Assembly: GCF_003918875.1 (NCBI RefSeq) | Contig: NW_025766669.1 | Span: forward strand, 3,472,001-3,536,000 | DNA: 64,000 nucleotides | Source of the DNA: Haliotis rubra | Lineage: Eukaryota | Reading direction: 5' to 3' | Shown: in pieces, positions 1-64,000 of the stretch | How the letters are laid out: each line of letters starts with the position of its first letter | Position numbering within the stretch: position 1 is the first letter of the stretch | Made by a program: the position numbers and the translations under genes | The notes under the pieces: model-generated | Databases searched by the model: none | Told to the model about the DNA's origin: nothing | What the model saw: the letters and a program-made list of their open reading frames with translations, nothing else

Positions 1-1255
1 AGCTTGTGAGAAATGGCATTATGGTGGGTCGTATTTCTGGCAATCATGATAGAAAGAACTTGCTAGAATGTTCCTCAAAGTCGTGAAATGAGGACAACAA
101 CGGCTGAAGCTCTTGGAATGTTACACCCCAAAAAGGAAAGTTGCCAGCTGAACTTATCTCTCTTGTAGGATGGACCTGTCTACAGTTCTTGTCACACTTA
201 CTCCTTTTGCTCAGATTTAAATATGAATTCTCACTGGTAACTACATTTGCAAGCTGAGGTAGATAAATCAGTGTCAATAGGAATTGACAGTTTGACAATT
301 ATTGAAATCAAATCACATTATCGATATATACGCATGAAGCTTAAGTTAAACTTCTTGTCCAAATTTCCATGCGAAACAACGTACAAGTATTTGGTTTCTG
401 ACAAGAATATGTTGTATTACGATTGAACAGCGAAACATGAATGTTTCAAGTGACTGCTTTACGAATATGAAAATGTATGTACACACATTATTGACTTGTT
501 TGTACAATAAAAGTGAGTGTGAAGAGACTAAATTTACCTGTTATGTACTTCGACTGTAAAATAGATACCCATCTGGTCTCTTTTAATCCGGAATTGGAAA
601 GGTGTTGCTATTGTTTCAATGACAAAGTTTACACTGATCTTGATATTCACACCGTATACACTTTGATTACTGCTATACGAGAAACAGCTTTACTGACATT
701 TATTAACGTAGCCAAAAATGAATAATACAAGTTCCTTCACGTGCGGCGACATGTCTTGATATCTTAACTACTTTCTGCCTTTCGAAACGTCCCAGTTAAA
801 TGTTTCCTTCCAACTCAGAAATTAATGGAGTTTAATTCCTACTCTGAAATTAACAGTAAATTAACAATACTGTGACAACGTTTGCCTGGATTGATTGTGT
901 GACTCCTTGTATACGTGTCGAACACCGAATTTGGGGAAACACGTATCTGTATTCATGCTTGTAATCTGAGTGTACAGTAATGAGGGTGACTGTCTGGAGG
1001 TGTTATTTCAGCACTTATACATAAGCTGCCACTCATCTTGTGGATTTTCCGGATCACTGGCGACATATCACACATGGCTGAAACGGATATACATGTTGTT
1101 TATCCAAACGATCCGATAAGAAAACATTGTTATATTGATACTGCATTGCTAATCCTTTTATTTGTGTTTATAATCTTAGAACAGACAAGTACCACCACCT
1201 CCAGTAAGAGAAGTTGTTTGTTCCACAATAATGTCTGATTTATTACTTCACTGAT

Positions 1256-1500
1256 GACCCGTGAAGATCCGGGTTAGAATTGATCTTCAGTAACCCATGC
1301 TTGTCATAGGAGGCGACTAACGGGATCGAGTGGTCCTAATCGTTGACTTGGTCGACACATGTCGTTGTATCCCAATTGCGTAGATCAATGCTCATGCTGG
1401 TAATCACTTGATTGTCTGGTGCAGACTCGATTATTTACAGACCGCCGCCATATAGCTGGAATATTGCTGAGTGCGACGCAAAACTAAACCCACTCACTCA
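1256..1500 (+). mobile_element. SINE-like family A insertion in the A subunit
   Basis: Head GACCCGTGAAGATCC, tail GCTGGAATATTGCTGAGTGCG..(ACTC)n. Flanked by an ACTTCA(C/T)TGA duplication. The B subunit has the empty site (~5078). Confidence 0.9.
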
Positions 1501-2784
1501 CTTCATTGACAGTTTCTGAGTTAAAAACTACAAGGTGTAACCCAATGCTTAGAAAGCCCAGTTTGATGGCGTCAACATCAAAGAACCAACATTTCACTTG
1601 GATGTTCATATGACATCTAGCCAAATACCCCATAAGCATCCAAATGCACACATTGCATTGTCTCATTTTTAAAAGCATTTCTCGTCTTCCTGTTTTACCA
1701 ACTTCCAAAAGTCAAGCAATGACTTCAATAAACATGTCACATCTACCTACACATAATGATAATGTTCTTTTACATCACAAAAACCAACTCAAAACCCTCA
1801 AAGTAACCATGGTTTTGTTGGAAAAGATCTGTTCGTCTGTGTTCCATCCATCGCCGCCTTATCTTTATATTCAAGGAAAACAACCACATTCATTTGTATG
1901 AATCCAATCAGTCGTGTTTGCTTAGCCCCTCTGAAGCAGACAGATACAGAAATTAGGCGTATATTTCACAGAATTCCTCTAATTTGAAAGATACATGTAC
2001 TAATAATTAGTAAACGCATCTGCATATATTGAACCAGACACTGGAAATATATGCTGTTAAGACTGGGACAAAAGCATAAACTGGGAAAACAAGCAAAGAT
2101 CTCCCAAACAAATATATGTTTGGGAAAGAAAAAACTGGAAAAAAACTCACCCCTGACTATGTAATATTTCCTGAAATACTTTAGTGCTGTGGTAAACAAT
2201 ACAACAAACAGGTGATGATAACATCTGACAGGTAACATCAGACATTCATAAAACACTGTACATCAAATCAAAAACAAACACATGAGGCAGTCAAATTGCA
2301 AAACTTAATCATGTATGAGGGAGCAAAATTGCTAACACTTTCCATTCAAATAAACTGTTGGAGTTGAATTTGCAGTGATGTTATTTTAATACTGAAACTC
2401 ATTTCGTGTCTCTTCCATCTGTATTGTTTCACACAGTTACCAATTATCCAGAGAGACTAATCCCTACATTTGATTAATCCAATCCGACGTGTTTGCTTAA
2501 CCACTCAGAATTATACAACGAAGTAACACAAGAAAACATATTGGCAGTTGTGTTAGACTGGCCATGCGTTCAGAGAAACAAATACTCTAATTAGACAGCT
2601 ACTGATCATTGTCTGTCGATCACAAACGAGACAGCTCAAGACGGTCATCTCAGACTTTGACACTGATACTTCCCTAATTAGAGGTTAAGTCTTCTGATTG
2701 GTCGTGAATATCTTTATATTAAAATCTTCACAAGGTACTTACAGCAAACGTGTTGTAGATTTAGATCGATAAACAAGCTGAAAC

Positions 2785-3355
2785 ATGAAGGAAGGAAACA
2801 AAAATATGAAGAACCTGGATGAGAAATTTGTGTTCTGTGCAGTCATGGGAGATAGTATGGTAGGAAAGACCAGCATCTCCGAGACCTATTCTAAGGGATT
2901 CTTTAATGAGAATTCTGAAACCACAGTATTTGACAAATATGTCGTTCCACTGCAAGTCGCTGGAGAGGAGTTTATCATCAGTATGTTCGACACTGCAGGA
3001 AAGGTATGTTTACCGAGATGTTCACTTAAATTTGCGTTAACATTGAGAACAGATAGAGAACATTGAGAAGAGACACTCCAAACAAACCAAACAGAAGAGA
3101 CCGGTCATCCTCGTTGGCACCAAGATAGACCTCCGGGTCGGCAATCAAGACAGCGAGGTTAGCACTGACGAGGGTGTCCAACTGGCCAAGGACATTGGTG
3201 CTGACTGTTATGTGGAGTGCTCGGCCCGCGACCAGAAGGGTTTGAAGGAGGTATTTCAGCATGTTGTCTTCTCCGCTCTCAAATTCAGGAAAAAGAAAAC
3301 CAACATTTTCAAGAAGATGTTCAGACGCAGAAGTGCCTCTTTTGCCAATTATTAA
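2785..3355 (+). pseudogene. Atypical Rho-family GTPase, array copy 1 (A type), internally deleted
   Basis: Exon 1 is 2785-3003 with a GT donor at 3004. Intron sequence runs directly into mid exon 2 near 3062-3070 (..CATTGAGAAGAGACACTCC..), so the acceptor and the first ~40 codons of exon 2 are missing. The stop-equivalent TAA is at 3353-3355. Confidence 0.85.
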
Positions 3356-6300
3356 ATTCAACACACTGTTATTTGATGAAAGAAAGAAATACACTGCAAG
3401 TTATTTGAATGGGTGTATGAATGTTGGTGCTACGCCAATGAAACTGAATGTAACGTCGTTGGTTGATCTTCAAAAAGGTTTATCCCTGATTGCACACTTA
3501 GGTTGGATTGAGAAAATGGATGTCACCCAATTGAGCAAAGCAAGAGCAGACGAAAGACATTGGTGATGTGCTACTTTATTTATACGTGATATTATAACAA
3601 GGTCTTTAAGAAATGGAAGACTGATTAGTGCTCTTTACAACCATGTCCTATGTCTGTTACTAATGACAATATGAATTTCATATATTCTACTGTTTATTGT
3701 TATCTGTATATGCCTTCAATAAACTATCCATGTTATATATATTTGTTAGTGTCTTGTCTATATATCTCCTTAAATGGATACCTGTTTGGAAACGTTCAGC
3801 TCACAAGAAACACTATAAACCTTTTCCTAAAATCATACTAAGCATCAGATAGAATATGTCAACAACATGTATTTATTAAACACTATGAAATAGTGTTGAT
3901 ACCAAGTATTCACGAAAAGATCAGCGTATTTAGCTCTCACTAGTCCCAAACACAAACAAGTCGACTTTTTACCCCGAGATACTCTCAGATCAAGCAGCTT
4001 GTGAGAAATAGCATTATGATAGGTCGTCTTTCTTGCAATCATGATAGAAAGAACATGCCGGAATGTTCCTCAAAGTCGTAAACTGAGGACAACAACGGCT
4101 GAAGCTCTTGGAATGTTACACACACACACACACACACACAAAGTTGACAATTGAAGTCATCCCTTTGTCATAAGGTCTCTTTCACAGTTCTTGTCACACT
4201 TAATCTTTATGCTCAGATGTAGATATGAATTACATGAGGTGGTTTCACTGGTCTCTACTTTTACAAACTCATTTAGGTAAATCGGCGGAGAGGAACTGGT
4301 TTAACAACTATTGAAATCATATAAGATTATCGCTACACATGAAGCTGACGTTACACTTCTCGTCCAAATCGCCATGCGAGAGCAACGCATTTGGTTTCTG
4401 CAAGAATATGCTGCATAAGGACTGAAGAGTAGAACAAGACTATCCCACGTGACGAATTGATGAATATGAAAATGTATGTGTACAAATTATAGACATTTGT
4501 TTGTATAATAAAAGTGAATGTGAAGGATTTAGATTCGTGTCCAAATAACATGTTACTAGTATCTATTTGGGCTATAGCATATACACACATGTGATCTTTT
4601 TTATTCCGGAATTGGAAAGGTTGTGGTATGTTTTTAATGACAAAGCTTACAGTGATCTCGATATTCACTCCATACATACATGCACTTTGATTAATCCTAT
4701 ACGATAAGCAGCTTTACTGACGTTTATTTACGTAGCTCAAAATTTATAATACGAGCTCCTTCGCGTGTGGTGACACCTCTTTATATCTTAGCCATTTTCT
4801 GCCTAGCTCAGAAAACGTATATCTGTATTCATGCTATAACCTGAGTGTACAGTAATGAGCGTGCCTGTCTGGAGGTGTTATTTCAGCACTTATACATAGG
4901 ATGTCATTGATTTTCTGTTTTTTCTGGATCACTGACGACATGTCACAAATGGCCAACGATCAGAAAAGAAACAATATCATATTGATGCAGTATTGCTGAT
5001 CATTGTATTCTTGAAAAGATACGTACCACCACCTCCAGCCAGAGACGTTGTTCACTCCACAAACATATCCGATTTATTACTTCATTGAGGTTTTCTGAGT
5101 TAAATACTACAAGGTGTAACCCAATGCTTAGAAAGCCTAGTTTGAACATGTCCACATCAAAGAACCAGCATTCCCCTCGATGTCCATATGACGTCTTGCT
5201 GAACACTTCAGAAGCATCCAAATGCACATATTAATTTGCACGTTCATTGTCGCATTTTCAAAAGCATTTCACGTCTACTTGTGTTGCCAAAAATCAAAAG
5301 ACAAGCAATGAACACGTCACGTCTACCTACACATAAAAACGGTGCTGATAATGTTCTTTTACATCGCAAGAAAAACAGCTGATGAACTTCTAAGGAACCG
5401 AGGTTATTGGACAGGATCTGTTTGTCTGGCTTCCGTCCACCGCCACCTTATCCCTTTATTCAAGGAAAACAACCCATTCATTTGTGTGTATCCAATCAGG
5501 TGTGTTTGCTCAGCAACTCTGAACCAGACAAGTACATGATCTTCAACCTTATATTAGACGTTTGTTTTCACAAGACTTACTCTAATTAGACAGATGCTAA
5601 TACTTAGCAAACACATATGACTGTTGGACCAGACATTAGGGATAGATGCTGTAAAGACATAGACAAATACATGAAAGAGAAAAACAACAACAACATCCTA
5701 TTCAAAAATTCTCCTCCGAGATAATGTAACGTTTCCGAAAATAGTGTTTGGCATTCAATTCGATAACTTGCAAACAACTTGATAACATCTGAGGTCATAT
5801 CATGACCAATGAAGGTATGAGTGTAAAGGACACCTTGCATATTGGCAGGAACTGGCATTGTGCATACATGCACATATTTTACCCAAAAAAATCACCTGAA
5901 CACTTTTTAAAAATCGTTCACCTTCAGGGAGATAATATATAATTTATTACAATTTTCTTAGTCGTTTTTTTCAAAACATCGTACATCTATACTAAAAATA
6001 ATACAGGAATCATTGCTAGAGGCTGACGAAAGAAATTTGTGCAGAGCGAAAATCGGTAAGTGTGAGCATTCATTCAAGTTGATATCTACATGTAACTGTC
6101 TGTGAAATAGTCTAGTAGGATAAAAAAACAACGACTCCGCTTTCCACTCAAATAAACCACAGCACAGGGGTTAAAGTGATGTAATTTTAACAATGAAACT
6201 CATTTCGTGTCTCTTCCATCTGTATTGTTTCACCCAGTCTCAATTATCCAGAAACACTAATCCCTACATTTGATTTATCCAATCCGACCTATTTGCTTAA

Positions 6301-6602
6301 CCACTCAAGATTAGACAACGAGGAACACAAGAAAACATACTGGCAGTGGTGCTATATGTGACTGGTCAAGCGTTGAGATCCAAACAAATACTCTAATTAG
6401 ACCACTACTGATCATTGTCTGTCGGTCACAAACGAGACAGCTCAGGACGGTCATCTCAGACTTTGACACCAGTGAGAGCATGTGATACTTCCCTAATTAG
6501 AGGTTAGTCTTCTGATTGGTCGGGAATATCTTTATATTAAAATGTCCACAATGTACTAACAGCAAACGTGTTGTAGATTTGGAACGATAAACAAGCTTAA
6601 AC

Positions 6603-7430
6603 ATGGAAGGAGATAACAAAAATATGAAGAACCTGGATGAGAAATTTGTGTTCTGTGCAGTCATGGGAGATAGTATGGTAGGAAAGACCAGCATCTCCGA
6701 GACCTATTCTAAGGGATTCTTTAATGAGAATTCTGAAACCACGGTGTTTGACAACTATGTCGTTCCACTGCAAGTCGCTGGAGAGGAGTTTGTCATCAGT
6801 ATGTTCGACACTGCAGGAAAGGTATGTTTACTCAGATGGTCGCTTAAATTTCGAGTTAACAATGAGAACAGAACCAGTTACTATGTAAAAGGAATATTGG
6901 ATTAAATATTTCACATTCTGAATTTACAGGAATGGTTCCTATCAATATATTTCAAGGCATCTACGTTTTTCTTCTTTCAATATGTACACATTGTACTGAT
7001 CGTCCCTTCTAATTGTTTTCAGAAACGTTTTTAAAGTCTGAGAATGTTCTCCTACCAGGAATGTGAAGTCCTGCTTCTGTGTTTCTCCACCTGTGACCGG
7101 AAGACATTTCACACTGTCAGTGACCTGTGGATGCCAGAACTGAAGAGACACTCCAAACAAACCAAACAGAAGAGACCGATCATCCTTGTTGGCACCAAGA
7201 TAGACCTCCGGGTCGGCAATCAAGACAGCGAGGTCAGCACGGACGAGGGTGTCCAAATGGCCAAGGACATTGGTGCTGACTGTTATGTGGAGTGCTCGGC
7301 CCGCGACCACAAGGGTTTGAAGGAGGTATTTCAGCATGTTGTCTTCTCCGCTCTCAAATTCAGGAAAAAGAAAACCAACATTTTCAAGAAGATGTTCAGA
7401 CGCAGAAGTGCCTCTTTTGCCAATTATTAA
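6603..7430 (+). pseudogene. Atypical Rho-family GTPase, array copy 2 (B type), premature stop
   Basis: Exons are 6603-6821 and 7023-7430. Exon 2 reads AAA CGT TTT TAA (7032-7034) where intact copies read AAA CGT TTT GAG. Confidence 0.85.
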
Positions 7431-9307
7431 ATTCAACACACTGTTATTTGATGAAAGAAAGAAATACACTGCAAGTTATCTGAATGGGTGTATGAATGAT
7501 GGTGCTACGCCAATCAAACTGAATGTAACATCGTTGGTTGATCTTTAAAAAGGTTTATCCCTGATTGCACACTTAGGTTGGATTGAGAAAATGGATGTCA
7601 CCCAATTGAGCAAAGCAGGTGCAGACGAAAGACATTGATGATGTGCTACTTTATTTCTACATGATATTATAACAAGGTCTTTAAGAAATGGAAGACTGAT
7701 TAGTGCTATTTACAACCATGTCCTATGTCTGTTACTATGACAATATGAATTTCATATATTCTACTGTTTATTGTTATCTGTATATGCCTTCAATAAACTA
7801 TCCATGCTATATATATTTGTTAGTGTCTTGTCTATATATCTCTTAAATGGATACCTTTTGGACACGTTCAGCACAAGAAACACTATAAACCTTTTCCTAA
7901 AATCATACGAAGCATCAGATAAAAAAACAGGATCCGTTGTACAATATGTCAACAACATGTATTTATTAAACACTATGAAATAGTGTTGATGCCAGGTATT
8001 CACGAAAAGATCAGTATATTTTGCTCTGACCAGTACCAAACACAAAAAGTCGACTTTTTACCTCGAGAAACTCTCAGATCAAGCAGCTAGTGAGAAATGG
8101 CATTATGATGGGTCGTATTTCTGGCAATCATGATAGAAAGAACTTGCTCGAATGTTCCTCAAAGTCGTGAAATGAGGACAACAACGACTGAAGCTTTTGG
8201 AATGTTACACACAAAAACGAAAGTTGACATCTGAACTTATCTCTCTTGTAGGATGGACCTGTCTACAGTTCTTGTCACACCTACTTGTTTTGCTCAGATT
8301 TAAATATGAATTCTCATTGGTCACTACATTTTCAAGCTGAGGTAGATAAATCAGTGTCAATAGGAATTGACAGTTTGACAATTATTGAAATCAAATCACA
8401 TTATCGATATATACGCATGAAGCTTAAGTTAAACTTCTTGTCCAAATTTCCATGCGAAACAACGTACAAGTATTTGGTTTCTGACAAGAATATGTTGTAT
8501 TAGGATTGAACAGCGAAACATGAATGTTTCAAGTGACTGCTTTACGAATATGAAAATGTATGTACACACATATTGACTTGTTTGTACAATAAAAGTGAGT
8601 GTGAAGAGACTAAATTTACCTGTTATGTACTTCGACTGTAAAATAGATACCCATGTGGTCTCTTTTAATCCGGAATTGGAAAGGTGTTGCTATTGTTTCA
8701 ATGACAAAGTTTACACTGATCTTGATATTCACACCGTATACACTTTGATTAATGCTATACGAGAAACAGCTTTACTGACATTTATTAACGTAGCCAAAAA
8801 TGAATAATACAAGTTCCTTCACGTGCGGCGACATGTCTTGATATCTTAACTACTTTCTGCCTTTCGAAACGTCCCAGTTAAATGTTTCCTTCCAACTCAG
8901 AAATTAATGGAGTTTAATTCCTACTCTGAAATTAACAGTAAATTAACAATACTGTGACAACGTTTGCCTGGATTGATTGTGTGACTCCTTGTATACGTGT
9001 CGAACACCGAATTTGGGGAAACACGTATCTGTATTCATGCTGTAATCTGAGTGTACAGTAATGAGGGTGCCTGTCTGGAGGTGTTATTTCAGCACTGATA
9101 CATAAGCTGCCAGTCATCTTGTGGATTTTCCGGATCACTGGCGACATATCACACATGGCTGAAACGGATATACATGTTGTTTATCCAAACGATCCGATAA
9201 GAAACATTGTTATATTGATACTGCATTGCTAATCCTTTTATTTGTGTTTATAATCTTAGAACAGACAAGTACCACCACCTCCAGTAAGAGAAGTTGTTTG
9301 TCATTGA

Positions 9308-9553
9308 TGACCCGTGAAGATCCGGGTTAGAATTGATCTTCAGTAACCCATGCTTGTCATAGGAGGCGACTAACGGGATCGAGTGGTCCTAATCGTTGAC
9401 TTGGTCGACACATGTCGTTGTATCCCAATTGCGTAGATCAATGCTCATGCTGGTGATCACTGGATTGTCTGGTGCAGACTCGATTATTTACAGACCGCCG
9501 CCATATAGCTGGAATATTGCTGAGTGCGACGCAAAACTAAACCCACTCACTCA
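9308..9553 (+). mobile_element. SINE-like family A (array-duplicated copy)
   Basis: Same element and site as 1256-1500, with a ~30-nt deletion in the 5' flank. Confidence 0.9.
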
Positions 9554-10847
9554 CTTCATTGACAGTTTCTGAGTTAAAAAACTACAAGGTGTAACCCAAT
9601 GCTTAGAAAGCCCAGTTTGATGGCGTCAACATCAAAGAACCAACATTTCACTTGGATGTTCATATGACATCTAGCCAAATACCCCATAAGCATCCAAATG
9701 CACACATTGCATTGTCTCATTTTTAAAAGCATTTCTCGTCTTCCTGTTTTACCAACTTCCAAAAGTCAAGCAATGACTTCAATAAACATGTCACATCTAC
9801 CTACACATAATGATAATGTTCTTTTACATCACAAAAACCAACTCAAAACCCTCAAAGTAACCATGGTTTTGTTGGAAAAGATCTGTTCGTCTGTGTTCCA
9901 TCCATCGCCGCCTTATCTTTATATTCAAGGAAAACAACCACATTCATTTGTATGAATCCAATCAGTCGTGTTTGCTTAGCCCCCTCTGAAGCAGACAGAT
10001 ACAGAAATTAGGCGTATATTTCACAGAATTCCTCTAATTTGAAAGATACATGTACTTATAATTAGTAAACGCATCTGCATATATTGAACCAGACACTGGA
10101 AATATATGCTGTTAAGACTGGGACAAAAGCATAAATTAAACGAAAAACAAGCAAAGATCTCCCAAGCAAATATGTGTTTGGGAAAGAAAAAACTGGAAAA
10201 AAACTCACCCCTGACTATGTAATATTTCCTGAAATACTTTAGTGCTGTGGTAAACAATACAACAAACAGGTGATGGTAACATCTGACAGGTAACGTCAGA
10301 CATTCATAAAACACCGTACATCAAATCAAAAACAAACACATGAGGCAGTCAAATTGCAAAACTTAATAATGTATGAGGGAGCAAAATTGCTAACACTTTC
10401 CATTCAAAAAAACTGTTGGAGTTGAATTTGCAGTGATGTTATTTTAATACTGAAACTCATTTCGTGTCTCTTCCATCTGTATTATCACACAGTTACCAAT
10501 TATCCAGAGAGACTAATCCCTACATTTGATTAATCCAATCCGACGTATGTTTGCTTAACCACTCAGAATTATACAACGAAGTAACACAAGAAAACATATT
10601 GGCAGTAGTGTTATGTGTGACTGGTCAAGCGTTCAGAGAAACAAATACTCTAATTAGACAGCTACTGATCATTGTCTGTCGATCACAAACGAGACAGCTC
10701 AAGACGGTCATCTCAGACTTTGACACTGATACTTCCCTAATTAGAGGTTAAGTCTTCTGATTGGTCGGGAATATCTTTATATTAAAATCTTCACAAGGTA
10801 CTTACAGCAAACGTGTTGTAGATTTAGATCGATAAACAAGCTTAAAC

Positions 10848-11627
10848 ATGAAGGAAGGAAACAAAAATATGAAGAACCTGGATGAGAAATTTGTGTTCTG
10901 TGCAGTCATGGGAGATAGTATGGTAGGAAAGACCAGCATCTCCGAGACCTATTCTAAGGATTCTTAATGGATTCTTTTTGAATGAGAATTCGCTGGAAAC
11001 CACAGTATTTCGACAAATATGTCGTTCCACTTTGCAAGTCGCCATTTACTATGTAAAGGAATATAGGATTAAATATTTCTATGTAAAAGGAATATAGGAT
11101 TAAATATTTCACATTCTGAATTTACAGGAATGGTTCCTATCAATATATTTCAAGACATCTATGATTTTGTTTTTCAATATGTACACATTGTACTGACCGT
11201 CCCTTCTAATTGTTTTCAGAAACGTTTTGAGAGTCTGAGAATGTTCTCCTACCAGGAATGTGAAGTCCTGCTTCTGTGTTTCTCCACCTGTGACCGGAAG
11301 ACATTTCACACTGTCAGTGACCTGTGGATGCTGTGAACTGAAGAGACACTCCAAACAAACCAAACAGAAGAGACCGATCATCCTTGTTGGCACCAAGATA
11401 GACCTCCGAGTAGGGAATGAAGACAGCGTGGTCAGCTCTGACGAGGGTGTCCAACTGGCCAAGGACATTGGTGCTGACTGTTATGTGGAGTGCTCGGCCC
11501 GCGACCACAAGGGTTTGAAGGAGGTCTTTCAGCATGTTGTCTTCTCGCTCTCAAATTCAGGAAAAAGAAAACCAACATTTTCAAGAAGATGTTCAGACGC
11601 AGAAGTGCCTCTTTTGCCAATTATTAA
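10848..11627 (+). pseudogene. Atypical Rho-family GTPase, array copy 3 (A type), scrambled and frameshifted
   Basis: ATG at 10848. There are several small indels at 10955-11040, loss of the exon 1 3' end and donor, a local duplication at ~11048-11110, and indels in exon 2 (starts 11220) near 11331 and 11546. Part of this may be consensus error. Confidence 0.8.
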
Positions 11628-12405
11628 ATTCAACACACTGTTTTTTGATGAAAGAAGGAAATACACTGCAAGTTATCTGAATGGGTGTATGAATGATGGT
11701 GCTACGCCAATGAAACTGAATGTAACATCGTTGGTTGATCTTCAAAAAGGTTTATCCCTGATTGCACACTTAGGGTGGATTGAGAAAATGGATGTCACCC
11801 AATTGAGCAAAGCAAGAGCAGACGAAAGACATTGGTGATGTGCTACTTTATTTATACGTGATATTATAACAAGGTCTTTAAGAAATGGAAGACTGATTAG
11901 TGCTATTTACAACCATGTCCTGTGTCTGTTACTAATGACAATATGAATTTCATATATTCTACTGTTTATTGTTATCTGTATATGCCTTCAATAAACTATC
12001 CATGCTATATATATTTGTTAGTGTCTTGTCTATATATCTCCTTAAATGGATACCTGTTTGGACACGTTCAGCTCACAAGAAACACTAGAAACCTTTTCCT
12101 AAAATCATACGAAGCATCAGATAGAATATGTCAACAACATGTATTTATTAAACACTATGAAATAGTGTTGATACCAAGTATTCACGAAAAGATCAGTATA
12201 TTTAGCTCTCACTAGTCCCAAACACAAACAAGTCGACTTTTTACCCCGAGATACTCTCAGATCAAGCAGCTTGTGAGAAATAGCATTATGATAGGTCGTC
12301 TTTCTTGCAATCATGATAGAAAGAACATGCTGGAATGTTCCTCAAAGTCGTAAACTGAGGACAACAACGGCTGAAGCTCTTGGAAAGTTACACACACACA
12401 CACAC

Positions 12406-12455
<50 letters not shown>

Positions 12456-14913
12456 GTTGACAATTGAAGTCATCCCTTTGTCATAAGGTCTCTTTCACAG
12501 TTCTTGTCACACTTAATCTTTATGCTCAGATGTAGATATGAATTACATGAGGTGGTTTCACTGGTCTCTACTTTTACAAACTCATTTAGGTAAATCGGCG
12601 GAGAGGAACTGGTTTAACAACTATTGAAATCATATAAGATTATCGCTACACATGAAGCTGACGTTACACTTCTCGTCCAAATCGCCATGCGAGAGCAACG
12701 CATTTGGTTTCTGCAAGAATATGCTGCATAAGGACTGAAGAGTAGAACAAGACTATCCCACGTGACTAATTGACGAATATGAAAATGTATGTGTACAAAT
12801 TATAGACATTTGTTTGTATAATAAAAGTGAATGTGAAGAATTTAGATTCGTGTCCAAATAACATGTTACTAGTATCTATTTGGGCTATAGCATATACACA
12901 CATGTGATCTTTTTTACTCCGGAATTGGAAAGGTTGTGGTATGTTTTTAATGACAAAGCTTACAGTGATCTCGATATTCACTCCATACATACATGTACTT
13001 TGATTAATCCTATACGATAAACAGCTTTACTGACGTTTATTTACGTAGCTCAAAATTAATAATACGAGCTCCTTCGCGTGCAGTGATACCTCTTTATATC
13101 TTAGCCATTTTCTGCCTAGCTCAGAAAACGTATATCTGTATTCATGCTATAACCTGAGTGTACAGTAATGAGCGTGCCTGTCTGGAGGTGTTATTTCAGC
13201 ACTTATACATAGGATGTCATTGATTTATTGGTTTTTCGGGATCACTGACGACATGTCACAAATGGCCAACGATCAGAAAAGAAACAATATCATATTGATG
13301 CAGTATTGCTGATCATTGTATTCTTGAAAAGATACGTACCACCACCTCCAGCCAGAGACGTTGTTCACTCCACAAACATATCCGATTTATTACTTCATTG
13401 AGGTTTTCTGAGTTAAATACTACAAGGTGTAACCCAATGCTTAGAAAGCCTAGTTTGAATATGTCCACATCAAAGAACCAGCATTCCCCTCGATGTTCAT
13501 ATGACGTCTTGCTGAACACTTCAGAAGCATCCAAATGCACATATTAATTTGCACTTTCATTGTCGCATTTTCAAAAGCATTTCACGTCTACTTGTGTTGC
13601 CAAAAATCAAAAGACAAGCAATGAACACGTCACGTCTACCTACACATAAAAACGGTGCTGATAATGTTCTTTTACATCGCAAGAAAAACAGCTGATGAAC
13701 TTCTAAGGAACCGAGGTTATTGGACAGGATCTGTTTGTCTGGCTTCCGTCCACCGCCACCTTATCCCTTTATTCAAGGAAAACAACCCATTCATGTGTGT
13801 GTATCCAATCAGGTGTGTTTGCTCAGCAACTCTGAACCAGACAAGTACATGATCTTCAACCTTATATTAGGCGTTTGTTTTCACAAGACTTACTCTAATT
13901 AGACAGATGCTAATAATTAGCAAACACATATGGCTGTTGGACCAGACATTAGGGATAGATGCTGTAAAGACATAGACAAATACATGAAAGAGAAAACAAC
14001 AACAACATCCTATTCAAAAATTCTCCTCCGAGATAATGTAATGTTTCCGAAAATAGTGTTTGGCATTCAGTTCGATAACTTGCAAACAACTTGATAACAT
14101 CTGAGGTCATATCATGACCAATGAAGGTATGAGTGTAAAGGACACCTTGCATATTGGCGGGAACTGGCATTGTGCATACATGCACATATTTTACAAAAAA
14201 AATCACCTGAACACTTTTATAAAATTGTTCACCTTCAGGGAGATAATATATAATTTATTACAATTTTCTTAATCGTTTTTTTCAAAACATCGTACATCTA
14301 TACTACAAATAATACAGGAATCATTGCTAGAGGCTGACGAAAGAAATTCTTGCAGAGTGAAAATCGGTAAGTGTGAGCATTCATTCAAGTTGATATCTAC
14401 ATGTAACTGTCTGTGAAATAGTCTAGTAGGATAAAAAACAACGTCTCCGCTTTCCACTCAAATAAACCACAGCACAGGGGTTAAAGTGATGTAATTTTAA
14501 CAATGAAACTCATTTCGTGTCTCTTCCATCTGTATTGTTTCACACAGTCTCAATTATCCAGAAACACTAATCCCTTCATTTGATTAATCCAATCCGACGT
14601 ATTTGCTTAACCACTCAGAATTAGACAACGAGGAACACAAGAAAACATACTGGCAGTGGTGCTATATGTGACTGGTCAAGCGTTGAGATCCAAACAAATA
14701 CTCTAATTAGACAGCTACTGATCATTGTCTGTCGGTCACAAACGAGACAGCTCAAGACGATCATCTCAGACTTTGACACCAGTGAGAGCATGTGATACTT
14801 CCCTAATTAGAGGTTAAGTCTTCTGATTGGTCGTGAATATCTTTATATTAAAATGTCCACAATGTACTAACAGCAAACGTGTTGCAGATTTGGAACGATA
14901 AACAAGCTTAAAC

Positions 14914-15741
14914 ATGAAGGGAGGAAACAAAAATATGAAGAACCTGGATGAGAAATTTGTGTTCTGTGCAGTTATGGGAGATAGTATGGTAGGAAAGACC
15001 AGCATCTCCGAGACCTATTCTAAGGGATTCTTTAATGAGAATTCTGAAACCACAGTATTTGACAACTATGTCGTTCCACTGCAAGTCGCTGGAGAGGAGT
15101 TTGTCATCAGTATGTTCGACACTGCAGGAAAGGTATGTTTACTCAGATGGTCGCTTAAATTCCGCGTTAACAATGAGAACAGAACCAGTTACTATGTAAA
15201 AGGAATATAGGATTAAATATTTCACATTCTGAATTTACAGGAATGGTTCCTATCAATATATTTCAAAGCATCTACGTTTTTCTTCTTTCAATATGTACAC
15301 ATTGTACTGACCGTCCCTTCTAATTGTTTTCAGAAACGTTTTGAGAGTCTGAGAATGTTCTCCTACCAGGAATGTGAAGTCCTGCTTCTGTGTTTCTCCA
15401 CCTGTGACCGGAAGACATTTCACACTGTCAGTGACCTGTGGATGCCAGAACTGAAGAGACACTCCAAACAAACCAAACAGAAGAGACCGGTCATCCTTGT
15501 TGGCACCAAGATAGACCTCCGGGTCGGCAATCAAGACAGCGAGGTCAGCACTGACGAGGGTGTCCAACTGGCCAAGGACATTGGTGCTGACTGTTATGTG
15601 GAGTGCTCGGCCCGCGACCACAAGGGTTTGAAGGAGGTCTTTCAGCATATTGTCTTCTCCGCTCTCAAATTCAGGAAAAAGAAAACCAACATTTTCAAGA
15701 AGCTGTTCAGACGCAGAAGTGCCTCTTTTGCCAATTATTAA
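14914..15741 (+). CDS. Atypical Rho-family small GTPase, array copy 4 (B type), intact, 208 aa
   Basis: join(14914..15132,15334..15741) with a phase-0 GT-AG intron. G1 GDSMVGKT, G2 TVFDNY, G3 DTAGK, G4 GTKID, G5 ECSA. C-terminus KFRKKKTNIFKKLFRRRSASFANY, no CAAX. Confidence 0.93.
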
Positions 15742-16102
15742 ATTCAACACACTGTTATTTGATGAAAGAAAGAAATACACTGCAAGTTATCTGAATGGGT
15801 GTATGAATGTTGGTGCTACGCCAATGAAACTGAATGTAACATCGTTGGTTGATCTTCAAAGAGGTTTATCCCTGATTGCACACTTGGGTTGGATTGAGAT
15901 AATGGATGTCACCCAATTGAGCAAAGCAGGTGCAGACGAAAAAATTGGTGATGTGCTACTTTATTTATACGTGATATTATAACAAGGTCTTTAAGAAATG
16001 GAAGACTGATTAGTGCTATTTACAACCCTTGTCTTATGTCTGTTACTATGACAATATGAATTTCATATATTCTACTTTTTATTGTTATCTGTATATGCCT
16101 TC

Positions 16103-16108
16103 AATAAA
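16103..16108 (+). terminator. Putative polyadenylation signal of copy 4
   Basis: AATAAA ~360 nt after the stop, followed by a T/GT-rich stretch. It is retained downstream of all array copies, including the diverged copy 7 3' UTR (~29687). Confidence 0.55.
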
Positions 16109-17649
16109 CTATCCATGTTATATATATTTGTTAGTGTCTTGTCTATATATCTCTTAAATGGATACCTTTTTGGACACGTTCAGCTCACAAGAAACACTAG
16201 AAACCTTTTCCTAAAATCATACGAAGCATCAGATCAAAAAACATGATCCGTTGCACAATATGTCAACAACATGTATTTATTAAACACTATGAAATAGTGT
16301 TGATGCCAGGTATTCACGAAAAGATCAGTATATTTTGCTCTCACCAGTACCAAACACAAAAAGTCGAGTTTTTACCTCGAGAAACTCTCACATCAAGCAG
16401 CTTGTGAGAAATAGCATTATGATGGGTCGTATTTCTGGCAATCATGATAGAAAGAACTTGCTGGAATGTTCCTCAAAGTCGTGAAATGAGGACAACAACG
16501 GCTGAAGCTCTTGGAATGTTACACAAAAAACGAAAGTTGACATCTGAACTTATCTCTCTTGTAGGATGGACCTGTCTACAGTTCTGTCACACTTACTCCT
16601 TTTGCTCAGATTTAAATATGAATTCTCACTGGTCACTACATTTGCAAGCTGAGGTAGATAAATCAGTGTCAATAGGAATTGACAGTTTGACAATTATTGA
16701 AATCAAATCACATTATCGATATATACGCATGAAGCTTAAGTTAAACTTCTTGTCCAAATTTCCATGCCAAACAACGTACAAGTATTTGGTTTCTGACAAG
16801 ATTATGTTGTACTAGGACTGAACAGCGAAACATGAATGTTTCAAGTGACTGCTTTACGAATATGAAAATGTAGATGCACACAATATTGACTTGTTTGTAC
16901 AATAAAAGTGAGTGTGAAGAGACTACATTTACCTGTTATGTACTTCGACTGTAAAATAGATACCCATGTGGTCTCTTTTAATCCGGAATTGGAAAGGTGT
17001 TGCTATTGTTTCAATGACAAAGTTTACACTGATCTTGATATTCACTCCGTATACACTTTGATTAATGCTATACGAGAAACAGCTTTACTGACATTTATTA
17101 ACGTAGCCAAAAATGAATAATACAAGTTCCTTCACGTGCGGCGACATGTCTTGATATCTTAACTACTTTCTGCCTTTCGAAACGTCCCAGTTACATGTTT
17201 CCTTCCAACTCAGAAATTAATGGAGTTTAATTCCTACTCTGAAATTAACAGTAAATTAACAATACTGTGACAACGTTTGCCTGGATTGATTGTGTGACTC
17301 CTTGTATACGTGTCGAACACCGAAGTTCGGGAAACACGTATCTGTATTCATGCTGTAATCTGAGTGTACAGTAATGAGGGTGACTGTCTGGAGGTGTTAT
17401 TTCACCACTTATACATAAGCTGTCACTCATCTTGTGGGTTTTCCGGATCACTGACGACGTATCACACATGGCTGAAACGGACATACATGTTGTTCATCCA
17501 AACGATCCGATAAGAAAACATTGTTATATTGATACTGCATTGCTAATCCTTTTATTTGTGTTTATAATCTTACAACAGACAAGTACCACCATCTCCAGTA
17601 AGAGAAGTTGTTTGTTCAACAATAATGTCTGATTTGTTACTTCACTGAT

Positions 17650-17891
17650 GACCCGTGAAGATCCGGGTTAGAATTGATCTTCAGTAACCCATGCTTGTCA
17701 TAGGAGGCGACTAACGGGATCGAGTGGTCCGATTCGCTGACTTGGCCGACACATGTCGTATCCCAATTGCGTAGATCGATGCTCATGCTGGTGATCACTG
17801 GATTGTCTGGTGCAGACTCGATTATTTACAGACCGCCACGACATAGCTGGAATATTGCTGAGTGCGACGCAAAACTAAACTCACTCACTCA
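17650..17891 (+). mobile_element. SINE-like family A (array-duplicated copy)
   Basis: Same element and site as 1256-1500. Confidence 0.9.
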
Positions 17892-19175
17892 CTTCATTGA
17901 TAGTTTCTGACTTAAATAGTACAAGGTGTAACCCAATGCTTAGAAAGCCCAGTTTGATGGCGTCAACATCAAGAACCAACATTTCACTTGGATGTTCATA
18001 TGACATTTAGCCAAACACCTCAGAAGCATCCAAATGCACACATTGCATTGTCTCATTTTTAAAAGCATTTCTCGTCTTCCTGTTTTACCAACTTCCAAAA
18101 GTCAAGCAATGACTTTAATAAACATGTCACATCTACCTACACATACTGATAATGTTCTTTTACAACACAGAAACCAACTCAAGCCCCTCGAAGTAACCAA
18201 GGTTTTGTTGGACAAGTTCTGTTCGTCTGTCTTCCATCCAACGCCGCCTTATCTTTATTTTCAAGGAAAACAACCACATTCATTTGTATGAATCCAATCA
18301 GCCGTGTTTGCTTAGCCCCTCTGAAGCAGACAAATACAGAATTAGACGTATATTTCACAGAATTCCTCTAATTTGAAAGATACTAATAATTAGTAAACGC
18401 ATCTGCATATATTGAACCAGACGCTGGAAATATATGCTGTTTAGACTGGGACAAAAGCATAAATTAAACGAAAAACAAGCAAAGATCTCCCAAACAAATA
18501 TATGTTTGGGAAAGAAAAAACTGAAAACATTCTCACCCCTGACTATGTAATATTTCCTGAAATACTTTAGTGCTGTGGTAAACAATATAACAAACAGGTG
18601 ATGGTAACATCTGACAGGTAACGTCAGACATTCATAAAACACCGTACATCAAATCAAAAACAAACACATGAGGCAGTCAAATTGCAAAACTTAATCATGT
18701 ATGAGGGAGCAAAATTGCTAACACTTTCCATTCAAATAAACTGTTGGAGTTGAATTTGCAGTGATGTTATTTTAATACTGAAACTCATTTCGTGTCTCTT
18801 CCATCTGTATTGTTTCACACAGTTACCAATTATCCAGAGAGACTAATCCCTACATTTGATTAATCCAATCCGACGTATTTGCTTAACCACTCAGAATTAT
18901 ACAACGAAGTAACACAAGAAAACATATTGGCAGTAGTGTTATGTGTGACTGGTCAAGCGTTCAGAGAAACAAATACTCTAATTAGACAGCTACTGATCAT
19001 TGTCTGTCGATCACGAACGAGACAGCTCAAGACGATCATCTCAGACTTTGACACTGATACTTCCCTAATTAGAGGTTAAGTCTTCTGATTGGTCGGGAAT
19101 ATCTTTATATTAAAATCTTCACAAGGTACTAACAGCAAACGTGTTGTAGATTTAGATCGATAAACAAGCTTAAAC

Positions 19176-20001
19176 ATGAAGGAAGGAAACAAAAATATGA
19201 AGAACCTGGATGAGAAATTTGTGTTCTGTGCAGTCATGGGAGATAGTATGGTAGGAAAGACCAGCATCTCCGAGACCTATTCTAAGGGATTCTTTAATGA
19301 GAATTCTGAAACCACAGTATTTGACAACTATGTCGTTCCACTGCAAGTCGCTGGAGAGGAGTTTATCATCAGTATGTTCGACACTGCAGGAAAGGTATGT
19401 TTACTCAGATGTTCACTTAAATTTGCGTTAACATTGAGAACAGATCCATTTACTATGTAAAAGGAATATAGGATTAAATATTTCACATTCTGAATTTACA
19501 GGAATGGTTCCTATCAATATATTTCAAGGCATCTATGATTTTCTTCTTTCAATATGTACACATTGTACTGACCGTCCCTTCTAATTGTTTTCAGAAACGT
19601 TTGAGAGTCTGAGAATGTTCTCCTACCAGGAATGTGAAGTCCTGCTTCTGTGTTTCTCCACCTGTGACCGGAAGACATTTCACACTGTCAGTGACCTGTG
19701 GATGCCAGAACTGAAGAGACACTCCAAACAAACCAAACAGAAAAGACCGATCATCCTCGTTGGCACCAGGATAGACCTCCGAGTAGGGAATGAAGACAGC
19801 GTGGTCAGCTCAGACGAGGGTGTCCAACTGGCCAAGGACATTGGTGCTGACTGTTATGTGGAGTGCTCGGCCCGCGACCACAAGGGTTTGAAGGAGGTCT
19901 TTCAGCATGTTGTCTTCTCCGCTCTCAAATTCAGGAAAAAGAAAACCAACATTCTCAAGAAGATGTTCAGACGCAGAAGTGCCTCTTTTGCCAATTATTA
20001 A
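19176..20001 (+). pseudogene. Atypical Rho-family GTPase, array copy 5 (A type), 1-nt frameshift
   Basis: Exons are 19176-19394 and 19595-20001. The T run has 3 instead of 4 T (AAACGTTTGAG), giving TGA at 19610-19612. G4 reads GTRID. A homopolymer sequencing error is possible. Confidence 0.7.
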
Positions 20002-23000
20002 ATTCAACACACTGTTATTTGATGAAAGAAAGAAATACACTGCAAGTTATCTGAATGGGTGTATGAATGATGGTGCTACGCCAATGAAACTGAATGTAAC
20101 ATCGTTGGTTGATCTTCGAAAAGGTTTATCCCTGATTGCACACTTAGGGTGGATTGAGAAAATGGATGTCACCCAATTGAGCAAAGCAAGAGCAGACGAA
20201 AGACATTGGTGATGTGCTACTTTATTTATACGTGATATTATAACAAGGTCTTTAAGAAATGGAAGACTGATTAGTGCTATTTACAACCATGTCCTGTGTC
20301 TGTTACTAATGACAATATGAATTTCATATATTGTACTGTTTATTGTTATCTGTATATGCCTTCAATAAACTATCCATACTATATATATTTGTTAGTGTCT
20401 TGTCTATATATCTCCTTAAATGGATACCTGTTTGGACACGTTCAGCTCACAAGAAACACTATAAACCTTTTCCTAAAATCATACGAAGCATCAGATAGAA
20501 TATGTCAACAACATGTATTTGTTAAACACTATGAAATAGTGTTGATACCAAGTATTCACGAAAAGATCAGTATATTTTGCTCTCACTAGTCCCAAACACA
20601 AACAAGTCGACTTTTTACCCCGAGATACTCTCAGATCAAGCAGCTTGTGAGAAATAGCATTATGATAGGTCGTCTTTCTTGCAATCATGATAGAAAGAAC
20701 TTGCTGGAATGTTCCTCAAAGTCGTTAACTGAGGACAACAACGGCTGAAGCTCTTGGAAAGTTACACACACACACAAAAAAAGTTGACAATTGAAGTCAT
20801 CCCTTTGTCATAAGGTCTCTTTCACAGTTCTTGTCACACTTAATCTTTATGCTCAGATGTAGATATGAATTACATGAGGTGGTTTCACTGGTCTCTACTT
20901 TTACAAACTCATTTAGGTAAATCGGCGGAGAGGAACTGGTTTAACAACTATTGAAATCATATAAGATTATCGCTACACATGAAGCTGACGTTATACTTCT
21001 CGTCCAAATCGCCATGCGAGAGCAACGCATTTGGTTTCTGCAAGAATATGCTGCATAAGGACTGAAGAGTAGAACAAGACTATCCCACGTGACTAATTGA
21101 CGAATATGAAAATGTATGTGTACAAATTATAGACATTTGTTTGTATAATAAAAGTGAATGTGAAGAATTTAGATTCGTGTCCAAATAACATGTTACTAGT
21201 ATATATTTGGGCTATAGCATATACACACATGTGATCTTTTTTACTCAGGAATTGGAAAGGTTGTGGTATGTTTTTAATGACAAAGCTTACAGTGATCGCG
21301 ATATTCACTCCATACATACATGTACTTTGATCGATTAATCCTATACGATAAACAGCTTTACTGACGTTTATTTACGTAGCTCAAAATTAATAATACGAGC
21401 TCCTTCGCGTGCGGTGATACCTCTTTATATCTTAGCCATTTTCTGCCTAGCTCAGAAAACGTATATCTGTATTCATGCTATAACCTGAGTGTACAGTAAT
21501 GAGCGTGCCTGTCTGGAGGTGTTATTTCAGCACTTATACACAGGATGTCATTGATTTATTGGTTTTTCGGGATCACTGACGACATGTCACAAATGGCCAA
21601 CGATCAGAAAAGAAACAATATCATATTGATGCAGTATTGCTGATCATTGTATTCTTGAAAAGATACGTACCACCACCTCCAGCCAGAGACGTTGTTCACT
21701 CCACAAACATATCCGATTTATTACTTCATTGAGGTTTTCTGAGTTAAATACTACAAGGTGTAACCCAATGCTTAGAAAGCCTAGTTTGAATATGTCCACA
21801 TCAAAGAACCAGCATTCCCCTCGATGTTCATATGACGTCTTGCTGAACACTTCAGAAGCATCCAAATGCACATATTAATTTGCACTTTCATTGTCGCATT
21901 TTCAAAAGCATTTCACGTCTACTTGTGTTGCCAAAAATCAAAAGACAAGCAATGAACACGTCACGTCTACCTACACATAAAAACGGTGCTGATAATGTTC
22001 TTTTACATCGCAAGAAAAACAGCTGATGAACTTCTAAGGAACCGAGGTTATTGGACAGGATCTGTTTGTCTGGCTTCCGTCCACCGCCACCTTATCCCTT
22101 TATTCAAGGAAAACAACCCATTCATGTGTGTGTATCCAATCAGGTGTGTTTGCTCAGCAACTCTGAACCAGACAAGTACATGATCTTCAACCTTATATTA
22201 GGCGTTTGTTTTCACAAGACTTACTCTAATTAGACAGATGCTAATAATTAGCAAACACATATGGCTGTTGGACCAGACATTAGGGATAGATGCTGTAAAG
22301 ACATAGACAAATACATGAAAGAGAAAAACAACAACAACATCCTATTCAAAAATTCTCCTCCGAGATAATGTAATGTTTCCGAAAATAGTGTTTGGCATTC
22401 AGTTCGATAACTTGCAAACAACTTGATAACATCTGAGGTATATCATGACCAATGAAGGTATGAGTGTAAAGGACACCTTGCATATTGGCGGGAACTGGCA
22501 TTGTGCATACATGCACATATTTTACAAAAAAAATCACCTGAACACTTTTTTAAAATTGTTCACCTTCAGGGAGATAATATATAATTTATTACAATTTTCT
22601 TAATCGTTTTTTTCAAAACATCGTACATCTCTACTACAAATAATACAGGAATCATTGCTAGAGGCTGACGAAAGAAATTCTTGCAGAGTGAAAATCGGTA
22701 AGTGTGAGCATTCATTCAAGTTGATATCTACATCTAACTGTCTGTGAAATAGTCTAGTAGGATATAAAACAACGTCTCCGCTTTCCACTCAAATAAACCA
22801 CAGCACAGGGGTTAAAGTGATGTAATTTTAACAATGAAACTCATTTCGTGTCTCTTCCATCTGTATTGTTTCACACAGTCTCAATTATCCAGAAACACTA
22901 ATCCCTTCATTTGATTAATCCAATCCGACGTATTTGCTTAACCACTCAGAATTAGACAACGAGGAACACAAGAAAACATACTGGCAGTGGTGCTATATGT

Positions 23001-23243
23001 GACTGGTCAAGCGTTGAGATCCAAACAAATACTCTAATTAGACAGCTACTGATCATTGTCTGTCGGTCACAAACGAGACAGCTCAAGACGGTCATCTCAG
23101 ACTTTGACGCCAGTGAGAGCACGTGATACTTCCCTAATTAGAGGTTAGTCTTCTGATTGGTCGTGAATATCTTTATATTAAAATGTCCACAATGTACTAA
23201 CAGCAAACGTGTTGCAGATTTGGAACAATAAACAAGCTTAAAC

Positions 23244-24071
23244 ATGAAGGGAGGAAACAAAAATATGAAGACCCTGGATGAGAAATTTGTGTTCTGTGCA
23301 GTTATGGGAGATAGTATGGTAGGAAAGACCAGCATCTCCGAGACCTATTCTAAGGGATTCTTTAATGAGAATTCTGAAACCACAGTATTTGACAACTATG
23401 TCGTTCCACTGCAAGTCGCTGGAGAGGAGTTTGTCATCAGTATGTTCGACACTGCAGGAAAGGTATGTTTACTCAGATGGTCGCTTAAATTTCGAGTTAA
23501 CATTGAGAACAGAACCAGTTACTATGTAAAAGGAATATAGGATTAAATATTTCACATTCTGAATTTACAGGAATGGTTCCTATCAATATATTTCAAGGCA
23601 TCTACGTTTTTCTTCTTTCAATATGTACACATTGTACTGACCGTCCCTTCTAATTGTTTTCAGAAACGTTTTGAGAGTCTGAGAATGTTCTCCTACCAGG
23701 AATGTGAAGTCCTGCTTCTGTGTTTCTCCACCTGTGACCGGAAGACATTTCACACTGTCAGTGACCTGTGGATGCCAGAACTGAAGAGACACTCCAAACA
23801 AACCAAACAGAAGAGACCGGTCATCCTTGTTGGCACCAAGATAGACCTCCGGGTCGGCAATCAAGACAGCGAGGTCAGCACGGACGAGGGTGTCCAACTG
23901 GCCAAGGACATTGGTGCTGACTGTTATGTGGAGTGCTCGGCCCACGACCACAAGGGTTTGAAGGAGGTCTTTCAGCATGTTGTCTTCTCCGCTCTCAAAT
24001 TCAGGAAAAAGAAAACCAACATTTTCAAGAAGATGTTCAGACGCAGAAGTGCCTCTTTTGCCAATTATTAA
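23244..24071 (+). CDS. Atypical Rho-family small GTPase, array copy 6 (B type), intact, 208 aa
   Basis: join(23244..23462,23664..24071). Same G-box motifs as copy 4, with the variant ECSAHDH. Confidence 0.93.
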
Positions 24072-25942
24072 ATTCAACACACTGTTATTTGATGAAAGAA
24101 AGAAATACACTGCAAGTTATCTGAATGGGTGTATGAATGTTGGTGCTACGCCAATGAAACTGAATGTAACATCGTTGGTTGATCTGCAAAGAGGTTTATC
24201 CCTGATTGTACACTTGGGTTGGATTGAGATAATGGATGTCACCCAATTGAGCAAAGCAGGTGCAGACGAAAGACATTGGTGATGTGCTACTTTATTTATA
24301 CGTGATATTATAACAAGGTCTTTAAGAAATGGAAGACTGATTAGTGCTATTTACAACCTTGTCCTATGTCTGTTACTAATGACAATATGAATTTCATATA
24401 TTCTACTTTTTATTGTTATCTGTATATGCCTTCAATAAACTATCCATGTTATATATATTTGTTAGTGTCTTGTCTATACATGTATATCTCTTAAATGGAT
24501 ACCTGTTTGGACACGTTCAGCTCACAAGAAACACTAGAAACCTTTTCCTAAAATCATACGAAGCATCAGATAAAAAACAGGATCCGTTGTACAATATGTC
24601 AACAACATGTATTTATTAAACACTATGAAATAGTGTTGATGCCAGGTATTCACGAAAAGATCAGTATATTTTGCTCTCACTAGTACCAAACACAAAAAGT
24701 CGAGTTTTTACATCGAGAAACTCTCACATCAAGCAGCTTGTGAGAAATAGCATTATGATGGGTCGTATTTCTGGCAATCATGATAGAAAGAACTTGCTCG
24801 AATGTTCCTCAAAGTCGTGAAATGAGGACAACAACGGCTGAAGCTCTTGGAATGTTACACAAAAAACGAAAGTTGACATCTGAACTTATCTCTCTTGTAG
24901 GATGGACCTGTCTACAGTTCTTGTCACACCTACTCGTTTTGCTCAGATTTAAATATGAATTCTCACTGGTAACTACTTTTGCAAGCTGAGGTAGATAAAT
25001 CAGTGTCAATAGGAATTGACAGTTTGACAATTATTGAAATCAAATCACATTATATATAGGCACGAAGCTTAAGTTAAACTTCTTGTCCAAATTTCCATGC
25101 CAAACAACGTACAAGTATTTGGTTTCTGACAAGATTATGTTGTACTAGGTCTGAACAGCGAAACATGAATATTTCAAGTGACTGCTTTACGAATATGAAA
25201 ATGTAGATGCACACAATATTGACTTGTTTGTACAATAAAAGTGAGTGTGAAGAGACTACATTTACCTGTTATGTACTTCGACTGTAAAATAGATACCCAT
25301 GTGGTCTCTTTTAATCCGGAATTGGAAAGGTGTTGCTATTGTTTCAATGACAAAGTTTACACTGATCTTGATATTCACTCCGTATACACTTTGATTAATG
25401 CTATACGAGAAACAGCTTTACTGACATTTATTAACGTAGCCAAAAATGAATAATACAAGTTCCTTCACGTGCGCTGACATGTATTCATATCCCAACTACT
25501 TTCTGCCTTTCGAAACGTCCCAGTTATATGTTTCCTTCCAACAATATACTCTGAAATTAACAGTAAATTAACAATACTGTCACAGCTTTTGCCTGGATTG
25601 ACTGTGTGACTCCTTGTATTCGGGAAACACGTATCTGTATTCATGCTGTAATCTGAGTGTACAGTAATGAGGGTGACTGTCTGGAGGTGTTATTTCACCA
25701 CTTATACATAAGCTGTCACTCATCTTGTGGGTTTTCCGGATCACTGACGACGTATCACACATGGCTGAAACGGACATACATGTTGTTCATCCAAACGATC
25801 CGATAAGAAAACATTGTTATATTGATACTGCATTGCTAATCCTTTTATTTGTGTTTATAATCTTAGAACAGACAAGTACCACCACCTCCAGTAAGAGAAG
25901 TTGTTTGTTCCACAATAATGTCTGATTTAGTACTTCACTGAT

Positions 25943-26180
25943 GACCCGTGAAGATCCGGGTTAGAATTGATCTTCAGTAACCCATGCTTGTCATGGGAGG
26001 CGACTAACGGGATCGAGTGGTCCGATTCGCTGACTTGGCCGACACATGTCGTATCCCAATTGCGTAGATCGATGCTCATGCTGGTGATCACTTGATTGTC
26101 TGGTGCAGACTCGATTATTTACAGACCGCCACGACATAGCTGGAATATTGCTGAGTGCGACGCAAAACTAAACTCACTCA
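25943..26180 (+). mobile_element. SINE-like family A (array-duplicated copy)
   Basis: Same element and site as 1256-1500. Confidence 0.9.
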
Positions 26181-28347
26181 CTTCATTGATAGTTTCTGAC
26201 TTAAATAGTACAAGGTGTAACCCAATGCTTAGAAAGCCCAGTTTGATGGCGTCAACATCAAGAACCAACATTTCACTTGGATGTTCATATGACATTTAGC
26301 CAAACACCTCAGAAGCATCCAAATGCACACATTGCATTGTCTCATTTTTAAAAGCATTTCTCGTCTTCCTGTTTTACCAACTTCCAAAAGTCAAGCAATG
26401 ACTTTAATAAACATGTCACATCTACCTACACATACTGATAATGTTCTTTTACAACACAAAAACCAACTCAAGCCCCTCGAAGTAACCAAGGTTTTGTTGG
26501 ACAAGTTCTGTTCGTCTGTCTTCCATCCATCGCCGCCTTATCTTTATATTCAAGGAAAACAACCACATTCATTTGTATGAATCCAATCAGTCGTGTTTGC
26601 TTAGCCCCTCTGAAGCAGACAAATACAGAATTAGGCGTATATTTCACAGAATTCCTCTAATTTGAAAGATACTAATAATTAGTAAACGCATCTGCATATA
26701 TTGAACCAGACGCTGGAAATATATGCTGTTAAGGCTGGTACAAAAGCATAAATTAAACGAAAAACAAGCAAAGATCTCCCAAACAAATATATGTTTGGGA
26801 AAGAAAAAACTGGAAAAAAACTCACCCCTGACTATGTAATATTTCCTGAAATACTTTAGTGCTGTGGTAAACAATATAACAAACAGGTGATGATAACATC
26901 TGACAGGTAACGTCAGACATTCATAAAACACCGTACATCAAATCAAAAACAAACACATGAGGCAGTCAAATTGCAAAACTTAATCATGTATGAGGGAGCA
27001 AAATTGCTAACACTTTCCATTCAAATAAACTGTTGGAGTTGAATTTGCAGTGATGTTATTTTAATACTGAAACTCATTTCGTGTCTCTTCCATCTGTATT
27101 GTTTCACACAGTTACCAATTATCCAGAGAGACTAATCCCTGCATTTGATTAATCCAATCCGACATATTTGCTTAACCACTCAGAATTATACAACGAAGTA
27201 ACACAAGAAAACATATTGGCAGTAGTGTTATGTGTGACTGGCCATGCGTTCAGAGAAACAAATACTCTTATTAGACAGCTACTGATCATTGTCTGTCGAT
27301 CACAAACGAGACAGTTCAAGACGATCATCTCATCCCTTTATTCAAGGAAAACAACCCATTCATTTGTGTGTATCCAATCAGGTGTGTTTGCTCAGCAACT
27401 CTGAACCAGACAAGTACATGATCTTCAACCTTATATTAGGCGTTTGTTTTCACAAGACTTACTCTAATTAGACCGATGCTAATAATTAGCAAACACATAT
27501 GACTGTTGGACCAGACATTAGGGATAGATGCTGTAAAGACATAGACAAATACATGAAAGAGAAAAAAAGCAAACATCCTATTCAAAAATTCTCCTCCGAG
27601 ATAATGTACTGTTTCCGAAAATAGTGTTTGGCATTCAGTTCGATAACTTGCAAACAACTTGATAACATCTGAGGTCATATCATGACCAATAAAGGTATGA
27701 GTGTAAAGGACACCTTGCGTACTGGCGGGAACTGACATTGAGCATACATGCATATATTTTATAAATAATCACCTGAGCACTCTCTAAAAATTGTTCACCT
27801 TCAGGGAGATAATACATAATATATTACAATTTCTTTTTTCCAAAACATCGTACATCTATACTACAATTAATACAGGAATCATTGCTAGAGGCTGACGAAA
27901 GAAATTCTAACAGAGTGTAAATAGATAAAATGTGAGCATTCATTCAAGTTGATATCTACATCTAACTGTCTGTGAAATAGTCTAGTAGGATATAAAACAC
28001 CAACTCCGCTTTCCACTCAAATAAACCACAGCACAGGGGTTAAAGTGATGTAATTTTAACAATGAAACTCATTTCGTGTCTCTTCCATCTGTATTGTTTC
28101 ACCCAGTCTCAATTATCCAGAAACACTAATCCCTTTCTTGGATTAATCCAATCCGACGTATTTGCTTCACTACTCAGAATTAGACAACAAGGAGCACAAG
28201 AAAGCATGTTGGCAGTATTGCAAAGTATCACCGGTCAAGCGTTGAGATCCAAACAAATACTCTAATTAGACAGCTACTGATCATTGCATGTCGGTCACAA
28301 ACGAGACAGCTCAAGACGGTCATCTCAGACTTTGACACCAGTGAGAG

Positions 28348-28410
28348 CACGTGATACTTCCCTAATTAGAGGTTAAGTCTTCTGATTGGTCGGGAATATC
28401 TTTATATTAA
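28348..28410 (+). promoter_or_regulatory. Putative core promoter of copy 7 (E-box, inverted CCAAT, TATA-like)
   Basis: CACGTG 28348-28353, ATTGG 28385-28389, TTTATATTAA 28401-28410, ~65 nt before the ATG. The ATTGG/TATA-like pair is present upstream of all 7 array copies. Confidence 0.6.
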
Positions 28411-28472
28411 AGTGACCACGATGTACTAACAGCAAACGTGTTGTAGATTTGGAACGATAGACAACCTTAAAC

Positions 28473-29300
28473 ATGGAAGGAGATAACAAAAATATGAAGA
28501 ACCTGGATGAGAAATTTGTGTTCTGTGCAGTCATGGGAGATAGTATGGTAGGAAAGACCAGCATCTCCGAGACCTATTCTAAGGGATTCTTTAATGAGAA
28601 TTCTGAAACCACAGTATTTGACAACTATGTCGTTCCACTGCAAGTCGCTGGAGAGGAGTTTGTCATCAGTATGTTCGACACTGCAGGAAAGGTATGTTTA
28701 CTCAGATGTTCGCTTAAATTTCGAGTTAACATTGAGAACAGAAACAGCTGCTATGTAAAAGGAACATCGAACTAAATATTTCACATCTGAATTTATAGGA
28801 ATGGTTCCTATTCAATATATTTCAAGGCATCTATGTTTTTCTTCTTTCAAAATGTACACATTGTACTGATCGTCCCTTCTAATTGTTTTCAGAAACGTTT
28901 TGAGAGTCTGAGAATGTTCTCCTACCAGGAATGTGAAGTCCTGCTTCTGTGTTTCTCCACCTGTGACCGGAAGACATTTCACACTGTCAGTGACCTGTGG
29001 ATGCCAGAACTGAAGAGACACTCCAAACAAACCAAACAGAAGAGACCGGTCATCCTCGTTGGCACCAAGATAGACCTCCGGGTCGGCAATGAAGACAGCG
29101 AGGTTAGCACTGACGAGGGTGTCCAACTGGCCAAGGACATTGGTGCTGACTGTTATGTGGAGTGCTCGGCCCGCGACCAGAAGGGTTTGAAGGAGGTCTT
29201 TCAGCATGTTGTCTTCTCCGCTCTCAAATTCAGGAAAAAGAAAACCAACATTCTCAAGAAGCTGTTCAGACGCAGAAGTGCCTCTTTTGCCAACTATTAA
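28473..29300 (+). CDS. Atypical Rho-family small GTPase, array copy 7 (terminal, B-like), intact, 208 aa
   Basis: join(28473..28691,28893..29300). GDSMVGKT, DTAGK, GTKID and ECSA are present. The 3' UTR is diverged from copies 1-6. Confidence 0.93.
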
Positions 29301-30794
29301 ATTCAACAGTCTATGAAGAAAAGAAGTATGCGTCAAGCCTTGTGAATGGGTATTTGAATGTTGTGATATGTGAATGAATCTGAATATCACAAGAACAATG
29401 CTGGGTGACCTACAGTGAGGTTTAACTCTGTTTGCACATTTATATTGGCTTGAGATAATGGATGTTACCCAACTGAGCAAATAAGTTACACACAAAAGCA
29501 TCACGGTACAAATTCGTGATTATGCCAGTGGGAAAATATATACGACTTTATTTGTACATGATATTATAGCAAAGTGTATATGAAATGAAAGGCGGATTAG
29601 TGCTATTTACAACCATGTCCTATGCCTGTTACCAATGACATGTGTTTTGCATGTTCTATTGTTTTCTGTTATCTGTATATGCCTTCAATAAACTATTCAT
29701 GTGTTATGTATCTATATACGTGTTTTGTCTGTATATATCCTCAAGTACAGATACTTATTTGGTCACGTTCAGCCCTAAACAAACTGTAGAAAGTGGTTTT
29801 TTTCCACAATCCTAAAACATAACAGCTAAAAACAGCATCCGTTGCACAAAATATGTCAAACACATGTATCTATTAATCACTATAAAATAGTGTAGACACC
29901 GGGTGTTCCCGAAAGGGTAAGCGTACCCTGCCCTCACCAGTTCGATCTGTCACAAACACAAACAAGTCACGAAATTACATGGAGGAACCCTCAGATGAAA
30001 CAACTTTTGAGAAAAAGCTTTATGATGGGTTTCTTTTCTTGCAATCACGATAGAACGAGCATGCCCGAATGTGCCTCACAGTCGCGAACGATGGACACCA
30101 AAGGCTGAAGCTCTTTCTATATTGCACACAAAAACATGGAATGTGTGCATTTCTCGTGATCCTGTTTTGCCAACTTTCAAAAGTCAAAAGTCAGCCAATG
30201 ACTTCAATAAACATTTCACATCTACCTTCACGGAAAGAAGACGATGATGATAATATTCTTCTCCAACACAGAAAAGAACTAATGTACTTCGAAGGAGCTG
30301 AGGTTACTTGACAGGATCTGTTCGTCTGGCTTCCAGCCATCGATTAATCCTATACGATAAAGAGCTTTACTGACGTTTAATAACTCAAAAATGAATAATA
30401 CGAGTTCCTTCACGTGCGGTGACATGTGTTTATATCTTTGCTATTTCATGCCTTTTCAGATAAGAAACAATATGATATTGATGTTGTGTTGTTATTTCTT
30501 ATATTTCTGTTTAAAATCTTTATACTTTTTCGTCTTCCTGTTTTACAACTTTCAAAAGTTAAGCAGTGACGGCATTCAACATTTTATATCTACATTCACA
30601 GAAAGAACACGATAATGATAATATTCTTCTACAACACAGAAAACAACTAATGCACTTTGAAGGAGCCGAGGCTACTTGACAGGATGTGTTCGTTTGGCTT
30701 CCGTTCATCGAAGCCTTATCCCTTTATTCAAGGAAAACAACCCTTTCATTTGTATGTATCCAATCAGGCGTGTTGGTTTAGCCACTCTGATGCA

Positions 30795-30994
30795 ATACAG
30801 AACAAACTTTATCAATAACAACTTCTTTTTAATCGTGAGTGCGACGTTTCGATACAGATTCTTGCACCGTTGTCAAGCATAACGGTACAAGAATCTGTAT
30901 CGAAACGTCGCACTCACGAATAAAAAGAAGTTGTTATCCATAAAGTTTGTTCGATATTGTACTTCCCAACTTCTAAACTGCCTCTCAAAGAAGT
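30795..30994. mobile_element. Penelope-like element remnant (inverted terminal segment) with 12-bp target duplication
   Basis: ~70-bp inverted arms across ~30800-30952 contain CGACGTTTCG / CGAAACGTCG and AATAAA. CACTCTGATGCA is duplicated at 30783-30794 and 30995-31006. The homologous array site is empty. Confidence 0.75.
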
Positions 30995-31295
30995 CACTCT
31001 GATGCAGACAAGTACAGAGTCAACAACGCTATATTAGGCATACATTTCCCAAGAATTCCTCTAATTTGAAAACTAGTAATAATTACCAAACAAAATGGCT
31101 CATTTGAACCAGACATTAGAAATTGGTGCTGTAAAGGCATGGACAAATATACGAAAGAGACGAAAAATAAGGAAAGATCTCCAAAACAAATATATGTTTG
31201 GAAAAGAGAAGACTTGAATAATTCTCACCCGTGGCAATGTAGTGTTTATTAAAGTACAAACAGATGATCATAAGGTCTTTGAGAGGCATTTAGAT

Positions 31296-31458
31296 TGACT
31301 GAGTTTGGGTTTTACGCCGCTTTTAGCAATATTCCAGCAACATCACGGCGGGGGACACCAGAAATGGGCTTCACACATTGTACCCATGTGGGGATTCGAA
31401 CCCGGGTCTTCGGCGTGACGAGCAAACGCTTTAACCACTAGGCTACCCCACCGCCCCT
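31296..31458 (-). mobile_element. tRNA-derived SINE family B
   Basis: A box TAGCCTAGTGG and B box GGTTCGAATCC on the minus strand. 14-bp TSD GAGAGGCATTTAGA at 31281 and 31460. Confidence 0.92.
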
Positions 31459-32039
31459 AGAGAGGCATTTAGAAGTTGGTGTGATGAACAACGGGGAGAG
31501 TTCCATGGATATACAACTTATTGTTATTAATATAAGCGATGATGATAACGTCTGAAGGGTAACGTCAGACATTCAGTTTGATAACTTGGTAACACCTGAG
31601 GCCATACCATGATGTATGAAGGCATGTGGGAAACAAGAACACCTTGTACATTGAAGGGTACGACACCGTCCATACATGCACCTATTTCATAAAACATTAC
31701 TTGAACACTCTTACCAAACATTTCATTTATAGATTGAGATGCAATAATTATGCTCGATGTTCATACGAAAATGTTCATATCATATAAGAATACTCAAATG
31801 GCACCTTCATCATTACAGGTTTCTATTTATTGATAAGAACTTTGTTGGGGCATCCGTTATGCCCAAAATCTTAATATATGAGAGATCGTCTAATTGCTGA
31901 TGAACCTGTCAAGATTAGTGAAAAGCTATTTTCTTCCACGTGAGCCAGACTATTTTAACCACTGCTAAAAAAAGACCCAAGCTAAATTGATAAGGGTGAA
32001 CATACATACAAGTCGATCTCTACACGCAACTGTTTGTGA

Positions 32040-32952
32040 AATAGGATAAATAAACTTGCTAACACTTTCCATTCAAATGAACTGTTGGAGTTGAATTTGC
32101 AGTGATGTTATTTTAATACTGAAACTCATCTCGTGTCTCTTCCATCTGTATTGTTTCACCCAGTCTCAATTATCCAGAAACACTAATCCCTACATTCGAT
32201 TAATCCAATCCGACGTATTTGCTTAACCACTCAGAATTAGACAACGAGGAACACCAGAAAACATACTGGCAGTGGTGCTATATGTCACTAATCAAGCGTT
32301 GAGATCCAAACAAATACTCTAATTAGACAGCTACTGATCATTGTCTGTCGTTTACGAACGAGACAGCTCAAGACGGTCATCTCAGACTTTGACACCAATG
32401 AGAGCACGTGATACCTCCCTAATTAGAGGTTATGTCTTCAGGTTAATCGGGAATATCTATCTATTTTATCCCAACAATGTACTCACCTCCGCCTTCGAAA
32501 TTCGCATTGTGTCGGAAAGCGCTCGTAAAATCGCCAAAGTCATCATCATTGATGGATCGATAGATAAGCATGAAGATTGGAAAAAAAGATATGGGTGAGG
32601 TGAGGTGAAATTGGGTTTAACGTCGTTCTTGAGAATATTTCGCTCAAATGACGACGTGCATGCGAGTTTATGTGTATGTGCGGCTGCTTGTACTAGCCCA
32701 GACTGAAGCTGGTTTTATAGTGCTAGCCCTCTGAGATACCATGCCGCAGTGAAGCATGAATACCCCACTCAGACACATTATACTGACTCCGAGCCGACCA
32801 GTCCTTGTTGTACCCATTAATGCCGAACGCCAGGCAGGGACCAACAAGTACCATATTTTAACGTCTTTTGGTATGACGCGGTCGGGGATCGAACCCGCGA
32901 CCTTCCGCTCTCCGGTCGGGAAAAAAAAAGATATGAAGAACCTTGATGATGT
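32040..32952 (+). pseudogene. Remnant of an 8th array-type GTPase copy (promoter region plus first codons)
   Basis: 32040-32490 aligns with the array upstream region. ATGAAGATTGGAAAAAAAGATATG (32570) and GATATGAAGAACCTTGATGAT (32930-32950) match the exon 1 start M-K-x-G-x-K-x-MKNLD, split by a SINE. The rest of the gene is absent. Confidence 0.75.
32594..32917 (-). mobile_element. 5'-truncated tRNA-derived SINE family C
   Basis: Minus strand has B box GGTTCGATCCC, body GTCATACCAAAAGACGTTAAAATATGGTAC..TGCCTGGCGTTCGGCATTAA (resembles the Meta-SINE central domain from memory, unverified) and a (CACCT)n tail. Flanked by a GGAAAAAAA(A)GATATG duplication. Confidence 0.85.
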
Positions 32953-32955
32953 ACA

Positions 32956-33219
32956 GTGAGTGAGTTTAGTTTTACGCCGCACTCAGCAATATTCCAGCTA
33001 CATGGCGGGTGTCTGTAAATAAGCGAGCCTGGACCAGACAATCCAGTGATCAACAGCATGAGCATCGATCTGCGCAATTGGGAACCGATGACATGTGTCA
33101 ACCAAGTCAGCGAGCCTGACCACCCGATCCCGTTAGTCGCCTCTTACGACAAGCATAGTCGCCTTTTGTAGCAAGCATGGGTTGCTGAAGGCCTATGCTA
33201 CCCCGGATCTTCACAGGTC
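32956..33219 (-). mobile_element. SINE-like family A, variant subfamily
   Basis: Full-length reverse copy with a duplicated ATGCTTG..AGGCGACTA segment. Confidence 0.9.
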
Positions 33220-33519
33220 GTGTGGGTATGGGTTGGGGTGGAGGGTGGGGTAAAGGTAGAGGTGGTTGGGTGTGTAGTTGGGGGTGGGGGTGGCTGTGTT
33301 GTATCGGGTCGGACTTAAAACACACTCTCTCTCTTTACTGTCACTGTCTTTATTGCTCTAACACGCTCTCGTATTATATTACCTCTGAACTGTACTGCCA
33401 CAGACCCTACACTGCCATTGTCATACCTTTGAAAAAGAACTGGAATTTTCGTATCAAGTCCTATCTACAGAACATCAACTTTAACATCCCAGGCCCAGAC
33501 ATTCCCATTGAAAAACCTG

Positions 33520-34290
33520 TTACTAAAACTTGTACATAAAGTCTCCTTTGAAAGTTACGTGTCAGAATGGGAGAAGAAACTACAAGCAGATACAGCACGC
33601 CGAGGGTTGGGTGGAAACAAACTTCGATCATACAAAACCTTTAAGACTACTTACGCCCCAGAACCGTATGTTCGAATCCCGATATCAAGAGCACAAAGAA
33701 GTTCACTAGCAAAATTCAGATGCGGAGTTGGGCCCGAGACAGCAGATATGAAAACACCCAAGTGGAGAGAGGACTTTGTTTAACTGTGCAGACTGTGTCG
33801 AGAATGAAGCACACGTTCTTTTAAACTGTCCACTTTATAACGAAGAGCGTAAAAATCTCTTCACTGCTAGCATGGATAAGTGGCCTGATTTAGATAGATT
33901 ACATGGAGACCACATGTTTAGTCTTATGTTTATTTTATCATGATGTTTATTTTATCATGATGTTTATTTTATCATGATGTTTATTTATCATGATGTTTAT
34001 TTTATCATGATGTTTATCTTACATTGTTTACATGTTTATTTTATCATGCATGTGCGGAAACACTGCCAACGAAGAAGTATTCTATATACGTATCTTCTTT
34101 ATCTAAATGTACATATTGTTCATACTACAACTATATATATGTTACTCTTTCTTACTGTATTTTATATTACACTTTTATTGTAAGTCTCTCATGAATCGCT
34201 GCGCGATAGGTTGTTCCTGCTTGCGTTGATGTGTACATTGTTAATGGCTGAAAAACAAGTGAGACTGTAATAAATAATCTGTCTGTCTGT
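33520..34290 (+). mobile_element. 3' fragment of a non-LTR retrotransposon (RTEX-like C-terminal CCHC region)
   Basis: KLRSYKTFK..EPYV..RSSLAKFRCGV, then frameshifted LCFNC..VENEAHVLLNCPLY. Ends in AATAAA plus (CTGT)n. Confidence 0.8.
33925..34050 (+). repeat. 17-bp tandem repeat TGTTTATTTTATCATGA
   Basis: About 6-7 copies inside the LINE fragment. Confidence 0.9.
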
Positions 34291-35799
34291 CGTATTATTT
34301 TGTGAACTTAGTTTATTTTAGAATACAATAATTATTGTTGATTACAACACATTGCTTTATTGTTTGTTGGTTTCAGAGCTAGTTCCTTTCGGACTGTTTC
34401 AGGGTATCATTTTTAGTTTCAACTTGGGAATCAACACGTTGGTAAGTCTCCCTGCCATGGATATTTGTATATGCCTGAACGTGAATGTTAATCTTTAGCA
34501 TCTAAAGTCTGTAAACACCAAATTGTTATCTAATTATCACAGATTCATTTTGAGGTCTTCCAATGAGTCATGTCAGGCGGCCATTGAGCGCGTGCTTCAA
34601 ACACCTCTTCAGGCCAACAGAGAGTAGGTCGCCTCGAGTCGGCGCTACACGTTTTCTTGGTCGATATTCATCAAGGACGATGGTTAGTGCCACAGGCGTA
34701 TGTGTTTGAGTCGAAATAAATCTTGGCTTAGACGTTGTATATTATCTGTATCGTTCCCTGTATGATCGACATATACCTCATATAGACAAGTCGTTCATTT
34801 ATCCACATAAGCACACGGCATTTCAATACTGTTAGAAAACAATCACCCTTGTTTACCAAACAAATTTCTCCATTCAAGAGTCTTCAGGTGTATTTCTTTA
34901 TTTTCCTGCAATTTTGTATGCATTTGTTACCCCTTTGTAAGAAGTTATTGGAGGTAATTTGAGAAACGTGCGCCCTTTTGTTGACGTTAGATTACTGTTT
35001 AAATGCCGGCTTTAAGATAATTATTAAACAGGGAATTAGTCTGTTTTAAGCATGGAGACCGGAAGACATTCCTTACGGAGACACATCGTTAACGTAAACA
35101 AGTGAAGAAATGCCGCCTTTCTGAGGTGACAAATTACTAAGTGGCACGGAGTCTGTTCCAGCGGTGTAAATGGTCTATCGTATATGTTCTGTATTTGGTG
35201 CGATACTTTTTGTTTTTCGTCAGAAACAACGCTTATCAGTTGGCAGACAATTAATCAGGGAATAATTGCGGGAAAAACATGCAACTAATATTATTCATTA
35301 TGCCCCAGTACACGAAGTTTTTTTACTACATAAATTGTTCTTCTCTTGTAACATGTGGCAATGCAAACATACTTATTCTACTACATGTCAAAACCCATTT
35401 CCATAGTCATTAGATATAGCCCCTGAAAGATGAGTTGGTTGCACGATATATACTGAGGGAAACAAATAAGGGAACACCACCTCATCGCATTATATATTTT
35501 CATTGCATGTTTTCAGAGTTAAAGCCACAGTGCAAAACAAAGCTTGAAAAGAATATATGAACATTTGTGCTTTCATGTGTTCCTCTATTTGTTTCCATGA
35601 GTATATTATAATTATATAACCCTAAAAGCTGTTTCCACTGTGCGACCCCCAGTATATCATGAGCTTGTGTTTATGAATAGCTACCAAATAGTGGTGTTGC
35701 CATGGTGATCGTATCCTCTGCGACCAGTGGAACCCGTCACAAACACACGCAGAGGCCAGTCATCTGTACACCTGAAAAAAAACAAAGGACCATCAGGTA

Positions 35800-36300
35800 C
35801 AACTGGAAAGGTCAAAAGATCATTTTATGATATGAATAGTTTCATCAAAAAGTTTTGTAAAAAAAGGATAAGGTCAGACTTGTTGGCTTGGAAACGCCTA
35901 TGTACGGGCATATTCAAGAATATTATATAATTGCCATTTTCCATGACATCGTCTACATATTCTGGGTCGTACCATGAATGTCCCTCTCTGTCAAAACCAC
36001 AAGCATTGTAAGACTGTACTAAAAGACCAAGAAAGGTCAAGGTTCCGGACAGTCTCTTTATCTATAACATAATCTGCATTTATTGTTTTGAATTACGGTT
36101 TGTTGCCAAACCACACATTGCTGGCTTCGAATGGAAAGTGACTGGTCCTGAGCAGCAAACGGAAAGCCTTCTCTTTCGACTTTCAGGCCAATCCTCCAAG
36201 CGTAGGACTCGACAGGGCTGCTCTTCTTCTTAACACACTGTACAGTCTCAAAAACTTGGTGCCATACTCTTGAGATGGGGGTGAAATGAAGGTAACAAAG
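35800..36300 (-). mobile_element. Highly decayed L1/Tx1-like LINE 3' region
   Basis: Broken minus-strand translation NNKCRLCYR..KETVRNL..LVQSY..NYIIFL resembles the zf-RVT-type C-terminus (CxxC..ET.xHL..VQxFW). Confidence 0.4.
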
Positions 36301-36364
36301 TCTGTTCGTGTCAACTGGTTATAGTGTCATTGTCCCATGACCTATATAAGTGTTTGCTTATACT

Positions 36365-36595
36365 GTTGTTGTTTAACGCCACACTCAGCAATACTCCAGC
36401 TATATAGCGGCGGTCTGTAAATAATCGAGTCTCGACCAGACCATCCAGTGATCAACAGCATGACCATCGATCTACGCAACTGCGATGCGATGACATGTGT
36501 CAACCAAGTCAGCGAGCCTGATCACTCGATCCCGTTTGTCGCCACTCACGACAAGGATAGGTTGCTGAAGACCAATTCCAACCGAATCTTCGCGA
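36365..36595 (-). mobile_element. SINE-like family A
   Basis: Diverged reverse copy with an (AAC)n tail. Confidence 0.85.
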
Positions 36596-37004
36596 GTGCA
36601 TTGGTGTGGAAATAGCTACAACCTGGTATCAACATCTCCATCTTCCTTTCGTAGCTGCAACACAGTGTCGAAACATTCTGACGGATCTGCTGATTGACAC
36701 GGTCCGTGACTTTTGGGTTTTCTTAAGGATTACTTGGAAAAGAACACTCACTACCAAAAAGGATCATCATGAAAGACACTTCAAGCAGTTGGTGGTGATG
36801 ATATAGTTTTAGGGTGACTTGGACCAGAAGTAGGGTCTATTTGCGCCTAACACATTAATTGAAATTGAACCATCACAAATATAAGTAGGCATACTGCAAA
36901 TGTTTATGGTAACCTTGCATAAAAAGGACAGGATCTTCTGCTTAGTAACTTGTATTAAAACATCATACAACCAATTTTGGTTTTGAGACGGTAAAAAAAT
37001 CCTT

Positions 37005-37100
37005 CACACACACACACACACACACACACTCTCTCTCTCTCTCTCTCACTCACTCACTCACACACACACACACACACACACACACCACCACCCCCCCCCA
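37005..37100. repeat. Compound microsatellite (CA)n(CT)n(CACT)n(CA)n
   Basis: Directly visible. Confidence 0.95.
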
Positions 37101-38223
37101 AAAAACCCACAAAAATATTAGGCTTGTACAATAAAAAACAACAGAAAATCAAACAGAAAAAGAAACATTAAAACGATTTAAAAGCAATACATATATTTGT
37201 TTAATATTTCTACTGGATGATGGCACATGCTTAGATTGTCTCATATTTGCCCGATGCAGCAACGTACTGTAATCACAGGCAAACTGTAGCGCAAATAGGG
37301 TTGCGCAACAAAGAGGAAATGACCAGTCTTGAGCGGAGCGAGCAAAGGTTGGCAACGTACTTCCCTCGCTTCGGTTCGAAAAATGTTTCAAATATCAAAA
37401 TAAAATATCGCCACCATCAAAGGTAGACACCGATTTCCTCACAGGGTTGTGCTCTCAGATTTCCAAGATCATATTTAATAATTACTCACGTAAAATATAT
37501 TTAATTCAACATTCTAAGCGCCACTCGTGGTATATCAAATCGTTCTTCGCCTCCATTACCCCCACCAGCTTCCGGTTCATAACGGGAAGATATTACCATG
37601 GCTGCCTTGACAAGCATCGGGTACTGACGTCCTCGGTTTATCCGAGAATCCCATCAAGTTAGTTGTCAGGTAACAGGACCAAGAAACAATCAAAATATAA
37701 AATATAAACGATTGTTTGTTTTCACACTGAGACCACAATGGGACTCAGATTGATATCTGTTTTCTGCATCCGTTGCCAGGAAACAGCTTCAGATGCCGAT
37801 GGTATTTTCAGATAATGTGAAATTGCAGACTCATTTTCGGAGACCCCACGGACCTTTCAGTGTTAGCGTTATGTTCTAACCCAGTTCGTAATGAGATTAT
37901 TTCGTTCAGAAAGTTCGAACTGAAATCATGTTGAAGTATCTATTCTAGCGTCAGCAACCCGCTATGCCAATAAGCATTATCATGTCTGTATACACACTGG
38001 GACAGATGAGCGTCAGCTTCACCTATCTGAACGCCATTGGTTGCATCACATTTAAGTGCAATATATACTCATGCCAATAATGGTTGTCACCACCACCCCA
38101 CCCCACCCTCCACACCCCTCCCCACACCCACACCTCACACCCCCTCTCCAATAAAAAAAACTGAAAGGGGTGACAACCGTTATTGGCATGAGTATATTTG
38201 GCTGCACAGAACTCATGCCTGAA

Positions 38224-38468
38224 GACACGTGAAGTTCCAGTTTAGAATTGATCTTCAGTAACCCATGCTTGTCGTAAGAGGCGACTAACGGGATTGGGTG
38301 GTCAGGTTCGCTGACTTGGTTGACACATGTCATCGGTTCCCAATTGCGTAGATCGATGCTCATGCTGTTGATCAGTGGATTGTCTGATCCGGACTCGATT
38401 ACTTACAGACCGTCGCCTTATAGTTGGAATATTGCTGAGTGCGGCGTTAAACAACAAAGCAACCAACC
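38224..38468 (+). mobile_element. SINE-like family A
   Basis: Full-length match to the family A head, body and tail. Confidence 0.9.
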
Positions 38469-38878
38469 TACCAGCATACCTGGAACCACAAATCGGCTGA
38501 ACTAATCGAACCACTGTCACTAGTCCCGCAGTCAATGAAGTGTCGTAAAATCCGACTTAGTCCACCGTCGCGGTTTCGTCGTTTGCACCAAACGTCGAGG
38601 TCGCACATGTCGGTGAACGCAATCAGTTGCTCCTGCCGGGTGAAAATCTCTGATGGAAAATCGATATTCGCTGATCAGGTTTTGGACGGCGCATGTTTCT
38701 ATACACCGCGTGGTGTCGTCGTCTCGCGTATATCGGCCGTGTCAGCTCGGGTTCAACTTTTTAGTTTCCCTGGGTGAAACTCTTCATGTTAACTGGGCAC
38801 AAAAATGAACGGAATCTAAATTCAGACTTCAGATCATAAGCGCCTCTGGACTTCAATATAGCTAGATGTCAGTAATCA

Positions 38879-38988
38879 GGACCCCTTTTTCAGAAAGCTA
38901 ACATAGCGCTACGACTGTCGTAAGTATATGTTACAGTATAGGAGGCACGGCAGTCGTAGCGCTACGATAGCTTTGTGAAACGGGGCCC
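38879..38988. mobile_element. Palindromic MITE (PIF/Harbinger-like)
   Basis: Imperfect inverted arms GGACCCC..AAAGCTA..TAGCGCTACGACTG / CAGTCGTAGCGCTA..TAGCTTT..GGGGCCC. Related to 58708-58811. Confidence 0.65.
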
Positions 38989-39494
38989 AGATATCTAAGA
39001 CTGTATCTGTCATACAACCAGGTGAACCTGTAACTGCCAGAAGCTCTCCAGCTACATCTTTTCAAAGGACAAGGTATGATAAGGGTGGTTTTTGGCCCAC
39101 AAACTGAATTGGCTGAACACATGTTATTTGTTTAGAGACAAGATGGCTTTGCATAAAAAAGCTAATTTTTAAATGATCTGAGGCCATAATTTCAATGCAG
39201 AGGGGCCAAAAATGGGTTTTATCAGTTCCCATGAAAAAATAACAAGACATCTGAAATATCAGTGTGCCATAATGACTTATATACAACTATCAGTTTATTT
39301 ACATACAAATAGTATCAGTTTTACAACAGGTATTCATGATGAAAAACATGTCAACATCAATCACAAGGTTTTAACTTCAAGGGGCCCAATTAGGGTTGCC
39401 ATACATTGTGAACAGTAATTCAATTACTTGCCAATTAATTGATTACAAAAAAGCTCATTATTCACAACTTTCTTTGCAAACAAACTATAGGTCA

Positions 39495-40360
39495 ATTTTA
39501 CAACATGTACTTATGATAACCAATCATGTCCCACGAAAAATCACAGGGGCCCATTTTAGGTCTAATTACATTTTGGGCACAGCTTGATTTGAACAAGTAA
39601 GTGTTAAAAGTCAGTATTCACAACCGGTTTTAGCAAATATACAGTAAACATCTCATTCACAACATGTTACTACAATAACCAATCATGTTGCACTAAAAAT
39701 CACAGGTCTTGACCTCAAAGGGGCCTATTTCAGGTGAAATTACATTCTTGGCACAGCTTGATTTAACACCATGTAAGTGTTAAAAGTCAGGATTTACAAC
39801 ATTCTTGCAAATATACAGTAAACATCTCATTCACAACATGTTGTTATAATAACCAATCATGCTTCCCTAAATATCACAGGTCTTGACCTCAAAGGGGGCC
39901 ATTTTTGGTGGAATTACATTCTTGGCACTGAGCTTGATATTAACACCATGTAAGTGTTAAAAGTCAGTATTTACAACATTCTTGCAAATATATACAGTAA
40001 ACATCTCATTCTCAACATGTTGTTATAATATAACCAATCATGTTGCACTAAAAATCACAGGTCTTGACCTCGGCCTATTTCAGGTGAAATTACTTTCTTG
40101 GCACAGCTTGATTTAACACCATGTAAGTGTTAAAAGTCAGTATTTACAACATTCTTGCAAATATATACAGTAAACATCTCATTCTCAACATGTTGTTATA
40201 ATAACCAATCATGTTGCACTAAAAAGCACAGGTCTTGACCTCAAAGGGGCCTATTTCAGGTGAAATTACATTCTTGGCACAGCTTGATTTTGACACCAAG
40301 TAAGTGTTAAAAGTCAGTATTAAAAAATCTTCAAAAAGTAATTATTCACATCTCATTCAC
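39495..40360 (+). repeat. ~175-180 bp tandem repeat, ~5 copies
   Basis: ACAGTAAACATCTCATT recurs at ~39641, 39815, 39994 and 40167, with degenerate copies at both edges. Confidence 0.93.
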
Positions 40361-40386
40361 AGCAAAGATATATAAAACATCCACTT

Positions 40387-40839
40387 TCACTCTTCATCCA
40401 CATGGTCATCAATCTCTGAATCAGTTTCTGAATCACTGTCAAGAACTGCAGCATTCAACCGTGTATCACTAGAGGTGCTGGAAACTGGCATATTGTTTTG
40501 GTGTCTGCCATACCCAGATCTTCTCTCAACTGAAAAACAGATGACTTTATATCAAAAGAAAATTCTGTTTTAAAACTTTGATATTATAAATCTATTCAAG
40601 GGTAACATTACTTTTTTATTTTCAAATGTCAGTAATCTGGCCTTGAAGGCTTATGCAGATTTAATCACCACTGAGACATCAGTATTTCTGAAATTCTGTG
40701 ACATTAAATTAGAAAATTGAAGAAAAAAATATTGTTTATTTTTTAGCACTCATATTATGCTTACCTTCCACCTCAAGTTTTAAGTTGTCATCTTCATGAA
40801 ATGACACTCCTGAAATCAGTCCAAGCAAATTTCTCTTAT
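40387..40839 (-). other. Two orphan in-phase coding exons (3' end of an unidentified gene or gene fragment)
   Basis: Exon 40839-40765 (ttttcAG acceptor, GTAAG donor) and exon 40529-40387 (ttttcAG acceptor, TGA) splice in frame to give KRNLLGLISGVSFHEDDNLKLEVEVERRSGYGRHQNNMPVSSTSSDTRLNAAVLDSDSETDSEIDDHVDEE*. Confidence 0.6.
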
Positions 40840-41440
40840 CTGAAAACAAATATTTGAAATCATAAAAGAATTATCATTATGTTCAAGAAATTGGTGCTTT
40901 CTAATTTTTCGAATGCTAAACATGTCAATAGTATAGTTATATAGGGAAGGGAATTGACCTCCAAAAGCATAATCAATCGTTGAGGCCACTTTTTGATCAA
41001 TTATAGATATAACATAAATACAACTGTAAGAGCACATGAAAACAAAGGTAATCAGTCCTCGTAATGTTTACATTCCCACAATGCAATTGTGGAATGTCGC
41101 TTGACTACTCAACTTCCTCTGGATGTACTGATCTAAACTTACGCTGGTAGTAGAAATGCAACGTTCATATTGCCCCATATGGTTTACTTTAATGACAGAT
41201 GTAATTAAAATAATTCAGAGAAGATATTTAATCCGAACGTAAACCGTCATCAAACTGTTATCATTTGTTTTTTTTCTGGTAACGTTCGTCTTAACGTAGG
41301 GGGCAGACACATCAATAGAACAGCGCGCCAGTTAGCCCTGTGCGAGGATTCTTAATTTAGGTCACCGACACCGTCGTTTGTTTTCTGCCTTAAATTAATC
41401 GTAATTATCTTTAGAAAGTATTAAATTTGGCATCTTAGAA

Positions 41441-41616
41441 AAGAAATACACTTCGCCCTACCACCATGTATAGTGTAATAAAACACACTTTCGACCTGAA
41501 CTATTATAACGTTAAAGCACTCGGACGCAAGCGTCCTCGTGCTTTAACTATAATAGTTCAGGGCAAAAGTGTGTTTTATTACACTATACATGGTGGTAGA
41601 GCGAAGTGTATTTCTT
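41441..41616. mobile_element. ~175-bp near-perfect palindrome (non-autonomous DNA element)
   Basis: AAGAAATACACTTCGC..CTACCACCATGTATAGTGTAATAAAACACAC is mirrored at the 3' end. The central hairpin is GGACGCAAGCGTCC. Confidence 0.75.
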
Positions 41617-42214
41617 AAATTATAGACGGGTGACCGAAGTCAATATTGCTTTTCGCGGGTTCATAAAAACATATATTGACCGAACCCACCAGTCCATAAT
41701 TGTTTTATTATATAATTACCGGAAAAAACGCATCTAAAAACCCACACATGTCCATTTAGTCAAGAAAAGTAATTTTATTTTTCGCTACAAACCAATAACG
41801 TTATGTTAACAATACTGTGACATGTAAACAATAAAATGACGTCATAGCGTGACGTCAAAATCTATTTTTAGTAACTTAAGTCAATATGAGTTTTGGTCGG
41901 ATATGGTTGGAGTCAATATACTTTTCTGTCGACGGTCACGTGACCGCCTCTAGACCAATCAGGTAGCCGGAAAAATGTGCTTACATAATAATCCAAAATG
42001 ACATTACATGACGTTGTTAACTTTCACGCTGAAAAATACAGAATTCGAATCAAAATAAATCTTATCTGATCATCCAAATTTTGAAAAAGGCTTGCACGGT
42101 GGGGATATTATTTTAAAAAAACAGATTCTAAATATCAAGTGTCTATCCAGCTTGAGATTAATTTCCCTAGTTTCTTTGTCTGCTTTGTTAGGTTAACGCG
42201 CCCTTAGGTATATC

Positions 42215-42363
42215 AGTGAGAGAGTTTTAACAGCAATATTCCAGCAAGATCACGGCGGGGGACACCAGAAATGGGCTTCACACATTGTACATGTGGGGAA
42301 TCGAACCCGGTTCTTCGGCGTGACGAGTGGACGCTTTAACAACTAGGCTACCCCACCGCCCCC
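42215..42363 (-). mobile_element. tRNA-derived SINE family B
   Basis: A and B boxes on the minus strand. CCCTTAGGT occurs on both sides. Confidence 0.88.
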
Positions 42364-42660
42364 TTAGGTTTATCAACATTTTCAGAAATCGCGGGTAACG
42401 AATCAGTGTTCACAGATGCGTTAAAACATTGTCTCAGAGTTTATTATGCTGTTCTTACAGACGGTAGCCCAGTCGTCTCTTGTCATGCTCAATTGCGTTA
42501 GCCTGAACATGTTTCATGGCAACCATTGAGTCCAAGGTTAATCATTGAGGGTTGAATGTCTTTCATGGTATCAACCCGATTATAGAAAATGCCAAACACA
42601 TACATTGGTTCACGACTGGACTTGGTTGGTTTACTGCCAGAAGTTGACTTTCAGAATGAT

Positions 42661-42876
42661 GGAGGCGGTGGGGCAGCCCGAAGAATCGGGTTCAATTCCA
42701 CACATGGGTACAATGAGTAAAGCCAATTTATTGTGTTCCCTGCCGTGATATTGCTGGACTATTGCTAAAATCGGCGTAAAACTATACTCACTCATGTCCC
42801 CACTCACTCACTCACTCAGTCGTCACGATATGGCTGAGATATTGCCGATGTGACGTTAAATATTAACTCACTCACT
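42661..42876 (+). mobile_element. Internally deleted SINE family B plus an adjacent related 3'-tail fragment
   Basis: GGCGGTGGGG..GGGTTCAATTCC..(ACTC)n, followed by GATATGGCTGAGATATTGCCGATGTGACGTTAAA..(ACTC)n. Confidence 0.75.
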
Positions 42877-42973
42877 TTCGGAGTTTACAGCCAGAAAGAC
42901 TGTCAGGTTTTTTTGTGCCGACGGAAGACTGATTTTGAGAGTGAAAGAATGACTGTGCAGATAGTATCTTAAT

Positions 42974-43072
42974 GAGTGAGTGAGTTTAGTTTTACGCCGC
43001 ACTCAGCAATATTCCAGCTATATGGCGGCGGTCTGCAACTAAGCTAACCCTAACACTAACCCCTAACCCTGA
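42974..43072 (-). mobile_element. SINE family A/B 3' tail fragment followed by short (CTAACC)n
   Basis: Shared tail sequence, then CTAACCCTAACACTAACCCCTAACCC. Confidence 0.7.
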
Positions 43073-43312
43073 CAGCTGCGATTTTAAATAGTATTGGTAT
43101 AGAGTACATGTGTATGAATATTAGAGGAAAAGACATTGTAAAATAGTTACAAAATATGTTGGCGAACGTATACTATAATCGCACCAAAAACTGTCTAGTC
43201 CCTTCAATCAATCGATTTTTGAGAGGGACTTTTATTTGCGATCTGCTAAGTCACTCATTTCTCTGTGTGGTCTGAGTTACTGAGACCTTTTTGTACCACA
43301 TGTAGTCAACTA

Positions 43313-43564
43313 TGAGTGAGTAAGTGAGTGAGTTTAGTTTTACGCCGTACTCAGCAATATTCCAGCTATATGGCGGCGGTCTGTAAATAATCGAGTCTTG
43401 ACCAGACAATCCAATGATCAACAGCATGAACATCGATCTACGCAGTTGGGAACCGATGACATGTGTCAACCCAGTCAGCGAGCCTGACCACCCGATCCCG
43501 TTAGACGCCTCTTACGACAAGCATGGGTTACTGAAGATCAATTTTAACCCGGAACTTCACGGGT
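43313..43564 (-). mobile_element. SINE-like family A
   Basis: Full-length reverse copy ~380 bp upstream of copy 9. Confidence 0.9.
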
Positions 43565-43836
43565 AAATAGTATCTCAACCCTGAAGACATCCCGGTATCC
43601 ACAAATCATTTATTTAAAATTCACGGAAATCTTAAGACTAAACAGTCATGACTGTATTGATTAAAATTGTCCTACTGAACTATTCAAACTCCAGTAAAGA
43701 GATTATCATAAACTTACTGAACTCGAAAGAATTAATTTCATTTAAGTCCTTCCAGGGAATCAGACTTATTTCGGATACATTTCCACATCAAGTTAACTCG
43801 ATTTGAGCGACAGATATCTCTGCACCACTAACAAGT

Positions 43837-43884
43837 CACCTGTGAGCAGCGCTCTATGCTGATTGGATGAAATCGTCTATATAA
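43837..43884 (+). promoter_or_regulatory. Putative core promoter of copy 9
   Basis: CACCTG 43837-43842, ATTGG 43862-43866, TATATAA 43878-43884. Confidence 0.65.
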
Positions 43885-43942
43885 GACAACGGTCGTTTCA
43901 GACGGCACCAGCTGTTGAATACGCACTGACTACAGCAGTAAG

Positions 43943-44797
43943 ATGAAAGACACCAATAGGAAGGGCGATGACGAAAAATACATCTCCTGCGCCATCATGG
44001 GAGACGGCATGGTCGGCAAGACCAGCATCTCCGAGAGCTATGCTCAGAAATCCTTCAAGGAGAACTATGAAGCCACAGTGTTTGACAACTATGTCGTCCC
44101 ACTGCAGGTCGCTGGAGAGGAGTTTGTCATCAGCATGTTTGACACAGCAGGAAAGGTGAGATCTTTATAATGTCATCGGATGGCTTTTCGTTTGAGGATG
44201 AATTTTTGTGACTGTCTCCTTAGATGGGCTTGCCAATGTCTGTTGTATCGATCAGTAATTATACGTATAGCACTATGATTCATTTACACTGACTAAATGT
44301 CAGATGCATTATTGATTTCACAGATTACTAAAAATGAGAATAGAAGGTCTTCATGCATATTCTCGTGGATCTTCAGATAACAATATGTTTACCTTCGAAC
44401 TTTCGTTTTTCAGAAAACCTTTGAGAATCTTCGTTCCTTCACATACTGTGAGAGTGAAGTCCTGCTTCTGTGTTTCTCCACCTGTGACCGGGAGACGTTG
44501 GCCAGCATCAATGACCTGTGGATGCCAGAACTGAAGAGACATTCCAAACATGCCAAACAGAAGAGACCGATCATCCTTGTGGGCACCCAGATTGACCTCC
44601 AGGTCGGGAATGAAGACAGCGAGGTCAGCACGGACGAGGGTGTCCAACTGGCCAAGGACATTGGTGCTGACTGTTATGTGGAGTGCTCGGCCCGCGACCA
44701 CAAGGGTTTGAAGGAAGTCTTTCAGCATGTTGTCTTCTCCGCTCTGAAATTCAGGAAGAAGAACACGAACATTATCAAGAAGATCTTTAGACGTTGA
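43943..44797 (+). CDS. Atypical Rho-family small GTPase, divergent paralog (copy 9), intact, 198 aa
   Basis: join(43943..44155,44414..44797), with the intron at the same position and phase as in the array. GDGMVGKT, YEATVFDNY, DTAGK|KTFENLRSFTY, GTQID, YVECSA. Ends KFRKKNTNIIKKIFRR. Confidence 0.93.
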
Positions 44798-46014
44798 AAT
44801 GGACTTAAGATTATGTGCCAGTTGACGACAATGCTCTTTTAGCGTGACTATCACGCCACGGAAATCAAAACTGGCGCTTCAACTGGAATCTCAAACTGTG
44901 ATATATTTTACATTTAGTAAACCATCGCGTGCCTTCTCCCGCGTGATGCCAATTTTCTCAGAGCAGTTTGTGCTTGCGTTGTGAACTTGTTATAAATTCC
45001 TGTGATCTTATCTGTGCGATAATTCCCATCACTTTGGTTGTTGGTGATGCTGTTCACCGATTTTTTATATCATATACAAACCGCAAACTGTATTGTGAAC
45101 GTGTGGCGAGTGACATTATACCGTTTACACAACGTGACTGCTTTTACAAGAGTCACGTGCGACGGGACAATCTACATTTTACGTGTGGACAAGTTTTGTC
45201 TTTACCAAAGCATTCCAGTGTTCTGTGCCGTTTGTGTAAACAATATGCAATTTTCGTGTTCATATCATAAATTTTAAAAACATTAATGTTTTTGTATTTG
45301 AAATAAAATTGAAAATGAAAGTGAATTTGTATGTATTTTTTGTCCGAGTGGAAATAAGGAAAAAGCTGTGGTTTGTTTTGGTGTCGGGTCTTGCAAAGGT
45401 AAAATTTCCAAATTTGCTGTTAAAATCATTCATTCTTATTACGTATAATGTTTTTTTTAATACTGGCTACAATGTGTGTAGCCCATTTCATCTATAACCC
45501 GCTTTGATATTGCGTTAGCATTCAGAAAGCGGCGTAAAACGTCACTCACTCACTCACACACAAACATATATGGGGCTATTTGGTGCTCACTGCCTTCCAA
45601 ATATCACCGTTTGTTTTATGACATATGCACATAAGCAAATACGAATGTTTCTACTCAGTGTCAGTTGACGAAGAATGAAGGTATTAAGTAACAAAGATTT
45701 TCGACATACATAAATGACCTTCACCTTAACTTGTTGACAACTATATACCATGCTCTAGAGATGTCACTTCAGACCTGAAACTGACTGTCACTCATAGCGA
45801 TATGCGACTTCAGCAGAGGGTCAATTATGTCCGCCGTACTGACCAGCAGGAGACAGGTAAGGATTGACAAGGATTCTGACAAGTATTAAAGTGCTTCTGA
45901 CACGATTTTAGCCTATATTTGCTACACGAAATGTCAGAACCCGTGACATTTAGCCACTTGGTAGAAAAACAGCAGACATACATTTGACAAGGTTCCAATG
46001 ATAGGGTCTTGTAA

Positions 46015-46268
46015 ACAGCCTAGGGAATAACAATTACTTCTCAGGGATCATGTCACTTAAAGATGCAAATTCTGGATTTACTTTCACAAGAAGGATATTG
46101 TAATCAGCCCAAGGGATAACGGTAACATGTCAGAGATAATCTCAATTGAATCTGCAAATTTTGAAATTACTATCACAAGAAGGGTCTTTTAATCAACAGA
46201 AGGAATAACGGTAACTTATCAGGGATCATCGTAAGTAAAGCGAATTCTTAAATTACTATCACCAGAAG
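46015..46268 (+). repeat. Degenerate ~90-bp tandem repeat, ~3 copies
   Basis: Recurring GG(A)ATAAC(G)GTAAC..CAG(G/A)GAT..AATT..TTACT(A/T)TCAC(A/C)AGAAG. Confidence 0.65.
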
Positions 46269-46625
46269 AGTGAGTGAGTGAGTTGAGTTTTACCCCGCAC
46301 TCAGCAATATTCCAGCTATATGGCGCCGGTCCGTAAATAATCGAGTCTAGACCAGACAATCCAGTGATCATGATTAGAGATGTATAATCTGAACCAGTGT
46401 CTCTTTTAGATCTGTAACCCATGCTTGTCGTAATAGACGACTAACGTGATAGGGTGGTCAGGCTCGCTGACTTGGTTGACACATGTCATCGTATCCCAGT
46501 TGCGTAGATCGATGCTCATGCTGTCGATCACTGGATTGTCTGATCCAGATTCGATTATTTACAGACCGCCGCCATATAGCTGGAATAGTTTTAAGTGCGA
46601 CGTAAAACTAAACTCACTCACTCAC
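46268..46625. mobile_element. Two SINE family A pieces: a minus-strand 3' fragment at 46268-46370 and a 5'-truncated plus-strand copy at 46414-46625
   Basis: Match to the family A body and tail. Confidence 0.85.
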
Positions 46626-46719
46626 TCTTTGAGTACAGTGGTAAAGTCTCCTTCCACAGGTACATATGTAAACCTTGTACTGAATTGATTGTACAATCAC
46701 AACTACTAAACATGTAAAC

Positions 46720-47060
46720 AGAGAAAGGCACGTGTAGATGAAGAGCGTGCCGACGTGTCCTGGCTTTGATGACAAGCTCTGTTGCATTGTTTAACTGAAG
46801 CCAGGATTCCATGAGTGCTTGAGTCCCTAACGGAACTTCTCGGGTTTCCAACCTACTCCTGCCAAACGACAAGCCATCAACTTCGGTTTCTGTCTGAGTG
46901 GATGGACTTTTGTAGTCAAGACAGTGTCAGAATCTTCTTCATCCTGGGTAGTTCATGGGGTGGTTTGTCGGCATACCCATTAGCCTTGGTGACAGGTGAA
47001 ACATCAATTTGTTCAGTTTCCATCCAGTCTGATAATCAAACCCTCCAAATTTCCTGACAA
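46720..47060 (-). mobile_element. Decayed DIRS-type (tyrosine recombinase retrotransposon) fragment
   Basis: Minus-strand translation PHELPRMKKILTL..KVHPLRQKPKLMACRLAG (46904-46857) resembles the C-terminus of the DIRS1 pol ORF (P..LP....LL.L....HPL...L.L.ACRLSG). Confidence 0.5.
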
Positions 47061-47332
47061 CTTGTACTAGCGACTAGTTCACCAATAGTTTTTGTCATTT
47101 CCCTTTTCTTAACCTCTCTCTTCAGTAGAAATCCAATGCTCATACATGTATGTTCTTTTTTATTTAGATCAGAACAGTAAGCATATTTCAGGCCAACTGT
47201 CGACATGACGCAGGCCGGTCTTATAAGCCTTACTGCTGGTATTGCCATTTCGAAAAGATTATATGATACTGGCTTGTTGAACTTGTTTTTAAATTCACGT
47301 TTGATCTGCTGGAATTGTCTCTTTTAGATCTG

Positions 47333-47543
47333 TAACCCATGCTTGTCGTAAGAGGCGATTAACGGGATCGGGTGGTCAGGGTCGCTGACTTGGTTGGCAC
47401 ATGTCATCGGTTTCTAATTGCGCAGATCGATGTTCGTGCTGTTGATCACTGGATTGTCTGGTCCAAACTCGATTATTTACAGACCGCCGCCATATAGCTG
47501 GAATATTGCTGAGTACGGCGTAAAACTAAACTCACTCACTCAC
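47333..47543 (+). mobile_element. 5'-truncated SINE family A
   Basis: Flanked by CTCTTTTAGA at 47319 and 47543. Confidence 0.9.
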
Positions 47544-48129
47544 TCTTTTAGACCTGATAAAATATTTTTAAAACATTGGCCCTCACAGGGGTCTGCAAAG
47601 TCAATCAACTTCTTATTTACCAACTTTGCATTTTTTTATTTAAGCTATCACTTTCTCTAATTTAATTTGTTTGGGTATAAAATCTTGGTGGGATGCACCA
47701 CAATCTCCATCAAAGCTATTTTACTCATATTTTACCCAATTTGTATGGAAGTGTGTCCGCCTTTCGCACCTACAAGATAGAAAAGGATACTTAATGGACC
47801 TTATAACTTTGTGATTAGTGGTTGTCAGTGTCCCTAGGCCTAGGTGCTTGTCCGCCCACGTCGCATATGGTCAAGATTCCATGGGCGATACGACAAAAAG
47901 TGTCCACTCCGGTCGGGCACATATCCTCGGGATTAACTTCTCAGTCCCCAGGGCAGACACTGCCTTTGTGTCCCCCGCAAGGTCGTCTTACTCCCAAAAC
48001 CCCCATTCCCCATCCTCGCCACGTGCACACACACGCTCTTACAGAGAGAGAGAGAGGGGAGGGGAGAGAGAGAAAGAAAGAAAGAGAAAGACATTCTCGC
48101 CTGCGCATGCTCAAATCCTTCCATGCTCT

Positions 48130-48810
48130 AGGTGAGAATCTCACTGGCCACTTTCTTTCTTTGCAACAGAGTGTTGGATGGCCTGATTTATTCTTACACC
48201 AGTTTAGGGAAAGATGTGTAGACTTTGAGAATCAAATCTGTCATGAAAATGTTCAATCTTGCTCTAAACTTGAACTGTTCTTTGCTGTAAAAGATCATTC
48301 TCAATATCATAAATGGGTTCGATTTATCGATGTAAAATTATTTTAAATTAATATTTTAAATTTTCTAGGATCTAATCCCCCTCTTCTATTAGAAACGGGC
48401 AGACGTTATAGAATTCCACGAAATGAACGTGATTGCCCTCTTTGTATTATACCAGTTGTCGAGGATGAATTTCACTTTTGCCTCGCGTGTCCCTTTTACC
48501 TTGATCTGCGATCCAGTCTCATACCTCAATATTTCCACTTGTTTCCAACTCGCGAGAAAATGGTCTTGTTATTTTGCTCCACTAATCATAACATATGCAA
48601 TAATCTGGCAAATTATATATTTCTTGCCGCTAAGAAACGTGATTCCTTTTTCAAAGGGATATCTGTGAAATGATCTCTTAGCTACATTGATGTCCTTAAT
48701 GTACGTGTATTTATATACAGCGCTCATGTCACAATTGTACTTCATCATGCTCTGTACTTGTATAATCCGCCGGTGGCCCCTTTACTGGAATAAAAGCAAC
48801 ATCAATCACT
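48130..48810 (+). mobile_element. 3' fragment of an RTEX-like non-LTR retrotransposon
   Basis: NPPLLLETGRRYRIPRNERDCPLCIIPVVEDEFHFCLACPFYLDLR (CCHC motif), then AATAAA at ~48789. Confidence 0.8.
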
Positions 48811-48969
48811 CTTCATCAATTTATCAAATAGTAAATACATTCGCGAAATCTATAACACTTTTCACTTAAACCCACTGTTTCTCTGCAATCGGTAATCGGA
48901 TGTCACTAATTAACTGTCCCCAGCTTCCATATGATTTTATCTACACGTGTTAATTGTAATAACACGTCA

Positions 48970-49450
48970 AAGCCCCAGGTCGATTCCCCACATGGGTACA
49001 ATGTGTGAAGCCCATTTCTGGTGCCCCAGCGCCGTGATTTTGCTGGAATATTGCTTAAAGCTGCGTAAAACCATACTCAATCTGTCGGTATTGCAGGACT
49101 TGCTTTCCTTTTCAAGAAACACCTGGTGTCATCACTGATTCTCAGTGATGCATTCGATAAAATTGCACCACTGATTCTAGACTTAAAAGTCTCGTTTCAT
49201 TTTCAGATTTGTTTAGATACACACCGTACATATTAAACTTTACTGACAGAGGTATCAAACAAGACCCGCTCGTGAGAGGCAACTAAGGCATCAGGCTCGC
49301 TGATTTGGTTGACACATGTTATCGTTTCTCATTTGCGTAGATCGATGATCATGCTGTTGATCACTGGATTGTCTGGTCCAGACTCGATTACTTACAAGCC
49401 GCAGCCATATAGCTGGGATATTGCTGAGTGCGGCGTTAACTACAAGCAAA
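48970..49450 (+). mobile_element. SINE family B fragment (48970-49080) and degenerate family A copy (49260-49450)
   Basis: Match to the family bodies and tails. Confidence 0.8.
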
Positions 49451-49798
49451 CATACAACACGAAATCTCACCACTGAACGAATGATTATTAAACGAAGTGC
49501 CTTGCAATCACTTTGGTCGACTGTAAGACTACGATTCCTGATGCTGATCCGGTTTGTTGCAGCCATGTCGAGTTGACTCTAAACCTACACCGCAAATGCT
49601 ATCCATACACGCGAGTCTGATAATATCAGTTTATCCACATGTTATTTTAGAAGGGTATATTATGCCTGTACATTGTGCAAACATGTTTCCATAGTTTACA
49701 AAGACAATACTGTATGACTGTTACTGGTTTACCAGCATCAAATAAAATGTGAATTTATTCTGTAATGTGGGCCATGGACTTATATACTGAAATATAAA

Positions 49799-49829
<31 letters not shown>

Positions 49830-50619
49830 GTTTGCCAACTGCCATCTTATTTTGAGGATTCTAAAACTGAACAATTTCATGGTCACGATTATTAAATTAT
49901 TATCAAATTATTAAAGGGTGCGAATTAATCTAATACATCAAGCAGCAACGTTTATCAGATTTTTTAACTAAAGAGCTCAAAAGTCTAAACAAAACATTTC
50001 TCTGTACCTCTATCAGAATTGAATGTTTTTGTATCAAAATTTGGGTCTAACCTTCCCTAAAATGAGCGTGTTCACATAGACAAATGCATTTTGACCGACT
50101 TTGAAGCAAGTTAGGATGGCACAGGTGCTTCGTGCATTGCGCGTGTTTACCTGGGAGATTAATTAGCAATAACATCGCCTATCCTTAATAAGCAGTCCGG
50201 TAGGTGAGAAGGTTGTGTTTTACTGAACATATACTTCACGTGTACGATTCCTCATCCGTACACGAGAAATCATTTTTGTTATGTATTCTGCCGTCAAATA
50301 TTTGACAACTAGTTAGAATCACCTGCTCCAGTACGGATTGCCACCAAACACCAGAACGACAAGCGTCTGGCAACAGCCTATGTATCATCTGTTACGAAAC
50401 CGTTACTTCACTTGCATGATTTCATATTATGACTCTCACCACACGGAACACAAAAACAGAAGCTCCAAACAATCACAGCATAATACAAACATTGTCATAA
50501 CTCCCCAGACTCGTAAACATTAATAACAGTTTGCAAGATTTCCTTTAGTCCATAATGATTTACTTTGCACGCGTAGCTCCTGTTTGGTCGTCCGAGCAGT
50601 CACTCTGGCATCGCCAGAC

Positions 50620-50678
50620 CACGTGATCTCCGCGGCAAGTGAGTTCTTGTTCCTTATTGGTCAGTTGTGTCTATATAA
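50620..50678 (+). promoter_or_regulatory. Putative core promoter of copy 10
   Basis: CACGTG 50620-50625, ATTGG 50656-50660, TATATAA 50672-50678. Confidence 0.65.
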
Positions 50679-50742
50679 CCAAGTACGCTGGCACGGACTG
50701 GCACAGGTTGTGTGACAGCCACTCACGATAAACTACAGAGCA

Positions 50743-51741
50743 ATGAAGGGTAGCAATATGAAGAATGATGAGCAGAAATACATCTCCTGCGCCATCATGG
50801 GAGACGGCATGGTCGGCAAGACCAGCATCTCCGAGAGCTATGCTCAGAAATCCTTCAAGGAGAACTATGAAGCCACAGTGTTTGACAACTATGTCGTTCC
50901 ACTGCAGGTTGCTGGAGAGGAGTTTGTCATCAGCATGTTTGACACAGCAGGAAAGGTGAGGATATGTTTCAACTTTTCTCGGTTATTGACAGTACATGTA
51001 TTATATATATGTTTTTAGTATCAGTTGGGGCGGTGGGGTAGCCGAATAGTTAAAGCTTTCGCTCCTCTCACCGAAGACCGGGTTCCATTCCCCAAATGGG
51101 AACAATGTGTGAAGCCCAATTCTGGTGTCCCCTGCCGTAGTATTGCTGGAATAATACCAAAATAAGCGTAAAACTAGACTCATTTTGTATTATTTAATTA
51201 GGACAGCCCCTCAAACATGTCACGATAACTGTGTACATTGTTAATTCTAAGTAGCTATGCTAATGTCTTAATACACTTTCAAATGAAAAAATTGCCAAAC
51301 CTGATGCTTTAAAAAAAATCACATATTTACCATTGCTATTTCAATTTTCAGAAAAACTTTGAGAATCTTCGTTCCTTCACATACCGTGAGAGTGAAGTCC
51401 TGCTTCTGTGTTTCTCCACCTGTGACCGGGAGACGTTGGCCAGCATCAATGACCTGTGGATGCCAGAACTTAAGAGACACTCCAAACATGCCAAACAGAA
51501 GAGACCGGTCATCCTCGTGGGCACCCAGATTGACCTCCGGGTCGGGAATGAAGACAGCGAGGTCAGCACGGACGAGGGTGTCCAACTGGCCAAGGACATT
51601 GGTGCTGACTGTTATGTGGAGTGCTCGGCTCGCGACCACAAGGGTTTGAAGGAAGTCTTTCAGCATGTTGTCTTCTCCGCTCTGAAATTCAGGAAGAAGA
51701 ACACGAACATTATCAAACAGATTTTCAGATCGATACATTAA
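50743..51741 (+). CDS. Atypical Rho-family small GTPase, divergent paralog (copy 10), intact, 200 aa
   Basis: join(50743..50955,51352..51741). GDGMVGKT, DTAGK|KNFENLRSFTY, GTQID, YVECSA. Ends KFRKKNTNIIKQIFRSIH. The intron carries a SINE. Confidence 0.93.
51027..51182 (+). mobile_element. tRNA-derived SINE family B in the intron of copy 10
   Basis: GGGGCGGTGGGGTAGCCGAATAGTTAAAGC..GGTTCCATTCCC..GCTGGAATA. Confidence 0.88.
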
Positions 51742-51884
51742 TCGATGAATTAACAAATGGCGCGCTCTATTCGAGCGAGGGTGACATTACTTTGTGGTGC
51801 TTGAATGTCAATCTGAAAAGCATGGCACCCAGTGGACATGTGATAGAAATGACACCGCACAAGGTGAACATGTATGTGATAAAT

Positions 51885-52055
51885 GAACTCTGTGATAAGA
51901 AATGATCTCGGCCTGCGACGAGAAGTTATGATCTCGGCCTGTGATATGAACTTATGATCTCGGCCTGTGATATGAACTGATGATCTCGGCCTGTGATATG
52001 AATTTATGATCTCGGTCTGTGATGTGAACTGAATTTCGGTACGTGATATGATCTG
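51885..52055 (+). repeat. ~26-bp tandem repeat ATGATCTCGGCCTGTGATATGAACTT in the 3' region of copy 10
   Basis: 5-6 copies located before the AATAAA at 52294. Confidence 0.9.
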
Positions 52056-52359
52056 TGTAACAGAACCAATATGCCGCCCATTTTCATGTTTCATGTTATG
52101 AAATAAGTTTGCCTTATGATAATCTTTTACCGATTATCGTTTATGTTGTGTTCTCTCATTGCCGGTGATGTCGCGTTTCCTTTGTCATTATTGCCATCAT
52201 CTCATGTAGATGAACCAGAGGAAAGAGATATCATGTTTGTTATGTTGTATACAATTGTTACACTTTTCACAAAGCTGCTGGACAGCGAATTTCAATAAAA
52301 TACTGACATGAACTTCGAATTAGTGTTTTTTTCAATCATGGAAACTGTATAAACATATA

Positions 52360-52545
52360 GTTTGTTTGTTTGTTTAACGCTGCACTCAGCAATGTTCCAG
52401 CTGTATGGCTGCGGTCTGTAAATAATCGAGTCTGGACCAGACACTCCAGTGATCAACAGCATGAGCATTGATATACACAGTTGGGATGCGATGACACGTG
52501 TCAACTAGGTCAGCAAACCTGACCACCCTATCCTGTTAGTAGTCT
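52360..52545 (-). mobile_element. SINE-like family A, 5'-truncated
   Basis: Reverse copy with an (AAAC)n tail. Confidence 0.85.
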
Positions 52546-52657
52546 CTACAAAGATATAGAAACAACTGATTTGAGATTTCTTATGGATGTTGGAAGGGTT
52601 TTGTCGTTTCTATTTGATTGGAGGGCTGACCATATTTTATTCGCACGGGTTGGTATC

Positions 52658-52661
<4 letters not shown>

Positions 52662-52707
<46 letters not shown>

Positions 52708-52860
52708 TGAGTGTTCTTTTACGCCGTTTTTAGCAATATTCCAGCAATATCACGGCGGGGGCCACCAGAAATGGGTTTCACACAATGTACCCATGTGGGG
52801 AATCGAACCCGGGCCTTCGACGTGACGAGCTGATACTTTAACCAATAGGCTACCCCACCG
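52662..52860 (-). mobile_element. tRNA-derived SINE family B with its tail running into a (CA)n microsatellite
   Basis: A and B boxes at ~52860-52795, (TG)n at 52662-52705. Confidence 0.88.
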
Positions 52861-53371
52861 ATCCCGAGGTTGGTTGAAAAATCGTGAATATATTTGGTAG
52901 TACATGTACTACTCTTTTCAGCTACAGTTTTGCAATAAGAAGTTGTTGTTTTTTATTAGAAGTATGAGCCTGAATATTATTTCTAAGAGAAACACATTGC
53001 AAAATTATATTTTTTGTGGCAGGTACTTTTTTCTATTTTTTTTCAGAATATCGTATTGTCGGCTCATTTGGAGAATGATTGTGTGAGGTAAGTCCCTCGC
53101 TACCCAGCATTCTACTTCAGTTTTATGATGGCCTGTCAGAATGAAACCGAATTTCCAATGGCCCAGGTTCTCGAAGCCTACACGCTGGTGCTGAGTTGGA
53201 GTGAAACTGGGATTGGAAAACTTGTTAACCCGAGGGGTTTGTCTCTCTGCATCGGGGCAGCATTAACAAGTCAGTTGTGCACTGAAGTCGTGACGATACG
53301 CACATACCAGTCAGTGAGCATCAACCAGATGTCGATATTGTACATCTTAAAGTCAGAGTCTGGGCATTGTC

Positions 53372-53670
53372 GTTAAAGCGTTCGCTCGTCACACCGAAGA
53401 ACCGGGTTCGATTCCCCACATAGGTGCAGTGTGTGAAGCCCATTTCTGGTGCCCCCCGCTTTGATGTTCCTGGAACATTGCGTAAAACAAAACTCACTCA
53501 CTGGGCATTTGATACGCGGTGTAGCCAACTTTACATACCCCCATACATACGCACGCACGCACGCACGCACGCACATACAAACATACATACATACATAGAA
53601 ACGCATACATACATACATACATACTAGTACATACATACATGCATCATGCATACACACACACACACACACA
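53372..53670 (+). mobile_element. SINE family B (53372-53502) followed by (GCAC)n/(CATA)n/(CA)n microsatellites
   Basis: B box GGTTCGATTCC. The simple repeats are directly visible. Confidence 0.85.
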
Positions 53671-53980
53671 AGTCTGGATTACCTAGGTTTCTCAAAATGA
53701 AGAAAGTCTCTGGGCTCCTTTTTATTGTATTTCATTTTAATTTAAAAACTTTAATTTAAAAAAAGATATGCTTATTTCAGAGACTAGTTGTTAGTCTAAC
53801 GGTAGTTGTACATGCTACTGTACATTCTACCGACTTGTAGAAGGGCACCCGATAGGATGACCTACTTAACTAACAGTCCGATGCAATTTTAAATCAATAA
53901 ACTGTCGATGAAACAAAATTGAATCGTTAATCCTTAGACGCACATGGAAGTTATTGCGGATTAGTGGGATCTCGTGAATG

Positions 53981-54211
53981 TCTGTGAAGGTCTGGGTTAG
54001 AATATTGATCTTCAGTAACCCATGCTTGTCGTAAGAGGCGATTAACGGGATCGGGTGGTCACGCTCGCTGACTTGGTTGACACATGTCATCGGTTCCCAA
54101 TTGCGCAGATCGATGCTCATGTTGTTGATCACTAGATTTTCTGGTCGACTCGATTATTATATAGCTGGAATTTTGCTGAGTGCTGCGTAAAACTAAACTC
54201 ACTCACTCACT
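53981..54211 (+). mobile_element. SINE-like family A
   Basis: Near full-length copy. Confidence 0.9.
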
Positions 54212-54435
54212 CCTGTTGGGGTCATTACATGCTGTCATGGAGGTATGACAACGAAAGTCAACTGAGTACAAATACCCCGGAGACAGGGCAATATGGTAAC
54301 TAGTTGTCTGCGACCTTTGGAACATGGACAGACTTGAGGTTTATGTAACGGTGTTTTCATGTAAATGTTTCACTATAAATGTTGAGATGGTTTGTTAATT
54401 CTATTCATACTGAGTAAACATAAACATTTTTTGAC

Positions 54436-54601
54436 GGGGACGGTGGGGTAGCCTTGCGGTTAAAGCGTTCGTTCGTCACGTCGAAGGCCCGGGTTCGATT
54501 CCCCATATGGGTACAATGTGTGAAACACATTTCTGGTGTCCGCCGCCGTAATATTGTTGGAATATCGCTAAAAGCGGAGTAAAACCAAATTCACTTACTC
54601 A
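54436..54601 (+). mobile_element. tRNA-derived SINE family B
   Basis: Full-length copy with A and B boxes and the family tail. Confidence 0.9.
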
Positions 54602-55402
54602 TTTTAAGAGTTATGTGGGGAAAAACTCGATTTATTGAGTGATCTATGCACAGAAAAAATGTTTTTCTGTTTCGCCAGAAAACAACGTGCACTTGAATAA
54701 AAAATGTGGATAAAAACATCTCAGAAAACAACAGTCGAATTCATTAGATTACATAATTATTCACATCCTCTGTAATATTTTCATGAATCGCGAGCTTACT
54801 AATAAATAGCATTCGTCACATTTACATGCCACACACGTCAACGTTTTCTTATGCTCTACTCGAACCAGTCAATGAAGGACATTTTACAATTAATTTTGTG
54901 AGTTTTATACAAATGAGAACTAATTTGCAAACATGCTGTCTTCAATCATTATGGATAAAAAAGGCCAAGCCTCCATCACACTGTGATGTAACGTACGACG
55001 TTGGCTAAGCGTCAAGGATGTCTATAGCATGTTGATATCAAGTAATCAATATCGATGAGTAGGTGACAGCTGTCGTTCAAGCCACCACCGCGCGTACTAA
55101 TTACAATGATTGGTTTGTCAAATTGGAAACTAATTTTAAACTTTAAACTTTGAAACCGTTGTGTTCATACCATGTGATGTAAATAGTAAGTGGTGGATTT
55201 AATTGTATTTTCTCCTTCTCTGACCTACACGTCAATAAGATGCACCAATGCATGTTGATTGCATTCTAACCCAGTGAACGTTAGAACTTCATTGCACTTT
55301 TCTGACCCCAGACAGTGTAGTTTGTATGCTAATGTGAATATACTCAGAGGAATCCTGCCAACATTTGAAGAACTGTTTAATGTTCTTAACACTAACAGCA
55401 GT

Positions 55403-55645
55403 GACCCGTGAAGGTCCGGGTTAGAATGAATCTTCAGTAACTCATGCTTGTCGTAAGAGGCGACTAACGGGATCGGGTGGTCAGGGTCGCTGACTTGGTT
55501 AACACATGTCATCGGTTCCCAATTGCGCAGTTCGATGTTCATGCTGTTGATCAGTGGATTGTCTGGTCCAGACTCGATTATTTACGGACCGCCGCCATAT
55601 AGCTGGAATATTGCTGAGTGCGGCGTAAAACTAAACTCACTCACT
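55403..55645 (+). mobile_element. SINE-like family A
   Basis: Full-length copy. Confidence 0.92.
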
Positions 55646-55859
55646 GAGAGCAGTTGAATTATGATATTCAGGGAAAACCCGTTAACAGAAAAGGCTCTGC
55701 TTTAAATTTCCCGATAACGAATCTTGAGTTTGTTTTTACATCCCTTCTATTTTGAAACCACTGACGATTAATTATCCGGAAAGACGAGGTTCCGATCTGT
55801 CGGGGTCCAGATTAACGCGTTTTCACTGCGCAAAGTACGTAGAAAATGTGTGACAGAGT

Positions 55860-58275
55860 TGGACCTCTATACAGAACACTCCTAGAAGACTAAACACCTC
55901 TGTTAACAAGACTTTTAGAAGACAATAACCACTGTCAGTTTCTGACTGTCTTTACACTCGGTCAGTAAGACATCTAGACTAGAGACCTATGTCGGTGAGA
56001 TTTCTAGCAGGCTAAACCACTCTGTTCCAGCAAGCAGTACAGTCTATCAGCAAGACATCTAGTAGACTACAGATCTGTATCAGTGAGTGAGTGAGTAAGT
56101 TTAGTTTTACACCGCACTCAGCAATAGTCCAGCTATATGGCGGCGGTCTGTAAAGAAGACAATAAGATCAATTCCGACCCGGCTTTTCACGGGTCTGTAT
56201 CAGTAAAACACCCGGATCTTCACGGGTCTGTATCAGTAAAACGTCCAGCTGACTAAGAACCTTTATCAATGAGACTCACACTATACACTCTATCTAGTAG
56301 ATGCCTTACTAAAGGAACGTATAGTCAGGTAGTCTTACCGATTGAGGTGTATCATCTGCTAGAGGACTCACTGGTAAAGACTACACTCTATCATTAAGGC
56401 ATCAAACAGACTATGACCTATATCAGTAAAACCGCCAGTGTACTGATAGAAGTCTATAGTCAACTATGAGTGAGTAAGTGAGTTTAGTTTTACGCCGCAC
56501 TCAGCAATATTCCAGCTATATGACAGCGGTCTGTAAATAATCGAGTCTGGACCAGACAATCCAGTGATCAACAGCATGAGCATCGAACTGCGCAAATGGG
56601 AACCGATGACATGTGTCAACCAAGTCAGTGAGCCTGACCACCCGATCCCGTTAATCGCCTTTTACGACAAGCATTTGTTACTGAAGATCAATATTCTAAC
56701 CCAGACCTTCACGGGTTATAGTCAACTATAGTAGACTATAGACCTCTATCAGTAAGATTTCTAGCAAGCCATACACCTCTATCAGTAAAACATCTAGTAG
56801 ACTATAGACTTCTATCAGTAAAACATCTAGTAGACTATAGACTTCTATCAGTAAAACATCTAGTAGACTATAGACCTCTATCAGTAAGGTTTCTAGCAAG
56901 CCATATACCTCTATCAGTAAAACATCTAGTAAACTATAGACCTCTATCAGTAAAACATCTAGTAGACTATAGACCTCTATCAGTAAAACATCTAGTAGAC
57001 TATAGACCTCTATCAGTAAAACATCTAGTAGACTATATACCTCTATCAGCAAAACATCTAGTAGACTATAGACCTCTATCAGTAAAATATCTAGTAGACT
57101 ATAGACCCTATCAGTCAAACATCTAGTAGACTATAGACCTCTATCAGTAAAACATCTAGTAGACTATAGACTTCTATCAGTAAAACATCTAGTAGACTAT
57201 AGACCTCTATCAGTAAAACATCTAGTAGACTATATACCTCTATCAGCAAAATATCTAGTAGACTATAGACTTCTATCAGTAAAACATCTAGTAGACTATA
57301 GACCTCTATCAGTAAAACATCTAGTAAACTATAGACCTCTATCAGTAAAACATCTAGTAGACTATAGACTTCTATCAGTAAAACATCTAGTAGACTATAG
57401 ACTTCTATCAGTAAAACATCTAGTAGACTATAGACCTCTATCAGTAAAACATCTAGTAGACTATAGACCTCTATCAGTAAACATCTAGTAGACTATAGAC
57501 CTCTATTAGTAAAACATCTAGTAGACTATAGACCTCTATCAGTAAAACATCTAGTAGACTATAGACCTCTATCAGTAAAACATCTAGTAGACTATAGACC
57601 TCTATCAGTAAAACATCTAGTAGACAACAGACCTCTATCAGTAAAACATCTAGTAGACAACAGACCTCTATCAGTAAAACATCTAGTAGACTATAGACCT
57701 CTATCAGTAAAACATCTAGTAGACTATAGACCTCTATCAGTAATACATCTAGTAGACTATAGACCTCTATCAGTAAAACATCTAGTAGACTATAGACCTC
57801 TATCAGTAAAACATCTAGTAGACTATAGACCTCTATCAGTAAAACATCTAGTAGACTATAGACCTCTATCAGTAAAACATCTAGTAGACTATAGACCTCT
57901 ATCAGTAAAACATCTAGTAGACTATAGACCTCTATCAGTAAAACATCTAGTAGACTATAGACCTCTATCAGTAAAACATCTAGTAGACTATAGACCTCTA
58001 TCAGTAAAACATCTAGTAGACAACAGACCTCTATCAGTAACACATCTAGTAGACAACAGACCTCTATCAGTAACACATCTAGTAGACTATAGACCTCTAT
58101 CAGTAAAACATCTAGTAGACTACAGACCTCTATCAGTAAGGTTTGTAACAAGTAATGTATCGATATCAGTAAAACAACTAGCAGGCTACGGGACACTCTG
58201 TCAGTTAGTCATCTAGTAAACTACAGGCTTTTATGAGAAAGCCATCTAGCAGGTGATACCCTCAATCAGTAAAAC
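55860..58275 (+). repeat. 33-bp minisatellite AGTAAAACATCTAGTAGACTATAGACCTCTATC
   Basis: Homogeneous core at ~56725-58140 (~43 units) with degenerate flanks. Interrupted by SINE pieces at 56082-56195 and 56468-56716. Confidence 0.97.
56468..56716 (-). mobile_element. SINE-like family A inserted in the minisatellite
   Basis: 13-bp TSD TATAGTCAACTAT at 56455-56467 and 56717-56729. Confidence 0.93.
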
Positions 58276-58372
58276 AAAGTCGTACAAAAAAGTCGTGGCG
58301 GATCAACGATAATGACGTGTTCCGACAAGACTTGGATCTTCTCAAACAGCAGGGTGCCTATATGAATCTAAA

Positions 58373-58707
58373 CAGGGCTCCAGATACTTTTTCATGATCA
58401 GGAGTACATACTCCTTATTTGTTCAGTATAGGAGTACTGGAAAACCTGGAGTACTGGAGTACATTTAGAGTACTGATGGAATTTAATGGAGTATCAGTAA
58501 TCGTGTGTTTCGTTTCATATATGCACCATAACATTGCTACTCTTGTGTAAACGGGTCAATGAACAATAAAACAATATTTTTCAGATAAATACGTCTGTAC
58601 ACCATTGCTGTGCTGGGTATTTGCTACATTTTCTAAATTATTTCCTACCGTGTCCTACTTATTTTATAACGGTACATACGCCGATACGGCCCTTATCTGG
58701 AGCCCTG
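58373..58707. mobile_element. MITE with 14-bp TIRs CAGGGCTCCAGATA
   Basis: TIRs at 58373-58386 and 58694-58707, with internal GGAGTACT repeats. CTAAA lies at 58368-58372 and again at 58815-58819, beyond the nested element. Confidence 0.8.
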
Positions 58708-58811
58708 CCCGGCCTAGATTTTCGAAGCTCTCTTAGCGCTAAGACAGTCGTAAGTGGCATACATTAACATACGACTATCTTAGCGCTAAGAGAGCTTCGA
58801 AAATCTAGGCC
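58708..58811. mobile_element. Palindromic PIF/Harbinger-like MITE nested at the right TIR of the previous element
   Basis: Perfect 34-bp inverted arms GGCCTAGATTTTCGAAGCTCTCTTAGCGCTAAGA. CTG is duplicated at 58705-58707 and 58812-58814. Confidence 0.8.
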
Positions 58812-59529
58812 CTGCTAAATACATAATGCTCAAACGAAACGTCGCCGTCGACACAGCCAATACCGACATCAGCAACACAACACCGACACCAGCAATACAA
58901 TACCCGTAACAGAAACCAGTGAAAAAACACAAAACCATACAAGGCTTTCATTTTATGTGTGCTTAAGTAGACCTAGTGCCGATAAAACTACATATTCACC
59001 TTGGAATCCAATACATTGGCCATTCTATCTACAAGACATCATCGCATTTGAAACACGTGTCTCCGAACCTGGTATAGTAGGGACCCCCAATACAGAAACG
59101 TGCAGCGTAGACGACAGGGTGATTGACAGCAACCTACACGGTGGCGTTAGTTCATTACGTGACAGCAATGAAATTAACAACCTACACCATCAGCTGGGGC
59201 CAGTTTGGTCTTCTGGTACTGCTAACTGAGAAACCTTTGACATTCAAAGAAATTAACACAGTAATTCATTACCAAATAAGGGAATTCTCAGATAGTCTCG
59301 TGTACGACGAATTCAGAAGTACGATGTAGTGTGAATAAGTTCCGTCTTCAATATAATTTGGAAAAAGGATAGTGTATTTGAATAAATGTATCAAAATATA
59401 TACATCAATCCAGGAGATGGTTGAAATATGTACTACTATGATGTTACGTCATTCTTCAAGTTCATCATCAGTGAGAAAATTCAAGCGAAATTCGAAATCC
59501 CTACAAGAACTCTTCCTGTCGACATGTTC

Positions 59530-59762
59530 ATTTGTTGTTTAAAACAGCAGTAAGCATTATTCTAGCTATATGGTGGCGGTCTGTAAATAATCGAAACAGC
59601 CAACAATCCAGTGATCAACAGTATGAGCATCGATTTACGCAATTGGGATACGATGACATGTGTCAACCGAGTCAGACAGCCTGACCACCCGATCCCGTTT
59701 TTCGCCTCCTACGACAAGCATGGGTTGCTGAAGATCAGTTCTAGCCTGGATCTTCACGGGTC
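59530..59762 (-). mobile_element. SINE-like family A
   Basis: Diverged full-length reverse copy. Confidence 0.88.
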
Positions 59763-59927
59763 CGTACGTTTTTGAGTGGGTAAACTAATAAGTGTGTCTG
59801 TGTCTGCGTACGTGTATTTACCTATATGATAAGGGCAAAATGACGTTTACGGTAATTCAGTAAACTACGTTTGTATGCTTTTAACGAACTTACAGATATA
59901 ACGAACTTTTGGGCTTTGTCTCTTAGA

Positions 59928-60085
59928 GTGAGTGAGTTGGGTTTTACGCCACTTTTAGCAATATTCCAGCAATATCACTGCGGGGGACACTAGAAATGGG
60001 CTTCACACATTGTACCACGTGGGGAATCGAACCCGGGTCTTCGGCGTGACAAGCGGACGCTTTAACCACTGGGCTACCCAACCGG
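59928..60085 (-). mobile_element. tRNA-derived SINE family B
   Basis: A and B boxes. TTGTCTCTTAGAG is duplicated at 59916 and 60091. Confidence 0.9.
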
Positions 60086-60999
60086 CCATCTTGTCTCTTA
60101 GAGAAAATTTCAGTTGACATGTGTATAACGAACTAGGGTTACTGAACTTAGTAATCTTTTCGAGTTCGGTTTTACCGTAGTTTACTCTACTTCGACACCC
60201 AAAATAAGCAAATAAACGTATGCTACTGCCATAATGCATATGGATCAAATACTAATAAATAAAAATTGATTTGTGTAACTAGATAATGAAATAAAAAGTG
60301 AATCAAAAACGTCAGAAAACCATAAAAAAAAACACATACGTAATGTATATTACCTTTTCACTAAATTCAATACGATACGGACGTACTATTAAAGCAAGAC
60401 GGTTGACTTCTCGTATCTCATATATCAACAGATCAGACATTGTAGGAAATTAATAATGTCTCGACCTGTGCTATGTATATGAACACTGAAGCGGATAAAT
60501 ATATAGGTCAACCGAGCTGTGACATTTGTTAAAATGTTGAACAACCGTTGACCGTTAATCCTGAATCATATCCAGTCTGTCTTCTGGGTAAAAGGGGCAC
60601 TACCTGTCAACACTACCAGTATTAACACGGTAGTAACTAAGAAGACTGATACTTATACTACTGACACATATATAACCATCTGTTAATGAAACACGTACGG
60701 TGGTGTCGATTTCAGTGTCCAGTTTGAATGAAATGTACAATCTGTATGTCAAGTACAGTATTAAAGCCTAACGGCCCGTCAAACATACGTGACATTCATT
60801 TGGCATTTTGACGTGAGGATAGTAAGGGCTTGACACATATGTTGAAGAGCACTATCGAATACTTAATTCGCGTTTCAGCTGGTGAGAGAGCAGCTGTGCT
60901 CGAAGCGCTCGTACAATCTCCAATACTCCTCCCGCATATATAGCCATCAACATTCTATACGAGTGAATCTCAAGAAATATGTTCAACTTAATGTTTATT

Positions 61000-61225
61000 T
61001 ATTGTTGTCTAACGCCCACTCAGCAGGATTCCAGCTATATGGCGGCGGTCTGTAAATAATCGAGTCTGTCAACAATCTAGTGATCAACAGTATGAGCATC
61101 GATTTACGCAATTGGGATACGATGACATGTGTCAGACCAAGTCAGTGAGCCTGACCACCCGATCCCGTTAGTCGCCTCTTACGACAAACATTGGTTACTG
61201 AAGACCAATTTAACCCGATGTTCAG
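61000..61225 (-). mobile_element. SINE-like family A
   Basis: Diverged reverse copy. Confidence 0.85.
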
Positions 61226-62359
61226 GTGTGCATGTACAATTTAATGCAAGTTGTTTACAAGAATATATATTTTACAAAGGGACCCTGATTATCCGATGGA
61301 AACTGTTTACCTGATAAACACATTCTGAATAAACGAATTATAGCCGTTCGTAAATTACAGAACATAAGGGTTTCATTAAGTTATTGTCAGTAGATTGATC
61401 AGAGGTTTGAGTGTGCTTTGCACCCATCCAAACAAGGCAAACGTGAAGGAGATAAAATCATATGTACATCAAATGGGTACCCGTCAGTTTGTGAAAGCGT
61501 TGGCGTTTTTGCCATACAGGAGGCATGTTATAACCTTGTTTTCTGTTCGATAGTTTATAAAAGTAACACGTTCATATGAAGTCTCTACTCAAAGCACAAG
61601 CATTTTATTATTCCGGCTATTTGATTATAAGGAACACATGCAAGGGCTAGGCAATTTTTCACTTGACTATACAGATGGTACAAGTCAATATATATTTTTA
61701 ATTTAACAATACAGTTGAAATGGACACCGATCTGATTGAAATCTACACAAAAGCTCATCTAGTGTAAACGGCACAGATGAATACTGCTTAACAACGCATT
61801 CAGCAATATATACGGTTACCGTATATATACAAGTCTGGACCTGGCAAACCGGAGAATAAAGGCACGAGAGAAGACCCATGTAATGAGTACACATTGGTCA
61901 GCAAAGTCACAGAGTTGCCCCCCAGGTTCTCATTTCTCTCAGCTCAACACTACAGCAAGAAGGAGGAACTTGGACCTATCCTTTCCCGGAGCACCCACAG
62001 GGCAAGAGAATGTGTCAATACGACGACGTGCATAGACTAGAGAGACCGAGTTCTACAGCTCTTTGCGGAGCTACCCTTACTTTCTAAAGACTTTAACCTA
62101 CACTTCGTTCAACTTGGGCGGTAAGACCAACTGGAAAGGTTCAGCTTGCTGGAATAATTGATGAAGCTACTGAAAGAGAAATTGAAACTATTATTCTGTA
62201 ATTGCATGCTTACTTTACTATTTTAAATCAAGTTGCTATATAAAACTGTCATAGTAGAACAGAGCACAATTGTGACATGCTAAGGCTAAGTATCTTGGCA
62301 TGGCCAAAAGTAGCAAACACGGAATATTTTCGGGGTTGGCGTGGACGATGAATAAGTGA

Positions 62360-64000
62360 CAGATATAATGCAGGTGTAAAAGTAGTACAGAGAACGAAGG
62401 ATGCACATTCGGTTCAGAGAATGCAGGTGAAAAGTAGTACTGAAAACGAAGGATGCACAAGCGGTTCAGAGAATGCTGGTGAGAAGTAGTACTGAGAAAG
62501 AAGGATGCACATGCGGTTCAGAGAATGCTGGTGAAAAGTGGGACTGAGAATGAAGGATGAACAAGCCGTTCAGAGAATGCTGGTGAAAAGTAATACTGAG
62601 AACGAAGGATGAACAACCGGTTCAGAGAATGCAGGTGTATAAGTAGTACAGAGAATGAAGGATGAACAAGCCGTTCAGAGAATACAGGTGTATAAATAGT
62701 ACAGAGAATGAAGGATGAACAAGCCGTTCAGATAATGCAGGTGTATAAGTAGTACAGAGAATGAAGGATGAACAAGCCGTTCAGAGAATGCAGGTGTATA
62801 AGTAGTATTGAGAATGAAGGATGAACAAGCCGTTCAGAGAATGCAGGTGTATAAGTAGTACAGAGAATGAAGGATGAACAAGCCGTTCAGAGAATGCAGG
62901 TGTATAAGTAGTACTGAGAACGAAGGATGAACAAGCCGTTCAGAAAATACAGGTGTATAAGTAGTACAGAGAATGAAGGATGAACAAGCCGTTCAGAGAA
63001 TACAGGTGTATAAGTAGTACAGAGAATGAAGGATGAACAAGCCGTTCAGAGAATACAGGTGTATAAATAGTACAGAGAATGAAGGATGAACAACCGGTTC
63101 AGAGAATGCAGGTGTATAAGTAGTACAGAGAATGAAGGATGAACAAGCCGTTCAGAGAATGCAGGTGTATAAGTAGTACAGAGAATGAAGGATGAACAAG
63201 CCGTTCAGAGAATGCAGGTGTATAAGTAGTACAGAGAATGAAGGATGAACAAGCCGTTCAGAGAATGCAGGTGTATAAGTAGTACTGAGAATGAAGGATG
63301 AACAAGCCGTTCAGAGAATGCAGGTGTATAAGTAGTACAGAGAGTGAAGGATGAACAAGCCGTTTAGAGAATGCAGGTGTATAAGTAGTATTGAGAATGA
63401 AGGATGAACAAGCCGTTCAGAGAATGCAGGTGTATAAGTAGTACTGAGAATGAAGGATGAACAAGCCGTTCAGAGAATGCAGGTGTATAAGTAGTACAGA
63501 GAATGAAAGCCGGATGAGGTGTATAAATAGTACAGAGAATGATGAGGTGTATAAGTATAAGTACAGAGAATGAAGGATGAACAAGAGAATGCAGGTGTTC
63601 AGAGAATGAAGACAGGTGTATGCAGGTAGTATTGAGAATGAAGGATGAACAAGCCGTTTAGAGAATGCAGGTGTATAAGTAGTATTGAGAATGAAGGATG
63701 AACAAGCCGTTCAGAGAATGCAGGTGTATAAGTAGTACTGAGAATGAAGGATGAACAAGCCGTTCAGAGAATGCAGGTGTATAAGTAGTACAGAGAATGA
63801 AGGATGAACAAGCCGTTCAGAGAATGCAGGTGTATAAGTAGTACTGAGAATGAAGGATGAACAAGCCGTTCAGAGAATGCAGGTGTATAAGTAGTATTGA
63901 GAATGAAGGATGAACAAGCCGTTCAGAGAATACAGGTGTATAAGTAGTACAGAGAATGAAGGATGAACAAGCCGTTCAGAGAATGCAGGTGTATAAGTAG
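62360..64000 (+). repeat. 53-bp minisatellite GAGAATGAAGGATGAACAAGCCGTTCAGAGAATGCAGGTGTATAAGTAGTACA
   Basis: About 30 units running off the window end, with a scrambled patch at ~63505-63625. Confidence 0.97.

Follow-up and report, generated by a model that had tools for sequence, protein, structure and literature searches.

The five intact two-exon Rho genes in a 64 000-nucleotide window of the Haliotis rubra (blacklip abalone) genome (QXJH01000026.1, starting at ~3.472 Mb) are best read, with moderate confidence, as encoding functional atypical Rho GTPases, which arose in Haliotis from a branch of the Cdc42 lineage that is specific to molluscs, lacks a CAAX box and has a short insert. The abalone proteins would belong to an already known class, the atypical Rho GTPases, and from their sequences the cluster would be a natural counterpart, of independent origin, to the permanently active vertebrate Rnd and RhoH proteins, 'always on' being a prediction for the abalone set.

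The window holds nine two-exon Rho genes, all on the + strand (Table 1). Splice sites and reading frames are sound in array copies 4, 6 and 7 and in copies 9 and 10, and the remaining four of the seven in-window array copies (1, 2, 3 and 5) are broken as assembled, although the 1-nt deletion in copy 5 could be an assembly error.

Table 1. Rho genes and remnant in the H. rubra window; P-loop starts (GDSMVGKT in copies 1–7, GDGMVGKT in copies 9 and 10) and DTAGK ends are from a six-frame motif scan.
Feature	Span	Strand	Exons	P-loop start	DTAGK end	State and remarks
Array copy 1, B-type unit	2785–3355	+	2785–3003; exon-2 remainder 3068–3355	2848	3003	Broken; 3' part of intron and ~first 40 codons of exon 2 deleted; annotators' 173-aa model P0017
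Array copy 2, A-type unit	6603–7430	+	6603–6821; 7023–7430	6666	6821	Broken; in-frame TAA at 7032–7034 (codon 4 of exon 2)
Array copy 3, B-type unit	10848–11627	+		10911		Heavily damaged; P-loop retained; 13-nt insertion, more indels, G3 box gone, exon 2 frameshifted
Array copy 4, A-type unit	14914–15741	+	14914–15132; 15334–15741	14977	15132	Intact, 208 aa; S12, K61, TKID, ECSA; ends ...RRRSASFANY, no CAAX box
Array copy 5, B-type unit	19176–20001	+	19176–19394; exon 2 from 19595	19239	19394	Broken; TTTT run (19600–19602) short by one T, frameshift, stop 5 codons later
Array copy 6, A-type unit	23244–24071	+	23244–23462; 23664–24071	23307	23462	Intact, 208 aa
Array copy 7, third unit type	28473–29300	+	28473–28691; 28893–29300	28536	28691	Intact, 208 aa
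Remnant of a further array unit ('copy 8' of the initial annotation)	32052–32959	+				Promoter-like stretch 32052–32465; upstream region 88% identical to array unit; ~20 nt of CDS left (ATGAAGAACCTTGATGA...) at 32933–32959
Copy 9	43943–44797	+	43943–44155; 44414–44797	44000	44155	Intact, 198 aa; G12, K61, TQID; ends ...KKIFRR
Copy 10	50743–51741	+	50743–50955; 51352–51741	50800	50955	Intact, 200 aa; G12, K61, TQID; ends ...KQIFRSIH

The six-frame motif scan reproduced the motif counts of the initial annotation: DTAGK stands in all eight copies that keep a G3 box, GDSMVGKT in all seven array copies and Gly12 in copies 9 and 10, and the nucleotide-binding elements are indeed retained, with ECSA and GT[KQ]ID in every copy keeping those regions. 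The same holds for a Cdc42-type effector loop (TVFDNY). No copy has both catalytic residues, Gly12 and Gln61, of typical Rho proteins (Cdc42/TC10 type), K61 being present in eight of the eight with a G3 box and S12 in the whole array. Since the copies are duplicates of one history, 'K61 throughout' stands for one or a few substitution events and not for nine. The Q61K mutation of NRAS is an activating driver (PMC6562738).

Codon 61 is the final codon of exon 1 (xAG/GT, the slash marking the exon boundary), and the intron follows directly after it. The exon 1 donor reads AAG/GTATGT (or GTGAGA or GTGAGG after the boundary) and the exon 2 acceptor TTTTCAG/AAA (phase 0). Once spliced, switch II reads DTAGK-KRFESLRMFSY and is as long as that of Cdc42. 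These phase-0 sites and the Cdc42-length switch II rule out K61 as an artefact of intron read-through. At the junction we found CAG/GT in P0008, a canonical G12/Q61 Haliotis paralogue, AAG/GT in all K copies and GAG/GT in P0001 and P0006. Because the last two bases of the codon form the AG/GT splice donor, only its first base is free to vary, turning CAG into AAG or GAG, and hence only Lys or Glu replace Gln61. Position 12 changed five times in Haliotis, to Ser, Asp or Glu, including in the H. asinina orthologues of copies 9 and 10; once Gln61 was Lys, it was free to do so.

With regard to family placement, Pfam Ras (PF00071) matched both exons, and the small-GTPase features G1–G5 (GxxxxGKT, T35, DTAG, T[KQ]ID and ECSA) place the proteins in the Rho family. 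TC10 and then Cdc42 were the best PDB sequence matches for either exon and for the full-length protein (phmmer, TC10 130 bits, Cdc42 127, Rac1 113), and the best 60 of the 575 PDB sequences at E <= 1e-10 were TC10, Cdc42, Rac and one plant Rac-like protein (ARAC7). In trees that used fungal RhoA/Rho1 as outgroup and contained no vertebrate RhoJ/RhoQ and no Rnd/RhoH sequences, the abalone proteins fell in a mollusc clade (support 100/98–99) as a Haliotis clade (100/100), within which P0008 branches as the sister of every derived copy (100/99). The mollusc clade nests among CAAX-bearing lophotrochozoan Cdc42 paralogues (96/95), a group that is itself sister to true Cdc42 (97/90). The origin proposed initially, from the Cdc42/RhoJ/RhoQ branch, therefore stands insofar as the proteins are nearest to TC10/Cdc42 and join Cdc42 paralogues; the specific assignment to RhoJ/RhoQ does not, the tree having no vertebrate RhoJ/RhoQ anchors. 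Orthology to Rnd or RhoH, which the initial annotation had named as counting against its proposal, was not what we found: neither is among the best 60 of 575 PDB matches, and K61 arose inside Haliotis from a Q61 ancestor (in trees without Rnd/RhoH sequences). Since the abalone proteins are nearest to TC10/Cdc42 and not to Rnd/RhoH, the loss of G12/Q61 is independent of that in the vertebrate atypical Rho proteins. A feature search of the ESM Atlas gave RhoH (ranked first) and Rnd3 as the nearest clusters, which serves as a lead only.

The direct parent is a mollusc-wide Rho clade that is CAAX-less and has a short insert, and of which we found no description in the literature searched. Its members are automatically annotated as 'Cdc42 homolog' or 'RhoJ-like' (e.g. 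Biomphalaria P0016, Gigantopelta P0021, Solemya P0034 and Liolophura P0059) and share with the abalone genes a GDGMVGKT-type P-loop, 27–31 residues between G4 and G5 and a basic, Cys-free tail (...FSALK[FY]RKKKxNIxxRxFxR). G12 is kept in 37 and Q61 in 40 of 43 members; because the parent clade mostly keeps both, the dead type is limited to the Haliotis sub-lineage, which differs from the rest of the clade in having K61 fixed, position 12 variable, one intron lost and a tandem expansion. K61 is found in four species (H. rubra, H. rufescens, H. cracherodii and H. asinina), and arose within the genus. Haliotis proteins combine K61 or E61 with Ser, Asp or Glu at position 12; changes in other molluscs comprise E12 with L61 in Patella, V12 in Potamilus, D12 in Tegillarca, E12 in Liolophura and R61 in Sinanodonta.

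The AlphaFold2 model (pLDDT 86.9) was matched by Foldseek to PDB entries of which the top ones were all Rac, Cdc42, RhoA or TC10 (TM ~0.85). G4 and G5 are 28 residues apart, as against 37 in canonical Rho proteins, the HMMER alignments to TC10 and Cdc42 place a 9-residue gap at the Rho insert, and the model has no insert helix between G4 and G5 (residues 131–140, pLDDT 66). A CAAX prenylation box is absent from the C-terminus of every member (...SASFANY, ...KKIFRR, ...IFRSIH), and the tail has no Cys in any Haliotis member nor in most of the mollusc clade. The tail carries a net charge of +6 to +10 with a hydrophobic moment of 0.65–0.87, and residues 172–205 are predicted to form a long helix.

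The residues for binding guanine nucleotide and Mg2+ (GxxxxGKT, F28, T35, D57, G60, T[KQ]xD and ECSA) are kept; across 12 K61-clade proteins, residues 10, 11, 13–17, 28, 35, 57 and 60 are invariant, whereas position 12 has four states. Among 177 G-domain columns, the only ones conserved outside Haliotis yet changing at least three times inside it are 12, 32, 34, 60, 61, the x-residue of G4 and one tail site, although gene conversion among paralogues may distort such tree-based counts, as it may the pairwise dN/dS values below. Constraint thus appears to have been released at catalytic and switch positions (12, 32, 34, 60 and 61), with the nucleotide-binding residues strictly kept. Pairwise dN/dS (NG86) was 0.17–0.22 for array genes between species (dS 0.27–0.5) and 0.26–0.29 between the array and copies 9 and 10. 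A ratio near 1, which the initial annotation had named, jointly with a lack of expression, as adverse to its proposal, is not what the species comparisons gave; ~0.2 denotes purifying selection and points, if indirectly, to functional genes. Together, the conserved binding residues and this ratio support nucleotide-binding, hydrolysis-deficient proteins still under selection; the additional changes at E62, D63 and Y32 could affect nucleotide affinity or effector binding unpredictably.

The most serious alternative, which we nevertheless regard as unlikely, is that these genes are mostly decaying duplicates, a by-product of unequal crossing-over in which K61 and S12 mark early pseudogenisation and the real function lies with the canonical Q61 paralogue. 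The array itself lends this some weight: with 'copy 0' counted, an eighth array copy that is intact, lies just upstream of the window and is identical to P0009, four of eight copies carry a disabling lesion, a different one in each case, all three B-type units (copies 1, 3 and 5) are dead, and a cut-down remnant lies at ~32.9 kb. Within-array dN/dS is ~0.3–1.3, on very few differences, the RNA runs gave no demonstrated array expression, and binding residues are lost in relatives (the P-loop G15E in H. cracherodii b1; G60 in P0001, P0004 and P0006), for which reason part of the family may be drifting to non-binding pseudo-GTPases. General decay is, however, difficult to reconcile with the persistence of K61 and all binding motifs in four Haliotis species at dS 0.27–0.5 and dN/dS ~0.2, with an H. 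asinina array in which three genes are complete and intact and a fourth is represented by an intact first exon, with variation clustered at catalytic positions and not evenly spread, or with the five window copies whose splice sites and reading frames are intact.

The only contigs from the RNA runs were short ones that match exon 2 in its conserved half at 93–95% identity and include no spliced joint; the short ENA contigs that matched are genomic, no transcript-derived K61-type protein was present in the protein collection searched, and heat-shock elements were looked for and not found. Control by expression and gene dosage, put forward initially as the reason for the amplification, is accordingly unsupported, given that every second array copy in H. 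rubra is broken on average, that transcription of the array is undemonstrated in the RNA runs and that heat-shock elements were not found. The array is a concertedly evolving birth-and-death tandem repeat, not a tuned dosage device.

The Lys-for-Gln61 proteins would bind GTP and be unable to hydrolyse it, whether unaided or helped by the arginine finger of a RhoGAP, and would sit permanently in the effector-binding conformation, like Rnd1–3 and RhoH. Without a prenyl group, extraction by RhoGDI would be impossible, and membrane contact would probably be made via the strongly basic amphipathic C-terminal helix. Activity would then be set by protein amount, location and turnover, with possible added control of the array copies by phosphorylation of the RRRSAS tail.

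Absence of Gln61 is not always the end of regulated hydrolysis, as Rap proteins, which have Thr61, use an Asn supplied by their GAP. On this precedent the K61 proteins, at least copies 9 and 10, could still cycle by means of a specialised GAP giving a catalytic residue in trans; G12, Y32, T35 and G60 are indeed kept in these two copies and in their orthologues from H. rufescens and H. cracherodii. We consider this improbable, since the five changes of position 12 to bulky or charged residues are hard to fit with entry of a GAP finger or thumb and switch II is remodelled (E62K, D63 lost), and we know of no candidate GAP. Least probable is that the proteins are dominant-negative pseudo-GTPases, nucleotide-free or locked in a non-signalling state, that deprive prenylated Cdc42 and Rac of GEFs, GAPs or CRIB effectors by sequestration: the missing lipid anchor, conserved TVFDNY loop, charge-reversed switch II and multiple copies that could titrate partners would suit such a role, but the strictly conserved P-loop, T35, D57, G60, G4 Asp and ECSA point to real nucleotide and Mg2+ binding, and the T17N- or D57-type changes usually needed for a GEF trap are absent.

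Beyond our preferred reading of functional atypical GTPases, we entertain as a long shot that molluscs have an unrecognised Rho subfamily, without prenylation or insert helix and bound to membranes by a helix that is basic and amphipathic. Its members would have abandoned the GTPase timer repeatedly and independently, the changes at positions 12 and 61 listed above for Haliotis and other molluscs being examples, with the abalone set being constitutively 'on' Cdc42-like effector binders deployed by transcription. Were this true, deployment might occur e.g. in stress or immune responses, and the proteins might conceivably be targets or decoys for pathogen factors acting on Rho Gln61, Thr35 or Tyr32.

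G12/A59/Q61 are missing from Rnd, RhoBTB and RhoH, which are GTPase-defective, and RhoH has a shortened Rho insert (PMC8072805); the insert of the abalone proteins is short as well. Like Rnd1, Rnd2, Rnd3 (RhoE) and RhoH, the abalone proteins have Gly12 and Gln61 naturally replaced and nucleotide-binding motifs retained, and they are predicted to be controlled through their abundance, phosphorylation and turnover, not by GEF/GAP cycling. They are not orthologous to Rnd/RhoH, branching instead inside the Cdc42-related lophotrochozoan group; Rnd and RhoH are prenylated and have CAAX boxes, which the abalone proteins lack, and in abalone the replacement residue is Lys and Ala59 is kept. RhoBTB is likewise an atypical Rho protein with no CAAX box and without G12/Q61 (PMC8072805), but is large and has BTB domains, unlike the single-domain abalone proteins of ~200 aa. 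The best sequence and fold matches, Cdc42 and TC10/RhoQ (36–38% identity), share with them the TVFDNY effector loop, ECSA and, in copies 9 and 10, GTQID. In contrast to these two, the abalone proteins have no CAAX box, and their insert is ~9 residues shorter and forms no helix in the model. A basic stretch of 4 residues is inserted ahead of G4, and switch II is remodelled, with Q61K, E62K and loss of D63 and P69; the array also has S12 and Y32S. A mollusc 'Tc10', or second Cdc42-like gene, has been described (Li et al., 2015; PMC4669188), and P0137, the mollusc paralogue with a CAAX box, is a distinct gene that in H. cracherodii lies at a distance of 53 Mb.

The cluster is a real and correctly read feature, namely a set of abalone-specific Rho genes that derive from Cdc42 and bear the sequence signature of atypical, GTPase-deficient Rho proteins. 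A six-frame motif scan of the window detected DTAGK eight times, GDSMVGKT seven times and GDGMVGKT twice, all on the forward strand, as well as ECSA in all copies and GT[KQ]ID in eight of nine (GTRID in copy 5). Nine gene copies were recovered by tblastn with both exons. Each gene has two coding exons, the first closing with codon 61 (AAG/GTATGT, AAG/GTGAGA or AAG/GTGAGG, the slash marking the exon boundary) and the second beginning in phase 0 after TTTTCAG/AAA. Because exon 1 ends with codon 61 and the junction is in phase 0, lysine is the true residue 61 (Cdc42 numbering), and the spliced switch II matches that of Cdc42 exactly in length. The initial annotation had read DTAGK and GDSMVGKT correctly, as the scan confirms, yet of the eight array genes of H. 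rubra four are damaged, and the nine copies are not independent observations of K61. Intact products are 208 amino acids long in the array and 198 and 200 in the outlying copies. What had been called copy 8 is a remnant of a further unit, so that the two outlying genes correspond to copies 9 and 10 (see table). A sensitive tblastn search of the window found no further copies beyond this remnant at ~32.9 kb, and no Pfam matches were found among the other ORFs of 29–64 kb. Positions 1–13355 of the window correspond to 7217–20571 of the retrieved locus L005 and match GCA_003918875.1 at 100% (contig QXJH01000026.1 from ~3,472,001).

Coordinates of the Rho gene copies and of the dispersed repeat within the window
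Feature	Position	Strand	Remark
Array copies 1–7	starts at 2785, 6603, 10848, 14914, 19176, 23244, 28473	+	copies 1 to 7 in order
Copy 9	43943–44797	+	gene
Copy 10	50743–51741	+	gene
'Copy 8'	32052–32959		remnant of further unit
Dispersed ~240-bp repeat, further copies	~32955–33156, 36371–36597, 38219–38452, 43308–43564, 46411–46626, 47329–47544, several in 52–61 kb		

The array, which spans window positions 1–30133, is a higher-order repeat in which A-type units (copies 2, 4 and 6) alternate with B-type units (copies 1, 3 and 5). Units are 96–97% identical within the A type and 85–88% between A and B, and copy 7 represents a third type. Copies 4, 6 and 7 are intact as assembled, as is copy 0, which lies directly upstream of the window and is identical to RefSeq protein P0009. 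In copy 1 the 3' portion of the intron and ~40 codons of exon 2 are missing (protein P0017 was dropped as an independent confirmation, being an annotation of the same H. rubra assembly); copy 2 (6603–7430; L005:13819–14646) carries an in-frame TAA at 7032–7034; copy 3 lacks the G3 box and has many indels; and copy 5 is one T short in a T-run at 19600–19602, a type of lesion that long-read assembly can generate. Despite the stop codon, the public gene call assigns copy 2 a 208-residue product, apparently by reading through the stop or patching it. With copy 0 counted as A-type, which it was taken to be, three of four A-type genes are intact. Gene dosage had been put forward to explain the amplification, an idea that is not supported, as half of the array genes are dead and every B-type unit carries a disabling lesion of its own. 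Within a species the copies barely differ (dS 0.008–0.05), which indicates concerted evolution or recent re-amplification. A dispersed repeat of ~240 bp also occurs on both strands, once per array unit (e.g. window 17600–17999); its depth in one DNA run was ~10^6 versus ~30 in the flanks, and it is therefore a SINE- or MITE-like element present in the abalone genome at very high copy number.

Both exons matched Pfam Ras, and the full-length protein searched against all PDB sequences scored highest with TC10/RhoQ (130 bits), followed by Cdc42 (127) and Rac1 (113), an order reproduced by each exon. The AlphaFold2 model was confident (mean pLDDT 86.9), and its Foldseek matches were all Rho-family structures (TM ~0.85, 34–38% identity). 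Two hallmarks of typical Rho proteins, the insert and the CAAX box, are lacking. The G4–G5 spacing is 28 residues versus 37, seen as a nine-residue gap in alignments, and the insert helix is absent from the model. There is no CAAX box and the tail is without any cysteine; helix alpha-5 continues in the model into a long basic helix with a net charge of +6 to +10 and a hydrophobic moment of 0.65–0.87 over 11 residues. Orthology with Rnd or RhoH was rejected, neither of them occurring among the 60 best PDB matches listed. A protein-language-model feature search ranked RhoH first and also listed Rnd3, a nearness that we treat as a lead to convergence and not as evidence of kinship.

A large protein search detected the same architecture across molluscs (gastropods, bivalves and one chiton), in proteins automatically named 'Cdc42 homolog', 'RhoJ-like' or hypothetical that share a GDGMVGKT P-loop, the short insert and a tail of the form ...FSALK[FY]RKKKxNIxxRxFxR. 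They form a clade on a long stem (support 100/98), within which the abalone set is nested. With anchors included, this clade grouped with CAAX-bearing lophotrochozoan Cdc42 paralogues (96/95), and both together were sister to bona fide Cdc42 (97/90). The tree, which contained no vertebrate RhoJ or RhoQ, supports the genes as Cdc42-related, and of the previously proposed Cdc42/RhoJ/RhoQ branch it supports the Cdc42 part only. P0137, the CAAX-bearing paralogue of Haliotis, matches Cdc42 with a higher score than TC10. A systematic survey of mollusc Rho proteins recognized nine subfamilies, including a CAAX-bearing Tc10 (PMC4669188); this survey, the only systematic one found, makes no mention of a CAAX-less clade or of catalytic substitutions, and no description of a mollusc-wide CAAX-less, short-insert Rho clade was found in the literature searched.

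The freshwater mussels Sinanodonta (P0036, P0037, P0050, P0055, P0070 and P0144) and Potamilus (P0039, P0041, P0045 and P0046) have their own clusters of clade members, with consecutive locus tags on one contig and scattered members carrying V12, D12 or R61. In Sinanodonta the CAAX-bearing Cdc42 paralogue ACJMK2_036386 directly follows clade member 036385, and these adjacent tags hint at an origin of the clade by tandem duplication of such a paralogue; this stays a lead only, since in H. cracherodii the P0137 locus lies 53 Mb from the array on the same chromosome. Caenogastropod members (P0024, P0025, P0057, P0060, P0063, P0065, P0029, P0032 and P0067; Babylonia, Littorina, Nucella and related contigs) are extended at the C terminus and end in -SC or -SCC, a feature not present in Haliotis that may be an alternative lipidation signal.

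The catalytic residues are largely kept in the mollusc clade (Gly12 in 37 and Gln61 in 40 of 43 proteins). The Haliotis proteins group together (100/100), and P0008, the canonical paralogue with G12 and Q61, branches as sister to all the others (100/99); in H. cracherodii its gene and the array are ~93 kb apart. Four species, H. rubra, H. rufescens, H. cracherodii and H. asinina, have K61 in genes of the array type and of the copy-9/10 type, while sister paralogues P0001 and P0006 have E61 with loss of G60, and P0004 has Q61 with G60A. K61 having arisen inside Haliotis, and Rnd and RhoH being absent from the 60 best PDB matches listed, the proposal that these genes evolved independently of Rnd and RhoH holds. 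The H. asinina tandem array contains three complete, intact 208-aa genes plus a first exon, also intact, from a fourth gene; that of H. cracherodii contains two genes. One of these (b1, L002:5052–5951) has an otherwise intact frame with the P-loop GDEMVEKT, a G15E change that should abolish phosphate binding; its neighbour b2 reads GDEMVGKT.

Codon 61 is the last of exon 1 (xAG/GT) in every Haliotis gene examined, where P0008 has CAG, the K copies all have AAG, and P0001 and P0006 have GAG. If the AG/GT donor is kept, Lys and Glu are the sole one-step sense replacements of Gln, and they are the two that are seen; the splice constraint has probably shaped substitution at residue 61. The P0008 gene (L003:10001–11667, H. 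cracherodii) has an extra phase-1 intron after ...FENYA (L003 10155–10755) where derived copies have a single exon 1; since it is absent from all of these, the K61 lineage underwent precise intron loss. The P0001 gene (L004:10001–11056, H. rubra), ~27 kb upstream of the window on the opposite strand, combines a very diverged exon 1 (GDSRIGKS, DTASE) with an exon 2 whose protein is 96% identical to that of copy 9, a mosaic that suggests exon-restricted gene conversion among cluster members.

Pairwise Nei–Gojobori dN/dS was 0.17–0.22 for array genes between species (dS 0.27–0.5), 0.26–0.29 between the array and copies 9/10, and 0.10–0.14 against P0008; these values indicate purifying selection. 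Residues 10, 11, 13–17, F28, T35, D57 and G60 are invariant and K61 is fixed in 12 K61-clade proteins, in agreement with the earlier view that the nucleotide-binding elements are retained, while position 12 takes four states (S, G, D and E). On the family tree, three changes at position 61 and at least five at position 12 fall inside Haliotis. Only seven of 177 G-domain columns were conserved in 37 non-Haliotis molluscs and changed at least three times in 16 Haliotis proteins (12, 32, 34, 60, 61, the G4 x-residue and one tail site), five of which contact the gamma-phosphate or the catalytic water. Such a pattern would be expected if nucleotide binding is still selected and hydrolysis is not.

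No spliced joint was found in the RNA runs over window positions 14000–19999 (three small RNA runs were found, plus some DNA runs); the same runs gave only short contigs of 93–95% identity in the conserved half of exon 2. The short ENA protein hits P0011 and P0013 were rejected as transcripts, as both begin within the intron and are genomic predictions that cover exon 2 alone. Stress-regulated promoters are not supported: the window contained no perfect nGAAnnTTCnnGAAn or inverse heat-shock elements, with ~0.9 expected by chance. An unspecified 'cdc42 homolog' is reported to be upregulated in abalone after Vibrio challenge (PMC11250055), and a H. laevigata 'Cdc42 homolog' to be co-induced with HSP70 B2-like, BAG3-like and DDIT4-like genes (bioRxiv 10.1101/2025.08.18.670794); the gene identity behind both is ambiguous. 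As automatic annotation of four abalone genomes gives the K61 genes such names too ('Cdc42 homolog' or 'RhoJ-like'), these published signals may not come from housekeeping Cdc42, and expression studies may misattribute signals to it.

The proteins thus unite a Rho fold, intact binding motifs, a Cdc42-type effector loop (TVFDNY), K61 with a variable residue 12, a basic amphipathic tail in place of a CAAX box, and purifying selection. We infer that the K61 proteins would be GTP-bound, hydrolysis-deficient and GAP-insensitive, and that RhoGDI would be unable to handle them. Membrane binding would be electrostatic, and control would be exerted through abundance, location and turnover, with the RRRSAS site as a possible further point of control in the array copies. 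The evolutionary pattern is a clean one and directly testable, because a canonical sister paralogue (Q61/G12) in the same cluster provides a built-in control. The variants that occur naturally at position 12 (G, S, D, E) and at position 61 (Q, K, E) offer a view of what a Rho protein can do without its timer, and the family a system for how Rho proteins work without prenylation or RhoGDI. It would also be a clear case of gene structure channelling protein evolution, the splice donor limiting codon 61 to Q, K or E.

Small GTPases are already well known to lose catalytic residues in nature, and the GTPase-deficient Rho proteins (Rnd, RhoH and RhoBTB) are usually seen as a few, mostly vertebrate oddities. 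Here the same solution would have re-evolved from a Cdc42-like ancestor in an invertebrate, and judged by sequence the abalone set resembles Rnd and RhoH through convergence, not through orthology. Rnd, RhoBTB and RhoH, which are without G12/A59/Q61, are GTPase-defective (PMC8072805); the Haliotis proteins resemble them in the loss of catalytic residues, and their pattern matches the established state of these proteins.

What the first reader, a model, noticed from the sequence alone, without database searches (positions are those of the whole stretch)
15661..15741. No CAAX box: a polybasic amphipathic tail replaces prenylation, with a possible phospho-switch in array copies only
Seen: the termini are KFRKKKTNIFKK(M/L)FRRRSASFANY (array), KFRKKNTNIIKKIFRR (copy 9) and KFRKKNTNIIKQIFRSIH (copy 10). 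None has a Cys. The pattern IFKKLF / IIKKIF / IIKQIF keeps hydrophobic residues at helical spacing even where the DNA has diverged. Established: canonical Rho proteins need CAAX prenylation for membrane and RhoGDI binding, whereas Rit/Rin and RGK GTPases use unlipidated polybasic-hydrophobic tails. Inference: these proteins bind membranes electrostatically and independently of GDI. The array-specific extension RRRSASF fits basophilic kinase (RRxS, RxxS) and 14-3-3-like motifs and could act as an off switch.
Basis: partly seen in the sequence, partly recalled or inferred. Interest (0 to 1): 0.7.

Follow-up and report, generated by a model that had tools for sequence, protein, structure and literature searches.

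The report
Abalone Rho-like GTPases without lipid anchor
These abalone genes belong to a mollusc-wide, apparently undescribed branch of Rho-type switch proteins that has no lipid-anchor signal and ends instead in a conserved basic, greasy helix, probably a reversible membrane anchor that some copies may switch off by phosphorylation.

Summary
All seven array copies in the window end ...KFRKKKTNI(F/L)KK(M/L)FRRRSASFANY. Copy 9 ends ...IIKKIFRR and copy 10 ...IIKQIFRSIH. None has a Cys.

The window is blacklip abalone (Haliotis rubra). The genes are two-exon Rho-like GTPases whose nearest solved relatives are TC10 and Cdc42.

The CAAX-less tail is the signature of a well-supported clade in gastropods and bivalves. 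Its core is R-K-K-K-x-x-Φ-Φ-x-[KR]-Φ-Φ. By contrast, 126 of 161 other Rho hits carry CAAX. AlphaFold2 runs helix α5 on through the tail.

A hidden CAAX exon is very unlikely. Codon-level conservation reaches the stop, AATAAA lies about 362 nt downstream in every array copy, and the tail codons hold no good splice donor.

"Array copies only" is wrong. RR[RK]S[AG]SF also occurs in a non-array paralog, in two other abalone species and in a metagenomic relative. The extension probably arose when the ancestral TGA stop was lost.

Membrane binding and the phospho-switch remain inference. They are modelled closely on Rad (RGK) and RIT. The 14-3-3 motif is imperfect, the hydrophobic moment is only moderate, and I found no RNA data for the array. 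Four of the seven in-window array copies are broken.

I rate it a new variant of a known kind, of moderate interest.

The parts
14914..15132 (+). Exon 1 of intact array copy c4 (Met to DTAGK; P-loop reads GDSMVGKT)
   Evidence: Open frame ending at the donor AAG|GTATGT. It matches residues 1-73 of NCBI protein P0001.
15334..15741 (+). Exon 2 of c4 (KRFESLRMF... to the stop), holding the rest of the G domain and the tail
   Evidence: Acceptor TTTTCAG| and a 201-nt intron. The spliced product is 208 aa with Pfam Ras at E 1.6e-37.
15664..15714 (+). Tail core LKFRKKKTNIFKKLFRR: a polybasic run followed by Phi-Phi-x-x-Phi-Phi, the family signature
   Evidence: Conserved in gastropod and bivalve members. 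AF2 predicts a helix continuous with alpha5. Net charge is +9 in 18 residues and muH is 0.48-0.60.
15715..15738 (+). Extension RSASFANY; together with the preceding RR it forms RRRSASF, a basophilic-kinase consensus (RRxS and RxRxxS-Phi)
   Evidence: Present in all array copies. It is homologous codon for codon to RRKSGSFTSY of paralog L010, with the stop at the same position, and is conserved in H. asinina and H. cracherodii.
15739..15741 (+). TAA stop codon, the true end of the coding sequence
   Evidence: The stop is at the same position in all array copies and in L010. NCBI models in Haliotis species end here.
16103..16108 (+). AATAAA poly(A) signal of c4
   Evidence: It is the first AATAAA, 362-363 nt after the stop in c1-c6 and 387 nt after it in c7.
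23244..24071 (+). Intact array copy c6 (tail at 23991-24071)
28473..29300 (+). Intact array copy c7 (tail at 29220-29300, with NILKKLF)
2785..3355 (+). Array copy c1, with a deletion that removes most of the intron and the first ~119 nt of exon 2; tail intact at 3275-3355
   Evidence: NCBI models it as the 173-aa protein P0009.
6603..7430 (+). Array copy c2, with a TAA nonsense codon early in exon 2; tail at 7350-7430
10848..11627 (+). Array copy c3, a pseudogene with several stops and frameshifts; tail at 11547-11627
19176..20001 (+). Array copy c5, with a 1-nt deletion in the T run at the start of exon 2 (a frameshift, or a homopolymer assembly error); tail at 19921-20001
43943..44797 (+). 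Copy 9 (exons 43943-44155 and 44414-44797). It ends ...IIKKIFRR-TGA, and the TGA sits where the array has AGA
50743..51741 (+). Copy 10 (exons 50743-50955 and 51352-51741). It ends ...IIKQIFRSIH-TAA

Best explanation
The stop codon at 15739-15741 is the real end of the protein.

These genes belong to a mollusc-wide clade of Rho-like small GTPases. The clade lacks any prenylation or palmitoylation signal. It also lacks most of the Rho insert. Instead, helix alpha5 is prolonged into a strongly basic helix with one hydrophobic face. The consensus is L-K-[YF]-R-K-K-K-x-x-[IVL]-[FIL]-x-[KR]-[ILF]-[FL].

Most likely this helix holds the protein reversibly on acidic inner-leaflet membranes (PS, phosphoinositides). 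Electrostatics would do most of the work, with shallow insertion of the Ile/Phe/Leu face. This is how the C-termini of RIT and the RGK GTPases work. RhoGDI could not extract such a protein, because there is no isoprenoid for its pocket.

In one abalone subclade the ancestral TGA stop was lost. Eight to nine 3'UTR-derived codons were added, giving RR[RK]S[AG]SF..Y. This subclade comprises the array, the non-array paralog L010, and their orthologues in other Haliotis species.

The two serines fit AGC/CaMK-type basophilic kinase sites. Phosphorylating them would take about 4 units off a +10 tail and weaken membrane binding, as the Rad phosphoswitch does. 14-3-3 capture is possible but less well founded.

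Such a localisation switch makes particular sense here. The array proteins carry Ser at Ras position 12 and Lys at position 61, so they probably cannot be switched off by GTP hydrolysis.

Shown: the termini, the absence of Cys, family-wide conservation, purifying selection on the tail, the predicted helix, and the homology and wider distribution of the extension.
Inferred: membrane binding, GDI independence, phosphorylation and its effect.
For: - Termini: read directly from the sequence.
- Gene models: c4, c6 and c7 have canonical splice sites.
- Family assignment: Pfam Ras at E 1.6e-37. The nearest solved structures are TC10 and Cdc42, with a 9-residue gap at the Rho insert.
- Distribution: gastropod and bivalve homologues all end in the same Cys-less basic-hydrophobic tail, while other Rho hits end in CAAX.
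- Monophyly: the CAAX-less clade has SH-aLRT 98 on a tree built without the tail columns.
- Structure: the AF2 model has mean pLDDT 90.7 and a single helix over residues 172-206.
- Physical properties: +9 charge in 18 residues and muH 0.48-0.60.
- Selection: tail dN/dS is 0.23 against 0.27 for the G-domain part of exon 2, c4 versus L010.
- Extension: it aligns codon for codon between the array and L010 with the same stop position. c9 has TGA where the array has AGA. Ancestral-type L003 reads R-TGA-S-F-A-F-V-stop.
- Wider occurrence of the extension: paralog L010/P0004, H. asinina, H. cracherodii, and metagenomic P0020, which lies outside the derived clade.
- 3' end: AATAAA lies 362-387 nt after the stop in all array copies, and the tail codons hold only two GT dinucleotides, both poor donors.
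- Transcript evidence from a relative: a 1.1-kb contig from another snail carries an uninterrupted 191-aa coding sequence ending ...FFTR-stop plus a 285-nt 3'UTR.
- Mechanistic precedent: the Rad C-terminal phosphoswitch, whose authors call absence of CAAX a prerequisite for phosphoregulation (PMC10904049), and the basic C-terminal lipid binding of RIT1/2 (PMC13565119).
Against: - No experiment or RNA data bear on these proteins. The runs I could reach were DNA of a relative, or tiny possibly-RNA sets that covered only paralog exon 2.
- The hydrophobic moment is not exceptional for a single tail (8-10% of shuffles reach it).
- AF2 tends to draw isolated basic tails as helices, and confidence falls to 64 at the very end.
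- RKKK also looks like a classical nuclear localisation signal.
- Basic amphipathic helices are typical calmodulin-binding sites.
- The 14-3-3 motif lacks Pro at +2.
- Two phosphates would still leave the tail at about +6.
- Four of the seven in-window array copies are broken, so part of the array is decaying.
- Several paralogs (c9, c10, L011) have lost the extension, so it is dispensable for some functions.
Confidence: 0.5

Rival explanations
1. The basic amphipathic helix is mainly a protein-binding site. It could bind Ca2+/calmodulin, as the C-termini of Gem/Kir, Rad, RIT and K-Ras4B do, or it could dock an effector. Any membrane association would be secondary.
For: The tail is a conserved, strongly basic helix with bulky hydrophobics at i, i+1, i+4 and i+5. 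This is the general character of calmodulin targets. A review in the library covers calmodulin binding to polybasic GTPase tails (PMC7279331, listed; I did not read it in detail).
Against: The tail has no clean 1-8-14 or 1-5-10 anchor spacing. Calmodulin binding and membrane binding coexist in the RGK proteins, so this is not exclusive of the main reading. Nothing here tests it.
Confidence: 0.2
2. The RKKK cluster is a classical nuclear localisation signal, and these GTPases act in the nucleus. On this view the phosphoserines would regulate import rather than membrane binding.
For: R-K-K-K is invariant or nearly so across the family. It matches the monopartite K-K/R-x-K/R pattern, which I cite from general knowledge.
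Against: The flanking conserved hydrophobics argue against it. Hydrophobic residues next to a polybasic cluster favour the plasma membrane and prevent NLS function. This is the finding of Heo et al. 2006 as summarised in PMC10904049.
Confidence: 0.1
3. The array tails have no current function. The array would be a recent, decaying tandem duplication, and its uniform tails would reflect recency and gene conversion rather than selection.
For: Four of the seven in-window copies are broken yet keep perfect tails. The copies are 96-98% identical in DNA, flanks included. No RNA evidence was found.
Against: Intact 208-aa orthologues with the same extension exist in H. asinina (88% identity) and H. 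cracherodii (85%). Tail dN/dS against the older paralog L010 is 0.23. Three in-window copies and the copy just upstream of the window (L004, identical to P0001) are intact.
Confidence: 0.12
4. The annotated stop is not the real end, and a further exon supplies a CAAX box.
For: Only that I could lay no RNA reads on the array.
Against: Coding constraint and codon-for-codon homology run up to the shared stop. The tail codons have no usable donor, and AATAAA lies 362 nt downstream. About 70 homologues from many molluscs end in the same region. These include single-ORF genomic pieces and a transcript-like contig.
Confidence: 0.03

Closest known systems
RGK GTPases (Rad, Rem, Gem/Kir), especially the Rad C-terminal phosphoswitch
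   Same: Both lack CAAX and have a polybasic-hydrophobic C-terminus that binds the acidic inner leaflet. In Rad, serines in basophilic-kinase context inside the tail are phosphorylated by PKA, which releases the protein, and adding a CAAX abolishes the switch (PMC10904049). RGK proteins also show non-canonical nucleotide handling.
   Different: RGK proteins belong to the Ras branch, have long N- and C-terminal extensions, and act on CaV-beta subunits. The abalone proteins are Rho-like (nearest TC10/Cdc42), have a tail of only ~25 residues, and show no detectable homology to RGK tails.
RIT1/RIT2 (Rit/Rin)
   Same: These are Ras-superfamily GTPases without a lipidation motif. They bind membranes and phosphoinositides through a basic C-terminal extension (PMC13565119).
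   Different: They belong to the Ras branch and the tail sequence is unrelated. No tandem-array expansion is known for them.
Rnd3/RhoE and RhoH (GTPase-deficient atypical Rho proteins)
   Same: Both carry substitutions at Ras positions 12 and 61 (here Ser12 and Lys61 in the array). They are regulated by phosphorylation and localisation rather than by hydrolysis, and Rnd3 is sequestered by 14-3-3 after phosphorylation near its C-terminus (general knowledge).
   Different: Rnd and RhoH keep a CAAX box and are prenylated, and Rnd3's 14-3-3 binding uses the farnesyl group. The abalone proteins have no Cys.
Insect RhoL and Cdc42/TC10 (nearest sequence relatives with CAAX)
   Same: These are the best-scoring non-family hits. 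RhoL shares the unusual P-loop GDGMVGKT. TC10 and Cdc42 are the nearest solved structures.
   Different: They all end in CAAX and have a full Rho insert. The tree does not resolve which is the sister group.
C. elegans CHW-1, RhoBTB and Miro (Rho-family members without CAAX)
   Same: They show that Rho-family proteins can lack prenylation (PMC5982818; PMC7600811).
   Different: CHW-1 is a RhoU/V homologue that is presumed not to need membrane targeting. RhoBTB and Miro are large multidomain proteins. None has the RKKK-x-x-Phi-Phi-x-x-Phi-Phi tail.

Membership tests
Rho family of small GTPases | Ras-type G domain most similar to Rho/Rac/Cdc42 | tested here: met
   Pfam PF00071 at E 1.6e-37. The top PDB hits are TC10 and Cdc42 at E ~1e-35. 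NCBI names the proteins Cdc42 homolog or RhoJ-like.
Rho family of small GTPases | Rho insert helix (~13 residues between beta5 and alpha4) | tested here: not met
   HMMER alignments to TC10 and Cdc42 need a 9-residue gap at the insert. AF2 shows only a 3-residue turn between strand 126-131 and helix 146-155.
Rho family of small GTPases | C-terminal CAAX (or CXX) lipidation motif | tested here: not met
   No Cys follows alpha5 in any window copy. The same holds for most family members.
CAAX-less polybasic-tail GTPases (functional class: RIT, RGK) | Unlipidated C-terminus that combines a Lys/Arg cluster with hydrophobic residues | tested here: met
   The tail has 10 Lys/Arg, no acidic residue, and Ile/Phe/Leu/Phe at i, i+1, i+4 and i+5.
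CAAX-less polybasic-tail GTPases (functional class: RIT, RGK) | Demonstrated binding to acidic membranes or phosphoinositides | not testable with these tools
   This needs localisation or liposome assays.
CAAX-less polybasic-tail GTPases (functional class: RIT, RGK) | Homology of the G domain to RIT or RGK proteins | tested here: not met
   The best relatives are Rho-family proteins throughout. The resemblance is functional, not by descent.
GTPase-deficient atypical Rho (Rnd/RhoH type) | Substitutions at Ras positions 12 and 61 | tested here: met
   The array has GDSMVGKT and DTAGK. Copies 9 and 10 have GDGMVGKT and DTAGK. The ancestral-type L014/P0010 has GDGMVGKT and DTAGQ. Loss of hydrolysis itself was not tested.
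Basophilic kinase site (PKA RRxS; Akt/RSK RxRxxS-Phi) | Arg at -3 and -2, or at -5 and -3, of a Ser, with a hydrophobic residue at +1 | tested here: met
   In RRRSASF the first Ser has Arg at -3, -2 and -1. The second has Arg at -5, -4 and -3 and Phe at +1. R-R-[RK]-S-x-S-F is conserved in L010, P0002-P0004 and P0020. Actual phosphorylation was not tested.
14-3-3 mode I site (R-S-x-pS-x-P) | Arg at -3, Ser at -2 and Pro at +2 | tested here: not met
   R-S-A-S-F-A has Ala, Thr or Val at +2 in every copy. The match is partial. The serines also lie too far from the C-terminus for mode III.

The most novel reading that the evidence does not exclude
Molluscs have a distinct, so far unnamed Rho subfamily. 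In it an electrostatic-hydrophobic helix replaced prenylation and GDI cycling before gastropods and bivalves split. In abalone, GTPase-dead paralogs (Ser12/Lys61) were then put under a purely kinase-controlled membrane on/off switch, created when the stop codon was lost and 3'UTR became coding. A bolder sub-case also remains open. Ancestral-type genes keep a TGA stop followed in frame by remnants of the phospho-extension (L003: SFAFV-stop; L014: KSLSQNW). These genes might make a minor extended isoform by stop-codon readthrough.
Probability: 0.25. Interest if true: 0.65.

Novelty: new variant of a known kind. Interest (0 to 1): 0.5.

Why it matters
Prenylation and RhoGDI are treated as defining parts of Rho regulation. 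A whole molluscan clade that dropped CAAX and most of the Rho insert would show otherwise. It would mean the Rho fold can run on the RIT/RGK style of membrane control.

That would be a natural case of convergence between Ras-branch and Rho-branch GTPases. The abalone paralogs form a ready-made series for testing how charge, hydrophobic face and phosphosites set membrane residence:
- short tail
- tail with RRRS only
- tail with the full RR[RK]SxSF extension
- catalytic Gln versus Lys at position 61

There is also a practical point. These genes are annotated as "Cdc42 homolog" or "RhoJ-like" in abalone and snail genomes, and that label is misleading for transcriptome studies of immunity and development.

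Tried and rejected
- RNA evidence. Two run searches and the single read-laying run gave no usable transcript data for the array. X1 and X6 proved to be DNA of a related species, because introns and intergenic DNA were covered. X9 and X10 are tiny sets guessed to be RNA. They covered only part of exon 2 at 90-95% identity, and their contigs diverge from the array at about the FRR codons. They therefore stem from paralogs of another species and say nothing about the array's 3' end.
- Exact-sequence look-up of P0001 found nothing, because records of this genome are withheld there.
- A tail-only word search with the Solemya protein returned only 5 candidates and is uninformative about non-mollusc members. 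I did not run the large profile search, so "mollusc-restricted" rests on two word-based searches only.
- The bacterial promoter/terminator scan does not apply to a eukaryotic 3'UTR and was a wasted call.
- Amphipathicity as a statistical claim for one sequence is rejected as strong evidence. 8-10% of shuffles reach the observed moment. The argument rests on conservation of the pattern across the family instead.
- A downstream CAAX exon is rejected (see rivals).
- N-terminal myristoylation as an alternative anchor is rejected. The window copies start MK... or ME..., not MG.
- Homology of c9/c10 3'UTRs to the extension was inconclusive in a DNA alignment beyond the first two or three codons. The stop-loss argument rests mainly on TGA versus AGA at the same codon and on L003's R-TGA-S-F-A.
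Full report
**1. What is at the coordinates**

Positions 15661-15741 are the last 26 codons and the stop of a two-exon gene: exon 1 at 14914-15132, a 201-nt GT..AG intron, and exon 2 at 15334-15741. The 208-aa product is a small GTPase. Pfam Ras scores E 1.6e-37. The nearest solved structures are TC10 and Cdc42 (E ~1e-35).

The best database hit, at 98% identity, is a Haliotis rubra protein that NCBI names "cell division control protein 42 homolog". Other notes of this scan on the same genome also call it blacklip abalone. The window is G000:C1779:3472001-3536000.

**2. The observation**

- Seven array copies read KFRKKKTNI(F/L)KK(M/L)FRRRSASFANY-stop.
- Copy 9 reads KFRKKNTNIIKKIFRR-stop.
- Copy 10 reads KFRKKNTNIIKQIFRSIH-stop.
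- None contains Cys.

The array unit is about 4.2 kb and 96-98% identical between copies, flanks included. An eighth array copy lies just upstream of the window (locus L004).

Not all copies are genes. Copies c4, c6 and c7 are intact. Copy c1 has lost most of the intron and the start of exon 2. Copy c2 has a TAA. Copy c3 is broken several times. Copy c5 has a 1-nt deletion in a T run at the start of exon 2, which could also be an assembly error. Uniform tails within the array therefore say nothing about selection. The comparison has to go outside the array.

**3. The tail defines a family**

Two word-based searches of the large protein collection were run, one with the array protein and one with the Gigantopelta homologue. 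Together they returned about 70 proteins ending in the same kind of tail.
- Gastropods: Haliotis (four species), Gigantopelta, Patella, Pomacea, Batillaria, Littorina, Nucella, Babylonia, Biomphalaria, Bradybaena, Elysia.
- Bivalves: Solemya, Tegillarca, Mactra, Sinanodonta, Potamilus.

The consensus after alpha5 is L-K-[YF]-R-K-K-K-x-x-[IVL]-[FIL]-x-[KR]-[ILF]-[FL]-x-[RK]. Among 55 members scored by a pattern, the first Arg is invariant and the next three positions are Lys/Arg in 53-55 (the last of them Asn in 7). The four hydrophobic positions are hydrophobic in at least 54. Of the 161 other proteins retrieved, 126 end in CAAX; those others include a few family members that the pattern missed.

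A maximum-likelihood tree built on the G domain only, with the tail columns removed, unites all Cys-less mollusc proteins with SH-aLRT 98. The nearest outsiders by score are insect RhoL proteins. They share the odd P-loop GDGMVGKT but keep CAAX. The sister group is not resolved.

The family also lacks most of the Rho insert, with a 9-residue gap against TC10/Cdc42.

A survey of bivalve Rho genes lists Cdc42, Mig, RhoU, Rho, TC10, RhoBTB and Miro and reports CAAX boxes, but does not mention this group (PMC4669188). I found no paper that describes it.

**4. Is the stop the real end?**

Several lines say yes.
- The tail of c4 and that of the older paralog L010 align codon for codon up to a stop at the same position (TAA versus TAG). 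They differ by 6.5 synonymous and 7.5 non-synonymous changes. Tail dN/dS is 0.23, like the 0.27 of the G-domain part of exon 2.
- The first AATAAA lies 362-363 nt after the stop in six array copies and 387 nt after it in the seventh.
- The tail codons contain only two GT dinucleotides, matching the donor consensus at 2 and 5 of 9 positions.
- Gene models in four Haliotis species end in the same region.
- Metagenomic single-ORF pieces of exon 2 also end there.
- A 1.1-kb contig from another snail carries an uninterrupted 191-aa coding sequence ending FFTR-stop, followed by 285 nt of 3'UTR.

Direct RNA evidence for the array could not be obtained (see Tried and rejected).

**5. Physical character of the tail**

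AlphaFold2, run with an 81-sequence alignment, gives a confident Rho-like fold (mean pLDDT 90.7, pTM 0.86). It draws alpha5 as one helix from residue 172 to 206. Confidence falls from 92 to 77 to 64 along the tail.

The best 18-residue window has net charge +9, low mean hydrophobicity, and a helical hydrophobic moment of 0.48 (0.60 for the best 11 residues). For a single sequence this is only moderately unusual, since 8-10% of shuffles reach it. The case for an amphipathic helix therefore rests on family-wide conservation of Phi-Phi-x-x-Phi-Phi, not on the moment itself.

None of the window copies starts with Met-Gly, so N-myristoylation is not an alternative anchor.

**6. The extension is not array-only**

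RR[RK]S[AG]SF..Y is found in five places:
- the array;
- its orthologues in H. asinina (RRRSASFANY) and H. cracherodii (RRRSASFVNY);
- a separate paralog of H. rubra on the opposite strand about 9 kb upstream of the window (L010, RRKSGSFTSY);
- the H. asinina counterpart of that paralog (P0004, RRKSGSFVSY);
- a metagenomic exon-2 piece (P0020, RRKSGSFSITR).

On a short exon-2 tree, P0020 falls outside the derived Haliotis clade, next to the ancestral-type genes. That tree has only 97 columns and is weakly resolved. Paralog L011/P0012 keeps RRRS and then stops.

On the G-domain tree the extension-bearing Haliotis proteins form one subclade (SH-aLRT 93). That subclade sits inside a Haliotis-specific expansion, which is sister to an ancestral-type gene (P0010/L014: Gly12, Gln61, tail ...IFSR).

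What stays constant in the extension is R-R-[RK]-S-x-S-F, while the last three or four residues vary. This fits selection on a basophilic-kinase site. The first Ser matches RRxS. The second matches RxRxxS followed by a hydrophobic residue. The fit to 14-3-3 mode I is incomplete, because no Pro occurs at +2.

**7. Origin of the extension**

Copy 9 and the ancestral-type genes stop with TGA exactly where the array has AGA and L010 has AAA.

In an ancestral-type gene from a hydrothermal-vent metagenome (L003), the sequence reads CGC TGA AGT TTC GCC TTC GTA TAG, that is R-stop-S-F-A-F-V-stop. The array reads CGC AGA AGT GCC TCT TTT GCC AAT TAT TAA, that is R-R-S-A-S-F-A-N-Y-stop.

The simplest reading is that one substitution removed the stop and the first 3'UTR codons became coding. 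Some paralogs (c9, c10, L011) then regained early stops, or never lost the original one.

The in-frame resemblance after the TGA leaves open a low-probability alternative of stop-codon readthrough. L014 also shows it, reading K-S-L-S-Q-N-W after the stop. I do not favour readthrough, because the base after the TGA is A, not the context usually linked to readthrough.

**8. Mechanism and precedent**

In Rad, PKA phosphorylates two serines inside a polybasic, hydrophobic, CAAX-less C-terminal domain. This lowers the domain's charge and releases the protein from the plasma membrane. Mutating two Phe residues has the same effect. Appending a CAAX box abolishes the switch. The authors state that absence of CAAX is a prerequisite for such phosphoregulation (PMC10904049). 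RIT1 and RIT2 likewise bind lipids through a basic C-terminal extension (PMC13565119).

The abalone array proteins carry Ser at position 12 and Lys at position 61. These changes inactivate hydrolysis in other atypical Rho proteins, which makes control through localisation more plausible. That hydrolysis is lost, that the tail binds membranes, that RhoGDI is bypassed, and that the serines are phosphorylated are all inferences.

**9. Verdict**

"No CAAX, conserved basic-hydrophobic tail" is solid and is a family trait. "Replaces prenylation as a membrane anchor" is the most likely reading but is untested. "Phospho-switch" is plausible and supported by motif conservation. "Array copies only" is wrong.

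The proteins are already in public databases under misleading names, and the mechanism class is known from RIT and RGK. The new element is its occurrence as the defining feature of an undescribed mollusc-wide Rho-like clade, with a stop-loss-derived regulatory extension in abalone.

Noticed in passing
Proteins P0123, P0124, P0128, P0129, P0145, P0147, P0150, P0153, P0154 (caenogastropods and metagenomic pieces): In caenogastropods the same tail core is followed, in the same exon, by a 20-30 residue extension that starts G-[DE]-R-T-L-S-N-K-S (again an RxxS site). It ends in a terminal Cys (-SC) or Cys-Cys (-VSCC). This may mean a non-CAAX, Rab-like or palmitoyl lipidation was re-acquired in that lineage.
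   Followed up: partly
L003 (vent metagenome), L014 (G000:C1779:3591755-3592144), L001 (snail transcript-like contig): Ancestral-type genes stop with TGA. In frame after it come residues resembling the extension: SFAFV-stop in L003, KSLSQNW in L014, TLNSD in L001. This fits a stop-loss origin of the abalone extension. Stop-codon readthrough is not excluded.
   Followed up: partly
L020 and L021 (G000:C1398:15238-15615 and C2246:209155-209532): Another, more distant Rho-like gene (about 36-41% identity) also lacks CAAX and ends ...CPKKKKKFWRSFKQLFKKNEK-stop. It is a second polybasic-hydrophobic tail type in the same genome. The two loci look like duplicate assemblies of one region.
   Followed up: no
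L016 (G000:C1779:3680077-3680445, minus strand): A further divergent family member (57% identity) lies about 145 kb downstream of the window on the same contig and ends ...SALKDRKRKGNILRRLFKK-stop. The cluster therefore spans at least 236 kb, with at least 14 family loci.
   Followed up: partly
window 17610-17997: The summed contig depth in two DNA runs of a related species reaches millions here, against about 50 elsewhere, with many rearranged joints. This is a very high-copy repeat (SINE- or satellite-like) sitting between array copies 4 and 5.
   Followed up: no
window 32416-32486: A 71-bp fragment, 79% identical to the 5' end of the array unit, lies about 2.6 kb past the end of the last array unit (29784). 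It is probably the stump of a further, lost unit.
   Followed up: no
L014 versus the window copies: The ancestral-type gene has an extra intron inside what is exon 1 in the array copies (after ...TVFENYA). The derived paralogs have therefore lost one intron.
   Followed up: no
window 15460-15490 (KRHSKQTKQKRP) and its homologues: A basic loop insertion after helix alpha3 is shared by Haliotis and by the two metagenomic vetigastropod-like pieces (P0018, P0020). It is shorter in Gigantopelta and other gastropods (KRHTKRRRP). AF2 draws it as a prolonged alpha3 (residues 99-120).
   Followed up: no
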